Shown here piece after piece: positions 1 through 64,000 of a DNA stretch of 64,000 bases. How positions within the stretch are numbered: position 1 is the first letter of the stretch; every line of letters begins with the position of its first letter. Source of the stretch: Mobula hypostoma (taxonomy: Eukaryota); the NCBI RefSeq assembly GCF_963921235.1, contig NC_086108.1, forward strand, positions 15,314,001-15,378,000. Direction: 5' to 3'. Position numbers and translations under genes: made by a program. The notes under the pieces are model-generated. The model ran no database searches. It saw only the letters and a list, made by a program, of their open reading frames with translations, and was not told where the DNA came from.

Positions 1-999
1 CTTTCACTGGCCTGTGGGTAGATGAGGTGGGGGGCAGGGGGGAAGACTACTTGGATTTGTGTACCAGTGTGCAGTCGCCCTTGTTCTTCCAGGCTCCAGT
101 GAGGATAGGACAGGCTTCCTTGAAGGATTTTAGTGTGAAACCAGTGATTAAGATGATTCTGCCATATGACCATGACTGATTCCAATTAGTTCCATATACC
201 TGCGGTTTCACTGTTTGTCAAAAATCATATGGCCTCTATTTTCAGGATGAGGTGATGAATTGGGAAGTTAATAGACTGTATTAGGTGGTTTCTGTCTGGC
301 AGAGATGGTGAAAGCATGGGTTATTGTTCATTGTGTAGTTATTGAGTTTTTTCCTCTTAACAGATTCTGGTTTCTGTTCTCAAAAGTATGCTGGGGCTAC
401 TGACTGGCCTTTAACAGGTGGGCACTATGTTCAATCCTCATTCTGCTATTTTAACTGTCCTTTCACTATGATGTATGAATTAGGTCTCCTAGTCATGAGG
501 ACAAGTAATTGACTGATATGATAGGCAGTCCATTTGTTTTAAAATGTCTCCTGTAAGCCTGGTTTTTAAAGTACCTTTTTCTGTCTCAGGTGTCAGAATG
601 CAGCTGCTGTGACTATTGGTGAGTGTCTGGCTTTTTTCCTTCACAATAAGTACCTATGATGAGAGCAGAAAACTTGAATTGTCCATGAAAACTGTCTTGA
701 TATTAGCTCTAACTGATCAGGTTATGAAGATCACTGGATGTGAGTAAGGCATGTTTGTCAGCAGTGACCTGACATTCCTATCTTTTCCAGAACTGGGGTT
801 CATTGGGAGCAGCAGTGGAAGTTGGCTTGGGTCCTCATGATTGGCAGGGTAAGTGCTGATGTTCTTGGGAGATATTTAGTATTTGAGCTTCTGAATTGTG
901 TAGTGTGGTAGTGATTTATCTCACTGGTGTGGTGGATCAGACTATTTAAACTCTGATTTCTGGATTGTTTTGCAGTATTAATTTTTGTTCTCTGTTGTA

Positions 1000-1990
1000 G
1001 GTACAAAATGGAGCCTGCCAGTCGACATCAGCTATTTTTATGCCTTATGTATGAGTATGTCAATTCACCATGTAACACTGGGATAATAAAATAAATACTG
1101 CTCAGTATTTCTCTGCTTATCTAAAGTAGCATTATTTAAATTGTATAATATTTAGTCCCTTATTAAGGGAACCTTCTCCGGTTCCTACTTTTCACAGCCT
1201 GTTGACCTGAATGAACTGCTTTAGCTGGTTGTTACTGGGTTTACGAAGATCTTGTTTGGGCCAACTTAAACAACCACTATTCTACCTTATTCTGCAGATA
1301 TCTCTGCTGTAACTGGATGTAATAATTATGACAAGTGGAAGAGTCGTATTTCCTGCTCTTGTTCTCTTGCTGTTTTACTATGAACTCTGCCTTTTTTGGA
1401 AAAAAAGGGAAATTGACATTGCAGTGGGATTTTAAGAGTTGCAGGGTGATGAGAACCAGAGTCCAGGATGGAGTGTTGTGGGGAAAGATGTTTCAAGTCA
1501 CTGCCACCTTATCGTGTCCACAGACTGTCTATATGTGGCTTAGCCAGAACTGGACACATTTGTGCACCTCATTGTTGAATTTGGTCATTGCAGGAGATGT
1601 TGCATAGTTTATGGCTCAGTTCCACATTCAAAAGTTGTCGGCCTGGTTGTATATCCCCATTCGTTTAGTGACACCTTTGAATGACCTACACCTAACTTGA
1701 CTAAGTCTGTTACAGCACTTCCAGGTTGCTCAGTTGCAATTAGCTCCTAGGGGAAGGTTTTCTTGTGGAATTTCCAATGTTGGGGGTTTGAGACTGGCAA
1801 GCTGGTCTTTCCACTAGGTGATGCAGACTTCAGATGGGGTTGATTGTAATGGAACAACACTCCTCATGAAGCTCTTCTTGACTTGAGGTGGCTGGGTGTA
1901 GGTGTAATGACAATGTAGAGGGTGCCTCTCACTGATGTTTGGAGTTGTTCTTTCTTGCTGACTACCATTCTTACAATTCTATGCAAGTCT
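1000..1990 (-). mobile_element. Highly decayed retroelement remnant, possibly an older Penelope-like RT
   Basis: Faint minus-strand peptide traces in the order expected for a PLE RT (PKIHK/PLRPIV-like near 1900-1950, FNN-like near 1580). No intact frame. Confidence 0.25.
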
Positions 1991-3119
1991 TAACAGTGTT
2001 CCAGGTAAGGTGGATGAGTTTAGAGCATGGATTAGCAAATGGGTTATAAAATTGTATTCATTAGTTGCAGGGGAGAAGAATTGCAGTTCAATGATTGAGT
2101 TCTGTTTTAGACTGTAGTGTGGGAGGGATTAAAAGGAGCATTGATGGCATTACTAGTTGGGGGAAAATGTCATGGTAGTGCTCACAGGATGGCTATATGG
2201 GTGGAAATGAAATACAAAAGGGATGATCATATTAGCAGAGCAAATTTATAGAGAAATCACAACCAGTTGTAAGCAATGCAAGGTTGTTTGTGAATAGCAT
2301 CCAGCTGCTTATTCTAGACTTGAAAATGGGCAGTCATTTTTCTAGCATGTAATGTCGGGGAAAATTAGAGATTAGCTTTGTATGTTTTGATGTAAATGGT
2401 ACAATGAAAAGCATTCTTTGCATCAACAACCAAGGATGACCTGGTGCCAGCAAGCTTAAAATTAATTTGTCTGGAAAGTAGGTGGAGAATGTCCAAACTT
2501 GCAGAACTGAACCTGGGTTGTAGGCACTGAGGCATTGCTGTGATATTACACTACTCAGTTGGTAAATTCTGTATGCTTTGATTCTATGTATAATGCTCCT
2601 TTCATCACCTGTTCCATGGAGAATCAAGTGAAATGCTGCACCAGTGCAAGAGTTTTGGAAATGTTCCTGCATACTTTGAGGTTGTATGCTTTTCGCTCAT
2701 CTCAACAATGAATCTGCTGCAGATGTTGGCCAATAAAATATTAAAAATAAGTAGATGACATGGGGAGTTGCATAGGCTACAATTGAGATACAGGATAAAT
2801 CACTTATTATCAACTGCTAACTGTTAAGGCAAGAAAAACGGGGATCCAAATAATGAAAGGGAAACCAAATATGTAATCAAAATGATAGCAAGATTTCACC
2901 ACTTTGGGGCTCTTGTGATAGATTTGTTTTAAAGTTGCTTATTGATGATTCACATGAGTAAATGTAGAACTTCAACTTAGTCCTTGCATAATTGCTATGT
3001 GAGTTATGATTGTCATATTCAGATTGCTATTCTATTGTCCCCCTCTACACTCCCAGATTAATTTTGTAAATCTGATAGTTTATGGGGTAATTAATTTTCA
3101 GAAATGACCTAGTATTGTA

Positions 3120-3645
3120 AACATGAGGAATTATGCAAAAACATCAAAGTTGCTGGTGAATGCAGCAGACCAGGCAGCATCTCTAGGAAGAGGTAGTTGA
3201 TGTTTTGGGTCAAGACCCTTCGTCGGGACTAACTGAAGGAAGAGTTAGTAAGAGATGCGAAAGGGGGAGATCCAAAATGATAGACAGGAGGGGGAGGGAT
3301 GGAGCCAAGCACTGTAAAGTTGATTGGCAAAAGGGATATGTGAGGATCATGGGACAGGAGGCCCAGGGAGGGAAAAGAAGGGGTAACCCAGAGGCTGGGC
3401 AAGGGGTATAGTGAGAGGGAGAGAAAGAATGTATATAAATCACAGATGGGGTATGGGGGGGAGGTGGGGCATTAGAAGTTAGACAAGTCGATGTTCATGC
3501 CATCAGAATATAAGGTGGTGTTCCTCCAACCTGAGTGTGGCTTCATCTTTACAGTAGAGGAGGCTGTAGATAGACATAACAGAATGGGAGGTGGAATTAA
3601 AATGTGTGGCCATTGGGAGATCCTGCTTTCTCTGGTGGACAGAGC
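3120..3645 (-). mobile_element. Penelope-like element 3' fragment (end of GIY-YIG and tail), decayed
   Basis: Reverse complement of roughly 24660-25280, with deletions; DGMNIDLSNF C-terminus. Confidence 0.85.
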
Positions 3646-4406
3646 TGGTATTGTACCAGTTTCTTGTCTCAAGGTGGTAGCTTGGTTGTTTAGAGTTTAG
3701 ACAGAACAGTTCAATTCCTCTGCCATTTCAGTAATTCAGATCTGAGTAGGGGAAACTTTGTTACTGCTTACAGAAAGTAGGCAGTATAGTCTCTCCCCAA
3801 TTTTTGATATACTGATCACTACATTTCTCTGGTACAAATGATTTGACAATACATTGCAGATACAAATCCCAATTCAGACATGAAACTGCAGATACTGCAC
3901 ACAATGTTTGTCAGCACCTGTGAAGTGGTAAAATACAGTAAGTGGGCCCAAAACGGTGACTGACCTGTGGCGTTAGTTCCTCCAGCATTTTGTGTACTGA
4001 TAAACTACTGAGGCTGTTCAAGCAGATTTTGTAACTACTACCAGAGATGAAGGGGTTAAATTGAGGAAAGTCACCTGGGACTTCTCGCTGGAATTCAGAA
4101 GAATGAGAGTGGATCTTACAGAAACACAAAATTTTAAAAGGGATAGATAAGATGGAAGTAGGAAAGTTGTTTCCATTGGTAGGTGGGACTACGAGGGGAC
4201 ATTACCTCAAGATTTAGGATGGAGATGATGAGAAACTTTTTCCCAGCGTGGTGAATCTGGAATCCTCTGCCCAGGGAAGCAGTTGAGATTTCACTAAATA
4301 TATTTAACCCTTACATACTGTAAAAACACCTTTTTTAAAACTGAAATTTGATGACTTTACCTAAAGTGACCCAAAACGTGCAAAAATGAAAACAATTCAT
4401 ATAGGC

Positions 4407-4632
4407 CAGACAGCATCTCTAGGAAGAGGTACAGTTGACGTTTCAGGCCGAGACCCTTCGTGAGGACTAACTGAAGGAAGAGTTAGTAAGAGGACTAACT
4501 CTTCCTTCAGTTAGTCCTCACGAAGGGTCTCGGCCTGAAACGTCAACTGTACCTCTTCCTAGAGATGCTGCCTGGCCTGCTGCGTTCACCAGCAACTTTG
4601 ATGTGTGTTGCTTGAATTTCCAGCATCTGCAG
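4407..4632. mobile_element. Fold-back mini-element derived from the Penelope-like tail
   Basis: Perfect 77-bp arms 4411-4487 and 4494-4570 with a 6-nt loop; flanking repeat AATTCATATAGGC at 4394-4406 and 4633-4645. Confidence 0.9.
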
Positions 4633-5034
4633 AATTCATATAGGCTATATTAATTACTGCAAAAGGAGGACTTTCCATTAAACGGCATTACATACCAGAC
4701 TGCAGCCAATCAGTATACTCTGCACCACACCTTGTTTCAGATGTCATGTGCTGAATCTCTGCTAACTCCTAAGGAAATAGAAGGGCTATTGGGCTTCTTA
4801 ATTTGCACTTGGGTGCTGGTCTAACCCTCTCCGATGAGGACTGGTTCATTGACTTCAAGTTTCTCCTGAAGACTACAATGTCAGCTGCTTGGTCCTGCTT
4901 ATACTAAGTGAAAGGTTATGACACTGCTCAGCTAAATTTATAATCTCCCTCCATCAGTACCTTTGATACGACCCCAAACTTGAATATAGGTGTAAATCTG
5001 GGGGATAAGCACACAGCTCTGTGATGATGGAGCA

Positions 5035-5640
5035 AGCCAGGCAGCAAGAGGTAGTCGACGTTTCAGGCCAAGACCCTTCGTCAGGATTAATTGAAGGAAG
5101 AGCGAGTAAGAGATTTGAGGGGGGGGGAGATCCAAAATGATGGGAGAAGACAGGAGGGGGAGGGATGGAGCCAAGAGCTAGACAGGCGATTGGCAAAAGG
5201 GATATGAGAGGATCATGGGACGGGAGGCCCAGGGAGAAAGAAAGGGGGGGGGGAACCCAGAGGATGGGCAAGGGGTATAGTCAGAGGGAGAAAAAGGAGT
5301 GTGAGAGAAAGAATGTGTGTATATAAATAACAGATGAGGTACGGGGGGGGGCATTAGCGGAAGTTTGAGAAGTCAATGTTCATTCCATCAGGTTGGAGGC
5401 TACCCAGACGGAATATAAGGTGTTGTTCCTCCAACCTGAGTGTGGCTTCATCTTTACAGTAGAGGAGGCCATGGATAGACATGTCAGAATGGGAATGGGA
5501 TGTGGAATTAAAATGTGTGGCCACTGGGAGATCCTGTTTTCTCTGGTGGACAGAGCGTAGGTGTTCAGCAAAACGATCTCCCAGTCTGCGTCGGGTCTCG
5601 CCAATACATAGAAGGCCACATCGGGAGCACCGGACCGTGC
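5035..5640 (-). mobile_element. Penelope-like element 3' fragment with GIY-YIG endonuclease C-terminal part
   Basis: ORF 5354..5704(-) reads VRCSRCGLLCIGETRRRLGDRFAEH...MNIDFSNFR; the tail carries the hammerhead core. Confidence 0.9.
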
Positions 5641-5882
5641 TCCCGATGTGGGGTGTTGAACAGGTAGGTGCAACACCTTGCACTCCTTTGGTAGAGACGT
5701 ACATCTACCACGCCACTCATTATTGTGTATTAATCGTTTTATATTAACAAAATTAATGAAGGATGTATGATTGATTAGGAAGCGAAAATTTAAGAGTGGA
5801 GAGGGAAAATCCTCTGTGTAATGAAGAAAGTGGATGTGGTGGGAAGAATTCAGGTTGTACTGAGGTGGGGTGTAAAATGACA

Positions 5883-5974
5883 ACACAAAAATGCTGGAGG
5901 AACTCAGCAGGCTAGGCAGCATTTTGTGTGTGTTCGGATTTCCAGCATCAGCAGATTTTCTCTTTTTTTGCGGC
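5883..5974. mobile_element. Minimal (~92 bp) fold-back PLE-tail element
   Basis: ACAAAAATGCTG...CAGCATTTTGTGT hairpin plus family tail; flanked by GTAAAATGACA (5872-5882) and GTAAAAATGACA (5975-5986). Confidence 0.75.
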
Positions 5975-6669
5975 GTAAAAATGACAGGAAGATATGGTAA
6001 GTGGGTATAGGTGAAGTAATGGTTCCCATTCTACCTTATCTAAATCCAACACTGGTAGCACTTGCTGTTCCAGCATATACTCCACCTTGACACTTCACGC
6101 ATTTCACTGTATCTGTTCCCCCCTCCCCACCTTCCTCTTTGTTTGCCTTATCTATCATTCACCTGTTATTGTCTCCCAACTCTACATCCGCTTAGCTCGC
6201 TTACCTGACACTAACTGCCTGTCGTCTTCCATTCCTCACAGTGTGTGCTTTCTCCACACAGTCCTGATGAAGAGTTTCGACCTGAAACATCAGCGTCCCA
6301 ACTATCCTCTCAAAGATGCTGTTCAACCCATTGAGTGCTTACCGCAGATTGCGTTGCTGCAGTCTCTTGTGTGTCTCAGGAATGATTAGCATGATGACAA
6401 ATAATTGGTGGTATTGACAATGAGGGGTGTCGTTTTAGGCAGCTACAGGGTGGTATTAGCAGGCAGGGCAATGGGAAATGGAATATAACCCCAATCTGGT
6501 GATGCATCAAGGGAGGGCGAGTAGGGATAGGGCATGTTGAACGATAAGGCTTTATCGAATATTGGTGTACACATCCGAGGATCATTGAGGGTCAGATATA
6601 GTGAAAAAACATACACTATACTGTACTTCATTAGTTAGGGTGTGGAATAAATGAGTAGGGAGGTTATGA

Positions 6670-7250
6670 TATAACTGACGCGGAAGTATCTCAAAAACAG
6701 TGATCATAACTACATCAACGGAGTTGTGAATACTTCCGCGTGACACATACTATTTGCTGATAGTTAGAGCCTGGCGCGTGCTACCAGGAGTTATTCAGAA
6801 AATAAGCAATCCAAATGTGGTCAATTTGCATTGATCCTCGAGATCAGAGACCAAGGAATGAGCGCTAGCATTGCTCCCCGAACACATACACAACATCGCA
6901 ATTGATGCGCAATACCAGACACAACGAAAGACAATCAGCAGCATCCACCATCAGAGTGGCAGGTACTAGGCATGCGCATAGCGGAAACCGCGCGCAAGCA
7001 GCATTGGGCACGCGCAGCAGGAACGGCCGCCCTTTGGTTGTACTGAGCATGCGCGGACGGAGTCCGGTGCTAGTAGCGACGATGTTGGCGTCGGCCGAGG
7101 CCGGGACGTAGCCGAAGGTAGCGGCAGCGCAGCCAGGAGAGCCCGGTAAGGACTGCCGGTGATCGGCAACACGTCACAACTTGGGATGTTAAAAATGCAA
7201 ACACGAGGCCAACTTGGGATGTGACAGCTCGTCACAACGCCTCCCTCTGA
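6670..7250 (+). promoter_or_regulatory. CpG-island-like promoter of RABGAP1L
   Basis: Strong local CpG/GC enrichment in a CpG-poor background, and not part of a recognisable TE. NRF1-like GCATGCGCA (6970-6978) and GCATGCGC (~7047); ETS/GABP-like CGGAAGT (6681) and its reverse ACTTCCG (6732); followed by a splice donor at 7146. Confidence 0.8.
7040..7145 (+). other. RABGAP1L: Putative non-coding exon 1 (5' UTR) of RABGAP1L; start coordinate approximate
   Basis: CCG|GTAAGG donor (GT at 7146-7147) at the 3' side of the CpG island. The ATG-bearing exon has its own acceptor, so an upstream exon is required. The TSS cannot be fixed from sequence. Confidence 0.65.
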
Positions 7251-7916
7251 CTGACATGGCTGGAGGCCCCAGAAAGTGAGTGGGGATGAGGAGAGATTCC
7301 TTGACCCCGGCTGGATGGGGAGGAAGAAGAGTGGGACTCAGCAGGGTTTCTGGGTCGCATGGCCACTACGATAGAGCGGACTGATGTAGAGAGTGCCGAC
7401 TAGATTGAAGAGAGACTGACAGAGACAGATCCCAAAAAACTCTGCACTAATGGGCCTTCTCTCCCCCCCGACCCCCCCCCTCATCCCTGACAATTATAGA
7501 GAGAGATCCGTGATCTTTGACATGGGAAGCATGAGGGTGAGAATTAGTGTAGCCTGTGACAGTAGTTCCATGTCAAGATGTGTGACTTGGAGAGGAGTCT
7601 GCAGTTTCTGGTGTATACTCGCATCGGCTACTCTTGTCCTCAGACTGAGGTGTAGAGCAGCCTTCAGGTTTAACTGTACTGCACTTTGGATATGTTGACA
7701 CTGCAGCCATTATGTACCAGTGGTGAGATGTTTGGCAAGCTGAGCGATTTCTTTGTCCTCAGTGGTTTCCAACTCGATGAGAATTGTTGCAACCTGTGGC
7801 ATCTAGAGAAATTGAAAGTGCCATGATATTTTTGACCTTTGTCTTGTTGATGGAAAAGTCATCATGAGATATGCAATCTATGGCCTGCTTTTGTTAACAT
7901 GCTATTTATTTGATTG

Positions 7917-8112
7917 AATCACAAATGAGAAATCTGTAGGTGCTGAAAATCCGAGCAACACACACAAAATGCTGGAGGAACTCAGCAGGCCAGGCAGCAT
8001 CTATGGAAAAAAAGTACTGTCGACGTCTCGGACTGAAATGTCGACTGTACTTTTTTCCACATATGCTGCATGGCCAGCTGAGTACCTCCAGCATTTTGTG
8101 TATGTCGCTTGC
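7917..8112. mobile_element. Fold-back PLE-tail mini-element
   Basis: Imperfect hairpin centred near 8030; TSD ATTTATTTGATTG at 7904-7916 and 8113-8125. Confidence 0.88.
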
Positions 8113-8321
8113 ATTTATTTGATTGGTCTAATTGAGTCTCCTAGCAACAAATATCAAAGGGAGGTGGTCTGACTCTTGGAGTTGGTCATTGATTGGTCTT
8201 TTTGTGGGTCAGCTGTAACTTACTTTTCACTTAACACCATTAATGATAAAGGAAGACATTGAGTGCATGGTAAAGCTAGTCAGAAATGTAAAAACATACT
8301 AAAAGTTTTTGTAACAACAAG

Positions 8322-9090
8322 AGTAAGGTGGTTCAGTTTGGTGGGTCAAATATGATGACAGAATATAGTATTAATGGTGAGACTCTTGGCAGTGTGGAGG
8401 ATTAGAGGGATCTTGGGGTCCGAGTCCATAGGACACCTAAAGCTGCTGTGCAGGTTGACTCTGGTTAAGAAAGCATATGGTGCACTGGCCTTCATCAATC
8501 GTGGTATTGAGTTTAGGATCCGAGAGGTAATGTTGCAGCTATATAGGACCCTGGTCAGACTCCACTTGGAGTACTGTGCTCATTTCTGGTCACCTCACTA
8601 TAGGAAAGATGTGGAAACCATAGAAAGGGTGCAGAGGAGATTTACGAGGATGTTGCCTGGATTGGGGAGCATACCTTATGAGAATAGGTTGAGTGAACTT
8701 GGCCTTTTTTCCTTGGAGCAATGGAGGATGAGAGATGACCTGATAGAGGTGTATAAGATGATGAGAGGCATTGATCGTGTGGATAGTCAAGAGGCTTTTT
8801 CCCAGGGCTGAAATGGCTAGCACAAGAGGGCACAGTTAAGTAGGTACAGAGGAGATGTCAGGGGTAAGTTTTTTACGCAGAGAGTGGTGAGTGCGTGGAA
8901 TGAGCTGCCGGCGACGGTGGTGGAGGCGGATACGATAGAATCTTTTAAGAGACTCCTGGATCGGAACATGGAGCTTAGAAAAATAGAGGGCTATGGGTAA
9001 CCCTAGGTAATTTCTAAAATGTGTACATGTCTGGCACAGCATCGTGGGCGGAAGGGCCTGTATTGTGCTGTAGGTTTTCTATGTTTCTAT
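8322..9090 (+). mobile_element. CR1 LINE 3' end
   Basis: LYRTLVRLHLEYCAHFWSPHYRKDVETIERVQRRFTRMLPGL (CR1 ORF2 C-terminus); (TTCTATGT)n-type tail at ~9077-9090. Confidence 0.92.
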
Positions 9091-11304
9091 AACTGTGCAG
9101 GAAGAACTCAGTAGGTTGAACAGCATCTGTGGGAGAAAGGAGCTGTTAACATTTTCGGACGAAACCCTGCATCAAGTTTATGCAATGTTCCTTTCCAACC
9201 AAAGATGCTGCTTGATCCGCTGAGTTCTTCCAGGTGATTCCAGCATCTGCAGTCTCCTTTGGCTCTGAAAGTTTTTTTTTTGCATTTGGGCAAAAGGGAC
9301 ATGGTAGATTTAAATAGTTTGTACCTGTCTTTATAGAGAATACACTGAACATTCCAAAAATGTTTGTTAGTGATTACACAATATTTACTATCATTCAAAA
9401 AATAATGCTTCTCACCTTCTTTCAGTTCCTGTTTTACAGCTAACAAACATTTTCACTTCTGACCTTATAGAAGATAAGTCATTAGTAAAGCAGCTGAAGG
9501 TAGTTGAGCCTCGAACACAGCCATGAGTAATTCTTGCACTGATGCACTGGAGCTGGAATGATTGAATTTAGAACAGTACATACAGCACAGGAACAGGCCC
9601 TTCAGAATGTTGACCAACTAGTAATTAACTGCTTAATTAAATGAATTCTGCCTACACAAGGTTCATGCTGCTCCATTCTCTGCATCTGCACGTGCCTTCT
9701 AAGCGTTTTAAACACCTCTGTTGTATTTGCTCCCTCTCCCGCCCAGGCACTTTCCACACGATGTTGAAAAAGAAACTTGCCTGCGTGCCCCCTTTGAACT
9801 TAACCCATATCACTTAAAAAGCATGCCGTCTGTTATTGGACATTTTAATCCTGAGGAAAATGATACTGGCTTCTACTTTATCTTGCTTGTCATAAGTTGA
9901 TAATATAGGCCTTCTCTCAGCCTATTGTTTCAGAAAGAAAATGCCAACTTTGTCCAACCCCATCTGATAGCACATGCCCTTTGTATGTAAGTGCTGTGAA
10001 GGATCCTGCCATTATCGGTGTACTCTCCATTTATATTTGGTCTCCCAAAGTGCAGCACTTCGCATCTGAAACATAGAAACATAGAAAACCTACAGCACAA
10101 TGCAGGCCCTTCGGCCTACAGAGCTGTGTCGAACTTTAGAAATTATCTAGGGTTACCCATAGCCCTCTATTTTTCTAAGCTTCATGTACCTATCCAAGAG
10201 TCTCTTAAAAGACCGCATTGTATCCGCCTCCACCACCATTGCCGGCAGCCCATTCCACGCACTCACCACTCTCTGCATAAAAAAACTTACCCCTGACATC
10301 TCCTCTGTACCTACTTCCAAGCACCTTAAAACTGTGTCCTCACCTGTTAGCTATTTCAGCCCTGGAAAAAAGCCTCTGGCTATCCACCCAATTAATGCCT
10401 CTTATTATCTTATACACCTCTGTCAGGTCATCTCTCATCCTCCGTTGCTCCAAGGAGCAAAGGCCGAGTTCAGTCAATTTATTCTTATAATGCATTCTCC
10501 CCAATCCAGGTAACATCCTTCTAAATCTCCTTTGCACCCTTTCTATAGTTTCCACATCCTTCCTGTAGTGAGGTGACTGGAACTGAGCACAATACTCCAA
10601 GTGTGGTCTGACAAGGGTCCTATATAGCTGTAACATTACCTCTGGGCTCTTGAACTGAAATCCACAGTTGATGAAGGTCGATATATCATATGCCTTCTTA
10701 AACACACAGTCAACCTATGCAGCCGCTTTGAGTGTCCTGTGGACTCGGACCCCAAGATCCCTTTGATCCTCCACACTGCCAAGAGTCTTACCATTAATAC
10801 TATATTCTGCCATCATATTTGACCTACCAAAATGAACCACCTCATACTTATCTGGGTTGAACTCCATCTGCCACTTCTTAGCACGGTTTTGCATCCTATC
10901 AATGTCCCGCTGTAACCTCTGACAGCCCTCCACACTATCCACAACACACCTAACCTTTGTATCATCAGCAAATTTAATAACCCATCCCTCCACTTCCTCA
11001 TCCAGGTCATTTATAAAAATCACAAAGAGAAGGGGTCCCAGAACAGACCCCTGAGGCACACCTCCACGGACCTCCATGCAAAATATGACCCGTCTACAAC
11101 CACTATTTGCCTTCTGTGGGCAAGCCAATTCTGGATTCACAAAGCAATGTCCCCTTGGATCCCATGCCTCCTTACTTTCTCAATAAGCCCTGCATGGGGT
11201 ACCTTATCAAATGCCTTGCTGAAATCTATATACACTACATCTACTGCTCTTTCTTCATCAATGTGTTTAGTCACATCCTCAAAAAATTCAGTCAGGCTTG
11301 TAAG

Positions 11305-11792
11305 TGGTGGCCAGTGCGATCATGTTTGCTGTTGTGTGCTGGGGCAGCAGGCTGAGGGTAGCAGACACCAACAGAATCAACAAACTCATTCGTAAGGCCA
11401 GTGATGTTGTGGGGATGGAACTGGACTCTCTCACGATGGTGTCTGAAAAGAGGATGCTGTCCAAGTTGCATGCCATCTTGGACAATGTCTCCCATCCACT
11501 ACATAATGTACTGGTTGGGCACAGGAGTACATTCAGCCAGAGACTCATTCCACCGAGATGCAACGCAGAGCGTCATAGGAAGTCATTCCTGCCTGTGGCC
11601 ATCAAACTTTACAGCTCTTCCCTTGGAGGGTCAGATCCCTGAGCCAATAGACTGGTCCTGGACTTATTTCCTGGCATAATTTACATATTACTATTTAATT
11701 ATTTATGGTTTTATTACTATTTAATAATTTATAGTGCAACTGTAATGAAAACCAATTTCCCCCTGGGATCAATAAAGTATGACTATGACTAT
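11305..11792 (+). mobile_element. Rex1/Babar-type LINE 3' fragment nested in CR1
   Basis: VVASAIMFAVVCWG...SHPLH...RKSFLPVAIKLY; AATAAA followed by a (GACTAT)n tail. Confidence 0.8.
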
Positions 11793-12459
11793 CAAAGGCA
11801 TGATCTTCCTTTGACAAAGCCATGCTGACTATTCCTAATCATACTATGCCTAACCAAATGTTCATAAACCCTGCTTCTCAGTATCTTCTCCATCCACTTA
11901 CCAACCACTGAAGTAAGACTCACTGGTCTATAATTTCCTGGGCTATCTCTACCCCCTTTCTTGAATAAGGGAACAACATTTGCAAACCTCCGATCCTCCG
12001 AACTTCTCCCTTCCCCATTGATGATGCAAAGATCATCGCCAGAGGCTCAACAATCTCCTCCCTCGCCTCCCACAGTAGCCTGAGTTATATCTCGTCCGGT
12101 CCCAGTGACTTATCTAACTTGATGCTTTCCAAAAGCTCCAGCACATCCTCTTTCTTAATGTCTACATGCTTAAGCTTTTCAATCCGCTGTAAGTCATCCC
12201 TACAATTGCCAAGATCCTTTTCTGTAGTGAGTATTCATTAAGTACCTCCGCTACCTCCTCCAGTTCAATACACACTTTTCTACTGTCACACTTGATTGGT
12301 CCTATTCTCTCACATCTTATCCTCTTGCTCTTCACGTACTTCTAGAATGCCTTGGGTTTTTTCTTAATCCTGCTCGCCAAGGACTTCTCATAAACCCTTC
12401 TGGCTCCCCTAATTTCATTCTTAAACTCCTTCCTTCTAGCCTTTTAATCTTCTATCTCA

Positions 12460-14661
12460 CTACGACCATCAGGCCATATTCCTCCTCCCGGCTTACAAAC
12501 AGAAACTGAAGCAGGAGGTCAAGGTGTCAAAAGTAGTGTTGCGTTGGATGGAGGAAACAGATGAGGTCCTCCGTGACTGCTTTGAGTTGGTGGACTGGTT
12601 AGTATTCAAGGACTCAGCAGCTGACCTCGATGAGTATGCCTCAGCTGTCATGGACTTTATTTGGAAATGCACGGAGGACTGTGTGTCTCGCAAGACGATC
12701 CGGGTATTCCCTAACCGGAAACCTTGGATGAATTATGAGGTCAAGTCCCTTTTAAAGGCTAGAGCTGCGGCTTTTAGGTCAGGAGATACCAGTCGCTACA
12801 CGGAATCCAGGCGTGAAGTCCGGAAAGCCATTAAGGACGCCAAGAGGCAATATGGAGCCAAGTTGGAAGCCCAGGCTAACCAAAGGGATGCCAGTAGACT
12901 ATGGCAGGGTCTAAATGAGATCACTGGGCGCAAAGAAAAGGCTGGGAATATCAATAACTGTGGCGCTTCTCTTCCTGACGAACTTAACATATTCTACGCA
13001 AGATTCGAACAGAAGAGGAGCGTCCTGCTCCCTCCGGATGAACCGGACCTGGTGGCATCGAGATTCATCGTCACTGAGGAGGACGTTAGAAGGGCCTTCC
13101 TGAAGATAAATCCAAGGAATGCGGCGTGCCCAGATGGCATCCCAGGACGGGTTCTCCGGGCCTGTGCAAGCGAGCTAGCTGGAGTGTTTGCTGACATCTT
13201 CAACTGCTCCTTGCTTCAGTCTAAGATCCCCTTGTGTTTTAAGAAGGCAACAATAATCCCAGTGCCGAAGAAGAGCAAGGTGGCATGCCTGAATGACTAT
13301 CGACCTGTGGCTCTGACATCAATTGCTATGAAGTGCTTCGAGAGATTGGTTATGGCACACATCAACCACACCCTACTGGTCAACCTCGACACTTTGCAAT
13401 TCGCCTACCGGAGCAACAGGTCAACGGCAGATGCCATCTCTCTGGCTCTACATTCCTCCTTAGAACACCTGGAGAATAAAGACGCATACATAAGGCTCCT
13501 TTTCATTGACTACGGCTCTGCCGTTAATACCATCACTGATTCCTAAGCTCCGGAACCTGGGCCTTAGCACTCAGATCTGCAGCTGGATCTTCAACTTCCT
13601 CCCAGACGGGATCCAGGCTGTAAAAACAGGGGACAAGCTCTCCTCTACAATCACTCTGAGCACCGGTGCCCCACAAGGCTGTATACTCAGCCCCCTGCTG
13701 TACTCACATGATTGTGTAGCTAAGTTTCCATCAAACTCAATATATAAGTTTGCTGATGACGCAACAATTGTAGGCCGTACCTCGGGTAATGATGAGTTTG
13801 AGTACAGAGAAGAAATTAAGAACCTGGTGGCATGGTGCGAAGACAATAACCTATCCCTCAACGTCAGCAAGATGAAGCAATTGGTTGTTGACTTCAGAAG
13901 GAGTAGCGGACCGCATGACCCAATTTACATCGGTGGCGCGCAAGTGAAACAGGTCAAAAGCTTTAAGTTCCCTGGGGTCAATATCACAAATGACCTGACT
14001 TGGTCCAACCCAGCAGAGTTCACTGCCAAGAAGGCCCACCAGCGCCTTTATTTCCTGAGAAAACTAAAGAAATTTGGCCTGTCCCCTAAAACCCTCACTA
14101 ATTTTTATAGATGCACCGTAGAAAGCATTCTTCTAGAGTGCATCACAACCTGGTATGGAAGTTGTCCTGTCCAAGACCGAAAGAAGCTGCAGAAGATCGT
14201 GAACACGGCGCAGCACATCACACAAACCAATCTTCTGTCCGTGGACTGACTTTACACCGCATGCTGTCGGAGCAGTGCTGCCAGGATAATCAAGGACATG
14301 ACCCACCCAGCCAACACACTTTTCGTCCCTCTTCCCTCCGGGAGAAGGTTCAGGAGCTTGAAGACTCATACGGCCAGACTTGGGAACAGTTTCTTTCCAA
14401 CTGTGATAAGACTGCTGAACGGATCCTGACCGGATCTGGGCTGTACCCTCCAAATATCCGGACCTGCCTCTCAGTTTTTTTGCACTACCTTACTTCCCAT
14501 TTTTCTATTTTCTATTTATGATTTATAATTTAAATTTTTAATGTTTACTAATTTTAACTATTTTTAATATTTTTAATATTTAATGTTTGTAATCCAGAAT
14601 CAAATATCGCTGTGATGATTGTACCAATACCAATTGTTTGGCGACTATAAAGTATAAAGTA
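12460..14661 (+). mobile_element. Rex1/Babar LINE, 5'-truncated, frameshifted RT
   Basis: ORFs 12524..13546 and 13506..14249: CLNDYRPVALTSIAMKCFERLV, LQFAYRSNRSTADAI, GAPQGCILSPLLYS, KFADD; (ATAAAGT)n tail. Confidence 0.92.
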
Positions 14662-14904
14662 ACTCTATCATTACCTAGTTTTTTGAACCTTTTGTAAGTT
14701 TTTCTTTTCTTCTTGACTAGATTTTCTACAGCCTTTGTGCACCATGGTTCCTGTACCTTACCATCTTTTCCCTGTTTCATTGGAATGCCATGCAAATATC
14801 CCCTGAACATTTGCCACGTTTCTGCCATGCATCCTATCCCTCTCCAATGCTATGGTAAAGGAGATAGAATTGTGATCACTATCTCCAAAATGCTCTCCTA
14901 CTGA

Positions 14905-15352
14905 AGGCTGATTTATACTTGTGTGTACCAGCTTACGCCATAGCCTATGCAAGTGGGCTACGCCGTTGTGAGCATTTATACTTGTGCGTTGGTGTGTCTG
15001 CGTTGCTTTGCAGTTCGGGCACGTACACGCATGCGCACACACCTGCCCGTACGAGGCTTCATGGTGATGGTAGTGTTTTTCGGGGTAAACAAGTTTAAGC
15101 GAGCGTCTTTTTTTGTAAAAGCAAAACGTGTCCTCCATAATTTCGGAGGTCTGTAAAGCTTTATGGAAAGCATTGCAGCCAGAGTATCTTCCCTGCTCTT
15201 CAGTCACTGGATGGGAAGCTACTGCAGCGTAGGAGGAAATGCGAGGCTACCAAGCGGACCAATCACAGTTGTTGCGGTCTGCGTTGCCGCGACGCGTAGT
15301 TACATTTTGGGAGAGGTGCGCATCAGGCTATGGTGTAGAGATCCGCGTAGAC
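14905..15352. mobile_element. Partial non-autonomous DNA transposon (possibly PIF/Harbinger-like)
   Basis: CpG-rich block starting GGCTGATTTATACTTGTG, with an internal repeat of ATTTATACTTGTG (~14974). Second terminus not found. Confidence 0.4.
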
Positions 15353-16200
15353 ACTGCCAATATGTAGATCAGAGGCGACGCAATTGGCAATCGCCTCTGA
15401 TCTGGGTTGACATTTACGTGCCGGGCGGCACCTAATTAATTAGCTTGTTTATTTCAGCTTTTTTCTTAAAGATATGTTGGGTGCGTCCCAGCTACTGCTG
15501 CATTCTCCGCGGTAATGTATCGGTCGGCAGCCCAGGGGTTAGGGTGGTGGGACACTGGGGTGTCTCTCATCGTCTTCTGTTTCCATCAGGGCAGGCAGGT
15601 TGTCTTCTTTGTCTGCCTGCCTCGATGTCGAAGGTTGAGGTTCGTCATCTGCTGTGGCTGATGTGGAAGGCTAGCTTGACTGCTTAGCCTCGTGCATTTT
15701 TGTATCATCTCATGCAGTTGCTTCATGTTCAGTTCCTGGACAACTTCACTCTCGGTCCGTTCACTACTGCATTCTCTTTCAATTGTTATCCTTTCCTTCC
15801 AATTGCATCAGCTGTTCATCTATCAGTTCTTGGTCATGGGATGCCAAAACCTCTTCAAAATCAGCTTCGTCAACTTCCACAAGCCAAACTCACTTTGTTC
15901 TTACTTCGTTCACCACGATTGAAACGCTTAATTATGTCTAGAATTACGCTAAGTGTAACACCCTTACGAGCTCTTTTAGGCTTTTCCGATACCTTAGAAC
16001 TCATCTTGCTAACGGCTGCTCAGAGGCACGTGTTTAAGTAATGCCGGCTAGAATGCAGTTCCAGGGGGAGGAGCTTGGCTGCTCGGGGCGTGCGCTTTCT
16101 TTTTTTTCGTAACAATGAAAACACCTTCTGTTAGCGAAAACAGGTCTTTTGTAACAGCGAGGTTTCATAAAGTGAACGTTCGAAATGCGGGGGACACCTG
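15353..16200 (-). mobile_element. Tigger/pogo-like DNA transposon remnant
   Basis: Ends GGGGGACACCTG|TA (16200). The minus strand from 16004 reads MSSKVSEKPKRARKGVTLSVILDIIKRFNRGERSK, a CENP-B/Tigger-type N-terminal HTH. Left boundary approximate. Confidence 0.65.
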
Positions 16201-17829
16201 TACTTAATGCTGCACTTTGTTAAAAGCTGCTCTGTTGCCATGGCAGTTGCTCTTCCTTCACTTGTGGAATTCAGCTCTTTGGTTCATCTTTGGACTAAGG
16301 CTGTGATGAGCTGTGCAACCAAGTGGTGCAAGTAAATCCCAAAGTGAGCATTGGTGTGCAGGTTATCAGGGAGTAAGTTCCAGTTGTTAGCATTGTCAAC
16401 AATACTTTTCATCACCAAAAAGCAAACTGCCTGAGTAACTCAATGCATTAGACAGTATTTGTAGAGGCAAAGGGATAGTTGATGTTTTGGGCTGAGCCCC
16501 AACATCAGGATCCATCACTTCCATCACTTTAAATGACCTGAGTAAGCAGCAGTTAGCCAGATTCGATTTGTTCTGCTATTAGTGGAAGGGATATTGTTGG
16601 GTTGTTTTCCATATTGTTGGGTAGTGTTGCATTTATATTGGGACAAATTGGCTGGAGGGTTGGAAGCTTTTGGAGTTCAATTCACAATACCACAGCTGGG
16701 AGAGAAGATTTTCACAAAGCAGCTATGTGGTCAAAATATGGAATAGGCAGAGTTGAGGCAAGCTTTGAAATGTGTCTGTTCCAATTGGTGGCTTCATTCC
16801 AGTTTGTTTCAATATTGTATGTGGCATGGATTGTGTTGAAGTGAGCAACTAAATTTTTGGAAATATTTATTTGCTTTTAATTTCTTTGTGCTTCAAGTTA
16901 ATAATGAAATGAAATAATTATTGGAAGTACCTTGATTATATAGGAATTACCATTGTTCATCTTTTTGATTAGTAATTTTTCTGTGGTTGATCAAATGTTA
17001 TCTGTTTAAGACTTCTATATTGGGACAACTTGGCTGGATGCTTGGAAGCTTCTGGATTTCAACTCTACAGCTCTGTGGTCAAAATATGGAATATTGACCA
17101 CATTGCGTGAATCTTATTGAACAACTGGCTGCAGTTCTGAAAATAGCATGTACTTTTTTGAATTATCAACTGTGTATTAGTCTGCAGCATCAGTCCAAAT
17201 TTTCCTTAAACTGAGAACTCAATGTGAACAGCCTAATAAAAATTGACTTTGTGTGGTCATTTGTGAGTTCAGAATGGCTGCATTTTTTAAAATATGTGTG
17301 CAGTAAAACAGATTGAATTGTCATGCATGATTTAATTTTGTACTAAGCTATGACTTTCAAAAAACATGCTGTAATGGCTATTTTGCTGTGTTTGCTTTTT
17401 CAAAATCAATGGCAGTAAACACTGATCTTTGCTGTTTTGGGGAGTGTTTTGAGGTTATTGAATTATATGGTGCCTGTTTTGGCCCTTTGGCAAAGCTGTG
17501 GAACTTGTCCCACGCTCTTGTTTTTCCATCATCTTGAAAAGTTCCCTGTTAGAATTTGGCAGCTTTATTTGGAGGCAGAATTGAGCTGGTTATTTTAAGA
17601 AATAAAATATATATATTACTATAAAATAAAGTTGGATAATGGAATTGAATTTCAAACAGTTTTAGTTTTTGTGGATGTATAGGTATTTATTAAAGTTTAA
17701 TCAGTTTTGAAATTCACACCCAGCAATGCTAACACACAAAAAATTAATTAAAATTTTGAAAGACAGGTAAAAGGAGTGGAAGTACAAGTCTGAGAACTGT
17801 GTATCAAAGTGCACAATCTGGGTGACAAT

Positions 17830-18480
17830 TGGAAACCATGAAATCTAGGTCTGCCCCATTCAAATCAGGTGACTCTGTCCTTTATAAGAAATCAAAATTG
17901 ACCTTCGTAGAACCATGCTGAGAGACAGTCCCAGTCCAGCTGTCAGTTGTGGCAGGGTCTACATACTATAATGGGTTACAAAATAAAGTTGGACAGCATT
18001 GCCAACAACAGCACATTCCTTCCCGATGCATTTAACACATTCTATTCATGTTTTGAACAGAAGGGAATTGGTAGGTCACCACCCATCCTAACAGTCTCTC
18101 GTGCACCTGAATTTATTGTCATTGTCATGGGAGTAAGATCAGTCTGAAGGTTGACCCTGTGAAAAACATTGCGCCTGGATGGTGTTCCTGACTGTTCACT
18201 TAGATCCTGTGTGGATCATCTGGCAGCTTGTATTTGCAAACATTCTTAACTCCCTGCTGCAGGCCGTGGTTCCCTTCGGCTTTAAGAAGATCACTATCAT
18301 ACTAATACCCAAGTAAGACAAGGTAATGAATACTGCCCAGTGATTCTGACATCTACTGTCATGAAGTGCTTCGAAGGGGTGGTCATGACATGCATCATCT
18401 CTAGCATTCTACACAACCTTGTGCTACTGCAATTTGCCTGCTGTTGAAATAAGTGGATACCATCTTCCTGACCCTACAAT
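17830..18480 (+). mobile_element. Decayed Rex1/Babar RT fragment
   Basis: WQGLHTIMGYK...LPDAFNTFYSCFE and ATGAAGTGCTTCGA, homologous to 12900-13450. Confidence 0.75.
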
Positions 18481-19999
18481 GTGAAATAGGTGTATGTTGA
18501 CAATTTTGGTTGAGGAGGATGATCCCGATGCAAGTTCTCAATCAAATCAATTTACACCTTTTGCCTCTACAGATGCTGCTCAACCCACTGAGTTCTTCTG
18601 GTGTTTAATTTTTGTTTCAGATTACAGCATCTGCAGGATTTTTTTTGTTTTCATTGTTTTCATCTGCAATTCTGTGAGTACAAGTGAAATAGGCTGTCAA
18701 AAAAATGCAAATTAATACACAGTGCTGGAAACACCCAGTGGATGAGGGGACATCTTTTGGAAGAGAAATAGAGTTTATGTTTAAAGTCAAAGATCCTGTC
18801 TGACCTGCTGGGTGTTCCCAGCATTTCAGCATTTTCTGGGTTTTTTTTGCAACGGGTTGTTTTCCTGTAAGAAAACAGTCCTAGTTTAAATACCATTCTC
18901 CAGATGTCGACGTGGAGGACTGTGCTAGGTCAGTTTTGATGCCAGCACAAAGATTGATGCACCTTGGTGTGTTGTTTAAGCATTTATTTGAAGAGGACAA
19001 TTCATAGCTACATTGTTGTAGGAAGATTGGGCAGAAATTTTCTCCATTGTGTGGTGTCATGAGTGAGCAGGTTATCTACATCACAGTAAAACCATGAACA
19101 TCTAGTATCTTCATGTTCACCATTATGGAGATTAACTAATCCACTTAGTTAACTAAATTTGAATTCTACAGCTACTGTCATGGGTTTTGAATTACTATTA
19201 TTGCTAGACTGTTGGGTTGAATTTACTAATTCTGACTTTGGTATTTGTTATGCCCGCCACAAAACAAATTTCACCATTAATGTGAGAGACAATAAACCTG
19301 ATTCTGATTCCTATTCTAATTAGCCTTATAGTACTAATCTGGATTGCTAATGAATTTCCATTGATTTCAGTTTTGATATTTTCACAAGTTCAAGCATAAA
19401 AAGCCTTTCACGGAATTTGTTCCAGATCTACCATTCCCCTTTAATTTCGATATCTTGCTGCTTGTTTGGATTCATCCATCTGAGCAAAGATTATTTTATT
19501 TAAAACATCCTCAACTATGCAAACCTGGAACAAGCGAAGTGTATGGTACATTCCCTCAAATTTGAAACTTTTAAGACTTAATATTTCTTTGTGATCGAAG
19601 TGTTGGGTGAGGCTTTGAAGAACAAGCTGCAAACAAACATCTTGGAGTGGAGTTCTGGGGGTGGATGCAAGCTGAGGCAGTGCACCAGGAGTGGAAGGAT
19701 AAGGCTGAATGCTGATTATTGCACAGTGATGCTGTTTTTGTAACACGGAAGTAGGATACTGAGCCCAGTTTATGCTGTAATTGAGGCACCCTTCATCACA
19801 TCAATGTATCCTTCCAGGTTCTGCTAGCTACCTAAGTCATGTGAGTGGGATACACATTTTAAATACTGAGGTAAAGTGGCTTCTCTTGAATTTTGTATCT
19901 GATTTATTAATAGCAATGAATTTATGACCCCTAATTCTGTTGTGGAGTGCCGGCTGAAATAATGTCTAACTTATCAAATTTTCCATAAAATGTCATAAA

Positions 20000-20275
20000 A
20001 ATGGTTAGCACGTCACCATTACAGTTCGGGGCATCAGAGTTCGTGTTTCAGTTCCGGCATCCTCTATAAGAAAGTGTGAATGTTCTTCCCGTGTGTGCAT
20101 GAGTTTCCTCCGGTTACTGCGGTTTCCTTCCACAGTCTACAGATGTACTGGTTAGTAGGTTAATTATTCATTGTAAATTGTCCTGTGATTAGGCTAGGGT
20201 TAAATAGGTGGGTTGTTGGGCGGTGCAGCTACTTGGAGGGGCCTGTTCTGTGCTGTATTGCTAGATAAAACAAAA
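20000..20275 (+). mobile_element. V-SINE (HE1-like) tRNA-derived SINE
   Basis: V-domain-like TTCCCGTGTGTGCATGAGTTTCCTCCGGTTACTGCGGTTTCCTTCCACAGTC; similar to 38670-38865. Confidence 0.75.
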
Positions 20276-20807
20276 TATAACTCAGCAGAATCACTCCCTG
20301 CCTTTCATGTTGTTCAACTGAGGTTCTCTAGGAGTTGAATATAAGTCCTGTGCCTTTCAAATGAGTTCTCTGGAAGTGAATCCCAGTACTTGGGCTTTTT
20401 ATAGCTTGATATGTGTCCTTGCTCCTAATGATGTGAGTTCATACCCCCATGTTCCTCTTTAATATTTGGATATTTTTCAAGGAGTGTGTGACCCCCTTAT
20501 TCCTCTTTAAAGTGTGCCAATTTGTGCTTAATCTGAAGTTTATTGGCTAATTTTTTCACCAGAGCAAATTTATTTATGGTTTCCCACTTCTTTTGTAATA
20601 AAATCACCAATGTACCACTACCATTCTTTCAGCTAACTTTTCAATGCCACATTTAGAAGGGGAAGCAAGTTAATTTATTTTAATCCTGTTACTCATAGTT
20701 TCTTTAATGTGTTGCTGTCATATACACCATTCAAACTGTGTTTAGAACATTAGATGGAAACGAGGCAAGTATTAATTTGCTCTTGTTTGAATGGAAAAAG
20801 TTGCATG

Positions 20808-21027
20808 TAGTCATAGTCATACTTTATTGATCCTGGGGGAAATTGGTTTTCGTTACAGTTGCACCATAAATAATTTTAAATAGTAATAAAACCATAAATA
20901 ATTAAATAGTAATATGTAAATTATGCCAGGAAATAAGACCAGGACCAGCCTATTGGCTCAGGGTGTCTGACCTTCCAAGGGAGGAGTTGTAAAGTTTGAT
21001 GGCCACAGGCAGGAATGACTTCCTGTG
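20808..21027 (-). mobile_element. Rex1-type 3' end, same family as 11305-11792
   Basis: Reverse complement of ~11575-11790, including the tail. Confidence 0.85.
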
Positions 21028-21465
21028 TACTCTATTCATTAATTACAAGGCAACTTGTTTTGTTTGTGGAATGGTAGGGCTAGCACACAGAACAGGCACA
21101 TTGTTTGTCTTAAACCAGCGATCACATCAATTAGTCCATTGACAATTTAACCCAATTCTCGATATATAAAAGATGGAAAGAGAAGGTTACTTGGCTATTC
21201 AAACCTATCCTGTCACTTAGTAAAATCCAAAAGCTTTTGTCAGGCTTGAATGTATGTACTATTCTAGCTCTCCCGTATTGCCAGATTAGTGCATTCCTCA
21301 TTCCCCACTGAGGCAAAGTGATAGCTGAAGGGAAAAGGGGGAAGTTTAGACAGTAAATAAAGCTGCTCTTTTAATGTTTGGCCCCATTAGCTTTCTAAAC
21401 TGTCGTATTTACAGAGGCTGTCTTTTCTATTTAGGTGGTATAATGCCGCTTGATCCTGCCTATCA

Positions 21466-22475
21466 TACCATAAGACATAGGAGCAGAATTAGGCCATTTG
21501 GCCCATCGAGTCTGCACCACCATTTCATCGTTACTCATCCAATTTTCTTCTTAGCCCCAATCTCCAGCCTTCTCTCTGAATCCCTTCATGCCCTGACCAA
21601 TCAAGAATGTATCAACCTCTGCCAAATATACATAAAGATTTGTCATCCACAGCTGCCTGTGGCAAAGAATTCCACAGATTCACCACTCTCTGGCTCAAGA
21701 AATTTCTCCTCATCTCCATTCTAAAAGGATGCACCTCTATTCTGAGACTATGTCCTCTGGCCTTAGACTCTCTCATCATAGGAAGTATCCACTCTATCAA
21801 GACATTTCACCATTTGATGGGCTTCATTGCAGTAACCTTTCATTCTTCTGAATTCAAGTGAATACAGACCCAGAACCATCTTGACATGACAAGCCATTCA
21901 ATCCTGGAATCATTTTCGTGAACCTTCTTTGAATCCCCTCCAGATTCAGCACATCCTTTCTAAGATAAGGGGCCCAAATCTGCCCATAATACTCCAAGTG
22001 AGGCCTCACTGGTACTTTATAAAGTCTTAACATTACATCCTTGCCCTTGTATTCTATTCCTTAAAGTGAATGCTAACATCACATTTGTCTTTCTCATCTC
22101 ACCACAGGCTCAACCTGCAAAGTAACCTTTAGAGAATCCTGCACAAGGACTCCCAAGTCCCTTTACATCTCAGTTTTTTTTTGTATTTTCTCTGCACTTA
22201 GAAGATAGTCTACCTTTCATTTCTTCTACTAATGTGCGTGACCATACACTTCCCGATACTCTATTTCATCTGCCACTTTACCCATTCTCCTAATCTGTCG
22301 AAGTCCTTCTGTTGTCCTATACTTCCTCAATGCCTGTCTTCATGTTGCCTGCAAACTTTGCAACAAAGTCATTAATTCCATAATCCAAATCATTGACATG
22401 TAACATAAAAATATTCAGTCCCAACACAGACCCCTGTGGAACACCATTCATCACTGGCAGCCAACCAGCAAAGGC
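21466..22475 (-). mobile_element. CR1 LINE 3' portion, older subfamily
   Basis: RGHSLRIEVHPFRMEMRRNFLSQRVVNLWNSLP; GVPQGSVLG-like sequence at 22420-22445. Confidence 0.85.
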
Positions 22476-23054
22476 TGCATATTCATTATGTGTAAATGAG
22501 GCTTTTCACTAAGTGCTCACAAGTGCACAAACAGGAATAGGCCATAAGGTAATAAGGTGTTTTTATCTGCTCTAACAAATTTTCAGTTCTGCACCACTTC
22601 CCTACACTAACCGGGTCAGACAGCATCTATAGAGGGCAATGGACAGTCAATGTTTTGGATCAGTGCAGATATATGGTCTCAATCCAATACATCAACTGTC
22701 CACTTCCCTCCATTGAGACTGAGTTCCTCCGGCGCCTTGTGTGTTGTTCCAGATCCCAGTCTCTTGAATCTCCCTGCCATAATGCTTGATTTTCTCCAAT
22801 AATTAAAAATCTGTTCCTTCCTGCCTTGAATATATGTAATGACTGAGCATCTGCAGCATCTTGGGTAGTGATTCAGCATCCTTTAGGTGAATGTGAGTTT
22901 TCTTAATTCCAGTCCTGAATGATGAACCTCTTAGTTTCAAATTATAATCCTTGGTTCTAGACACCCAGCAAGGAAAATTAATCAGTTCCTCATCTATCCC
23001 ATCAGGCTTGTAAAAGTGTAGTATATTCCAGCATTTCATTCTACTGAACTCTAT

Positions 23055-25289
23055 TGCTCTCCACTCCCTCCGTACTAATCCTAACATTATTATTAAACCC
23101 GCTGATAAAGGGGGTGCTGTTGTAGTCTGGCGTACTGACCTCTACCTTGCCGAGGCAGAGCGACAACTCGCGGATACCTCCTCTTATTTACCCCTCGATC
23201 GTGACCCCACTAAGGAGCACCAGGCCATTGTCTCCCACACTATCAACGACTTTATCCGCTCAGGGGATCTCCCATCCACTGCTACCAACCTTATAGTTCC
23301 CACACCCCGCACTTCCCGTTTCTACCTCCTAGCCAAGATCCACAAACCTGCCTGTCCTGGCCGACCTATTGTCTCAGCTTGCTCCTGCCCCACCGAACTC
23401 GTTTCTGCATACCTCGACACTGTTTTATCACCCCTTGTTCAATCCCTTCCGACCTATGTTCGTGACACTTCTCACGCTCTTAAACTTTTCGATGATTTTA
23501 AGTTCCCTGGCCCCCACCGCTTTATTTTCACCATGGATGTCCAGTCCCTATATACTTCCATCCCCCATCAGGAAGGTCTCAAAGCTCTACGCTTCTTTTT
23601 GGATTCCAGACCTAATCAGTTCCCCTCTACCACCACTCTGCTCCGTCTAGCAGAATTAGTCCTTACTCTTAATAATTTCTCCTTTTGCTCCTCCCATTTC
23701 CTCCAAACTAAAGGTGTAGCTATGGGCACCCGTATGGGTCCTAGCTATGCCTGCCTTTTTGTTGGGTTTGTGGAACAATCTATGTTCCGTGCCTATTCTG
23801 GTATCTGTCCCCCACTTTTCCTTCGCTACATCGACGACTGCATTGGCGCTGCTTCCTGCACGCATGCAGAACTCGTTGACTTTATTAACTTTGCCTCCAA
23901 CTTTCACCCTGCCCTCAAGTTTACCTGGTCCATTTCCGAGCTCTGGAGACAGCTTATCCACTGATGTCTACTATAAGCCTACTGACTCTCACAGCTATCT
24001 GGACTATTCCTCTTCTCACCCTGTCTCTTGCAAAAACGCCATCCCCTTCTCGCAATTCCTCCGTCTCCGCCGCATCTGCTCTCAGGATGAGGCTTTCCAT
24101 TCTAGGACGAGGGAGATGTCTTCATTTTTTAAAGAAAGGGGCTTCCCTTCCTCCACTATCAACTCTGCTCTTAAACGCATCTCCCCCATTTCACGTACAT
24201 CTGCTCTCACTCCATCCTCCCACCACCCCACTAGAAATAGGGTTCCCCCGGTCCTCACCTACCACCCCACCAGCCTCCGGGTCCAACATATTATTCTCCG
24301 TAACTTCCGCCACCTCCAACGGGATCCCACCACTAAGCATATCTTTCCCTCCCCCCCTCTCTCTGCATTCCGCAGGGATCGCTCCCTACACAACTCCCTT
24401 GTCCATTCGTCCCCCCCATCCCTCCCCACTGATCTCCCTCCTGGCACTTATCCGTGTAAGCGGAACAAGTGCTACACATGCCCTTACACTTCCTCCCTTA
24501 CCACCATTCAGGGCCCCAAACAGTCCTTCCAGGTGAGGCATCACTTCACCTGTGAGTCGACTGGGGTGATATACTGCGTCCGGTGCTCCCGATGTGGCCT
24601 TTTATATATTGGTGAGACCCGACGCAGACTGGGAGACCGCTTTGCTGAACATCTACGCTCTGTCCGCCAGAGAAAGCAGGATCTCCCAGTGGCCACACAT
24701 TTTAATTCCACATCCCATTCCCATTCTGACATGTCTATCCACGGCCTCCTCTACTGTAAAGATGAAGCCACACTCAGGTTGGAGGAACAACACCTTATAT
24801 TCCGTATGGGTAGCCTCCAACCTGATGGCATGAACATTGACTTCTCTAACTTCCGCTAGGCCCCACCTCCCCCTCGTACCCCATCTGTTACTCTTTTTTA
24901 TGCACACATTCTTTCTCTCACTCTCCTTTTTCTCCCTCTGTCCCTCTGAATATACCTCTTGCCCATCCTCTGGGTCACCCCCCCCCCCCCGTCTTTCTTC
25001 CCGGACCTCCTGTCCCATGATCCTCTCGTATCCCCTTTTGCCTATCACCTGTCCAGCTCTCGGCTCTATCCTTCCCCCTCCTGTCTTCTCCTATCATTTT
25101 GCATCTCCCCCTCCCCCTCCAGCTTTCAAATCCCTTACTCACTCTTCCTTCAGTTAGTCCTGACGAAGGGTCTCGGCCTGAAACGTCGACTGCGCCTCTT
25201 CCTATAGATGCTGCCTGGCCTGCTGCGTTCACCAGCAACTTTGATGTGTGTTGCTTGAATTTCCAGCATCTGCAGAATTCCTGTTCTGA
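23055..25289 (+). mobile_element. Penelope-like element (Neptune-like), 5'-truncated, RT + Cys-rich linker + GIY-YIG, one internal deletion
   Basis: Open frame IIKPADKGGAVVVW...KIHK...GRPIVS...MDVQSLYTSI...GVAMGTRMGPSYA...RYIDD to ~23938. A shifted frame then reads VYYKPTD...CKRNKCYTC...VIYCVRCSRCGLLYIGET...MNIDFSNFR* (24859). TSD ACTGAACTCTAT at 23043-23054 and 25290-25301. Confidence 0.95.
25156..25191 (+). ncRNA. Minimal type I hammerhead ribozyme motif in the PLE tail
   Basis: AGTC-CTGACGA-AGGGTCTCGGCCT-GAAAC-GTC-GACT: stem I AGUC/GACU, core CUGANGA and GAAA, a short stem II, GUC cleavage triplet and palindromic ACGU in place of stem III. Confidence 0.75.
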
Positions 25290-25770
25290 ACTGAACTCTA
25301 TGCCTGGTCTGCTTAATCTTTCCTCTTAGGACAGATCTGCCATTTTAAGAGTCATTCTGGCAAAGCTAATTGCACTTCCTCTTTTGCAAGTTTAGAGAGA
25401 CCAGATATTCTAGGCCCAGTCTCAGTAATGCTTTTTTTATTACTGCAGTAAGATGTCTTTAGTCTTGAACTTAAATCTCCTTGCAATAAAGGCCAACATA
25501 TAGTTTATCTCCCTAATTATTTCCCTGCATGTTAACTTTCAGTGATTTATTTGTAGGGACACCCATATCCTGCACCCAGACATCAACATCTTTCAATCAT
25601 TTTACCATTTAAGAAATACTCCATATTTTTATTTTTATTTAATCAATGGGGATGTCCCCTCCTTTAGTGTTACATTTAACCTGCCACATCCTCATCCATT
25701 GACTTTATCTAATTGTACCCCTCTTGAGCTCAATCATCAGGCTCTTGGACAAAGGGGATAACTACACTCA

Positions 25771-26793
25771 GGCTACGTCCACACTACGCCGGATAATTTT
25801 GAAAATGCCGGTTTCGAGTAAAAACGACAGGTGTCCACACTAAGTGTTTATCAAAATATCTCCGTCCACATTAGGCGGATAGTTGGGCGAATCTCCTCCT
25901 ACTGGGCATGCGCAGGACACACAGAAAACAAGTGAAGAGGAAACGGTATATTTGGTGCGCGTTCGTCCAGTTACAGAGTAGAAAAACTTAAAAGGACTTG
26001 CTCTTGGCTGTCGTGCAGGAGGACTTAAAACTAAAAAAAACAAATACTGGAGCGTATGGAGGCAACCGACAGGGAGTTCACGGACAGTATGACCCAGCTG
26101 ACGACGAACATTGAAAAACTGACTAACTCTGTTGCAATAATAAAGCACCTTGTTAAATGTAAAAAACGTCTGCATCGGTGTTATCTTGTATTTCCATACA
26201 ATGTTACATTAGGCTGTTACACATCTATTGTCAGAGAAGTATTTGCATAAACAGATGAACCACCTTCATACAAGCAAGGACAGAAAACAGGGCAAAGTGA
26301 GTATACTTATTTATTCAGTAAGTTATGGGTCAAAGTAGTTGATGAGTACATTTTTAACCCTTCAGTCTCGTTGCCGTCTGTTCTGAAATTGTTAGGTGGT
26401 TGTGTTCAAGAAAACAACGAAATGCCGTGCTGCGGCTGTCTGTTCCGGCACGTCATGACAGCGTTTTTAAATAGTCAAAAAAAGCTCACTTTACAATTTA
26501 ACTCTCATGCCGTTCACACTGACTGCGTGTTATAACAGCTCGCGCAGTACCAAGCAGAAGCAGAAAAAGCATTGTTGTTGTGGTGTTGTCATGACAACAT
26601 TTTAAAATCTCTTCGTTAACCCCGTACACACTATGCCGGATATTAAGCGTTTTCAGATTTATTCACTCTGGAGAGCGTTTTCGAAAATCTCCATTTTCGG
26701 AGGCTGAAAATGCCAGCTCAGTGTGGACAGGAAGGCAAAACGAAGAGAAAAAGCTTTGTTTTCAAAATTATCCGGTGTAGTGTGGACGTACCC
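25771..26793. mobile_element. PIF/Harbinger-type non-autonomous DNA transposon
   Basis: 35-bp TIR GG(C/G)TACGTCCACACTAC(G/A)CCGGATAATTTTGAAAA; 3-bp TSD TCA (25768-25770, 26794-26796). Confidence 0.85.
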
Positions 26794-27375
26794 TCACTTG
26801 CCCATCCATTGATATGTACCCACAACCAATGATCTCACTTTAAGGACTCTTTATCTTGTAATCTCATGTTCTCATTATTTATTGCTATTTATTTATATTT
26901 GCAATTGCACAGTTTGTTGTCTTCTGTACTCCAGTTGATTTTTCATTGATCCAGTTATAGTTACTATTCTATAGGTTTGCTGAGTATGCCCATAGGAAAA
27001 TGAATCTCAGGGTTGTATATGGTGACATATGTACTTTGATAATAATGTTTACTTTGAACTTTGTTCTGCATCCTCCTCACACTTCAGATCAGAACTTAGT
27101 GCGTGAGGAATTACTGGCAATAACCTAAACAAGAAACATTTTGCATTTGAAGACCATGCAAGTGGTGACTGAGAACTTTTTCTAAATTTTTAAAGAATAT
27201 GGTTTAATTTAACTGACTCTGTTAGCATTTAGCTTCTTTTATTTACCTAGTTTCTCATCCATGGCTTCTTTCTCCCTAAGGAGTTTAATGTGGAAAATGG
27301 AAGAAAAATAACATATTTTTAGAGATCCTCTCTCACAATCTGATCTTTCAGGGTGCTGCTGTGATTTGTTGAGAC

Positions 27376-27516
27376 ATGGATGGCCAGGCTGGTTTGAGGA
27401 AAGTGAGCAGTTCCTCAGACTCTGTTTCCACACTGAACAGCGAAGAGTTTGTCATTGTGTCTCAGCCAGCTGAGGACTCTTCCTCCACCAATGGAGAAGA
27501 CAAACCAGCATTGAAG
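27376..27516 (+). CDS. RABGAP1L: Rab GTPase-activating protein 1-like, first coding exon (exon spans 27352-27516)
   Basis: MDGQAGLRKVSSSSDSVSTLNSEEFVIVSQPAEDSSSTNGEDKPALK matches the RABGAP1/RABGAP1L N-terminus as I recall it (SSDSVxTxNSEEFV...KPxLK). Acceptor tttcAG at 27350-27351, donor AAG|GTAATC at 27517; 141 nt, phase 0. Confidence 0.93.
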
Positions 27517-28592
27517 GTAATCAAATGTTTCTTCTTCTCACAGACTGCGAACAGAGAGCAATTATAATAAAGAATTGTTTTATCTGCAAAGCACAGTGCT
27601 AACATTAATAGACAGTACAAGGCACATATAGCACATGTAAGATAGCAGTAAAATACAATCACACAGAAACATACTGTATAGTCCAAGTCCTTGAGTCCAT
27701 GAATGTTGCAGCAGTCTGCATTTGAACACAATACAAGTTGCCTTCTGCCAAGTGAACACTGGGGGCAGCACCGACTCCAGCATGGATGCCGTGCCACACA
27801 GCCTCCGGAACTCCAGTGGAGTGCCTGATTCCAATGTCTCCTCCTGCATGGCTGCAAATAGGTGACACCATGGCTTGCGGTCTATTCCTTACTACAACCG
27901 AGACTATGCAGCTCCCTCGTCATTCGTCAATAAACCAATGTCCAACAGGGTCTTGTGATCACAAGAAAAACAATTAAGACAATCAATCGCTGTTAGACGG
28001 CACACCTCCTTCGCACCGATGCCCCTCTGTCACAGGCAGTGTCATGGTCCATACCAACTCCAGCTCCTTCAGTTTATCTGCCAATGAGCAACTTGCTAAA
28101 GGGGTAGATAATGGAATTGGATTTTTTGCACCAACTTGTCCATGCTTGGATTCCCATTCTATCCGTGTACTTGTCTAAATATTGTTAATGCATCTGCCAT
28201 CTTACACACACTGACCAATCCTTTGGTGCAAAATTTGTCTCTCAGGTTCCGATTAAAACTGTCCCCTCTCACCTTCAGCCTGTGCCATAGAGCATAGAAT
28301 TATTCGGCATGGAACCAGGCCCTTCAGCCCAACTACCAGCTAGTCCATACAGACCAAGATGCCCCATCCAAACTAGTCTCATTTAATAGCATGTGAACCA
28401 TAAACTTTTAAACCTTTCAACTCCATCTACCTGCCGTTCTGTCTAAAGGTATTATTGTACCACTTCTGGTAGCTCATTCCACATATACACAGATGGCCTG
28501 CAAATTCATATTAAGTCCTTTCCCCTCTCACTGTAAACTTATGCCGGCTACTTATTGATTTCCCAATCCCTCATGATTTTATGGAAAATATG

Positions 28593-30060
28593 CAGTGGTA
28601 TGCATAAGTTTGGGCACCCCTGGTCAAAATTTTTGTTACTGTAAATAGCTAACTGAGTAAAAGATTACCTCATTTCCACCCTGCATGGTCAGTACTTAGT
28701 AACAACCCCTTTGGCAAATATCACAGCTTGTAAACGCTTTCTATAGCCAGCTAAGAGTCTTTCAATTCTTGTTTGGGGGATTTTCACCCATTCTTCCTTG
28801 CAAAAGGCTTCTAGTTCTGTGAGATTCTTGGGCTATCTTGTATGCACTGCTCTTTTGAGGTCTATCCACAGATTCTGGATGATGTTTAGGTCAGGGGACT
28901 GTGAGGGCCATGGCAAAACCTTCAGCTTGCGTCTCTTGAGGTAGTCCATTGTGGATTTTGAGGTGTGTTTAGGATCATTATCCTGTTGTAGAAGCCATCC
29001 TCTTTTCACCTTCAGCTTTTTTACAGACAGTGTGATGTTTGCTTCCAGAGTTTGCTGGTACTTAATTGAATTCATTCTTCCCTCTACCAGTGAAATGTTC
29101 CTTGTGCCACTGGTTGCAACACAAGCCCAAAGCATGATCGATCCACCCCCGTGCTTAACAGTGGAGAGGTGTTCTTTTCATGAAATTTTGCACGCTGTTT
29201 TCTCCAAACATACCTTTGCTCATTACGGCCAAAAAGTTCTATTTTAACTTCATCAGTCCACAGGACTTGTTTCCAAAATGCATCAAACTTGTTTAGACGT
29301 TCCTTTGCAAACTTCTGATGCTGAATTTTGTGGTGAGGACGCAGAAAAGGTTTTCTTCTGATGACTCTTCCATGAATGTCATATTTGTGCAGGTGTCGCT
29401 GCACAGTAGAACAGTGCACCACCACTCCAGAAGGTCTTTTGCAGTCAAACGGAGGTTTTGATTTGCCTTTCTAGCACTCCTACGAGCAGTTCTCTCGGAA
29501 AGTTTTCTTGGTCTTTCAGACCTCAACTTGACCTCCACCATTCCTGTTAACTGCCATTTCTTAATTACATTACGACTGAGGAAACGGCTACCTGAAAACA
29601 CTTTGCTATATAGCCTTCTGCTGCTTTGTGGGCATCATTTATTTTGATTTTCAGAGTGCTAGGCAGCTGCTTAGAGGAGCCCATGGCTGCTGATTGTTGG
29701 GACAAAGTCTGAGGAGTCAGGGTATTTATAAAGCTTTGAAATTTGCATCACCTGGCCTTTCCTAACGATGACTGTGAACAAGCCATAGCCCTAACAAGCT
29801 AATTAAAGTCTCAGACCTTGGTAAAAGTTATCTGAGAGCTCAAATTTCTTGGGGTGCCCAAACTTTTGCATGGTGCTTCTTCCCTTTTTTTCACTCTAAA
29901 ATTATACAAAACAAAAATAATACACTAATCTTGCTTAAAATGTTGAAAAGAATGTTTCATCTTTAATTTTATGACTTTTGGAGATCAGTTCATCTTCTAC
30001 TCAACTATTCACAGTAACAGAAATTTTGACCAGGGGTGCCCAAACTTTTGCATGTTACTA
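28593..30060 (-). mobile_element. Tc1/mariner transposon with disrupted DD34E transposase
   Basis: TIRs CAGTGGTATGCATAAGTTTGGGCACCCCTGGTCAAAAT and its complement; VLWTDE, QQDNDPKHTSK and WPSQSPDLNII motifs split across frames. Confidence 0.93.
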
Positions 30061-31483
30061 TATCCAATCCATCACCTACACTCCAAAGAATAACATCAGT
30101 GACTGTCCACCCTCTGCCTACAATTGCTTAGGTCCTGGCAACATCCTTGTAAATGTTTTCTTAACTCTTTCCAGTTTAATAACATATCTCCTTTAGCAGG
30201 GTGACCAAAATTGAACACAATACTTAAAGTGCAGTCTCACTAGCATCTTGTAGAACCACAATATGACCTACCAACATGTTTAATGGCCTGATTTACGAAG
30301 GCCAATGTCCTCTAGTTCTCGATTCCTCAACCCTGGGGAAAAGATTTGTTGCATTTATCCTTTCTATACCCCTTATGATTTTATACACTTCTGGACGATC
30401 ACCTTTCAATCTCCTACACACGAAAGAATAAAGTTCCAAACTGCTCAACCTCTATCCATATTTCAGTCTCTTGTCCCGATAGCTTCCTCGTAAATCTGCT
30501 CTGCACTCTTCCCAGCTGAAAGGCATCTGTCCTCTAGCACAGTGATTAAAACTGAATGCAACGTTCCAGATGTGACCTCACCAGTGCATAATACAACTGC
30601 AACATAACATCCGACTTCTATACTCAGTGACCTGACTGATGAAGGTCAACGTGGCAAAAGCTGACTCCACCACCCTGTCTGCCTGTGATACCACTTTTAG
30701 GGAACCATGTAGTTACACTCCTAGGTTCCTCTGTTCTATAACTCTTAGTCCTACCATTTAGTGAAAGCAGAAAATGTAGATCTCCAACAATTGCAGTTTT
30801 TTTTGTTTTCTGTGACTGCAGCTTATCCAAATTTCTGCCTTCTATCATTGTCTTCATCAGATGATATAAGCTTAATCCTACCCTTCTCATTGACTTGCAT
30901 TGCAATGTCATTCCCCAAAATGTCAAATGTAACATTCACACACTTCTTTTTGCACTTCCTTGTTTTAATGTCACTGTTATTGCCTGTGGCGCCATGCTCC
31001 CAACTTTTTATGCTTTGCGTCATCATCGTGGCTGACTCTTCAGCTCGCAAGCTCTCGCACTTGGTTGCCTAGTCTAGATTTAGTAGATCACCACCTTCTC
31101 ATTTTCCAGCATCTCTTCTGCCAGGTGGGGGAAAGGGAGCGACGGAGTTGGGGGACGGTGGCTGGTGGATGATTGCTAAAAACAGAAAAGGAGAGAGTGG
31201 AAAAGGGGCATGGGGACGGTGGAAGTAGGAAGTAGAGATGGGGGCTGGAACAAGAGGCTGCAGGTGCCGGAGTCTGATACAAGGAAGGTGATAAGTGGAA
31301 ACACGGTAGTATTTCTCTGCTCCTTTCTCTCTCCCGATGCAGCCAGAATTTCTCCTCCCCATCTGGTTCTATCTGCTTACATTATACCTATAGAGTCTCC
31401 TATTCCCTCTCCCAACTGGTTCCACCTGTCTAGAGTCCTTTCCTTATATTATTCCACTTATCAACTTACTTACTTATCGGATT

Positions 31484-31768
31484 GTGTTGGTGCGTGGCCA
31501 AGTGGTTAAGGCATCGGTCTAGTGATCTGAAGGTCGCTAGTTTGAGTCTCAGCTGAGGCAGCGTGTTGTGTCCTTGAGCAAGGCACTTAACCACACACTG
31601 CTGTGCAACGACATCGGTGCCAAGCTGTATCGGCCCTAGTGCCCTTCCCTTGGACAACATCGGTGGTGTGGAGAGAGGAGGTCGTCCATACAACCTTGCC
31701 CAGGCCTGCGCCCTGGAAACCTTCCAAGGCGCAAATCCGTGGTCTCACGAGACTAACGGATGCTTATA
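31484..31768 (+). mobile_element. tRNA-derived CORE-like SINE
   Basis: A box TGGCCAAGTGG, degenerate B box GTTTGAGTC, CORE-like GTGTCCTTGAGCAAGGCACTTAACC. Confidence 0.75.
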
Positions 31769-32174
31769 CTTCTCAGATTCCAGAATCTGCAGCCTTTTTC
31801 GTCTGTTCGTTTTGTGATGTATGCTGAAACCTACAACTGATGTTCCATGGACTTGGCAAGTTCAGAGTGTTGAAGGCTGACGAATTCACTTCAGAACAAC
31901 AGCAAAAGTTATCAAATTAATTAGCTTTTTGTAAATGTGAAACAAGGTTCTGATCAGTGCCGGTAAGTGCAAATTTTATTTAAGCATATGTTTTCAAAGC
32001 TTGTGTAAACTTGTTTGTATTTCAGATTTATGATTGAAATGTTTAAAAATCTCCAAACGTGGTGGAATTGGGGAATTTGCTGTGGCCTGTGGTAGAATGA
32101 ATTCTTTGAACTGTACTGTGTATTCATATTGTAAATGGCATTGCAGTATGTTACTTTGTTGTCGTTGTCTCCAG

Positions 32175-32337
32175 ATCACTTGTAATGGGAATGAGCAGCA
32201 GCTAAAGACAGCGCTGGAGGAGGGCCAGAAAGATTATGTACTAACTGGAGCAGGAGGAGAGAAGGGAAGCAGAAGCCTGATGTCCCGAGGAGAACAAAAG
32301 CCTCCACAATTAACCTTGGATTCCTCTGCAATGGAAG
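32175..32337 (+). CDS. RABGAP1L: RABGAP1L second coding exon
   Basis: ctccAG acceptor and G|GTAAGT donor; 163 nt, phase 0 to 1. Encodes ITCNGNEQQLKTALEE...QKPPQLTLDSSAME, resembling the recalled IVSNGDEQLEKAMEE...KPSLQLILDPSNTE of RABGAP1L. Confidence 0.9.
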
Positions 32338-33132
32338 GTAAGTACTTGGTGTGTGCTTAATACAGTTTAATTGTAGACAACTGGTGCACAGAGGACAGTT
32401 GCACATGGCAACAAGCTGCATGAAATAGTGTTTTCTCTGTTGTGTACTATTCATATATTCACATCAGAGGTTAGTTTCTGATATGGAAAGAAATTGTAAA
32501 CTTAATAAGATATTTGGCACTTTTTTTTAACCATTGTAAATATTGCTGTATCCTGTGTCATGGGGGTAGGGAGAAACCTTTTTGTTTTGACTCTCATCAG
32601 CCTGAACGCTGCGGGGAAAATATTCACCACTTCTTCTGCAAGTTCCTTATAATCTGTGGCTCACTGTGAGGACGATGAATACAGCAAAGGGGAAATTGCC
32701 TATCTACTTTGCACCCTGTATCCTATTTTGGACTTTTTGAATACACCCACATTTAATTATGTTGCTTCCAATCTCTGCCTTGTAAGTGGCCTCTATTTGC
32801 ATACACACTTCCTCACTGAAGAAAGGAAGTTGTTTTCTTGAAACAAAGCTCTTTTTGGTTTAATCGTCATGTTGGACTGTTTATTTGAAGTTCATGTCCT
32901 TGAAAATTCATGCCAGCATTATGTGTAGCCAACTAAATCTATAATGAAAATGCTTCTGGAAATGCTCTGTGAGTCAGAGAAGGTCTGTGGAGACACAAAC
33001 AGAATCAAAGTTTAGATCAATGAGACGTTATCAGAGCTGGAAAAAACAAAAGTATGTTTCAAATTGCAGAGAGAGGAGTGGAGAGACTAATGGGTGCATC
33101 TGTGATTGTGTTGATACTGAGGTTGCCTAGAT

Positions 33133-34362
33133 CAGGGGTCCCCAACCTTTATTGCAACGTGGACTGGTTTATTATTGACAATATTCTTGCGGACTGGTGG
33201 ACCCGGGGGGGGGGGGTGGGGGCAGGTAGGGTTGCCAACGGACAAGAGTAGCAGTCAAATACGTTGTGCTTACCCCAAGAAAGACTACAATGACCATGAA
33301 ACCTTGCGCGGGCACCAGTGCGCATGCGTAGCTTGCGTGTACGTGCCGATTTTTTTCTACAAATCGTTTCTGGCGATTCTGTTCGCGGGGGGGGGGGGGG
33401 GTTAATCATGACCGGAATATAGGTGATAAGTGGCTAATGCACTCAATTTCGTTTCTAAAAGGGTTTATCTAACGAATTTAATATTAAACACACAGCTCAT
33501 ATTTTCCTTGCATGAATATAGTGATAAGTCAATTATCAGGGGAGGACAGGGGAGCTTGAAGTAAGTGTTGAATGAACTTCCAGTAGAAGTGGTAGAAGCA
33601 GGTTTGATATTATCATTTAAAGAAAAATTGGATAGGTATATGGACAGGAAAGGAATAGAGGGTTATGGGCTGAGTGCAGGTCGGCGGGACTAGGTGAAAG
33701 TAGCGTTCAGCATGGACTAGAAGGGCCAAGGTCACCTGTTTCTGTGCTGTAGTTGTTATATGGTTATATAAGTCACTTATGTCAATAGCATCATAACATT
33801 TTAAGTAACGTTTGGATATTAAACACACAGCACATGTTTTCCCTGTATGAGCATATAAAATCATTGCAATACACCAATATCGCTGAATCACTGGGAGCCC
33901 TTAGCTTGTTTTCCTGCAACAAGATGGTCCTATCGCGGGGTGATGGGAGACAGTGATACTCGAAGGGGGTTCCTTATTTCCAGTCTATTCTGCAATTTAG
34001 TTTTCGTTGCATTCATTGCAGAGATATGTTGGAAATGGAAGCAACCTTTTCAGTGCTTTCGTGGCTATCTCAGGATATTCACCCTTGACTTTGATCCAGA
34101 ATGCTGGCAGAGATGTTATGTCAAACATACTTTTCAGCCCGCCGTCATTTGCAAGCTCAAGGAGTTGATCTCCTTCCCACGCTGACATGGATGACACGCG
34201 GGTAATGACCTCGCGTGCGTTCAAGCTCAACAGTGGGCGTGACAGGGAATGAGGAAAGGTGCAGCTGACTCATATCACCAAATCATAATGTTACCTCGTG
34301 GCCCGGTAGTGCATGCTTTGCGGCCCGGTACCGGTCTGCGGCTTGGTGGTTGGGGACCACTG
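33133..34362. mobile_element. hAT (Charlie-like) non-autonomous transposon
   Basis: TIR CAGGGGTCCCCAACC / GGTTGGGGACCACTG; 8-bp TSD GCCTAGAT; minus-strand remnant SLPAFWIKVKGEYPEIATKALKRLLPFPTYLC (hAT dimerisation domain). Confidence 0.93.
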
Positions 34363-36488
34363 GCCTAGATGACACAGATGTTTTGTTGCTGGAGCAAAGC
34401 AATTGAAGGTGATCATGATCATTCCTGAAGCACACTGCTGTGCTCCTTCAGAAAGGAGTTAAAATATTCTTAAGGTGCAGTCTATAAGGAATGTTGTGAT
34501 TCAAGTTTAAAAAAAACACCACTACCACCTTAAGGAACTGTGGACAATACAACAGAATCCTGGAGATATTCAGCAAGCCGCACAGCATCTGTGAAGAGAG
34601 AAATAGTGTTAACATTTCAGGTCAATGACCTTTCATCAAAAGTAGGAAAGGTCAAGGGGAGGATGAAGAGCCATGCCAGCATCGATCGTCAACAACCCAA
34701 CCCAAGAATTTTGTGTGATTCAGTGGATTGTTTCGTAATGGATGTACAAATGGAGCAATGGTTGTGATATTAATTTAGTTCGAAGAGTTATGTAATCCAT
34801 TTAACTTATTACTTAGCTTGGTCAGTTTAAGCCAGTTTTGGTGATGGGTATACATACTGTCTGTTTGTAGGTCCTTCTTTTTCTTTGGAGCTTTCCAGCA
34901 CTAGTTGACTTTGGAATATTGATTTTTCATTTGAGGGTGTGGTAGGTGGTAATCAGCATGGTATTACCGTAACTTTATACCTAAAGCAGTTGAAAGCTCA
35001 TGCTGACTGTAGTTCAAAGTTCGAACTTGGTGCAGAGAGAGGTTTTTCAACCCACTGATTCAATACCAGAGCAATCAGTGAATAAGGTCTGTTAATCAGA
35101 TGCTAGAACATTCTTGTCCCTCCAACAGGTGTTGCCCCATTAGTTTCTTAACATAGTGTGAATTTCTATGACCCAGATATATTTTGGATGAGGCTAATCC
35201 CTGTTGTGATGGGGTGACTTCATTTGGGTAAAAATGGAATGAAGATACAAATATGTTGTTACATATTTGGATGTGGTGAAAGGAGTAATAGACACAGAAG
35301 CAAGATGAAACAGGTGAACCCTTTAGTTTGGTGCTGATTTCTTGACCATAAAACAGCTGTTAAAGAGTTTTACTCAGGATCTTAAAAGTCTTCTAGTAGT
35401 TGTTCAAACAGTGTATATTTCACCACCCAGTAATCTTTCACTCTACAGTGACCTGGAAATATGAAAAGGTAAAAGATTGATCAGTGTATAGTTTTATTGA
35501 GCTGTCTGAAGGAATACCAAATTAGTAACAGGTCAGTGTTAATTACCTCTGCTGCACAAATGTAGGATCACAGCTATTTAGAGAGTCATTTACAAACCTG
35601 AGTCGAGGTAAAGCCGATTGGAATCACAAGCAAGAAGGAGATGGTATGGGTACAGTTAACAAGGAGTGCCTTTGAATAGAGCCATGCGTTTGCTCTGACT
35701 TCTTTCAGCAAAAATTTCTTTTAAAAAGAAAGCATTTCATGTTCATTTTGGTTTATTGGCTTTAATAAAGTTGCTATGAAAAGATCTAACCCAATTTAGT
35801 GCCAGGACAGAATTTATGAGTCAATTGTAGGGGCTTGGGTGTGTAAGATGCTCTTGCACCTTGGGATGTTCGTCTGTGTTAAATTCCCATGCTTAAATTT
35901 GCATTCTCGTGCAACACAATAACCTTGAGTTAACTGAGTTAATGGTTGTTGCATGCAACACTCAGGCACTGACTGAGAATGTCTGCAGGGCAGTTTAATG
36001 TGTTCCTGGGTCACAGTATGGATGTGGAATTTTGTACTTTACCCCTCAGTTGAGGTGTGATGCTGCAAGTTCTTTTGTGGGTGAGTTTTAGTATGAAACT
36101 TTGCTCACAATAGTTGGTACCATGATTTGTGCACCATATAAAGTTCCACTAAGGCTGAGCCATGATATTTTAATAGGACTTGACGTTATCATGGATTCCT
36201 CATTAACAGTTGATTGCCAACCCTCATGTTAGACCCATTGCTTTGAAAACTGAGGTGGTTTGTCCTCTCTTGGGAAGTAAGTATTTAAGCACTTACTTCA
36301 TTTATCTTATTATACAAGAGTAGATAGCATGGTGATTTTAGGCAGTAATTTATTGGCCTTTTAACATTTTGGCTCTTGATATTGAGCAATTCCTATTCTG
36401 CTGTTAGAATACTGCAGGATGGAGCACTCCGAACAGTTTGGAATGAACACATTCACATTAGTAATTGTTTTGTCATGTATATTGAGAC

Positions 36489-37387
36489 TGTGACGAGAAT
36501 ACACATAGATTAAGATGTTAGCTGTCCTGTGCTGGCACCAGTGGGATCAGCAGTTGGTCTGCCACCTGTCTTCAGGAGAAAGAGAGATAAGGAAAACAAT
36601 GGAGCAGCATTTGGAGATGTTAATGAAGGGACGGGAGAGTTTAACGGAAGGAGAGCTGTCAAGATCGGCTCCCCCTTTGAACCCTGAACTGTTTGAAGTG
36701 ATGGACAGGCGATACCCCAGCAGGGGGATAAAAAGGGACAGGTTCGCTAAGGCAAGACACACACGACACCCCGAGGTAACGAGACCCTGGAAGCGGTGCG
36801 TCTCCCACAAGTCGGTGGGAAGTTTTGGAGGGCTGGTCGCAGGACCAAGCCATAGACGCGCAGGGTGGAAAGGCACGATCGGCGGGAACGTGGTGTGTGT
36901 CCGCCCTTGCCTGGGTGCCAGGTTCACCGCAGAGAAACGATTGTATCTGGAAACGGAGGGGTCACGGTCGGTGACCTCAGAAGACATCACAAAGGGCTCA
37001 CCCGAAAGCTGACTGCGAAGAATATCGAAGGTCTGTGTGGAAGCCGTTTGAATATTCATTCGTTTTTGCTCTCTCTCTCCTTCCCCCCACTGTCCATCTC
37101 CCACGGCAGTGATTACTGCGAACTGAACTGAATTCAATCGAACTGAACTTTGCGTCACTTTGAAACTGGTCATTTACCCCTAGACGATAGAGCTTGATTG
37201 ATCCTGTTATCCTAATTCTGTGTACATGTGTGTTTATCATTGCTGAACTGTTGCATTTATTATCTTTTTGATTAGAGTACTGTGTTGCTTGTTTCTTTAA
37301 TAAAACTTACTTAGTTCTAGTAATCCGGACTCCAACTGAGTGACCCATTTCTGCTGGTTTGGCAACCCAGTTACGGGGTACGTAACA
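36489..37387 (+). mobile_element. Solo LTR (Ty3/Gypsy- or ERV-type)
   Basis: TG...CA ends, 4-bp TSD AGAC, GATAAAAG TATA-like site at ~36727, AATAAA at 37299; second copy at 52287-53125. Confidence 0.9.
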
Positions 37388-38051
37388 AGACAAAATGAAA
37401 AACTATGTTTGCATGCCATCCAAACAGATAATCCCCTACTCAAGCAAATCAAGGTGGTACATAAGAAGAAACAATAGCAGATGCACAACATAGTGTTAGA
37501 ATTGTAGAGACATTGTCTACCTGCAATTCACTTTCTCTGTATAATAGTATGAGGAATGATGTTGTTGAGATGGACAGTTACTAAAGACATCTTCTATTAT
37601 TGACACTGAGGTATCTTGCTGAAAATTATCCATTTTTCCAAGTCTCTAGTATTAAATTCAATAAATTTGTAAATTGTATGGTGGGTGGCACCATGCCATC
37701 TTTGTTTATAGGCAACATGTAGATTTGTCATCAGCTTGGTAAGATGAGAACAAACTTGAAATTGAAAACTTATGAGCCATCCAATAAGTTTCTAAATTAA
37801 TTTGTCAAGGGTGATGTATTTGAATTCTGATTTTCAACTCTTACACAAGTGGAAATGTAGATTGTGTACCTACATGGATATTCTGTAATAAGGGAGTCAC
37901 TTCCTGACTTGCTAAAGTCTTCTCAATTAATGAAAATCACTCAATTAACCCTAGTACAGTTCTAACAGCAATTACCATCTCGCTGTCAGAAGTAGTTGGG
38001 TCAGGTACAGTAGTAACATTTAAAAGGCACTTGGACAGGTGCATGGATGGG

Positions 38052-38131
38052 AAGGGTTTCCAACCTTTTTAATTGCATGGACCGCCTACCATTATCCGAG
38101 GGGTCCATGGACCCCAGGTTGGGAATCTCTG
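38052..38131. mobile_element. Tiny hAT-type MITE, decayed
   Basis: AGGGTTTCCAACCT...AGGTTGGGAATCTCTG termini, inside a CR1 3' remnant. Confidence 0.5.
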
Positions 38132-38669
38132 GTTTTGAGGGTTTTGGCACAAAAGGAAGTGGCTTTGTTGGGCATTTGATCAGCATGGACCAGTTAGGCC
38201 AAAGGGCCTGTTTCTGTGCTTTATTATTCTATGGCTTTGACCTTGATCAGCATCTTGTCCTTATTTTTCAGGAAGTTAATTCCCTTCATCACTGTTGCAA
38301 TATGGGGTCAGTGAACAGCATCTTCATGAAGCACCACAGTAACTTTCTTCCAGGCCTCCTTTCAGACGAGTTTTACTGTGCATTGTTTGATCTGAATAGT
38401 CAAGGTTCAAAATTGATTTTCAAAACAATAACAGACTGAGAGCTTACAACTTAACCTGGAATTTTCATTTTTTCACAGAGAGGTTTGGTTATGTAATTTA
38501 TTGAGGGATTGGAAAGGGCAAATATTTCCAGTTACAGGGGAATTCCAAGTAAATTGTCATGAATATAACACTAAATCCGGTAAATTTTGGGGAAGTGTTT
38601 TTACCCAGAGAGGGGTAGAGATAATGACCGGCCAGGAGCATTCAGGAGGAAACTAGGGTGAAAGGAATA

Positions 38670-38865
38670 AGATCCTATCACTGCTTGTAAGGAGTTGGTA
38701 CGTTCTCCCCGTGCCTGTATGGGTTTTCTCCAGGTGCTCCAGTTTCCTCCCACACTCCAAAGATATACCAGGTGGTAGATTAATTGGACATTGTAAATTG
38801 TCCCGTGATTAGGCTAGGGTTAAATTGGGGGTTGCTGGGCGGCGTGGCTTAAAAGGCTGGAGGGT
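38670..38865 (+). mobile_element. V-SINE (HE1-like) fragment
   Basis: CGTTCTCCCCGTGCCTGTATGGGTTTTCTCCAGGTGCTCCAGTTTCCTCCCACACTCCAAAGA. Confidence 0.78.
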
Positions 38866-39499
38866 CAAGATACATATCTTCATCCTGGTTTGTCTCTAGC
38901 AGTGTTTCTTGATGTATCTCAATAAAATAAAAATTAAAAAATGTGGAAGGGGCCTATGGGAAGTCTGCTTACAAGTGCAGACTAGTTATTGTGTTCCTTG
39001 AAGATGGTGTGGAGTGCTACCATGGTACACCAGTGTAGGAAGGTGGTGGTGAGGTTGAGGCATCAATCATACAAAATGCTTTACCTTGAAGCTGCACTCA
39101 CCATCACATTGCCTGTAGTTGGTAGATCTGGTGCAATTAGGTGTGTCATATGTTGCAGAATGTCAAGCCTCTGACTTTTTGAAGCCACGGTATTTGTGTG
39201 GCTAATTCCGTTGTTACAAATCCCCAGGATGCTCATGGTATATGAGAAAACTGTGGTACTTGGATATAAAGGAAGGTGATTAGACCATCTCCTATTAGCA
39301 GTGATGTGAAAGTTAGTTACCACAATATTAAATAGAAATTTAATAGAAAGAAAATTCTACAGCTCATTACATCCATGTCAGCTAAAATTATGATTGTTGT
39401 CATACTATTGCAAAATGTAGGAACTGTCTGCTTTATTACTTGAGGAAGAATTTGCTAATAGAACTGAATTTGTTAATAGGTGCTCGGCACTTAACCTTG

Positions 39500-40250
39500 G
39501 AAGCAGAACAAGTGCTACCACTGGCTGTACACCTCCTCCCTCATTACCATTCAGGGCCCCAAACAGTCCTTCCAGGTGAGGTGTCTGTTGGGGTCATATA
39601 CTGTCCAGTGCTCCCGGTGTGGCCTCCTGTATATCAGTGAGACCCGACTTAGATTGGGAGACTGGTTTGCCAAGCATCTATGCTCTGTCCGCCAGAAGAA
39701 GTGGGATCTCCCAGTGGCCACCCATTTTAATTCCACTTCCCATTCTGATATGTCAATCCATGGCCTCCTGTACTGTCAAGATGAGGCCATTCTCAGGTTG
39801 GAGGACCTTCTATTCTGTCTGGGTAGCCTCTAACCTGATGGCATGAACTTCAAATTCTAGAACTTCCAGTAATGCCCCCATCCCCTTCAGCAGTCCCGAT
39901 CCCATTTTCTTTCTCTCTCCTCATCTTCTTGCCTGCCTATCACTTCCCTCTGGTGCTCCTCCCCCCTTTTCTTTCTTCCATAGACTTGTATCTTCTCCTA
40001 TTAGATTCCTCCTTCTCCAGCCCTGTATCTCTTCCACTAATCAATTTCCCAGCTCTTTACTTCATCCCTCACCCTCCCAGTTTCACCTTTCACCTTGTCT
40101 TTCTCTTTCCCCTCCCCTCATCTTTTAAATCTACACCTCATCTTTTTCTCTCCAGACCTGCTGAAGGATCTCAACCCGAAACGTTCACTGTACTCTTTTC
40201 CATAGATGCTGCCAGGCCTGCTGAGTTCCTCCAGCATTTTGTTTGTGTTA
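39500..40250 (+). mobile_element. Older Penelope-like 3' fragment (GIY-YIG + tail)
   Basis: VQCSRCGLLYISETRLRLGDWFAKHL; degenerate hammerhead-like CTGCTGAAGGATCTCAACCCGAAACG at ~40158. Confidence 0.88.
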
Positions 40251-43200
40251 CAGTGCAATGATTGGTGATCAGCTCTTCGTCTGAATTTGAAAAATTTGAG
40301 GGCACAAAACTCGAGATGCTGGAATCTGGAGCAACTAACAAGAAACTGCAGTATTCAGTGGGTTAGGCAGCATCTGTGGAGGGAAATGGACAGTTTGAAA
40401 TGTCGGTGCCTCGATCATTGCTTTAAGGAACCTCTTCAGTGATGCCCAGAAATCGAATGATTGGCTTGCAATAACCTTAACCACTTTTCTAGTGCAATGC
40501 ATTTCCTTGTGAATAAAGTTCACTTTGATTCCCCTTGACATCACTTTTACAAGGGCTTCTTGATGTTAGTCATTCAAATCTTGTCATAATATCAAAGGCT
40601 ATTCTGACACTTCTGAAATTCATCTTTTTTGTCCACATGAGTTAGGTGACTGTTGGAATCATAACATATCTGTGGGCAGGTTATTGATTATGTTTGGCTT
40701 GAGACTACTGTTAATAACTCATTCGTCGCATTGCTGGTTGTGAATAGACCACTGGTTTGTATTTCCCTAGCTTTTACAGAGAGGCAATCACTGGCATTTC
40801 TTCAATTTAATGACCAAATACTGATGCTGAAATTGCAGCTTCATTTGAATCAAATATTTAGGACTTCTAAAATTTAAAAATGTGTGTATTTTTATAGAAA
40901 ACATACGTACACATTTAGTAAAGTATTCAGTTTCATAATCTTTCAGGCAAGAGGATGACATTGAGTATCATTTACATTGAGTATATGTTGGGAACTCCAT
41001 GCTGTTTGGGCAGTCAGGGCAATGAAGCATAGTGGGATTTGCTCAAGTCAGTGCATGACTCTAGACCCAAGGTAAGGTCATGACCTTTTGGTTAGTATTG
41101 AATATTGCTGACACACAGCTATGGCCTTAGTCAGCAAAAACACATGACCCCTCCAGATATAGACCATATTTTGCCATTTCACTGTAGCTAGTAGATTCAA
41201 AGTTGTACAGCCCACCGTGTCCTGCTGACCTTTTGCCCATTTTCACTACTAATATTTTCCTCTGTTAGATGTGTATCCTTCTATGCCTTGCCTGTTTGTG
41301 TCTATCTATTAGATGTGTATCCTTCAACATTACATATACGATCTTTTCTTGTGATGGTATATTCCAGATATCAACCACTCTCTGCTGACTGTATATGAAA
41401 AGTACTTGCCCCTCATGATCTCTTTTACCTCCTTCATCATGCCCTAATCTTTTTTTGCCTCTTTGGATTACACATCCTATCAGTGTTATTTATCTTATCA
41501 GGTTACCCTCTCCACCTAGGTGAAAAGAGTTCAACCTATCCAATCTCTTCATAAGCCAAGGTCCTCCAATCTAATATTTTGTAACATCTCAACTTCAGTC
41601 ATGCTATATGTAGTCTTCACCAACTTACTGACCTATGCTACCACATTTGGAAAGCTATGGACCTGGTCCTCATCAATATATCTTAATGCCCTACCATTTA
41701 TAGTAAGCAGTGCAGTTATCAAGTAGCTAAATATTTTGTTGCATGTTCATTTAATAGAGATTTCCTTTTTTACAGTTCAGTAATGTACCAACATAGAGCT
41801 ACACCAACACAGAAATAGATTCTCCCTGCTCACCCTGTTCATTAAGGACCCATTGACACTAACCCCTTTTTCCAGCACCTGGTCCATGGTGTTCTGTTCC
41901 TTGGAGATTCAAGTGCTCATCCGTATACTTAAATGCTGCGCATTATACTTGCTTCTATCCCCCTGTCAGGCAATGTATTCCAAATTGCAACCACTCTCTG
42001 GGTGAGAAAATATTTCCTCAGATCCCTTCTAACCTTCTAACTCACCTTAAACCTATGCCAATTTTCATACAGCAGGTTCCCGTAATCATAATCCATTGTG
42101 TTCTGGAATAGTTTGCTTTTTCCAGATGGTGCAGAAGGGTTTTTGGCTTAATGTTGTGTCAAAAAAAAAGCACCTCTAAGTGCAAAATGGCCTCAGTCTC
42201 TATATTTGTGCTTGAACCTTCTGATGGGGACTTGAATCTAGGACCCAGATTGCTGCACCTTGCATTATGGGCATGAATCCTGAATAACAAATGAAATGTA
42301 CACAGTATTTGTCAACGTGGAGTGGACAGCAAGTTTGTAAATCTGGCAGGAACAAAAAATGTTGGGAATGGCAAGGGTGGAGTGCCACAGGAGGGTGTGG
42401 GACAGGTGGCAGAGAAGGAATGCCAGGAGTGGGTGGTGACATTTGGTTTATATATTGTCAATAAATGTCTCTCTGGTGCTTCCCTCTCCCTTCCCCTTTT
42501 CCCAACCATGATTCCTCTCTCTCTACCATGATACCTGCCTCCTTCCCACTCAGTCCACAAAAGAGGCCCATATCAGAATCAGAGTTACCATCACTCACAT
42601 ATGTCATGAATTTTTTTTTGTGTCAGCATCACAGTACAATACATAAAATTTCCACAGTAAGGTTTTCGGTACTCTAGCTATTAACGTGTGTCTAAGACTT
42701 CTGCACAGAACTGTAATTGCACTCTTGCTGCTTAGGCAACCTTCAAGCTGATGTTCAGAATTAATATGACATAAAATCACAGCATAAGAATGACATGCTC
42801 AGTTTCAGCAGTAATATTGCAGCAACTTTGGGAGGAGTACCAATTTGCAGCAAGAGCCCAAGATACAGATCTTCCTCCTGGTTTGTCTCTAGCAGTGTGT
42901 AAAAACTACAAATGACAGAATAAGGAGAGGCTATTTACATGTAGGATCTTTTTCCATTTAATCATATCGTAACCATTCTTACCAGCTGTTCTCCCTGGCC
43001 TCTCAGAGAGCAAGTTATGGCACTGAGAAGGCCTTGTTTCTCAAGTGTTGACAAAATCCAGGTCATTACGTGTCACATCTTTTGGCTCGGGTAGATGTAA
43101 TTCCAGACTGAACAATTGTTTTCTTAGTTCATTTATCTTTTCCCATTATTTGCCAGTAATGAAATGTATTTTGACAGTGTATTTATATGTAAATTTGTAT

Positions 43201-43468
43201 TTACATGTATTTATATCTCTTTTAGACCATAAGACATGGGAGCAGAATTAGGCCTTTCTTCTCCGTCAATTAATCGAGGTTGATTATTTATTCCTCTCAA
43301 CCCTATTCTGCTGCCTTTTCCCCGTAACCTTTGATGATGTTTGATGAATGACTTCCATTTACAGCATTTTGCTTGCATCTCTGGAAAGTGTACTGCAGAC
43401 CAGAAGTCTTCTTGTGTATTATTGTTTTTATCTGCTGTGAGAGATTAACCTATGAGCACTTTTTACAG

Positions 43469-43676
43469 AGCTGCCTGTACTAAAGGTTGCATCCCCGACT
43501 GCTGAGGAAGAGGAGAGTGTACTGTTTAACAAGTTAACCTACCTTGGATCCACGAAGGTCACCTCTCCACGCAATGAAGCAGAGGCTCTTCGTGCTATGG
43601 CCAAACTGCGTTCCAGTTGTCAAGCTCCTATTCCAGTTACTTTGTATGTACCTAATGTTGCTGACGGATCTTTAAG
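43469..43676 (+). CDS. RABGAP1L: RABGAP1L third coding exon, start of PTB/PID domain
   Basis: ttttacAG acceptor and AG|GTAGGT donor; 208 nt, phase 1 to 2, in frame with the previous exon. Encodes LPVLKVASPTAEEEESVLFNKLTYLGSTKVTSPRNEAEALRAMAKLRSSCQAPIPVTLYVPNVADGSL. The motifs SVLFNKLTYLG, PRNE, EALRAMA and PVTLYVPNV favour RABGAP1L over RABGAP1. Absent from the ORF track. Confidence 0.95.
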
Positions 43677-43751
43677 GTAGGTTCACTTTTAGTTCAAATT
43701 AATTTTTCTTGGTATCTTTAGATTTGTCACAGAACTAGTGCCAATTATATA

Positions 43752-44836
43752 CAGCTGCAACAAAAAGTTTGTGAATCCTTTGCAATTACCTGGTTTTGTG
43801 CATTAATTACTCACAAAATGTGGTCTGATCTTCATCTGAGTCACAATAATAGACAGACACAATCTGCCTAAACTAATAACATACAAGCAATTGTACTTTT
43901 CACGTCTTTATTGAACACATGTTTTCATCATTCACAGTCTAGGCTGGAAAAGTATGTAAAGCCTTGTATTTAATAACTGGTAGGAACCCCTTTAGCACTA
44001 ATAACCTCTACCGAACATTTCCTATAGCTGCTGATCAGACTTGCACAATGGTAAGGAGGAATTTTACACGATTCCTCCATATAAAACTCATCAATATTCC
44101 TGGGATACCTTGCATGAACAGCTCTCTCCAGGACATACTACAGCATCCCAATTGGGTTAAGTTCTGGACTCTGATTTGGCCATTCCAAAGAATGAATTTT
44201 CTTCTTTTTAAACCATTCTGTTGTTGATTTACTCTTGTGTTTCGGATCATTGTCTTGTTCCATCATCCAACTTCTATTAAGCTTCAGGTGAATGACAACT
44301 ACCCTGACATTCTCCTGTAAAATGTCTTGATAAATATTGAATTCATTGTTCCCTTAACAATTGCAAACTGTCCTGGTCCTGAGGCAGCAAAGCAGTCCTA
44401 AATCATGATGTTCCTTCCACTGTGCTTCACAGTTGGGATGAGGTTTTGGTATTGGTGTGCAGTGTCCTTTTTCCTCCAAATATAGCAGCGCGCATTTCTG
44501 CCAAGAAGTTCAACTTTTATCTTATCTGTCCACAGAAGTGTTGTGGAACATCCAGGTTGCAAACTTGAGACTTACAGCAGTGTTTTTTTTTGGAAAGCAG
44601 TGGTGTCTTGTTCAGCGTTTTTCTTATAGTGGACTCTCCTGCCGAAGGGTTTCTGCCTAAAATGTCGACTGTACTCTTCTAGATGCTGCATGGTTGCTGA
44701 GTTCCTCCAGCATTTGTGTATGTTGCTGGCTTTATCTATTATTGTGACTTAGATGAAGCTCAGACCACATTTTATGAGTAATTAATGCAGAAAACCAGGT
44801 AATTGCAAAGGGTTCACAAGCTTTTTCTTGCAACTG
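43752..44836 (-). mobile_element. Internally deleted Tc1-like transposon, with a short PLE tail near its right end
   Basis: ~105-bp TIRs CAG(C/T)TGCAA(C/G)AAAAAG..., TA on both flanks; transposase remnants on the minus strand; PLE-tail sequence at ~44637-44730. Confidence 0.85.
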
Positions 44837-46097
44837 TAAATAGATGAAATATTTATTGTTAAGTGAGTAAATAAATATCAAAGATGTCATTCAAGCCTTG
44901 ATCCTGTACTGAGTCTGAATGGTGTCTACTTTGGAAACAGCGCCCCTTTTGATTTTCAACATTGACAGCGTCAAATGCTCCAGGTGATTATTCAAGAGTA
45001 ATTTCTTTTGCACAACATAACTAATCTCAGTTCTCATAAAAAGGCTGCTCATTCAATTGCCATATGGAATCACTTTCTGCAGATTTGCAGTGCCCATAAT
45101 GGTTGACAGTGGGGCTTTGTGAATCAGCAGTGGAAGGGAGATATTTATTTTTGGGTCAGGCAATGTCTGAGACAGAACAACATTTCCATGGATGAAGCTG
45201 GTAATTAGTGTTCGGTCTTCTCGCTAGAATCCATTAAACAAGTGGAAATTATCTGAAGATGGCTTATTCATCAAAAACAGCAAACATAATTGCTATCCTT
45301 TCAGATGTCTTTCAATCCAATACGTTAGTGCTATTGTTGTGTGTGTTTGCATAGAACATAGAAAATCTACAGCACATTATAGGCTCTTTGGCCCACAATG
45401 TTGTGCTGACCATGTAACCTACTCTAGAAGCCGCCTAGAATTTCCCTACTGCATAGCCCTCTATTCTTCTAAACTCAATGTACCTATCTAAGAGTCTCTT
45501 AAAAGACCCTATTGTTTACCATTAGTATGCTCACTGATGCTTATTTTAGGCCAGAGCAAGTACTAGGATAACTAACCATGACTACAGGATGGAATTTTTC
45601 TCAGAACAATCCCAAGAGATTGGCCAAATTTATTGTAGATTTCTGCAATGGCTAAAGTGTTGACACATGAAAAGTGATTGTAGCAGTTGAAGACCGCCTT
45701 GGAAATTACTGTGTGTCTTCAGGCCATTCATCTTCATATTAATGATGACACTGATAAATTGATCCTGTTTCCCTTGTCTTGATGTAGGGTAACACCCAAG
45801 TTGAGCTGACATACTGTATGATATATATTCTATTGAAATGAAGAAATTTAAACTTCTTTCACTGTAATATTGCCAATATTTTTCAATTCTCTCATATAAG
45901 TTTCTTGAGGGCTGCCGGACCAAGGCACACCAATGATGTGGCTATATAACGTTCTGCATTGTCACTGGAGTTTTGAGCTTCATCCGTAGCCACAACCACA
46001 GTAAAGAAGTTGAACATTATCTGTCTCCTTCATCAGTGTCAGCTAGATTTGAGTATAGTGGGAGTTTCTATTCAGAGGTCAAATGTATTTTCTATAA

Positions 46098-47008
46098 CAG
46101 GGGTCCCGAACCTTTTTCGCACCGCGGACCGGTCTAATATTGATAATATTCTTGCGGACCGGTCTGACCCAGTGGGGGTGGGGGTGGGTGTTAATCACGA
46201 CCGGAATATAGGTGATACGTCAACTATAAGTCACTTATAAGTGGCTAATACACTCAATTTCGTTTCTGAAAGGGTTTATCTAACGAATTTAATATTAAAC
46301 ACACAGCACATACTTTCCTTGCATGAATATTGATAAGTCAATTATAAGTCAATAGCATCATAACATTTTAAGTAAAGTTTGGATATTAAACACACAGTGC
46401 GTATTTTCCTCGTATGAACATATAAAATCATTGCAACACACCAATATTGCTGAATCAGTGGGAGCCCTGGGCTTGTTTTCCTGCAACAACACGGTCCCAT
46501 CGAGGGGTGATGGGAGACAGCGATACTCGAAGGGGGTTCCTTATGTCCAGTCTATTCCACAATTTAGTTTTCGTTGCATTCATTGCAGAAAACTCTGCTT
46601 TGCAGTGATATGATGTTGGAAATGGAAGCAGCGTTTTCAGTGCTTTCGTAGTTATCTCAGGATATTCAGCCTTGACTTTGATTCAGAATGCTGGCAGAGC
46701 TGTTATGTCAAACATACTTTTCAGCCCACCATCATCTGCAAGCTCGAGGAGTTGATCTTTTTCCTGTGCTGATGTGGATGATTCACCGGGGAATTCACAA
46801 ATGGGTCATGGACCCATTCCTTTGCACGTCTTGGGTCAGTGATGACCTCGTGTGCGGAATGACCTCGCATGCGTTCAAGTTCAACAGTGGGCGTGACAGG
46901 GAATGTGGAAAGGTGCAGCTGACTCGTATTGTTTCATATTGCCAAATCATATCGTTTCCTCGTGGCCTGGTAGCACATGCTTTGCGGCCCGGTGGTTGGG
47001 GACCGCTG
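46098..47008. mobile_element. hAT (Charlie-like) non-autonomous transposon, same family as 33133-34362
   Basis: CAGGGGTCCCGAACC / GGTTGGGGACCGCTG termini; 8-bp TSD TTCTATAA. Confidence 0.92.
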
Positions 47009-47374
47009 TTCTATAATAGTTATTGCCTTCTTTAATTAGTGTTCCTTCAATTCATTCAAAGGACTTGGCAGAGAGAACCTGCATTTAGTTGCCCACCCCA
47101 TTTGCCTTTGAGATTGTGGCAACATGGTCTGAAGATTAGGATACTGTGTTATTGAATGCTCATTTATTAAGGGATAAAGGAGATGCCAAGTAATTTTAGG
47201 CTAAACAGCCTAACTTTGGGAAAATTATTGGTAACAAGTCTGGAGGCTTGTATTTATCACTGCTTTGGGATTAATCAAGAACAGTTAACTTGGAACTTAA
47301 CAAGTGAATCCTATGAAGATTAATTCATGCTGGCTACCTGGTCCATGCTGGTCAAAAACGAGCTACCCAACTTG

Positions 47375-48049
47375 GCACAAAAAATGCTGGTGAACGCAGC
47401 AGGCCAGGCAGCATCTATAGGAAGAGGTACTGTCGACGTTTCGGGCTGAGACCCTTCGTCAGGACTAGCTGAAAGAAGAGATAGTAAGAGATTTGAAAAT
47501 GGGAGGGGGAGGGGGAGATCCAAAATGATAGGAGAAGACAGGAGGGGGTGAGATGAAGCAAAGAGCTGGAAAGTTGATTGGCAAAAGGGATATGAGGCTA
47601 GCGAAAGGAGAGGATCATGGGACGGGAGGCCTAGGGAGAAAGAAAGGGGGAGGGGAGCCCAGGGGATGGGCAAGGAGTTATAGTGAGAGGGACAGAGGGA
47701 GGGGAAAAAAAAAAGGAGATAAATAAATAAATAAATAAGGGATGGGGAACGAAGGGGAGGTGGGGCATTAACTGAAGTTAGAGAAGTCAATGTTCATGCC
47801 ATCAGGTTGGAAGCTACCCAGACGGAATATAAGGTGTCGTTCCTCCAACTTGAGTGTGGCTTCATCTTGATGGTAGAGGAGGCCGTGGATAGACATATCA
47901 GAATGGGAATGGGATGTGGAATTAAAATGTGTGGCCACTGGGAGATCCTGCTTTCTCTGGCGGAGAGAGTGCGGGTGTTCAGCGAAAGGGTCTCCCAGCC
48001 TGCATCGGGTCTTGCCAATGTATAGAAGGCTGCATCGGGAGCACCGGAC
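47375..48049 (-). mobile_element. Penelope-like 3' fragment with intact hammerhead core (47432-47466)
   Basis: Reverse complement of ~24578-25240; the minus strand reads AGTCCTGACGAAGGGTCTCAGCCCGAAACGTCGAC. Confidence 0.9.
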
Positions 48050-48229
48050 AGTAGAGGAGGGGGCAGGGATGCATGAGCATCCACTAATGGGGCTGGGAGA
48101 TGTTCAAACTAAGTTTCCAAGAAGAAGGCAGTAGCAACCAGAGTTGCAAATAAGATAAACAGAAAATTGCAAATGGCAGATAGCAGTGGACCAAGAAACA
48201 CTACAGAGCAGCTAGTATCAAGGGAGAGA

Positions 48230-48625
48230 AAAAGAGTCCATAAACCTGTGTGGTATATTTCCCGAGCAGAGGTTGGATAGTGAGGGGAGAGTATTCAAAA
48301 GAAGTGAGCGGGGGCAGTCAGGGCATTCTGCGCGCCATGGTCCCCGAGGAGACATTGAATTGAGTAGCTGGAGAGAATGTTTAAAAAAAGCGAGTGGGGA
48401 TAGTTGGAACATTTGGCATGCCACAGTTCCTGAGGAGATGTTGCATTGAGTAGCTAGAGAAAGAGTTTAAAAGAAGCAAACGGGAACAGTTGGAACAGCC
48501 TGCATGGCACAGTTCCCGAAAAGGCATTGGATTACATAGTGGGAAAGAAAGTTTAAAAGCAGTGAGTGAGGGCAGTTGGGATGTTCTGTGTACCACAACT
48601 CCTCAGGAGACATTCGATTGTGCAT
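48230..48625 (+). repeat. Diverged ~86-bp tandem array (4-5 units) upstream of a CR1 ORF1
   Basis: A GAGGAGACATTG-like anchor recurs at 48264, 48346, 48432, 48518 and 48604. Confidence 0.8.
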
Positions 48626-49719
48626 AATTACTCACTTGGCATTGACTAAAAAAAAAACTGTTAGGTTTAAGCGGAGTGGCCATAGTATAAATGGGCCAGT
48701 GTTAGAGTGGGGAATTCATGCTTTGATTCATAGCGGCTTCAGTGAGGAGAGGTGAAGGCTGAAGGTAGATTTTTTTCATTTAATTTTTATTTCTTTCTGA
48801 TTGAACAGTTAGAACAGTAGGGATGTGAGTCAGGATAGTTGAATGCTCCTTTTGCAGAAATGTGGGAAAGCAGGTAGTCTTCCAGTGTCTCTGACAACTA
48901 CATCTGCAAGAAGTGCATCCAGCTGCAGCTTCTTCCAGACAGTGTAAAGGAATTGGAGCTAGAAGTGGATGAACTACAAATCTTCAGGAAGGTGAGGGGT
49001 TGAACAACAGGCATTTCGGGGAGGTAGTTACACCCAAAATGCAGGACACAGGTAACTGAGTGACCATCAGGATGGCTAAGGGGATAGTCTGCCAGTGCAG
49101 AGTACCCCTGTAGCCTACCCCCTCAACAACAGGTATTCTACTTTGGATGGCAGAGGAAAGCCACAGTGGTCAGGTCTTTGGCACTGTGACTCAGAAGGGA
49201 AAGGGGAAGAAGAGGAGTGTAGTAGTGATGGGGAATTCCTTAAAACACTGTGCTAGTGCTGCATTGGGGAGTGGGAGAGGTGATGGAGGTTTAAACCAGA
49301 GTTGCGGGAGTTGTGCGAAAAGGTGTTGTTAAACCTGCATATGGTCAGAAATTGACAGGTTGAGCATGATGGAACTAATGTTCTGAGTTTTGTTCATTTC
49401 AATGCAGAGTATTCCAGGAAAGGTGGATGTATTTAGAGTATGGATTAGCACATGGAATTATGACATGGTGGCCTTTGGTGAGACTTGGTTGAAGGAGGGG
49501 CAGGACTGGCAGCTAAATGTTCCAGGGTTCCTTTGTTTTAGACTTGATAGAGCTGGAGGGATTTAAGGAGGAGGAGTGGCATGACGAGAGTGGGAAAACG
49601 CCACAGCACTGCTCATGCAGGACAGACTAGAGAGCTAGACTATTGAGGCTATGTGAATGGAACTGAGGATAAGAAAGGGATAACCATGATTATATTATAG
49701 TCCACCCAACAGTCCATGG

Positions 49720-49890
49720 CAGTGGTTCCCAACCTCCGGGCCACGAAGCATGCAGGGGTGCGGCGGTAGCTGGAACATACCCAGCACATCTTTAAGAAAA
49801 AAGCCGAAATGGTGCGTTCTGGTTACTGCTGCACCCCTGCATGCTTCGCGGTCCAGTATCAATCCACGGCCCGGAGGTTGGGAACCACTG
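49720..49890. mobile_element. hAT MITE, 171 bp
   Basis: Perfect 23-bp TIR CAGTGGTTCCCAACCTCCGGGCC; TSD GTCCATGG/GTCCAGGG. Confidence 0.9.
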
Positions 49891-49943
49891 GTCCAGGGGA
49901 TTTGTAGGGGCAAATATGTAGAGAGATTGCGGTCTGTTGCAAG

Positions 49944-50218
49944 TGTCACGTACCCCGTGACGGGGATAAAGAACCAGCAGAGATGGAAAACACTTTGGAG
50001 TCTCGTATTGCTAACAACTACTAATACTTATTAGTAACTATGCAATATAGTAATATAAATGTAGATAAATCAAACAGGTTAGCAATGATTATGTGTAAAA
50101 GTAAGTGTGGAATATATATGTATGAAAAACCAAGCTTCTTTAAGTCTAGGGGTAAAAGGATACAGTCTTACGATGTTGAGTAAAGTTCAGTTCAGTTCGT
50201 GGTATTTAGTTGAGTAGT

Positions 50219-50255
<37 letters not shown>

Positions 50256-50886
50256 GAGTCTTCAGGTGAGCTGATGCCGTCGATCTTCTTGTCGTCCTCC
50301 GAAATCCTTTACAAGTCACTGACTATGACTTTAACCGGGGGACCGGTCTTCTGTGGTGGAGCTATCACCCAGGCGAGGGTGGACACATAGACAACTCCCC
50401 ACCAGTCAACCCCTTCTTCACCGATGGAATAGCAATTTGGATCGATCCTCCAAAACCCACTTTCTCTGCGGGCACAACAATGCTCATTCAGTGTCCAGAT
50501 CATGTGTCCTGTGTCTGTATCATCTGACCTCCCATTTATTTCACCAGGCTGAGCATCACCTGTCATTCAAAGAGTCCCTCTCTCCTTTGTCTGTAAAGAG
50601 GTACACAAGCAGGCAACCTGTCCTTGGAAGTAACATCAATAACTAGCTGAAAATCATAACATCGAGTGTCTATTAAATAACACTGCCTTCGGTCACCATA
50701 GCAACCTTCAAGCTGCTCGGTGCTGTCTCTAACTCCAAACTCAGTAGAAATCCAAAGTTACTTCCAATGCCTTAAAGTGACAGTCCACTGTTAATCTTTG
50801 TCTCTCTCTCTCCTTTCCAAACAAACCATCAATGATAAATGTCTCCCTCCAAACAGTTGATAGGGGCACTCCTGGATCTCCTCACA
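49944..50886 (-). mobile_element. Solo LTR, related but distinct family; contains (GA)n at ~50223-50253
   Basis: TG...CA ends, TSD CAAG; terminus TGTCACGTACCCCG resembles TGTTACGTACCCCG of the other two LTRs. Confidence 0.85.
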
Positions 50887-51130
50887 CAAGAAGAATAAGG
50901 TTAGGATAATAGGTGGTTTTAACTTTGTACATATTCAGTGGGACTATAAATGGGCTGGGAGAGGTAGAGTTTGTCAAATGTGTTCAGGAAAGTTTCCCTA
51001 ATCAGTACATAGAGCCCAACGAGAAAGGGTGTGATGCTAGATCTCGTATTAGGAAATGAGACAGGGCAGTTGATAGAAATTTATGTAGTCACTTTGCATC
51101 CAGTGACCATAATGCCATTAGTTTCAAGAT

Positions 51131-51885
51131 CATCATCATCATAGCTTGTCACACCAGACAGCCAGCCACTCTAGTGTTGTTTGGTTGTTGTTGAGCAGGT
51201 CAGTGTCAGCTAAATCAGATGAGAGTGGGCAGTTGCGCAGAACATGTTCAGTGTTTTGCACCCTTTTGCCACACTCACAGGATTCACTGGTCTTTAAACC
51301 CCACTTCACCATATTGTCTCCCGTCCTACAGACTCCCGCTCTCACTCTGTTGAGAGTGCACCACTTCCGTCTGTCAAGCAGTGCCCTGTCTGATAACATT
51401 TCTGTGAGGTCTTGCACTGTATTGTTTGGTGGGGTTCTGGCTTCTGTTTGTTGCCAGAGGTCAATCCTGTATGCTTGGGGGGATGTCCCATGCGGTAGTT
51501 CCTCTGCTTTTCCTCGATATTAGGCAGTTGGAAACTGGCACGTGATGATGTAGTGGGTGCCGTGGATCCGAGTTCTGTTTACCTTTTCCAATTTTTGTTG
51601 TAGTGTGTCTTCGGATCTCTGGGGGAGCAATGCCTGCAAGTCTGTAAATGATGTTAGTGGGTGTGGGGCTCGGTGTGCCTGTGATTATTCGGCAGGCTTT
51701 GTTAGCAATGGGTCAATTTTCTTCGCATGGGCTGATCTGCCCCACATAGGTGCACAGTATTCTGCAGGTGTATAGCAGAGTACTAGGGCAGTTGATCTAA
51801 GTGTGTGAGCATTAGCTCCCCATTTTGTGCCTGCTAATTTTTTCAAGAGAGAATTGTGACAGCCAACTTTCCCTCGGAGTTTTTG
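51131..51885 (-). mobile_element. Vingi/Ingi-like (I group) non-LTR retrotransposon 3' fragment
   Basis: WGANAHTLRSTALVLCYTPAEYCAPMWGRSAH and WCTLNRVRAG...CECG...EHVLRNCP (CCHC finger); (TGA)n tail directly at the stop codon. Confidence 0.65.
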
Positions 51886-52286
51886 GATAATTATAAAGAA
51901 GGATAAGTCTGGTCTTCAGGTTAAGATTCTAAATTGGAGAAATACAATTTTGATGGCACCTCAAAGTATTGGGCAAATGTGTATTTAGTAGTCTGAGGCC
52001 TTCAAAAGTGAAATTTTGAGAGTACAGTTTATATGTTCCAGTCAGAATAAAAGGCAAGGATAAAAGGTTTAGGGAACATCGGTTTTTAGGAGATACTGAA
52101 GCCCGAGTTAAGATAAAAGGAAGTGCATAGTAGGTAAAGGCAGGAAGAAGCATAACAGGTACTTGAAGTACAAGAGGACACTTAAGCATGGAATTAGGAG
52201 GGCTAAAAGAAGGCATGATGTTGCTCTGGCAGATAAGGTGAAGGAGAATCCCAAGGGCTTCTACCAATATGTTAAGGTATTGCAAG

Positions 52287-53125
52287 TGTTACGTACCCCG
52301 TAACTGGGTTGCCAAACCAGCAGAAATGGATCACTCAGTTGGAGTCTGGAGTACTAGAACTAAGAAAGTTTTATTAAAGAAACAAGCAACACATTAATCG
52401 AAAGGATAATAAATGCAACAGTTCAGCGATGATAAACGCACATGTGCACAGAATTAAGATAACCGCATCAATCAAGCTCTATCGTTGACTAGGGGTAAAT
52501 GACCAATTTCAAAATGACTCAAAGTTCAGTCCAGTTTGTAGTTCAGTTCGCAGTAATCGTTGTCATGGCGATGGACAAGGTGGGGAAGAGAGACATAGAA
52601 TAGGAACAACTCATCATTCAGCACAGCTTCACTCACAGACCAGCGAGATGGCTCACAAACAGCATTTGGGCGGGTCCTTGGTGATGTCACCTGAGGTCAC
52701 CGACTGTGACCCCTCCTCCAGATGCGGTCGATCCTCTGCAGTGAACCCGGCACCCAGGCAAGGGCGGACATCGTACCTTTCCACCCTGGTCGTTGTCTGG
52801 TACTTCTCACCCACTCGTGAGAAGCGTACCGCTTCCAGGGTCTCGTTACCTCGGGTGGCGTGTGTGTCTGTCTTAGCGAACCTGTCCCTTTTTATCCCCC
52901 TGCTGGGGTATCGCCTGTCCATCACTTCAAACAGTTCAGGGTTCAAAGGGGGGAGCCGCTCCAGACAGCTCTCCCTCCCACATCCCTTCATTACACATCT
53001 CCAGACGCTGCTCCATTGTTCCTTATCTCTCCTTCCCCTGAGGGCAGGTGGCAGACCAACTGCTGATGCCACTGATGCTAGCCCAGGCCAGCAAACATCT
53101 TAATTTTATGTGTATTCTCGTAACA
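52287..53125 (-). mobile_element. Solo LTR, same family as 36489-37387
   Basis: Reverse-complement homology along its length; TG...CA ends; TSD CAAG. Confidence 0.9.
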
Positions 53126-53542
53126 CAAGGGACAAAATTGGTCCTCTGGAAAATCAGAGTGGTCATCTCTGCATGGTGCCAAAAGAGAAGGGGTGTCTTA
53201 AATGGATTTTTTGCATCTGTATTTACTCGGAAGACAGACTCAGAGTCTATAGAAGTAAGGCAAAGCAGTAATGAGGCCATGGATTGTACATTGAATACAG
53301 AGGAGGTGTTTGCTGTTTCAAGACAAATCAGGTACAGGAAATTCTGATACTTATAAAGAATTATTTGCACACACACAACTTCTGAGCTATAGGAAAGAAA
53401 CAAAAGCATGTTTACTCATGTAAGTTTTTCACGGACTAACAGTTCTAGTTTAATACACTTACCAACAACACTCCTGTGCAATTCTAAACACTAATCAGGG
53501 TGCAGGTTTAGCTATTCACTAAGGGAGTAAGAGTAACTTTCA

Positions 53543-54669
53543 CAAACACAAGGAAATCTGCAGATGCTGGAATTTCAAGCAACAAACTTAAAAGTTGCTG
53601 ATGAACGTAGCAGGCCAGGCAGCATCTCTAGGAAGAGGTACAGTCGACATTTTGGGCCGAGACCCTTCGTCAGGACTAACTGAAAGAAAAGATAGTAAGA
53701 GATTTGAAAATGGGAGGGGGAGGGGGAGATCCAAAATGATAGGAGAAGACAGGAGGGGGAGGGATGAAGCCAAGAGCTGGAAAGTTGATTGGCAAAAGGG
53801 ATATGAAAGGATCATGGGACGGGAGGCCTAGGGAGAAAGAAAGTGGGGGGGGGGATCCCAGAGGATGGACAAGGAGTATAGTGAGAGGGACAGAGGGAGA
53901 AAAAGAGAGAAGAAAATAATAATATATATAATAATAATAAATAAATAACAGATGGGGTACGAGGGGGAGGTAGGGCATTAACGGAAGTTAGAGAAGTCAA
54001 TGTTCATGCCATCAGGTTGGAAACTACCCAGACGGAATATAAGGTGTTGTTCCTCCAACCTGGCTCTGTCCGCCAGAGAAAGAAGGATCTCCCAGTGGCC
54101 ACACATTTTAATTCCACATCCCATTCCCATTCTGATATGTCTATCCATGGCCTCCCCTACTGTCAAGATGAAGCCACACTCAGGTTGGAGGAACACCACC
54201 TTATATTCCGTCTGGGTAGTCTCCAACCTGATGGCATGAACATTAACTTCTCTAACTTCTGTTAATGCCCCACCTCCCCTTCGTACCCCATCCATTATTT
54301 ATTTATTATTATTATATATGTATATTATTCTTTTTCTCTCTCTTTTTCTCCCTCTGTGCATCTCACTATACTTCTTGTCCATCCTCTGGGATTCCCCCCT
54401 CCCCCTTTCTTTCTTCCCTGGCCTCCCATCCCATGATCCTTTCATATCCCTTTTGCCAATCAACTTTCCAGCTCTTGGCTTCGTCCCTGTCCCTTCTGTC
54501 TTCTCCTATCATTTCAGATTTCCCCCTCCCCCTCCCACCTTAAAATCTCTTGCTATTTCTTCTTTTAGTTAGTCCTGACGAAGGGTCTTGGCCCCAAACG
54601 TCGACTGTACCTCTTCCTAGAGATGTTGCCTGGCCTGCTGTGTTCACCAGCAACTTTTAAGTGTGTTGC
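53543..54669. mobile_element. 1.1-kb fold-back Penelope-like insertion (inverted 3' ends)
   Basis: Minus arm 53543-54061 joined to plus arm 54062-54669; TSD TAAGAGTAACTTTCA at 53528-53542 and 54670-54684. Confidence 0.93.
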
Positions 54670-56578
54670 TAAGAGTAACTTTCAAACACTTTTCCCAATA
54701 GCAGCCATTCCCCTTACAAGACAAACAACATTATTTGTTCTGTGATGTTTACTTACAGGGTCAATGATGATGGTGTACTTAAATGCTAACTTGGCTCAGT
54801 TTCTAACGCTGATGCGCAAGTCAAATGAAGCAATCTTAGCTAATGCTACAGAGGGCACTTTCAAGAAGAGCCCTTTCTCTAAGCAGAAGTTAGGAAGTAA
54901 GCCCATTTTCCCATTCAGGTGAATTTGTTACTGTGCGAAAGGAACTAATAATTTATCAGAATCCTAGCCAATATTTCTTGCTGCACTGGAGTGTGTAAAG
55001 CACCAACAGGTTTTGCAGTTGTTGGGTTTGGCTGTGCACAGTATGCCCACCCAACAGTGATTACACTTCAACAGTATTTTGATGTTTTTCAGAAAATAAA
55101 TGGATTTCTCAATATTAAGAGAATCAAGAGATATGAGATCAAAGCAAAAAAAAACTGAAGGTAAAACAATCAGATGTGATGGCATTAAAAAGGCAAAGCA
55201 GAGGGAAGATTGAATGCTTCTGTTTCTTATTGTGTCACACCTGGCTGTGAAGTATGTGCAGAAATCCCATGGGTACAATTAAAGAACTGTATAACAACAA
55301 GCTCTTTCTTTAAGTTTGAAATGAAGGTCTATTTTTCAACCAGGAAAGGGTTTCCAAACTTACTCCTTTTGCATCAATGACACATTCACATGTGCGTATA
55401 TCTACACACACACACACACACAAAACTACTACTGGTGTCATTGATCAATATTAATCCTTACATTATTTAATCTTGTGGTTCCATTGTTGTGGTACAAAGA
55501 CTCCTCAGGGAACAGAAGAGACAAACACAAGGGCTCAGAGGCTTTTGTAGTATTGAGATTGTTTAAATGAAATACATTTGGCATTCCAGCTGTCCAAGCA
55601 GACCTGGGAATTCTTGGGACAACCACAACTCTTTGAAAGGGGTAGCCAATGATGTTGTCAATTACATGGTTTTTTCATGTAGGAAATAGGTGCAAGTTAC
55701 CAACTGTGAACAAGAGGGGCTTTCATTGAATTAAAAAAAACTGGGAACTACTGGTTTGGTGTCTGGAAGGAGCCTATGCTGAGAAAAACCATCTATGGGA
55801 CTTGTAGCTTCTCATGTGACCAGTGGGAATAGAGAAAAAAATAACTATTAGTATAAGTTCTAATGAAGTTTATGTAAAGAAAGAACCACATCTGACTGGG
55901 GACATAGGAGCTTTCTGGACAACTTCAGATAATGAATATGTAGACCTCCTTTGGGCTCATTTTGGCTTCTCCCATCATCACCCTGTGTTGCACCATTACC
56001 CCTATCACTATTTAATCGTCAGTCTGCCCCGAAGCCCATCATAGATCTGCCCTTCCTTACCTCCCCTCTTTTTTCAGCCTCTGTACTTGCTTAAATTCTT
56101 GTATCTCTATAACTTTTCCAATTTATCTGAGAGCTCTCAGGCTGACTAGTTTGCTTTCCTCACCACTAATACTCTCTGACTTGAGTATTTCCAGCATTTT
56201 TCACTTAAATGGCATCTGAATAGATGAATTAATGGGCTACATTAAAGTAATACCTGTAACAGTTGAAGTGTCCTAAACTGCTTTACAAAACTCAATTCAG
56301 GTAAAATATAGTACTCATTCATAGATCCGCAAAACATTTAAGGAAAGATGAAGCAACATATGAAAGGATAACAACAGGTTTGGTGATGAGAGTTGAGCTC
56401 AAGTTCTAGACATTTGAATGCATGGCACTGATTACAGTAATAGCACAAATCATACAGGCCAATTCAGCTCATCTCATCCATACCGACTGTGATGCTAATC
56501 CCTTTTTCCTACATTAGGCTCAAACCTGTAGGCACCCTTCCTATTCAAGTATCTGTTCATACACCTTAAATCTTGTAA

Positions 56579-56782
56579 CACACATCTAAGTTGCCGGTGA
56601 ACGCAGCAGGCCAGGCAGCATTCCTAGGAAGAGGTACAGTCGACGTTTCGGGCCGAGACCCTTCGCCCTGAAATGTCGACTGTACCTCTTCCTAGAGATG
56701 CTGCCTGGCCTGCTGCGTTCACCAGCAACTTTGATGTGTGTTGCTTGAATTTCCAGCATCTGCAGAATTCCTCGTGTTTGCG
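56579..56782. mobile_element. Fold-back PLE-tail mini-element
   Basis: Hairpin centred near 56660; 16-bp TSD ACCTTAAATCTTGTAA at 56563-56578 and 56783-56798. Confidence 0.92.
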
Positions 56783-57532
56783 ACCTTAAATCTTGTAAAT
56801 GTATCTGTCTCCATTGTAAAATGTGATAGCTACAAAATTCTCTATAGTAGCTCACTCACTTCATATCAACTCAGTGATAGGCAAGTTATCATTGAAACAC
56901 ATCAAGCTCTGTTCTGTGCTACACATAATCTTACCTTGGACTTTAATCTTGCCCTTTGGCAGAACTGGCAATTACAGCGGCATTTGAAGCATTGTGCATC
57001 TACTGAGCCTAGATTTAAAGAAACCAGTTGATTGGGATGACCAATGTCTGAGGTAATAGCTTTTCTTTTGGATTATTTGGTTATTTCCATATTTTCAAAA
57101 GTCCAAGGTTCTGAAAATATGGCCATAGGAGCCTCAATGCAGACAGCTTTTTCATCAAAGTGACACATTCTGACCATTATCCTCAGTTTCCTTCAGACCA
57201 ATTTTGGATCCAACATTACACTTTCCCTTGAGTCCTGTGGACTTCCACTTCCATGACCAGATCGTTAAGATCTTGCCAAGTGCTTGGCTGAAATTTATGT
57301 GGGCAATATCAAATTCCTTTTCTTCACTGCCAGTCCTCTCTAAACAACAGTCAAAGAGATGAAGTACAATGTACAATCTAACGGCTATACGTTGTAATAG
57401 AGGAAGTACTAAAGAGTTTAGCATCTTTGAAATTGAATAGATTACCAGGACCAGGTGAAATACATGCCAGCTTTGTAAACGAAGTAAGTAAGTAAATTAT
57501 GGAAGTTCTAACTGACATTTTGCTGGTTTCTT

Positions 57533-58081
57533 AAGGATGTTCATAGCCAGGGAAGGTAGTGAGGATAAGTTCCCACTACCTATTAAATGCTCCCAATGGC
57601 GTGCATCTCAAATAGCCTCTGACAACCAAGTCCAGCTCTTGGCCTTAGTTGTTAGCTACTAAGCCCAGCAAAACTGTTTCTACTGACAAGAGAAGGGGCA
57701 AAGGCAGGTTACTGGCACCTTAAAACTAGTTGCTTTGGGCAGATGGGACTTGTCACCTGTGGTTGGTAGCTTATCTAGGAGAAGGAAAACTCCTCTCCGC
57801 TGCTTTGCAGCTATACCAACTAATGGTGAAGGCTTTGAGAGTAAACCCTGACGAAAAATCTGGAGCTGGGGTCCCGAAGACAATTGACACCAACTGACAA
57901 CTTTTGCGACGCCACTGGTGCCAAAACTGTATTGGTCTCTGCTGTTTATCAGCTGTGTGGAGAAGGGGAGCCTGCTCCATGGGCAGCAGCTTGTTCTCCA
58001 CTTCATACTGCCCTGGCTTGCGTATTACGTAGAAAACTAGGATGCAATATCCATGGTTGACCCTGATCAAGGAGGATCTCA
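57533..58081 (+). mobile_element. ~550-bp non-coding interspersed repeat, possibly RTE-related
   Basis: Second copy inverted at 59462-59990; contains TCTAGGAGAAGGAAAACTC, which I recall from RTE-type 5' regions. Confidence 0.6.
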
Positions 58082-59461
58082 ACTGTCATTTTCTAGTCTT
58101 CCCGGGGTCTGGCATGGTGTTAGAGTACTGAAGGCCTGACTGTAGTGAATCCTGATATATTTTTAAAAAAAGGATACATTGAGTAACTATAAGCTTTTTT
58201 TAACTTTGGTAGTGTGAAAATCAGTTCCATCCATAGGGAAGGTATATCCTTTCTTTCAATTGATAGTGGACTGTCAGCACAGCCTTGATGGGAAGCTCGT
58301 GTATAATGAATTTTTTGGGGGGAGTAATAAAATGTTTCATGTAGTCAATGGATTTCAGCAAGGCTTTACGCAAAGTAACAAACTGGTGAAAAATGTGATA
58401 AAAGACAACAGAATCCAAAGCTGTCTGAGGTGTATAGGAAGCCAATGGTTGTGGTTGATGTGTGCTTCTCATGTGGTCTCAGTCAATTGTTTGTAATACA
58501 CCTTGATTCTTTAGACAAATGGAAGAGAGAGAAAGAAATTTACTGGTAAGATTATTATGTTATATTTGACAAAAGCTTTAGACTGCAAAAGGTTATTGAT
58601 AAACTGGTCAGATAGAAATAGAACTGAATTCAGAGAAGTGTAATAATGCGAGGGCAAGGAAATAAGCAATAGGTGGCAGGGTATTAAGTGGAGTGGAGCA
58701 GAGGAACACAAGAGTCCATCTATAAGTAGCTGGATGAGAGCAATGAAATAGTTAAGGTGGTATACAGGATGCCACCTTTATTAGCCAAAGCATAGAGTAT
58801 AAGAGTAGGGAGTTTGTGTTAGAATGGTGTGCAACACTTGAGGCCACAGCTTGAGAACTGCATATATGAAAGGATGCAGAGTTTTACAAGGATTTTGTTA
58901 GAGATGGAAAATTATAGCTCTAAAAATGATGCATGGTTGTCTTCCTTGGGATAGCAAGGTGAGGGTGTAACAGATTCATTCTATGATATTGTTCAAAAGG
59001 CTGCAGTGCCCCCACCCAGAAGCTCAGATACTGTTCTGATTTTACCTCAAGCTGCATTGGAAATTTTGTTAAAATACCTATAGCTCTATTTTTATTTATC
59101 CATTCCAACTGGTTACATGAGAAGCTACAAGTTCAACAGATGGCCTTTCTCAGCAAAGGTTTCTTCTGGACTCTAACCCAGTGGTTTCCAGTTTATGTCA
59201 ATGAAAACCCCATGTAATTGACATCATCCCATGTAATTGAAAGCTATTCCTTTCGAGAAATTGTGGCTATCCCAGGAATTCCCAGGTCTGCTCGGAATTA
59301 GTGTGCCAAATGTATTTTTGTTTACTAACTAAATGTTCTCAATATTATAAAAGCCTCTGAGCCTGTGTTTGATGCCTGTGTTCCCTGAGGAGTCCTTGCA
59401 CCATAACAATAGAACTACAGGAGTAAATTATGTAAGGATTAATATTGATTAACGATACCAG

Positions 59462-59990
59462 AAATATGAAGCTGTCTATGTGATATGCAAGACAGGGCAG
59501 TATGATACGGAGAGTAAGCTGTTGCCCATGTAGCAGGCTCCCCCTCTCCACACAGCTAATGAATCCAAAGGAACAGCAGAGACTGATACAGTTTAGCACC
59601 AGCAACGTTGCAGGAACTTAATGTAGTACTGGCTTAGGGACTCCAGCTCTGGATTTTTCCTTGAGGTTTACTCCGGAAGCCTTCCCCATAAGTGGGTATA
59701 GCCACAAGGGAGCAGAGTTTTGAGATCAGAGTTTTCCTTCTAGATGAACTGCCAACCACAGCTGACGAGCTCCATCTGCCTGGAGTGACTGTTTTCAAGG
59801 TGCCAGTAACCCACCTTAGCTCCTTCTCTTGTCAGTAAAAACTGTTCCAGCAGGCTTAATAACTAAGCCACTCATGAAAGCCAAAAGCTGGACTTCGTTG
59901 TGAGAGGCTATTTGAGATGCAGACCACTGGGAGCATTTAACATGTGGTGCAAGCTGCTCCCCATTACCTCCCCTGCCTATGACAACCTGA
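59462..59990 (-). mobile_element. Second copy of the 57533-58081 repeat
   Basis: Reverse-complement similarity throughout; it interrupts the right arm of the inverted duplication. Confidence 0.6.
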
Positions 59991-60967
59991 AGGAATTTTT
60001 AATAATCAAAAATCTCCAGGTTGTTTTTGAAATGCATCAAAATACTGTTGAAGTGCAATCACTGTTAGGTGGGCAGACTGTGCACAGCCAAACCCAACAA
60101 CTGCAAAACCTGTTGGTGCTTTACACACTCCAGTGCAGCAAGAAATATTGGCTAGGATTCTCATAAATTATTAGTTCCTTTCGCATATTAACAGATCCAC
60201 CTGAATGGGAAAGTGGGCTTACTTTAACTTCTGCTTAGAGAAAGGGCTCCCAATTGAAAGTGAAATGCATCTTTAAAGTGTCCTCTGTAGCATTAGTTAA
60301 GATTGCTTCATTTGACTTGTGCACCAGCATTAGCAACTGAGCCAAGTTAGCATTTACGTACACCATCATCATTGACCCTGTAAATAAACATCAGAGAACA
60401 AATAATGTGGTTTACCTTGTAAGCGGAATGGATGCTATTGTGAAAAGTGTTTGAAAGTTACTCTTACTGCCTTAGTGAATAGCTAAACCTGCACCCTGAT
60501 TAGTGTTTAGAATTGCACAGGAGTATTGTTGGTAAGTGTATTAAACTGGAACTGTTAGTTTGTGAAAAACTTACATGAGTAAACAATGTTTTTGTTTCTC
60601 TCCTATAGCTCAGAAGTTGTGTGTGTGCGCAATTAATTCTTTGTAAGTATCAGAATTTCCTGTGCTGTATTGGAGAGAGATTGTACATCTCTTATCTATA
60701 AATCTGATGTAATTTCTTTCCTTGTCCCTCTTTGTTCTGAAAGCTTAGCAACTCTTGCGGGCTGCCCAGTACAATTCTCACCGACATTACCTGCAACAAA
60801 CAAAGATAATCTAATAGGGCTTGTCTTCAAAAAAAGATCAGGTTACCTCCTCATTAATTCATTAAGGCTTCTCCAAATGGCTATTGCATTTCTTCCCTGG
60901 TTATCATTGCCTATAAAAAAGACTGGCCTACAGTTACTGGGGTGTCCCTGATGTGTAAAAACAAACA

Positions 60968-61200
60968 AAAACCAGCACACAACAGCAAACATGATAGCAC
61001 TGGCCACCACAGACTCGTAGAACATCCTCAGCATCATCCGGCGGATGTTAAAGGACCTCAGTCTTCTCAGGAAATAGAGACGGGTCTGACCCTTCTTGTA
61101 GACAGCCTCAGTGTTCTTTGACCTGTCCAGTTTATTGTCAATTCGAATCCTTGTAATTGTACTTGTAATCCTCCACCATGTCTACACTGACCCCCTGGAT
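60968..61200 (-). mobile_element. Rex1-type fragment
   Basis: MMLRMFYESVVASAIMFAVVCW, identical in part to the peptide at 11305. Confidence 0.8.
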
Positions 61201-61204
61201 GGAA

Positions 61205-62848
61205 ACAGGGGGCCGGTGTTCTGTGCTCGGTGTCAGATGTGCGAACCCTGGAGACTTCCAGCCTCCTGGATGGCCACATCTGCACCAGGTGCGTCGAGCT
61301 GCAGCTCCTTAGGAACCGTGTTAGGGAACTGGCGATGCAGCTCGATGACCTTCATCTGGTCAGAGAAAGTGAGGAAGTGATAGAGAGAAGCTATAGGCAG
61401 GTACTCACACCGGGGCATAGGAGACAGATAAGTGGGTAACAGTCAGGAGAGGGAAGGGCAGGAGTCAGATGCTAGAGAGCACCTCTGTGGTTGTACCCCT
61501 TGACAATAAGTACTCCTGCTTGAGTACTGTCTGGGGGGGGTTGAATGGCCCACTTGGGGGAAGCAACAGTGGCCACGCCTCTGGCACAGAGTCTGGCCCT
61601 GTGGCTCAGAAGGGTAGGGAAAGGAAGAGGATGGCATCAGTGATAGGGGACTCTATAGTTAGGGGGTCAGACAGGCGATTCTGTGGACGCAGGAAAGAAG
61701 CACGGATGGTAGTTTGCCTCCCAGGTGTCAGGGTCCAGGATGTTTCTGATCGTGTCCACGATATCCTGAAGGAGAACAGCCAGAGGTCGTGGTACATATT
61801 GGTACCAACGACATAGGGAATGAAAGGGAGGAGGTCCTGAAAGCAGACTTACAGGGAGTTGGGAAGGAAGTTGAGAAGCAGGACCACAAAGCTAGTCATC
61901 TTGGGATTACTGCCTGTGCCACGTGACAGTGAGTATAGGAATAGAGTGAGGTGGAGGATAAGTGCGTGGCTGAGGGATTGGAGCAGGGGGCAGGAATTCA
62001 GATTTATGGATCTCTGTGGGTGGAAGTTAGGAACAGGAAGGGGTCAATAACTGTACTGGATTTTTTTTTATAGACCTCTGAATAGCAACAGGGACATCGA
62101 GGAGCAGATAGGAAGACAGATTCTGGAAAGGTGTAATAATAACAGGGTTGTCGTGGTGGGAGGTTTTAATTTCCCAAATATCGATTGGCATGTCCCTAGA
62201 GTGAGGGGTTTAGATGGGGTGGAGTTCATTAGGTGTGTTCAAGAAGGTTTCTTGACACAATATGTAGATAAGCCTACAAGAGGAGAGGCTGTACTTGATC
62301 TGGTATTGGGAAATGAACCTGGTCAGTGTCAGATCTCTCAGTGGGAGAGCATTTTGGAGATAGTGATCACAATTCTATCTCCTTTACCGTAGCATTGGTG
62401 AGGGATAGGAACAGACAAGTTAAGAAAGTATTTAATTGGAGTAAGGGGAAATATGAGGTTATCAGGCAAGAACTTGGAAGCATAAATTGGGAACAGATGT
62501 TCTCAGGGAAATGTCTGGAAGAAATGTGGCAAACGTTCAAGGGATATTTGCATGGAGTTCTGCATAGGTACGTTCCAGTGAGACAGGGAAGGGGTGGTAG
62601 GGTACAGGAACTGTGGTGTACAAAGGCTGCTGAAAATCTAGTCAAGAAAAGAAGAGCTTACGAAAGTAACTAGGTAATGATAGAGATCTAGAAGATTATA
62701 AGGCTAGCAGGAAGGAGCTTAAGAATGAAATTAGGAGAGCCAGAAGGGGCCATGAGAAGGCCTTGGCGGACAGGATTAAGGAAAACCCCAAGGCATTCTA
62801 CAAGTATGTGAAGAGCAAGAGAATAAGATGTTAGAGAATAGGACCATC
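61205..62848 (+). mobile_element. CR1 LINE 5' portion: ORF1 (zinc finger + SGNH esterase) and ORF2 endonuclease, disrupted
   Basis: CARCQM...ICTRCVELQLL, VIGDSIVRG, GGFNFPNIDW, PTRGEAVLDLVLGN, GDSDHN; homologous to minus-strand 14662-14900 and 12290-12455. Confidence 0.9.
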
Positions 62849-62859
62849 GAACTTTCTAG

Positions 62860-64000
62860 GAGGCGCTCATGGAGTGAGGTACACTTCAGCTTCGCTCCAT
62901 TCCCTTTACTTTTTTTTTACCCGTAACCAACCTTATTCATATTGATTAAACCTACACTAAAGGGTTTATATACAGATATATTTTTTGAACTTTGATTTCA
63001 AGTTGTTGGAAATGACAACTCTCAGACGAAGGGATGTTAAAAACAGCAAAGATTCTGACGGCAAGGTAAGAAAAAATGGCGATCCTAAGCCATCTACAGA
63101 CATCCCATTAACTTTAGATACAATTTCGAACCTTTTAGATGAAAAATTCAACCGTCAAGATGAAAAAATTTCCTACAGATTTTCTGTGATTGAAGGAGTT
63201 TTAAAGACAGTTGAAGATAATCTTAGATCGTTTAGACGCAAATTTGAACAACAATAAGCAAGAATTTCAGAACTCGATGAAGCTGCTCGGCGAAGGGATT
63301 GGAAAATTGAATCCTTGGAGCAAAATTTATCTTTGACACCTCAAATGTTGGAACGTTATAAATCCAAGATTATCGATCTTGAAAATTGCTCCCGAAGACA
63401 GAATTTGCAGATAATCGGACTCCCCGAAGACGTTGAGAAGGGTGATCCTGTTAAATTCTTTTCTCAATTTTTAATGGACGCGTTTGGATCAGAAGTTTTG
63501 GATACCCCTCCATTAATAGACCGAGCTCACCGTATTCCTTTCGCCAAACCGATCGCAGGTTCTAAACCAAGAGTTGTTATTATTTGGTTCCATTATGTTC
63601 ACTTCAAAGATCGTCTGGTACGAGCTGCCCGAAGAATAGGAATGATCGAATTTCAAAGTTTCAAATTTAGTTTGGTTGAGGATTTTAGTTCTGAAGTTTT
63701 AAGGGAAAGGAATGGCTTTTAAACCATTGTCTTCTGAATTTTATCAGAAAGGTTTTAAACCAGCTCTCCTTTACCCAGCTTGTCTGAGAATTGTCCTCGC
63801 CTATAAGTCTCACCGTCTCTTTAAATCTCCGATTGAAGCTCAAAAATTTCTTGATGATCTGAATTTGTCTGCTAAGACCTAATTAATCTACTATTTCTTT
63901 TTTCATGTTTGTTCTTACTTGTTTTTGATTAATAACAGATTTACAGATTTGAATCTTTGATAGTTTGAGGACTATGTTCTTGGTTTGTAGTGTAGGTATT
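62860..64000 (+). mobile_element. L1/Tx1-clade LINE 5' end with disrupted ORF1 (~63012-63883)
   Basis: Coiled coil, then DLENCSRRQNLQIIGLPE...IDRAHR...KPRVVII...EDFS (L1 ORF1p RRM/CTD). Stop at 63255 and frameshift near 63715. Confidence 0.88.

Follow-up and report, generated by a model that had tools for sequence, protein, structure and literature searches.

Five short insertions in a 64,000-nucleotide stretch of Mobula hypostoma DNA (hereafter the window) each consist of an inverted copy of the end of a Penelope-like element (PLE) joined head-to-head to a forward copy, and each is probably a single dead-on-arrival insertion of a putatively Neptune-type PLE, its two arms primed from both strands of the target. 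The initial annotation had located these elements, A–E, correctly and had ascribed to them different fold-back points, and five separate apexes are indeed present (Table 1). In all five, an inverted 5′-truncated copy adjoins the 5′ end within one target-site duplication (TSD); a tail of 30–40 bp is found at one end only in B, C, D, and E, and three sequence subfamilies are represented. The description of the elements as made of the tail only does not extend to E, one arm of which includes about 200 nt, and the other about 85 nt, of endonuclease coding sequence (stop at 24859).

Table 1. Positions in the window of the two-armed insertions and of related features.
Feature	Position	Strand	TSD	Description
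Fold-back A	4407–4632	.	4394–4406 / 4633–4645, 13 bp exact	226 bp; left arm inverted, tail-less; right arm forward
Two-armed insertion B	5883–5974	.	5874–5882 / 5978–5986, 9 bp exact, 11 bp allowing a 1-nt indel	92 bp; tail on right arm only
Fold-back C	7917–8112	.	7904–7916 / 8113–8125, 13 bp exact	196 bp; tail on left arm only; apex near 8025
Fold-back D	56579–56782	.	56563–56578 / 56783–56798, 16 bp exact	204 bp; tail on right arm only
Fold-back E	53543–54669	.	53528–53542 / 54670–54684, 15 bp exact	1127 bp; tail on left arm only
Older fold-back F	9096–9265	.		left end abuts LINE 3′ end; folding z −5.5/−4.1
Older fold-back G	18708–18855	.		ends uncertain; folding z −2.9/−3.2
Older fold-back H	22610–22765	.		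appears nested; folding z −2.9/−5.9
Long single-armed PLE copy	23055–25289	+	23043–23054 / 25290–25301	5′-truncated, frameshifted; RT, CX2-5CxxC linker, GIY-YIG endonuclease, 3′ repeat
Minimal hammerhead motif of the long copy	25155–25192	+		predicted cut between 25187 and 25188
PLE end copy	5005–5652	−		about 640 bp; inner end with 15-bp inverted stub (5638–5652), snap-back-like
Empty paralogous site of E target	60452–60466	−		15-mer present once

The source is a very abundant PLE that appears to be of Neptune type, the clade being assigned from the linker alone. Arm and apex positions are referred to the long single-armed copy, in which the RT is followed by a C-terminal GIY-YIG domain, as in endonuclease-positive PLEs; the two domains (RVT_1, E = 7 × 10−6; GIY-YIG, E = 3 × 10−4) each fall marginally short of the Pfam cut-offs, and the protein gives Atlas feature matches of 0.96 to GIY-YIG/HTH_animal clusters. 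The copy carries the DKG and YIDD motifs, a CCHH motif with the Cys between VIY and YIG and the His downstream, and, at residue 246 of the frame 23720–24859, upstream of the endonuclease, a CX2-5CxxC linker of the Neptune/Nematis type; an assignment to the Poseidon clade was dropped once this linker had been found. On the family sequence, 261,040 contigs were placed, the terminal 130 bp being of very high abundance, and the tail end is a loose end in 408 contigs. Pattern scans for further copies gave none in viral contigs, two metagenome scans, or prokaryote genomes, and the window holds no full-length or tandem copy. The end copy at 5005–5652 has neither a tail arm nor a clear TSD. Two copies seemed to share a 5′ end at 24578, but this was an edge effect of BLAST.

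The flanking duplications had been given as 11–16 bp, which is accurate for A, C, D, and E (13–16 bp, exact), while that of B is exact over 9 bp and reaches 11 bp only with an indel. Among 19,981 random placements, anchored repeats of at least 9 bp arose by chance in 7: six had 9 bp, and one had 15 bp and is probably element E itself. Fold-back E was inserted in another repeat, a paralogue of which carries the 15-mer in a single copy on the minus strand; the duplication of E is therefore target DNA and not part of the element consensus, in keeping with the initial annotation. An intronic location found no backing: of the 316 unmasked stop-free frames that reach 45 aa, 298 were scanned for host exons (150 of 168 on the minus strand and 148 of 148 on the plus strand), and the matches were to transposon domains or were weak (E = 0.003–0.008).

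The window also contains three older, decayed fold-backs, F, G, and H, beyond the five listed at first; no TSD was found for F and H and none convincing for G, and all three carry internal deletions.

The arms of each element are staggered rather than nested: the tail-less arm extends further upstream in five of five, across all near-best apex splits. The two-sided p-value is 0.0625 for the five elements and 0.07 when the older copies are included (seven of eight, H disagreeing), and the offset in A, C, and D amounts to only 4–15 nt. At six of the ten outer junctions, the match between target end and element RNA is 4, 5, 4, 2, 1, and 0 nt long, the four tailed ends being left out, with the RNA beyond the tail lying outside the window; these add up to 16 nt where the null mean is 2.6, a total reached in 9 of 200,000 AT-rich draws (p about 5 × 10−5), and p is about 0.01 without the two junctions of A, whose outer ends are both atypical and unequal and supply the 4- and 5-nt matches. 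At the inner side, the paired ends lie closer together than in re-paired arms (p = 0.003), and apex matches of at least 3 nt occur in two of five elements versus 4.6% expected (p = 0.02). Microhomology at the apexes is present in part, as short inverted matches in B (6 nt), C, and D (3 nt at 56663–56665) and none in A or E (apex at 54062/54063, with inner ends at reference positions 24775, left, and 24657, right). Overall, the stagger and the outer-junction matches point to priming from both strands, with the arms joined at the apex, rather than to simple snap-back.

The preferred mechanism would proceed as follows. The endonuclease would cut both strands of AT-rich DNA 9–16 nt apart, a spacing read from the TSDs, and both target 3′ ends would prime reverse transcription on the uncut element RNA, one at an inner site and the other about 35–40 nt further 3′, which would add the tail; pairing of 1–5 nt between target end and RNA may aid priming. 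Both cDNAs would stop early at neighbouring points, after which their inner ends would join head-to-head, in some cases (B, C, and D; not A or E) at short inverted matches pre-existing in the RNA, so that the apex would be private to each insertion. We lean towards both arms having come from one RNA rather than two. A more specific version, which we hold only tentatively, is that priming of both target strands on that one RNA is the work of a PLE dimer, whose enzyme at the tail site would follow and displace the inner-site cDNA and could not pass it; if true, this rule would explain the one-sided tail, the overlap of the arms, their same source, the coupled inner ends, and the polarity.

Snap-back and twin priming had both been offered as ways of forming the hairpins at integration; both-strand priming fits, and simple snap-back, which requires the first arm to cover the whole of the second, does not, as none of the five is nested. 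In its fuller form, a first cDNA or an antisense RNA turns back on itself at a short palindrome to be copied, and staggered resolution by the endonuclease leaves a one-sided tail; self-priming was proposed in PMC3846280 and the tail part in PMC8557442. Such an origin accords with the junction palindromes and microhomologies of B, C, and D, with the likeness of the arms of A (one difference in 81 letters and two variants common to both, one in the hammerhead core), with the seven private sites shared by the arms of E (at most three with any other of seven rows), and with the 15-bp fold-back stub at 5638–5652. The target/RNA matches at both ends of A and the lack of an apex match in A or E speak against it, and we regard it as rather unlikely. 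A variant with later endonuclease trimming remains compatible with the data, and the stub indicates that snap-back-like events occur too. No homogenisation between the arms of E was seen: they diverge by 8.9% from each other and by 8.1% and 11.8% from the copy at 47376.

The apex could also have arisen after insertion, longer head-to-head insertions having lost their centres through microhomology-mediated deletion, as unstable palindromes can. The apex microhomology in B, C, and D, the internal deletions in the old copies, and the frequency of microhomology deletions in PLE copies (PMC3846280) are consistent with this, but it gives no reason for a polarity fixed in five of five, A is young by its single difference in 81 letters and already short, and single-armed copies are short too (e.g., 44637–44727), which makes this explanation improbable.

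A conventional MITE- or SINE-like family copied from a hairpin master is very improbable, although the hairpin shape, the TSDs, and the abundance of the terminal 130 bp would suit it. Five copies have five apexes, with the tail switching sides; the TSDs vary from 9 to 16 bp and the ends are unequal, unlike those of a MITE. Among the joints listed, the best supported (one contig run) has a depth of 314 against family depths of 2–16 million, and these 15 joints, out of 463, include one strand change and no strand change of high depth. The claim that the elements are retro-derived rather than copies of a master MITE is borne out by the five apexes, the three subfamilies, and the target origin of the TSD, and the view that each arose at or shortly after its own integration is supported.

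Both hammerhead core motifs are present in the long copy and two others, forming a candidate ribozyme, whose predicted cut follows the core layout of such motifs; no Rfam hammerhead match was obtained at E = 0.5. The turn had been placed within or next to the hammerhead, and the apexes do lie inside the motif in C and D (stem II in the latter) and about 25 nt upstream of the core in A. None of the ten arms has both core motifs, and B has no hammerhead sequence at all. That self-cleavage ends the RNA template and so sets the turn is hardly credible, since, despite the two apexes inside the motif and a left arm of C ending 4 nt from the predicted cut, no arm of ten begins at the cut, eight extend upstream beyond it, the inner ends fall from −531 to +46 nt of it, the same core change is found in both arms of A, and cleavage is dispensable in vitro (PMC11167929). 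Under both-strand priming, apexes would fall in this region not through cutting but on account of its distance of 70–130 nt from the start sites and its many short inverted matches.

The hairpins of A, C, D, and E are predicted to fold with z of −14 or lower versus shuffles, and B folds no better than shuffles (z = −0.35; 0.0 and −1.8). Rfam miRNA matches on A and D were far below gathering scores and reflect the hairpin shape.

In LINE-1 twin priming, reverse transcription of the RNA starts from both target strands and yields an inverted 5′ part inside one TSD, the inverted and forward parts being adjacent and non-overlapping on the template. The arms of A–E, in contrast, overlap on the template in all five, by 17 to about 480 nt, and B, with only about 17 nt, is the closest in geometry. 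Non-LTR retrozymes are short non-coding PLE-derived units in head-to-tail tandem with intact type I hammerheads (bioRxiv 10.64898/2026.07.22.740005), whereas A–E are single head-to-head pairs with broken hammerheads. Minimal type I hammerheads occur in PLE terminal repeats and, in Schistosoma, as pairs on opposite strands separated by 100–700 bp (Cervera and de la Pena 2014, PMC4209133); the long copy resembles these PLEs in its terminal repeat, unlike the arms of A–E.

The structure was put forward as an under-described system, but an adjoining inverted 5′-truncated copy, a TSD, junction palindromes, and a one-sided tail of 30–40 bp are already recorded for complex insertions of endonuclease-positive PLEs (Arkhipova 2013, PMC3846280; Craig 2021, PMC8557442). 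Elements A–E share with them the head-to-head order, the variable TSD, the one-sided tail, the junction palindromes or overlaps, and the AT-rich targets, and differ in that both arms are reduced to 40–600 bp, so that the two ends alone remain; the fixed stagger and the primer matches at both ends do not appear in the relevant passages of these papers. In vitro, the Poseidon element PAc of Anolis cuts and extends both target strands, uses uncut RNA as the main substrate with two RT start sites that bound the tail downstream of the hammerhead, and is predicted to act as a dimer; ribozyme cutting is not needed (Frangieh et al. 2024, PMC11167929). PAc belongs to another clade than the source element with its CX2-5CxxC linker, its start site reportedly lacks homology to the cleaved target, in contrast to the 1–5 nt matches seen here, and inverted products are not addressed in the relevant passages of that paper.

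Elements A–E represent a known PLE insertion pattern in its shortest form, ordinary in structure and useful as a mechanistic hint; as an element class they are of minor importance, and their value is as a record of mechanism. If transcribed, the hairpins could be a large source of dsRNA. The origin of the inverted pseudo-LTRs of PLEs is stated as unresolved in PMC8557442 and PMC3846280, and antisense RNA has been proposed for self-primed inverted copies (Arkhipova et al. 2013, PMC3846280). The models differ in ways that can be counted, namely whether the arms are nested or staggered and whether primer matches occur at both ends or at a single one. Since two-armed insertions make up 5 of the 11 younger-family insertions in the window and the family is very abundant (261,040 contigs placed on its sequence), the copies in a single genome should suffice to choose between them. 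Priming of both strands on one RNA, if true, would supplant antisense self-priming as the origin of the inverted pseudo-LTRs.

All five two-armed elements (A–E in the table) join an inverted copy of a Penelope-like element (PLE) end head-to-head to a forward copy, as seen in self-comparison and junction reading and as the initial annotation had claimed; the elements are real. Its claim of a distinct 11–16 bp flanking duplication for each element held exactly for A, C, D and E but not for B, which enters this range only with a one-letter indel; duplications of at least 9 bp arose in 7 of 19,981 random placements. The 15-mer duplicated around E is present once, at 60452–60466 (minus strand), in a paralogue of the repeat hosting E, so E's duplication is target DNA, external to the element consensus. 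Hairpin folding is strong in A, C, D and E (z −14 or lower), and the folding z test gave no strong hairpin for B. Three further fold-backs, older and decayed (F–H), came from a profile search of the window, which gave 0 matches when the window was reversed. Beyond A–E, the younger families comprise six copies: five are single-armed and one bears a 15-bp inverted stub.

Features of the window; inner ends are template positions on the reference copy 23055–25289
Feature	Position	Exact duplication (bp)	Inner end, tail-less arm	Inner end, tailed arm	Remarks
A	4407–4632	13	25125–25132	25136–25142	
B	5883–5974	9	25206–25209	25240–25245	duplication 11 bp with indel; tailed end about 25234 with shared letters counted
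C	7917–8112	13	25155–25172	25183–25197	
D	56579–56782	16	25161–25168	25172–25179	
E	53543–54669	15	about 24657	24775	
Older fold-backs F, G, H	9096, 18708, 22610				F adjoins one of the LINE 3' fragments
Reference PLE copy, single-armed	23055–25289 (+)	12			frameshifted RT, GIY-YIG endonuclease
Older single-armed PLE ends (n = 6)	3947, 6248, 16412, 18566, 34544, 40317				both hammerhead core motifs kept at about 6248/6264
SNORD47-like C/D box match	139–207 (+)				45.3 bits (gathering score 50), E 1e-5; suggests a snoRNA host transcript at window start
LINE 3' fragments, inverted	8326–9090, 10073–10842				presumably CR1-like; 84.5% alike over 781 bp, about 1 kb apart
LINE	12297–14900				RT and ALKBH8_N-like C-terminal domain, two overlapping frames
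Tc1-like transposase remnant	29084–29747				
900-bp repeat, opposite orientations	36489–37387, 52287–53125				80% alike; no Pfam match in the one frame tested
108-bp inverted repeats	43746–43853, 44735–44842				91.7%; flank DDE_3-type transposase remnant 44141–44353; short PLE end 44637–44727 also inside
L1-type ORF1 piece	63258–63722				

The reference copy carries a minimal hammerhead motif at 25155–25192, with a cut predicted from the core layout after 25187. PMC4209133 describes the family of minimal hammerheads to which this motif belongs. Of the 29.8 million contigs of run X1, 261,040 match 886 bp of this very abundant PLE family; their summed depth is 10–16 million over 25150–25269 versus 2–8 million upstream, neither figure being a copy number.

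The outer ends map to two template sites, an inner one around 25250–25258 and another some 35–40 nt 3' of it. Each of B, C, D and E combines the two: the right-hand end is tailed in B and D, the left-hand end in C and E. In A, both ends are earlier than usual and unequal. The far end is a loose end in 408 contigs, and the far-site extension is the PLE tail, which PMC8557442 and PMC3846280 place at one end only and PMC11167929 locates, in vitro, between two RT start sites. Six outer junctions have a known continuation; there the target matches the continuing element sequence over 4, 5, 4, 2, 1 and 0 nt; the four tailed junctions were excluded from scoring, the sequence beyond the tail being absent from the window. 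The sum of 16 was reached in 9 of 200,000 AT-rich random draws (p = 3e-4 without C's junction, 0.01 without both A junctions). A has such matches at both of its junctions, oriented as a primer on each target strand would have to be.

The inner ends are staggered: in 5/5 elements, and in all near-best splits, the inner end of the tail-less arm lies further upstream than that of the tailed arm, although the sign test is weak at this number (0.0625 two-sided, n = 5). Among the older fold-backs, F and G show the same polarity, their ends being uncertain, and H seems to be nested, giving 7/8 (p = 0.07). Paired inner ends lie closer together than after re-pairing (p = 0.003), very unequal pairs being harder to notice. 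Apex microhomology is present in B (6 nt), D (3 nt) and C (2 nt exact, 7 with one mismatch) and absent in A and E; for random pairs, the expected frequency of at least 3 nt is 4.6%. Both E's right arm and the copy that ends at 3645 begin at about 24657. The single strand-change joint among the 15 listed of 463 in run X1 links 24660 with 25233, close to B's inner end; 24657–24660 and 25233–25234 are possible recurrent stop sites.

Given the directly observed duplications, end sites, junction matches and stagger, we consider it probable that the target is cut on both strands with a stagger, that reverse transcription would run from both target ends at two start sites, and that both copies would stop early and have their inner ends joined. 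The in vitro results would be carried over here by analogy, from Poseidon to a Neptune-type element. A bolder version, with two enzymes on one RNA and the tail-site enzyme trailing, is tentative; two RNAs copied over similar lengths are also expected to give a stagger.

Self-priming with endonuclease resolution, considered in PMC3846280, is rather unlikely. A strand copying itself after fold-back puts the second arm inside the first, and simple snap-back therefore fits 0/5 elements. Separately, a PLE copy of 640 bp that lacks a tail arm bears at its inner end (5605–5660) a perfect 15-bp inverted stub with a 6-nt loop, which resembles a genuine short snap-back. Loss of palindrome centres by later deletion is still less probable.

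Copying from a master MITE is highly improbable, as the initial annotation had inferred: the five elements have five apexes, the tail switches sides, and the duplications vary. The best-supported joint in run X1 has a depth of 314, and a single one of the 15 joints listed of 463, some uncounted, changes strand. Several joints in these contigs run from 25184–25246 back to 25145–25160, tandem and strand change not being distinguished; they are possibly retrozyme-like tandems or further apexes.

An apex set by the ribozyme is equally improbable. The predicted cut is the start of 0/10 arms, the offsets ranging from −531 to +46 with −4 as the closest. Of the 10 arms, 8 extend upstream beyond the cut, which means that the template was uncut. 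The two core motifs occur together in 0/8 arms of A, C, D and E, and hammerhead sequence is absent from B. In vitro, according to PMC11167929, the cut is dispensable. Among these five cases, the apexes near the hammerhead are probably there because of the motif's distance from the start sites and its short inverted matches. The arms of A share the same core change and differ in 1 of 81 letters, suggesting either a single source template or conversion afterwards.

PMC3846280 and PMC8557442 describe inverted truncated copies, TSDs, junction palindromes and a one-sided tail in PLEs, with 'all other variants also observed'; the structure of A–E falls within this pattern, and the label of an under-described system is not supported. 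Minimal hammerheads paired on opposite strands at 100–700 bp have been noted in Schistosoma (PMC4209133), and retrozymes, as described in bioRxiv 10.64898/2026.07.22.740005, are tandem, unlike the head-to-head A–E. The value of the elements lies in two countable junction rules, by which an open mechanistic question becomes testable in this genome.

Follow-up and report, generated by a model that had tools for sequence, protein, structure and literature searches.

A stretch of 36 bases in the ray Mobula hypostoma, on the strand of the host gene RABGAP1L and 2.2 kb upstream of its first coding exon, reads like a minimal hammerhead ribozyme. The locus raises three linked questions: is the motif a hammerhead, to what does it belong, and would it cut the host transcript? 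We address these questions across a window of 64,000 nucleotides of contig NC_086108.1, by which we mean the whole stretch of DNA that was analyzed; its features are collected in Table 1. The reading we favor, at a probability of about 0.8, is that a Neptune-type Penelope-like element (PLE) carries a minimal type I hammerhead in its 3′-terminal repeat, and that the copy at 25156 sits in a truncated, frameshifted insertion and is likely not to cut the RABGAP1L transcript.

Table 1. Features of the window, with positions counted from its first letter.
Feature	Position	Strand	Remarks
Minimal type I hammerhead motif	25156-25191	+	36 bases; compared with PMC4209133 consensus
Stem I, 5′ strand	25156-25159	+	part of 25156 motif
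Catalytic core (CUGANGA)	25160-25166	+	part of 25156 motif
Unpaired extra A before stem II	25167	+	part of 25156 motif
Stem II	25168-25179	+	pairs 25168-25171/25176-25179, 4-nt loop
GAAA box	25180-25183	+	part of 25156 motif
ACGU palindrome in place of stem III	25183-25186	+	self-complementary
NUH/GUC site	25185-25187	+	C17 = 25187; predicted cut 25187/25188
Stem I, 3′ strand	25188-25191	+	part of 25156 motif
Neptune-type PLE	23055-25289	+	5′-truncated, single insertion; target-site duplication, self-comparison
Target-site duplication, left copy	23043-23054	+	12 bp
Target-site duplication, right copy	25290-25301	+	12 bp
Reverse transcriptase part of PLE ORF	23055-23940	+	DKG; YIDD 23827-23838; 5′ end missing
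Thumb, linker, GIY-YIG endonuclease	23942-24859	+	stop 24857-24859
Pyrimidine-rich tail	24860-25155	+	acceptor-like tract, AG at 25152-25153
Element 3′ end	25192-25289	+	conserved box ~25205-25230; optional terminal extension ~30 nt
Second copy passing full descriptor	47431-47466	-	G-C at 10.1-11.1; 3-bp stem I; antisense to RABGAP1L
Copy with intact core	5053-5088	-	stem I only 2 contiguous pairs; outside likely transcript, antisense
Older-subfamily copy	6260-6295	+	core boxes kept; palindrome and stems broken
Fold-back insertion, single	4403-4637		13-bp duplication; holds 4433-4468(-) and 4513-4548(+)
Inverted insertion, single	53545-54670		15-bp duplication; holds 53642-53677(-) and 54571-54606(+)
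Fold-back insertion, single	56577-56783		16-bp duplication; copies 56638-56673(-)/56663
Decayed copy	3195-3230	-	7 differences from young-copy majority
Decayed copy, related subfamily	40154-40189	+	core A6 mutated; sense, RABGAP1L intron
Decayed copy	44635-44670	+	core and GAAA mutated; sense, RABGAP1L intron
Predicted non-coding first exon, RABGAP1L	7050-7145	+	CpG-rich; donor 7146; presumed NRF1-like palindromes
RABGAP1L first coding exon	27352-27516	+	ATG 27376; residues 1-47 of P0121
RABGAP1L second coding exon	32175-32336	+	start approximate
RABGAP1L third coding exon	43469-43676	+	100% to Mobula protein

The motif and the element that carries it

An earlier, sequence-only reading of this DNA had written out the motif and drawn a fold for it. 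The sequence is confirmed. Within the fold, stem I, the core, the GUC site, and the palindrome stand as drawn; stem II moves to the register that leaves A25167 unpaired, which is predicted to be 1.4 kcal/mol better than the A-U register (-6.0 versus -4.6 kcal/mol). An unpaired extra base before stem II is a hallmark of the published minimal hammerheads (PMC4209133). With one additional U.G pair, stem I reaches 5 bp, and helix II consists of 4 bp closed by a G.U pair; both fit the range of the published alignment (~3-5 bp for helix I). Positions 10.1-11.1 are usually G-C in the published motifs, with G.U in some members (PMC4209133); here they are G.U at 25156 and G-C at 47466. The letter at 11.1 is C in 18-40% of the depth in the contigs of four runs, a count that leans to the reference, so that U at 11.1 appears to be a state of the family and not a private lesion.

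We built a full descriptor from the published consensus: the core, an optional extra base, helix II of at least 3 bp, GAAA, the palindrome, UH, and helix I of at least 3 bp. Two copies in the window pass it, 25156(+) and 47466(-), versus none in 200 dinucleotide shuffles of both strands, which speaks against a chance likeness to a hammerhead. The copy at 5088(-) passes only with helix I relaxed to 2 bp. A loose core pattern yields 5 matches in the window against 0.91 expected. The copies all come from a single repeat family, cannot be counted as independent, and amount to one signal seen repeatedly. None of the 13 Rfam matches with E up to 10 is to a hammerhead family, presumably because stem III is missing, and pattern scans of viral and metagenome contigs gave 0 loci each. 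Judged by its letters, the 25156 motif matches the published minimal PLE hammerhead: each feature open to testing was either found or gave no clear result, and none failed. It is the least decayed copy in the window.

The surrounding insertion (23055-25289) is 2.2 kb long and holds one terminal repeat and one hammerhead; self-comparison reveals no upstream tandem copy of it. Reverse transcriptase (RT) is followed by a C-terminal GIY-YIG endonuclease, with matches that fall slightly under the Pfam curated cut-off for RVT_1 (E 7e-6) and just under it for GIY-YIG (E 1.7e-4), and a frameshift near 23940, with ~13 codons lost, splits the two frames. The hammerhead starts 297 nt past the GIY-YIG stop, on the ORF strand and inside the duplication, in agreement with the earlier assignment to a PLE tail on the strand of RABGAP1L. 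The translation contains a C-x4-C-x2-C linker (24455-24481) and CCHH residues in the endonuclease. A CX2-5CxxC linker together with the endonuclease CCHH defines Neptune/Nematis-type EN+ PLEs, so the element should be Neptune or Nematis, with Penelope/Poseidon and Hydra excluded (PMC8557442); we provisionally call it Neptune-type, a name given by linker motif and host group. The closest proteins come from rays and sharks, the best at 94% (best 120 of 452 matches). Ends of the family cluster near 25255 and 25282-25285, which fits the optional extension of 30-40 bp that PLEs can carry. Besides this extension, the family shows truncated 5′ ends and inverted partner copies.

Three ray gene models named for unrelated host genes (P0004, P0008, and P0055) contain the endonuclease region of this PLE, reflecting either exonization or an annotation artifact. 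There is a strong donor-like site at 24532/24533.

Copies in the window and conservation of the motif

Scanned without gaps, the window shows 13 sites that differ from the motif by at most 12 mismatches, and all 11 coordinates or pairs that had been listed before are among them. That list was not complete: a profile search, built on 12 of these copies, recovers about a dozen further relatives that are older and more decayed. All listed copies exist, and 4433/4513, 53642/54571, and 56638/56663 prove to be one inverted insertion each, with a duplication of 13-16 bp. Core G5 is mutated in both copies of the first and G12 in both copies of the second; in the third, the arms are joined inside the hammerhead, and the 5′ core is missing from both. 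Intact cores had been reported at 25156, 47466, and 5053; the cores hold, and stem I of the last is reduced as listed in Table 1. Similarly, the copy at 6260 retains the core boxes of the older variant it was taken for and only 12 of the 20 double-hammerhead pairs. Intact copies in the window number 1 sense and 1-2 antisense, with no bias; under the full descriptor, the window holds no intact sense-strand copy besides 25156. The hammerhead had been called the most repeated short motif, a claim that fails: the most frequent words belong to the adjoining tail on its 3′ side (7-8 times, as against 6 for the best 12-mer of the hammerhead), and a GA microsatellite occurs more often.

Short fold-backs of two inverted PLE tails are seen at 4403-4637, 56577-56783, 7929-8118, 9101-9231, and 22606-22710, and the predicted hairpins of the first two reach -189.5 and -152.4 kcal/mol. 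In Rfam, such fold-backs resemble miRNA precursors, with scores under the gathering thresholds; two miRNA-like matches, at 4451 and 56628, prove to be insertions of this kind. Fold-backs that lie inside the gene could introduce double-stranded RNA into the pre-mRNA.

We gauged variation in the family from the contigs of 4 of 22 listed runs, presumed to be of RNA, aligned to 25050-25310 at 80% likeness (9095, 4008, 106, and 1501 contigs); these contigs provide sequence variety only, and not expression, strand, level, or RNA ends. In the rows listed, 10 of the 36 motif positions have an alternative letter that reaches 4% in one run or more. Nine of the 10 are CpG transitions, and the tenth rests on minor depth. 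The core's only common alternative falls at free position 7, which is U in 70% of the depth in X13. Among the 20 positions on either side of the motif, 5 and 8 are variable, some at 50-90%, in part through deviations of the 25156 copy itself. Loose ends gather at 25156/25192 (91/107 in X1, 39/36 in X5, and 11/14 in X13, in the rows listed; no such pile-up is among the rows listed for X19), as would be expected if other subfamilies share the motif and not its immediate flanks.

The copies within the window extend this pattern. Seven older copies differ from the young majority in 10 of 63 non-CpG core cells and in 143 of 227 flank cells, a contrast that is partly circular, since copies were found by their likeness to the motif and some flanks are non-homologous. 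In 7 young copies there is no significant contrast (2/63 core versus 22/223 flank differences, p 0.12). Overall, the sequences support the conclusion that subfamilies keep the motif better than its immediate neighbors on both sides. The sequence-only reading had held that a core no better conserved than the neighboring tail would, together with a lack of cleavage, speak against a ribozyme; the core does exceed its direct flanks, and it is equaled in the older copies by a box on its 3′ side (25205-25230; 9/56 versus 10/63). Conservation alone is therefore no proof of catalysis. Covariation adds little: in 14 decayed window copies, 76.3% of pairs are kept versus 76.4% in shuffles, 417 of 500 shuffles reach the score, and slid controls pair at 21-41% versus 76%.

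The equal conservation of the 3′ box, together with a predicted ground state that is a rod and not a hammerhead, suits a different account of why the motif persists: it may serve the template RNA structurally or by binding protein, or simply ride along as a passenger, with cleavage dispensable for transposition. Hammerhead mutants of an anole PLE left insertion in vitro unchanged (PMC11167929), and Naiad PLEs thrive without canonical hammerheads, with parasitism raised by the authors (PMC8557442). This account sits poorly with catalytic letters that are kept across subfamilies while free position 7 varies; moreover, the anole motif does cleave and gives C3-G8 rescue (PMC11167929). We regard it as unlikely, and favor a hammerhead that serves the element.

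The 25205-25230 box has the highest depth in the runs and is kept across old subfamilies. It is a candidate signal for protein binding or for the start of reverse transcription.

Folding, the host transcript, and the proposed role

Folding gives the drawn hammerhead little weight as a monomer, which the isolated 36-mer adopts with a probability of ~0.001. The rod that the 36-mer prefers instead ties up the cleavage strand by pairing it with core positions 5-8, and the folding z-score is 0.0. The last 16 nt of the pyrimidine-rich tail are predicted to pair with the core and stem II; with this native leader, stem II probability drops from 0.95 to 0.00 in 25156 and 5088, and is not abolished in the 47466 copy. 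All 20 double-hammerhead pairs can form at 25156, and the best dimer fold is more stable than the active dimer by 19 kcal/mol, or by 40 with flanks. These energies omit non-canonical core contacts, and published members with the same core letters imply the same inactive rod, so the folding argument for inertness is weak alone. Taken together with the lack of an intact partner, the unfavorable folding suggests that the 25156 copy is likely inert for RABGAP1L RNA.

Homology and short motifs identify the host gene on the + strand as RABGAP1L. Three coding exons in the window together correspond to residues 1-171 of a Mobula protein; an ab initio exon scan of the window did not detect them. Two palindromes, at 6970 and 7047, which we take to be NRF1-like, and a strong donor at 7146 accompany the predicted first exon. 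If this exon lies at ~7050-7145, the copy at 6260(+) falls outside the transcript, upstream of the likely RABGAP1L promoter, and 25156 is the only intact sense copy in the part of the gene seen. The 25156 copy had been placed on the transcribed strand of RABGAP1L intron 1; gene and strand hold, and its location in intron 1, which the sequence suggests, depends on the predicted exon.

Several other features of the window were noted along the way. A SNORD47-like C/D snoRNA (139-207(+), 45.3 bits; gathering 50) lies among exon-like pieces at ~1-1100, and a poly(A) signal near 1085 ends these short pieces of the window start. A GAS5-type host gene adjoining RABGAP1L likely has its 3′ end here, an arrangement that we assume from synteny. 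A weak tRNA-like match at 31493-31555(+) (21.6 bits) is probably the head of a SINE, frames at 28833-29634(-) resemble by eye a broken Tc1/mariner transposase, and CR1/L2-like LINE fragments occur at 8359-8811, 10340-11179, 12440-14249, and 61421-62673.

Could the 25156 copy act in its host nonetheless, cutting RABGAP1L first-intron pre-mRNA in trans or with help from a PLE protein, and so affect expression? Its position on the gene's strand 2.2 kb before the first coding exon would allow this, as would its complete set of 20 possible double-hammerhead pairs, and the family is abundant in the run contigs, so partners could exist. Against it, the window holds no intact sense partner; a trans dimer, with 12-14 intermolecular pairs, lies far above the competing folds; the motif belongs to a repeat insertion whose ORF is broken and which is bounded by a duplication; intact copies favor neither strand; and the first exon of RABGAP1L is itself a prediction. 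The analysis lends no support to the idea that the sense intronic position matters: the insertion carries just one hammerhead, the window has no further intact sense copy, and folding is predicted to favor inactive forms. We judge activity in the host to be very improbable. Still less credence goes to the broader proposal that PLE-tail hammerheads of rays are switchable cutters, with sense copies like 25156 cutting host pre-mRNA in trans: a pyrimidine tract with AG would lock the core until it is spliced off or displaced by protein. If true, this would create a genome-wide layer of intronic cleavage sites, here in RABGAP1L intron 1. Finally, a chance likeness in a CpG-rich repeat tail, for which one may cite the absence of a hammerhead among the Rfam matches, the folding z-score, and covariation not above shuffles, is scarcely credible given 0 descriptor matches in 200 shuffles of both strands and a PLE terminal-repeat position, unpaired nucleotide, and palindrome exactly as published (PMC4209133).

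A pyrimidine tract with YAG abuts stem I at 25135-25153, 4493-4510, 3230(-), 6240-6261, and 40134-40155, in several subfamilies and with a branch-point-like word in some copies. In Drosophila virilis Penelope, the intron end likewise abuts stem I (PMC4209133). No conserved donor that would go with such an intron is seen in the 7 aligned tails. Pyrimidines dominate the whole length of the tail, and the acceptor-like site may therefore be due to chance.

For the favored reading, that of a hammerhead in the terminal repeat of a Neptune-type PLE, published PLEs suggest how the motif would work in an active parent element. Tandem copies would be transcribed together, and two hammerheads would swap strands: the ACGU palindromes would form a 4-bp stem III, and each stem I would form between partners. 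The element's protein would probably assist, being needed to undo the inactive rod. The RNA would be cut after the C equivalent to 25187, trimming the tandem precursor, and reverse transcription would begin 70-100 nt downstream of the cut. With such a start, every insertion would carry the motif, however 5′-truncated, which would account for its recurrence on both strands; inserted copies would then decay, mostly by CpG loss. By analogy, trimming of tandem precursors by a strand-swapped double hammerhead, probably protein-assisted, is the likely role in the family. The in vivo role of PLE hammerheads is the question that occupies the field, and a truncated single copy such as 25156 does not make it easier; it would matter if intact sense copies proved to cut host pre-mRNA, and strand bias in introns could be tested in a genome that holds copies in very large numbers and of graded age.

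Comparison with known systems

Hammerheads in the introns of amniotes occur in single copy, have the canonical form, and have been kept across species, whereas 25156 is a minimal motif in a young repeat insertion. A domesticated hammerhead of this type was rejected for the locus, given a minimal motif in a repeat with a duplication in place of a canonical helix III and a single copy. The two are alike in being type I and on the sense strand of a host intron; RECK and related hammerheads are the amniote examples named in PMC6155905.

Animal non-LTR retrozymes are also type I, are dimer-dependent in vertebrates, and have been proposed to derive from PLE terminal repeats (PMC7229834; 10.64898/2026.07.22.740005). 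Retrozymes are non-coding head-to-tail tandems (PMC7229834), whereas in the ray the motif occurs singly or inverted and is attached to sequence that encodes RT and endonuclease; this identity was rejected on those grounds.

PAc, a Poseidon element of Anolis (Frangieh et al. 2024, PMC11167929), likewise has a minimal hammerhead in its terminal repeat. The distance from the cut to the insertion end is 85-92 nt in PAc and ~68 and 95-98 nt in the ray, the two ray values reflecting the ~30-nt optional extension. PAc differs in its clade (Poseidon), in an ORF start that overlaps the ribozyme, and in its measured, protein-assisted activity, whereas the ray copy is known from sequence alone; the anole hammerhead cleaves only with the element's protein, and RNA-seq ends at its cut site are absent in the results cited (PMC11167929).

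The closest counterparts are the minimal hammerheads of metazoan PLEs (Cervera and de la Pena 2014, PMC4209133). There, monomers do not cleave and dimers cleave weakly; dimer cleavage was also described by Lunse et al. 2017, as reviewed in PMC6765202. The earlier reading described the PLE tail of this lineage as a ribozyme cassette; that it is special to the lineage is not supported, since such hammerheads are a general rule for metazoan PLEs, and the arrangement has been known since 2014 (PMC4209133). The term search of its supplement and the part of its alignment examined contain no cartilaginous fish. Our literature search, with most subscription journals outside it, found nothing relevant on PLE hammerheads in shark, elasmobranch, or Mobula, and a 2026 preprint sampled one cartilaginous fish, which had hammerhead-bearing repeats (10.64898/2026.07.22.740005). 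Relative to the 2014 motifs, the ray family has a short helix II (4 bp) and G.U at 10.1-11.1, here and in most contigs. The catalytic boxes, the extra nucleotide, the palindrome without helix III, and the sense position in the terminal repeat are all alike (PMC4209133). The locus otherwise changes nothing in this class; what it adds is a family from a cartilaginous fish.
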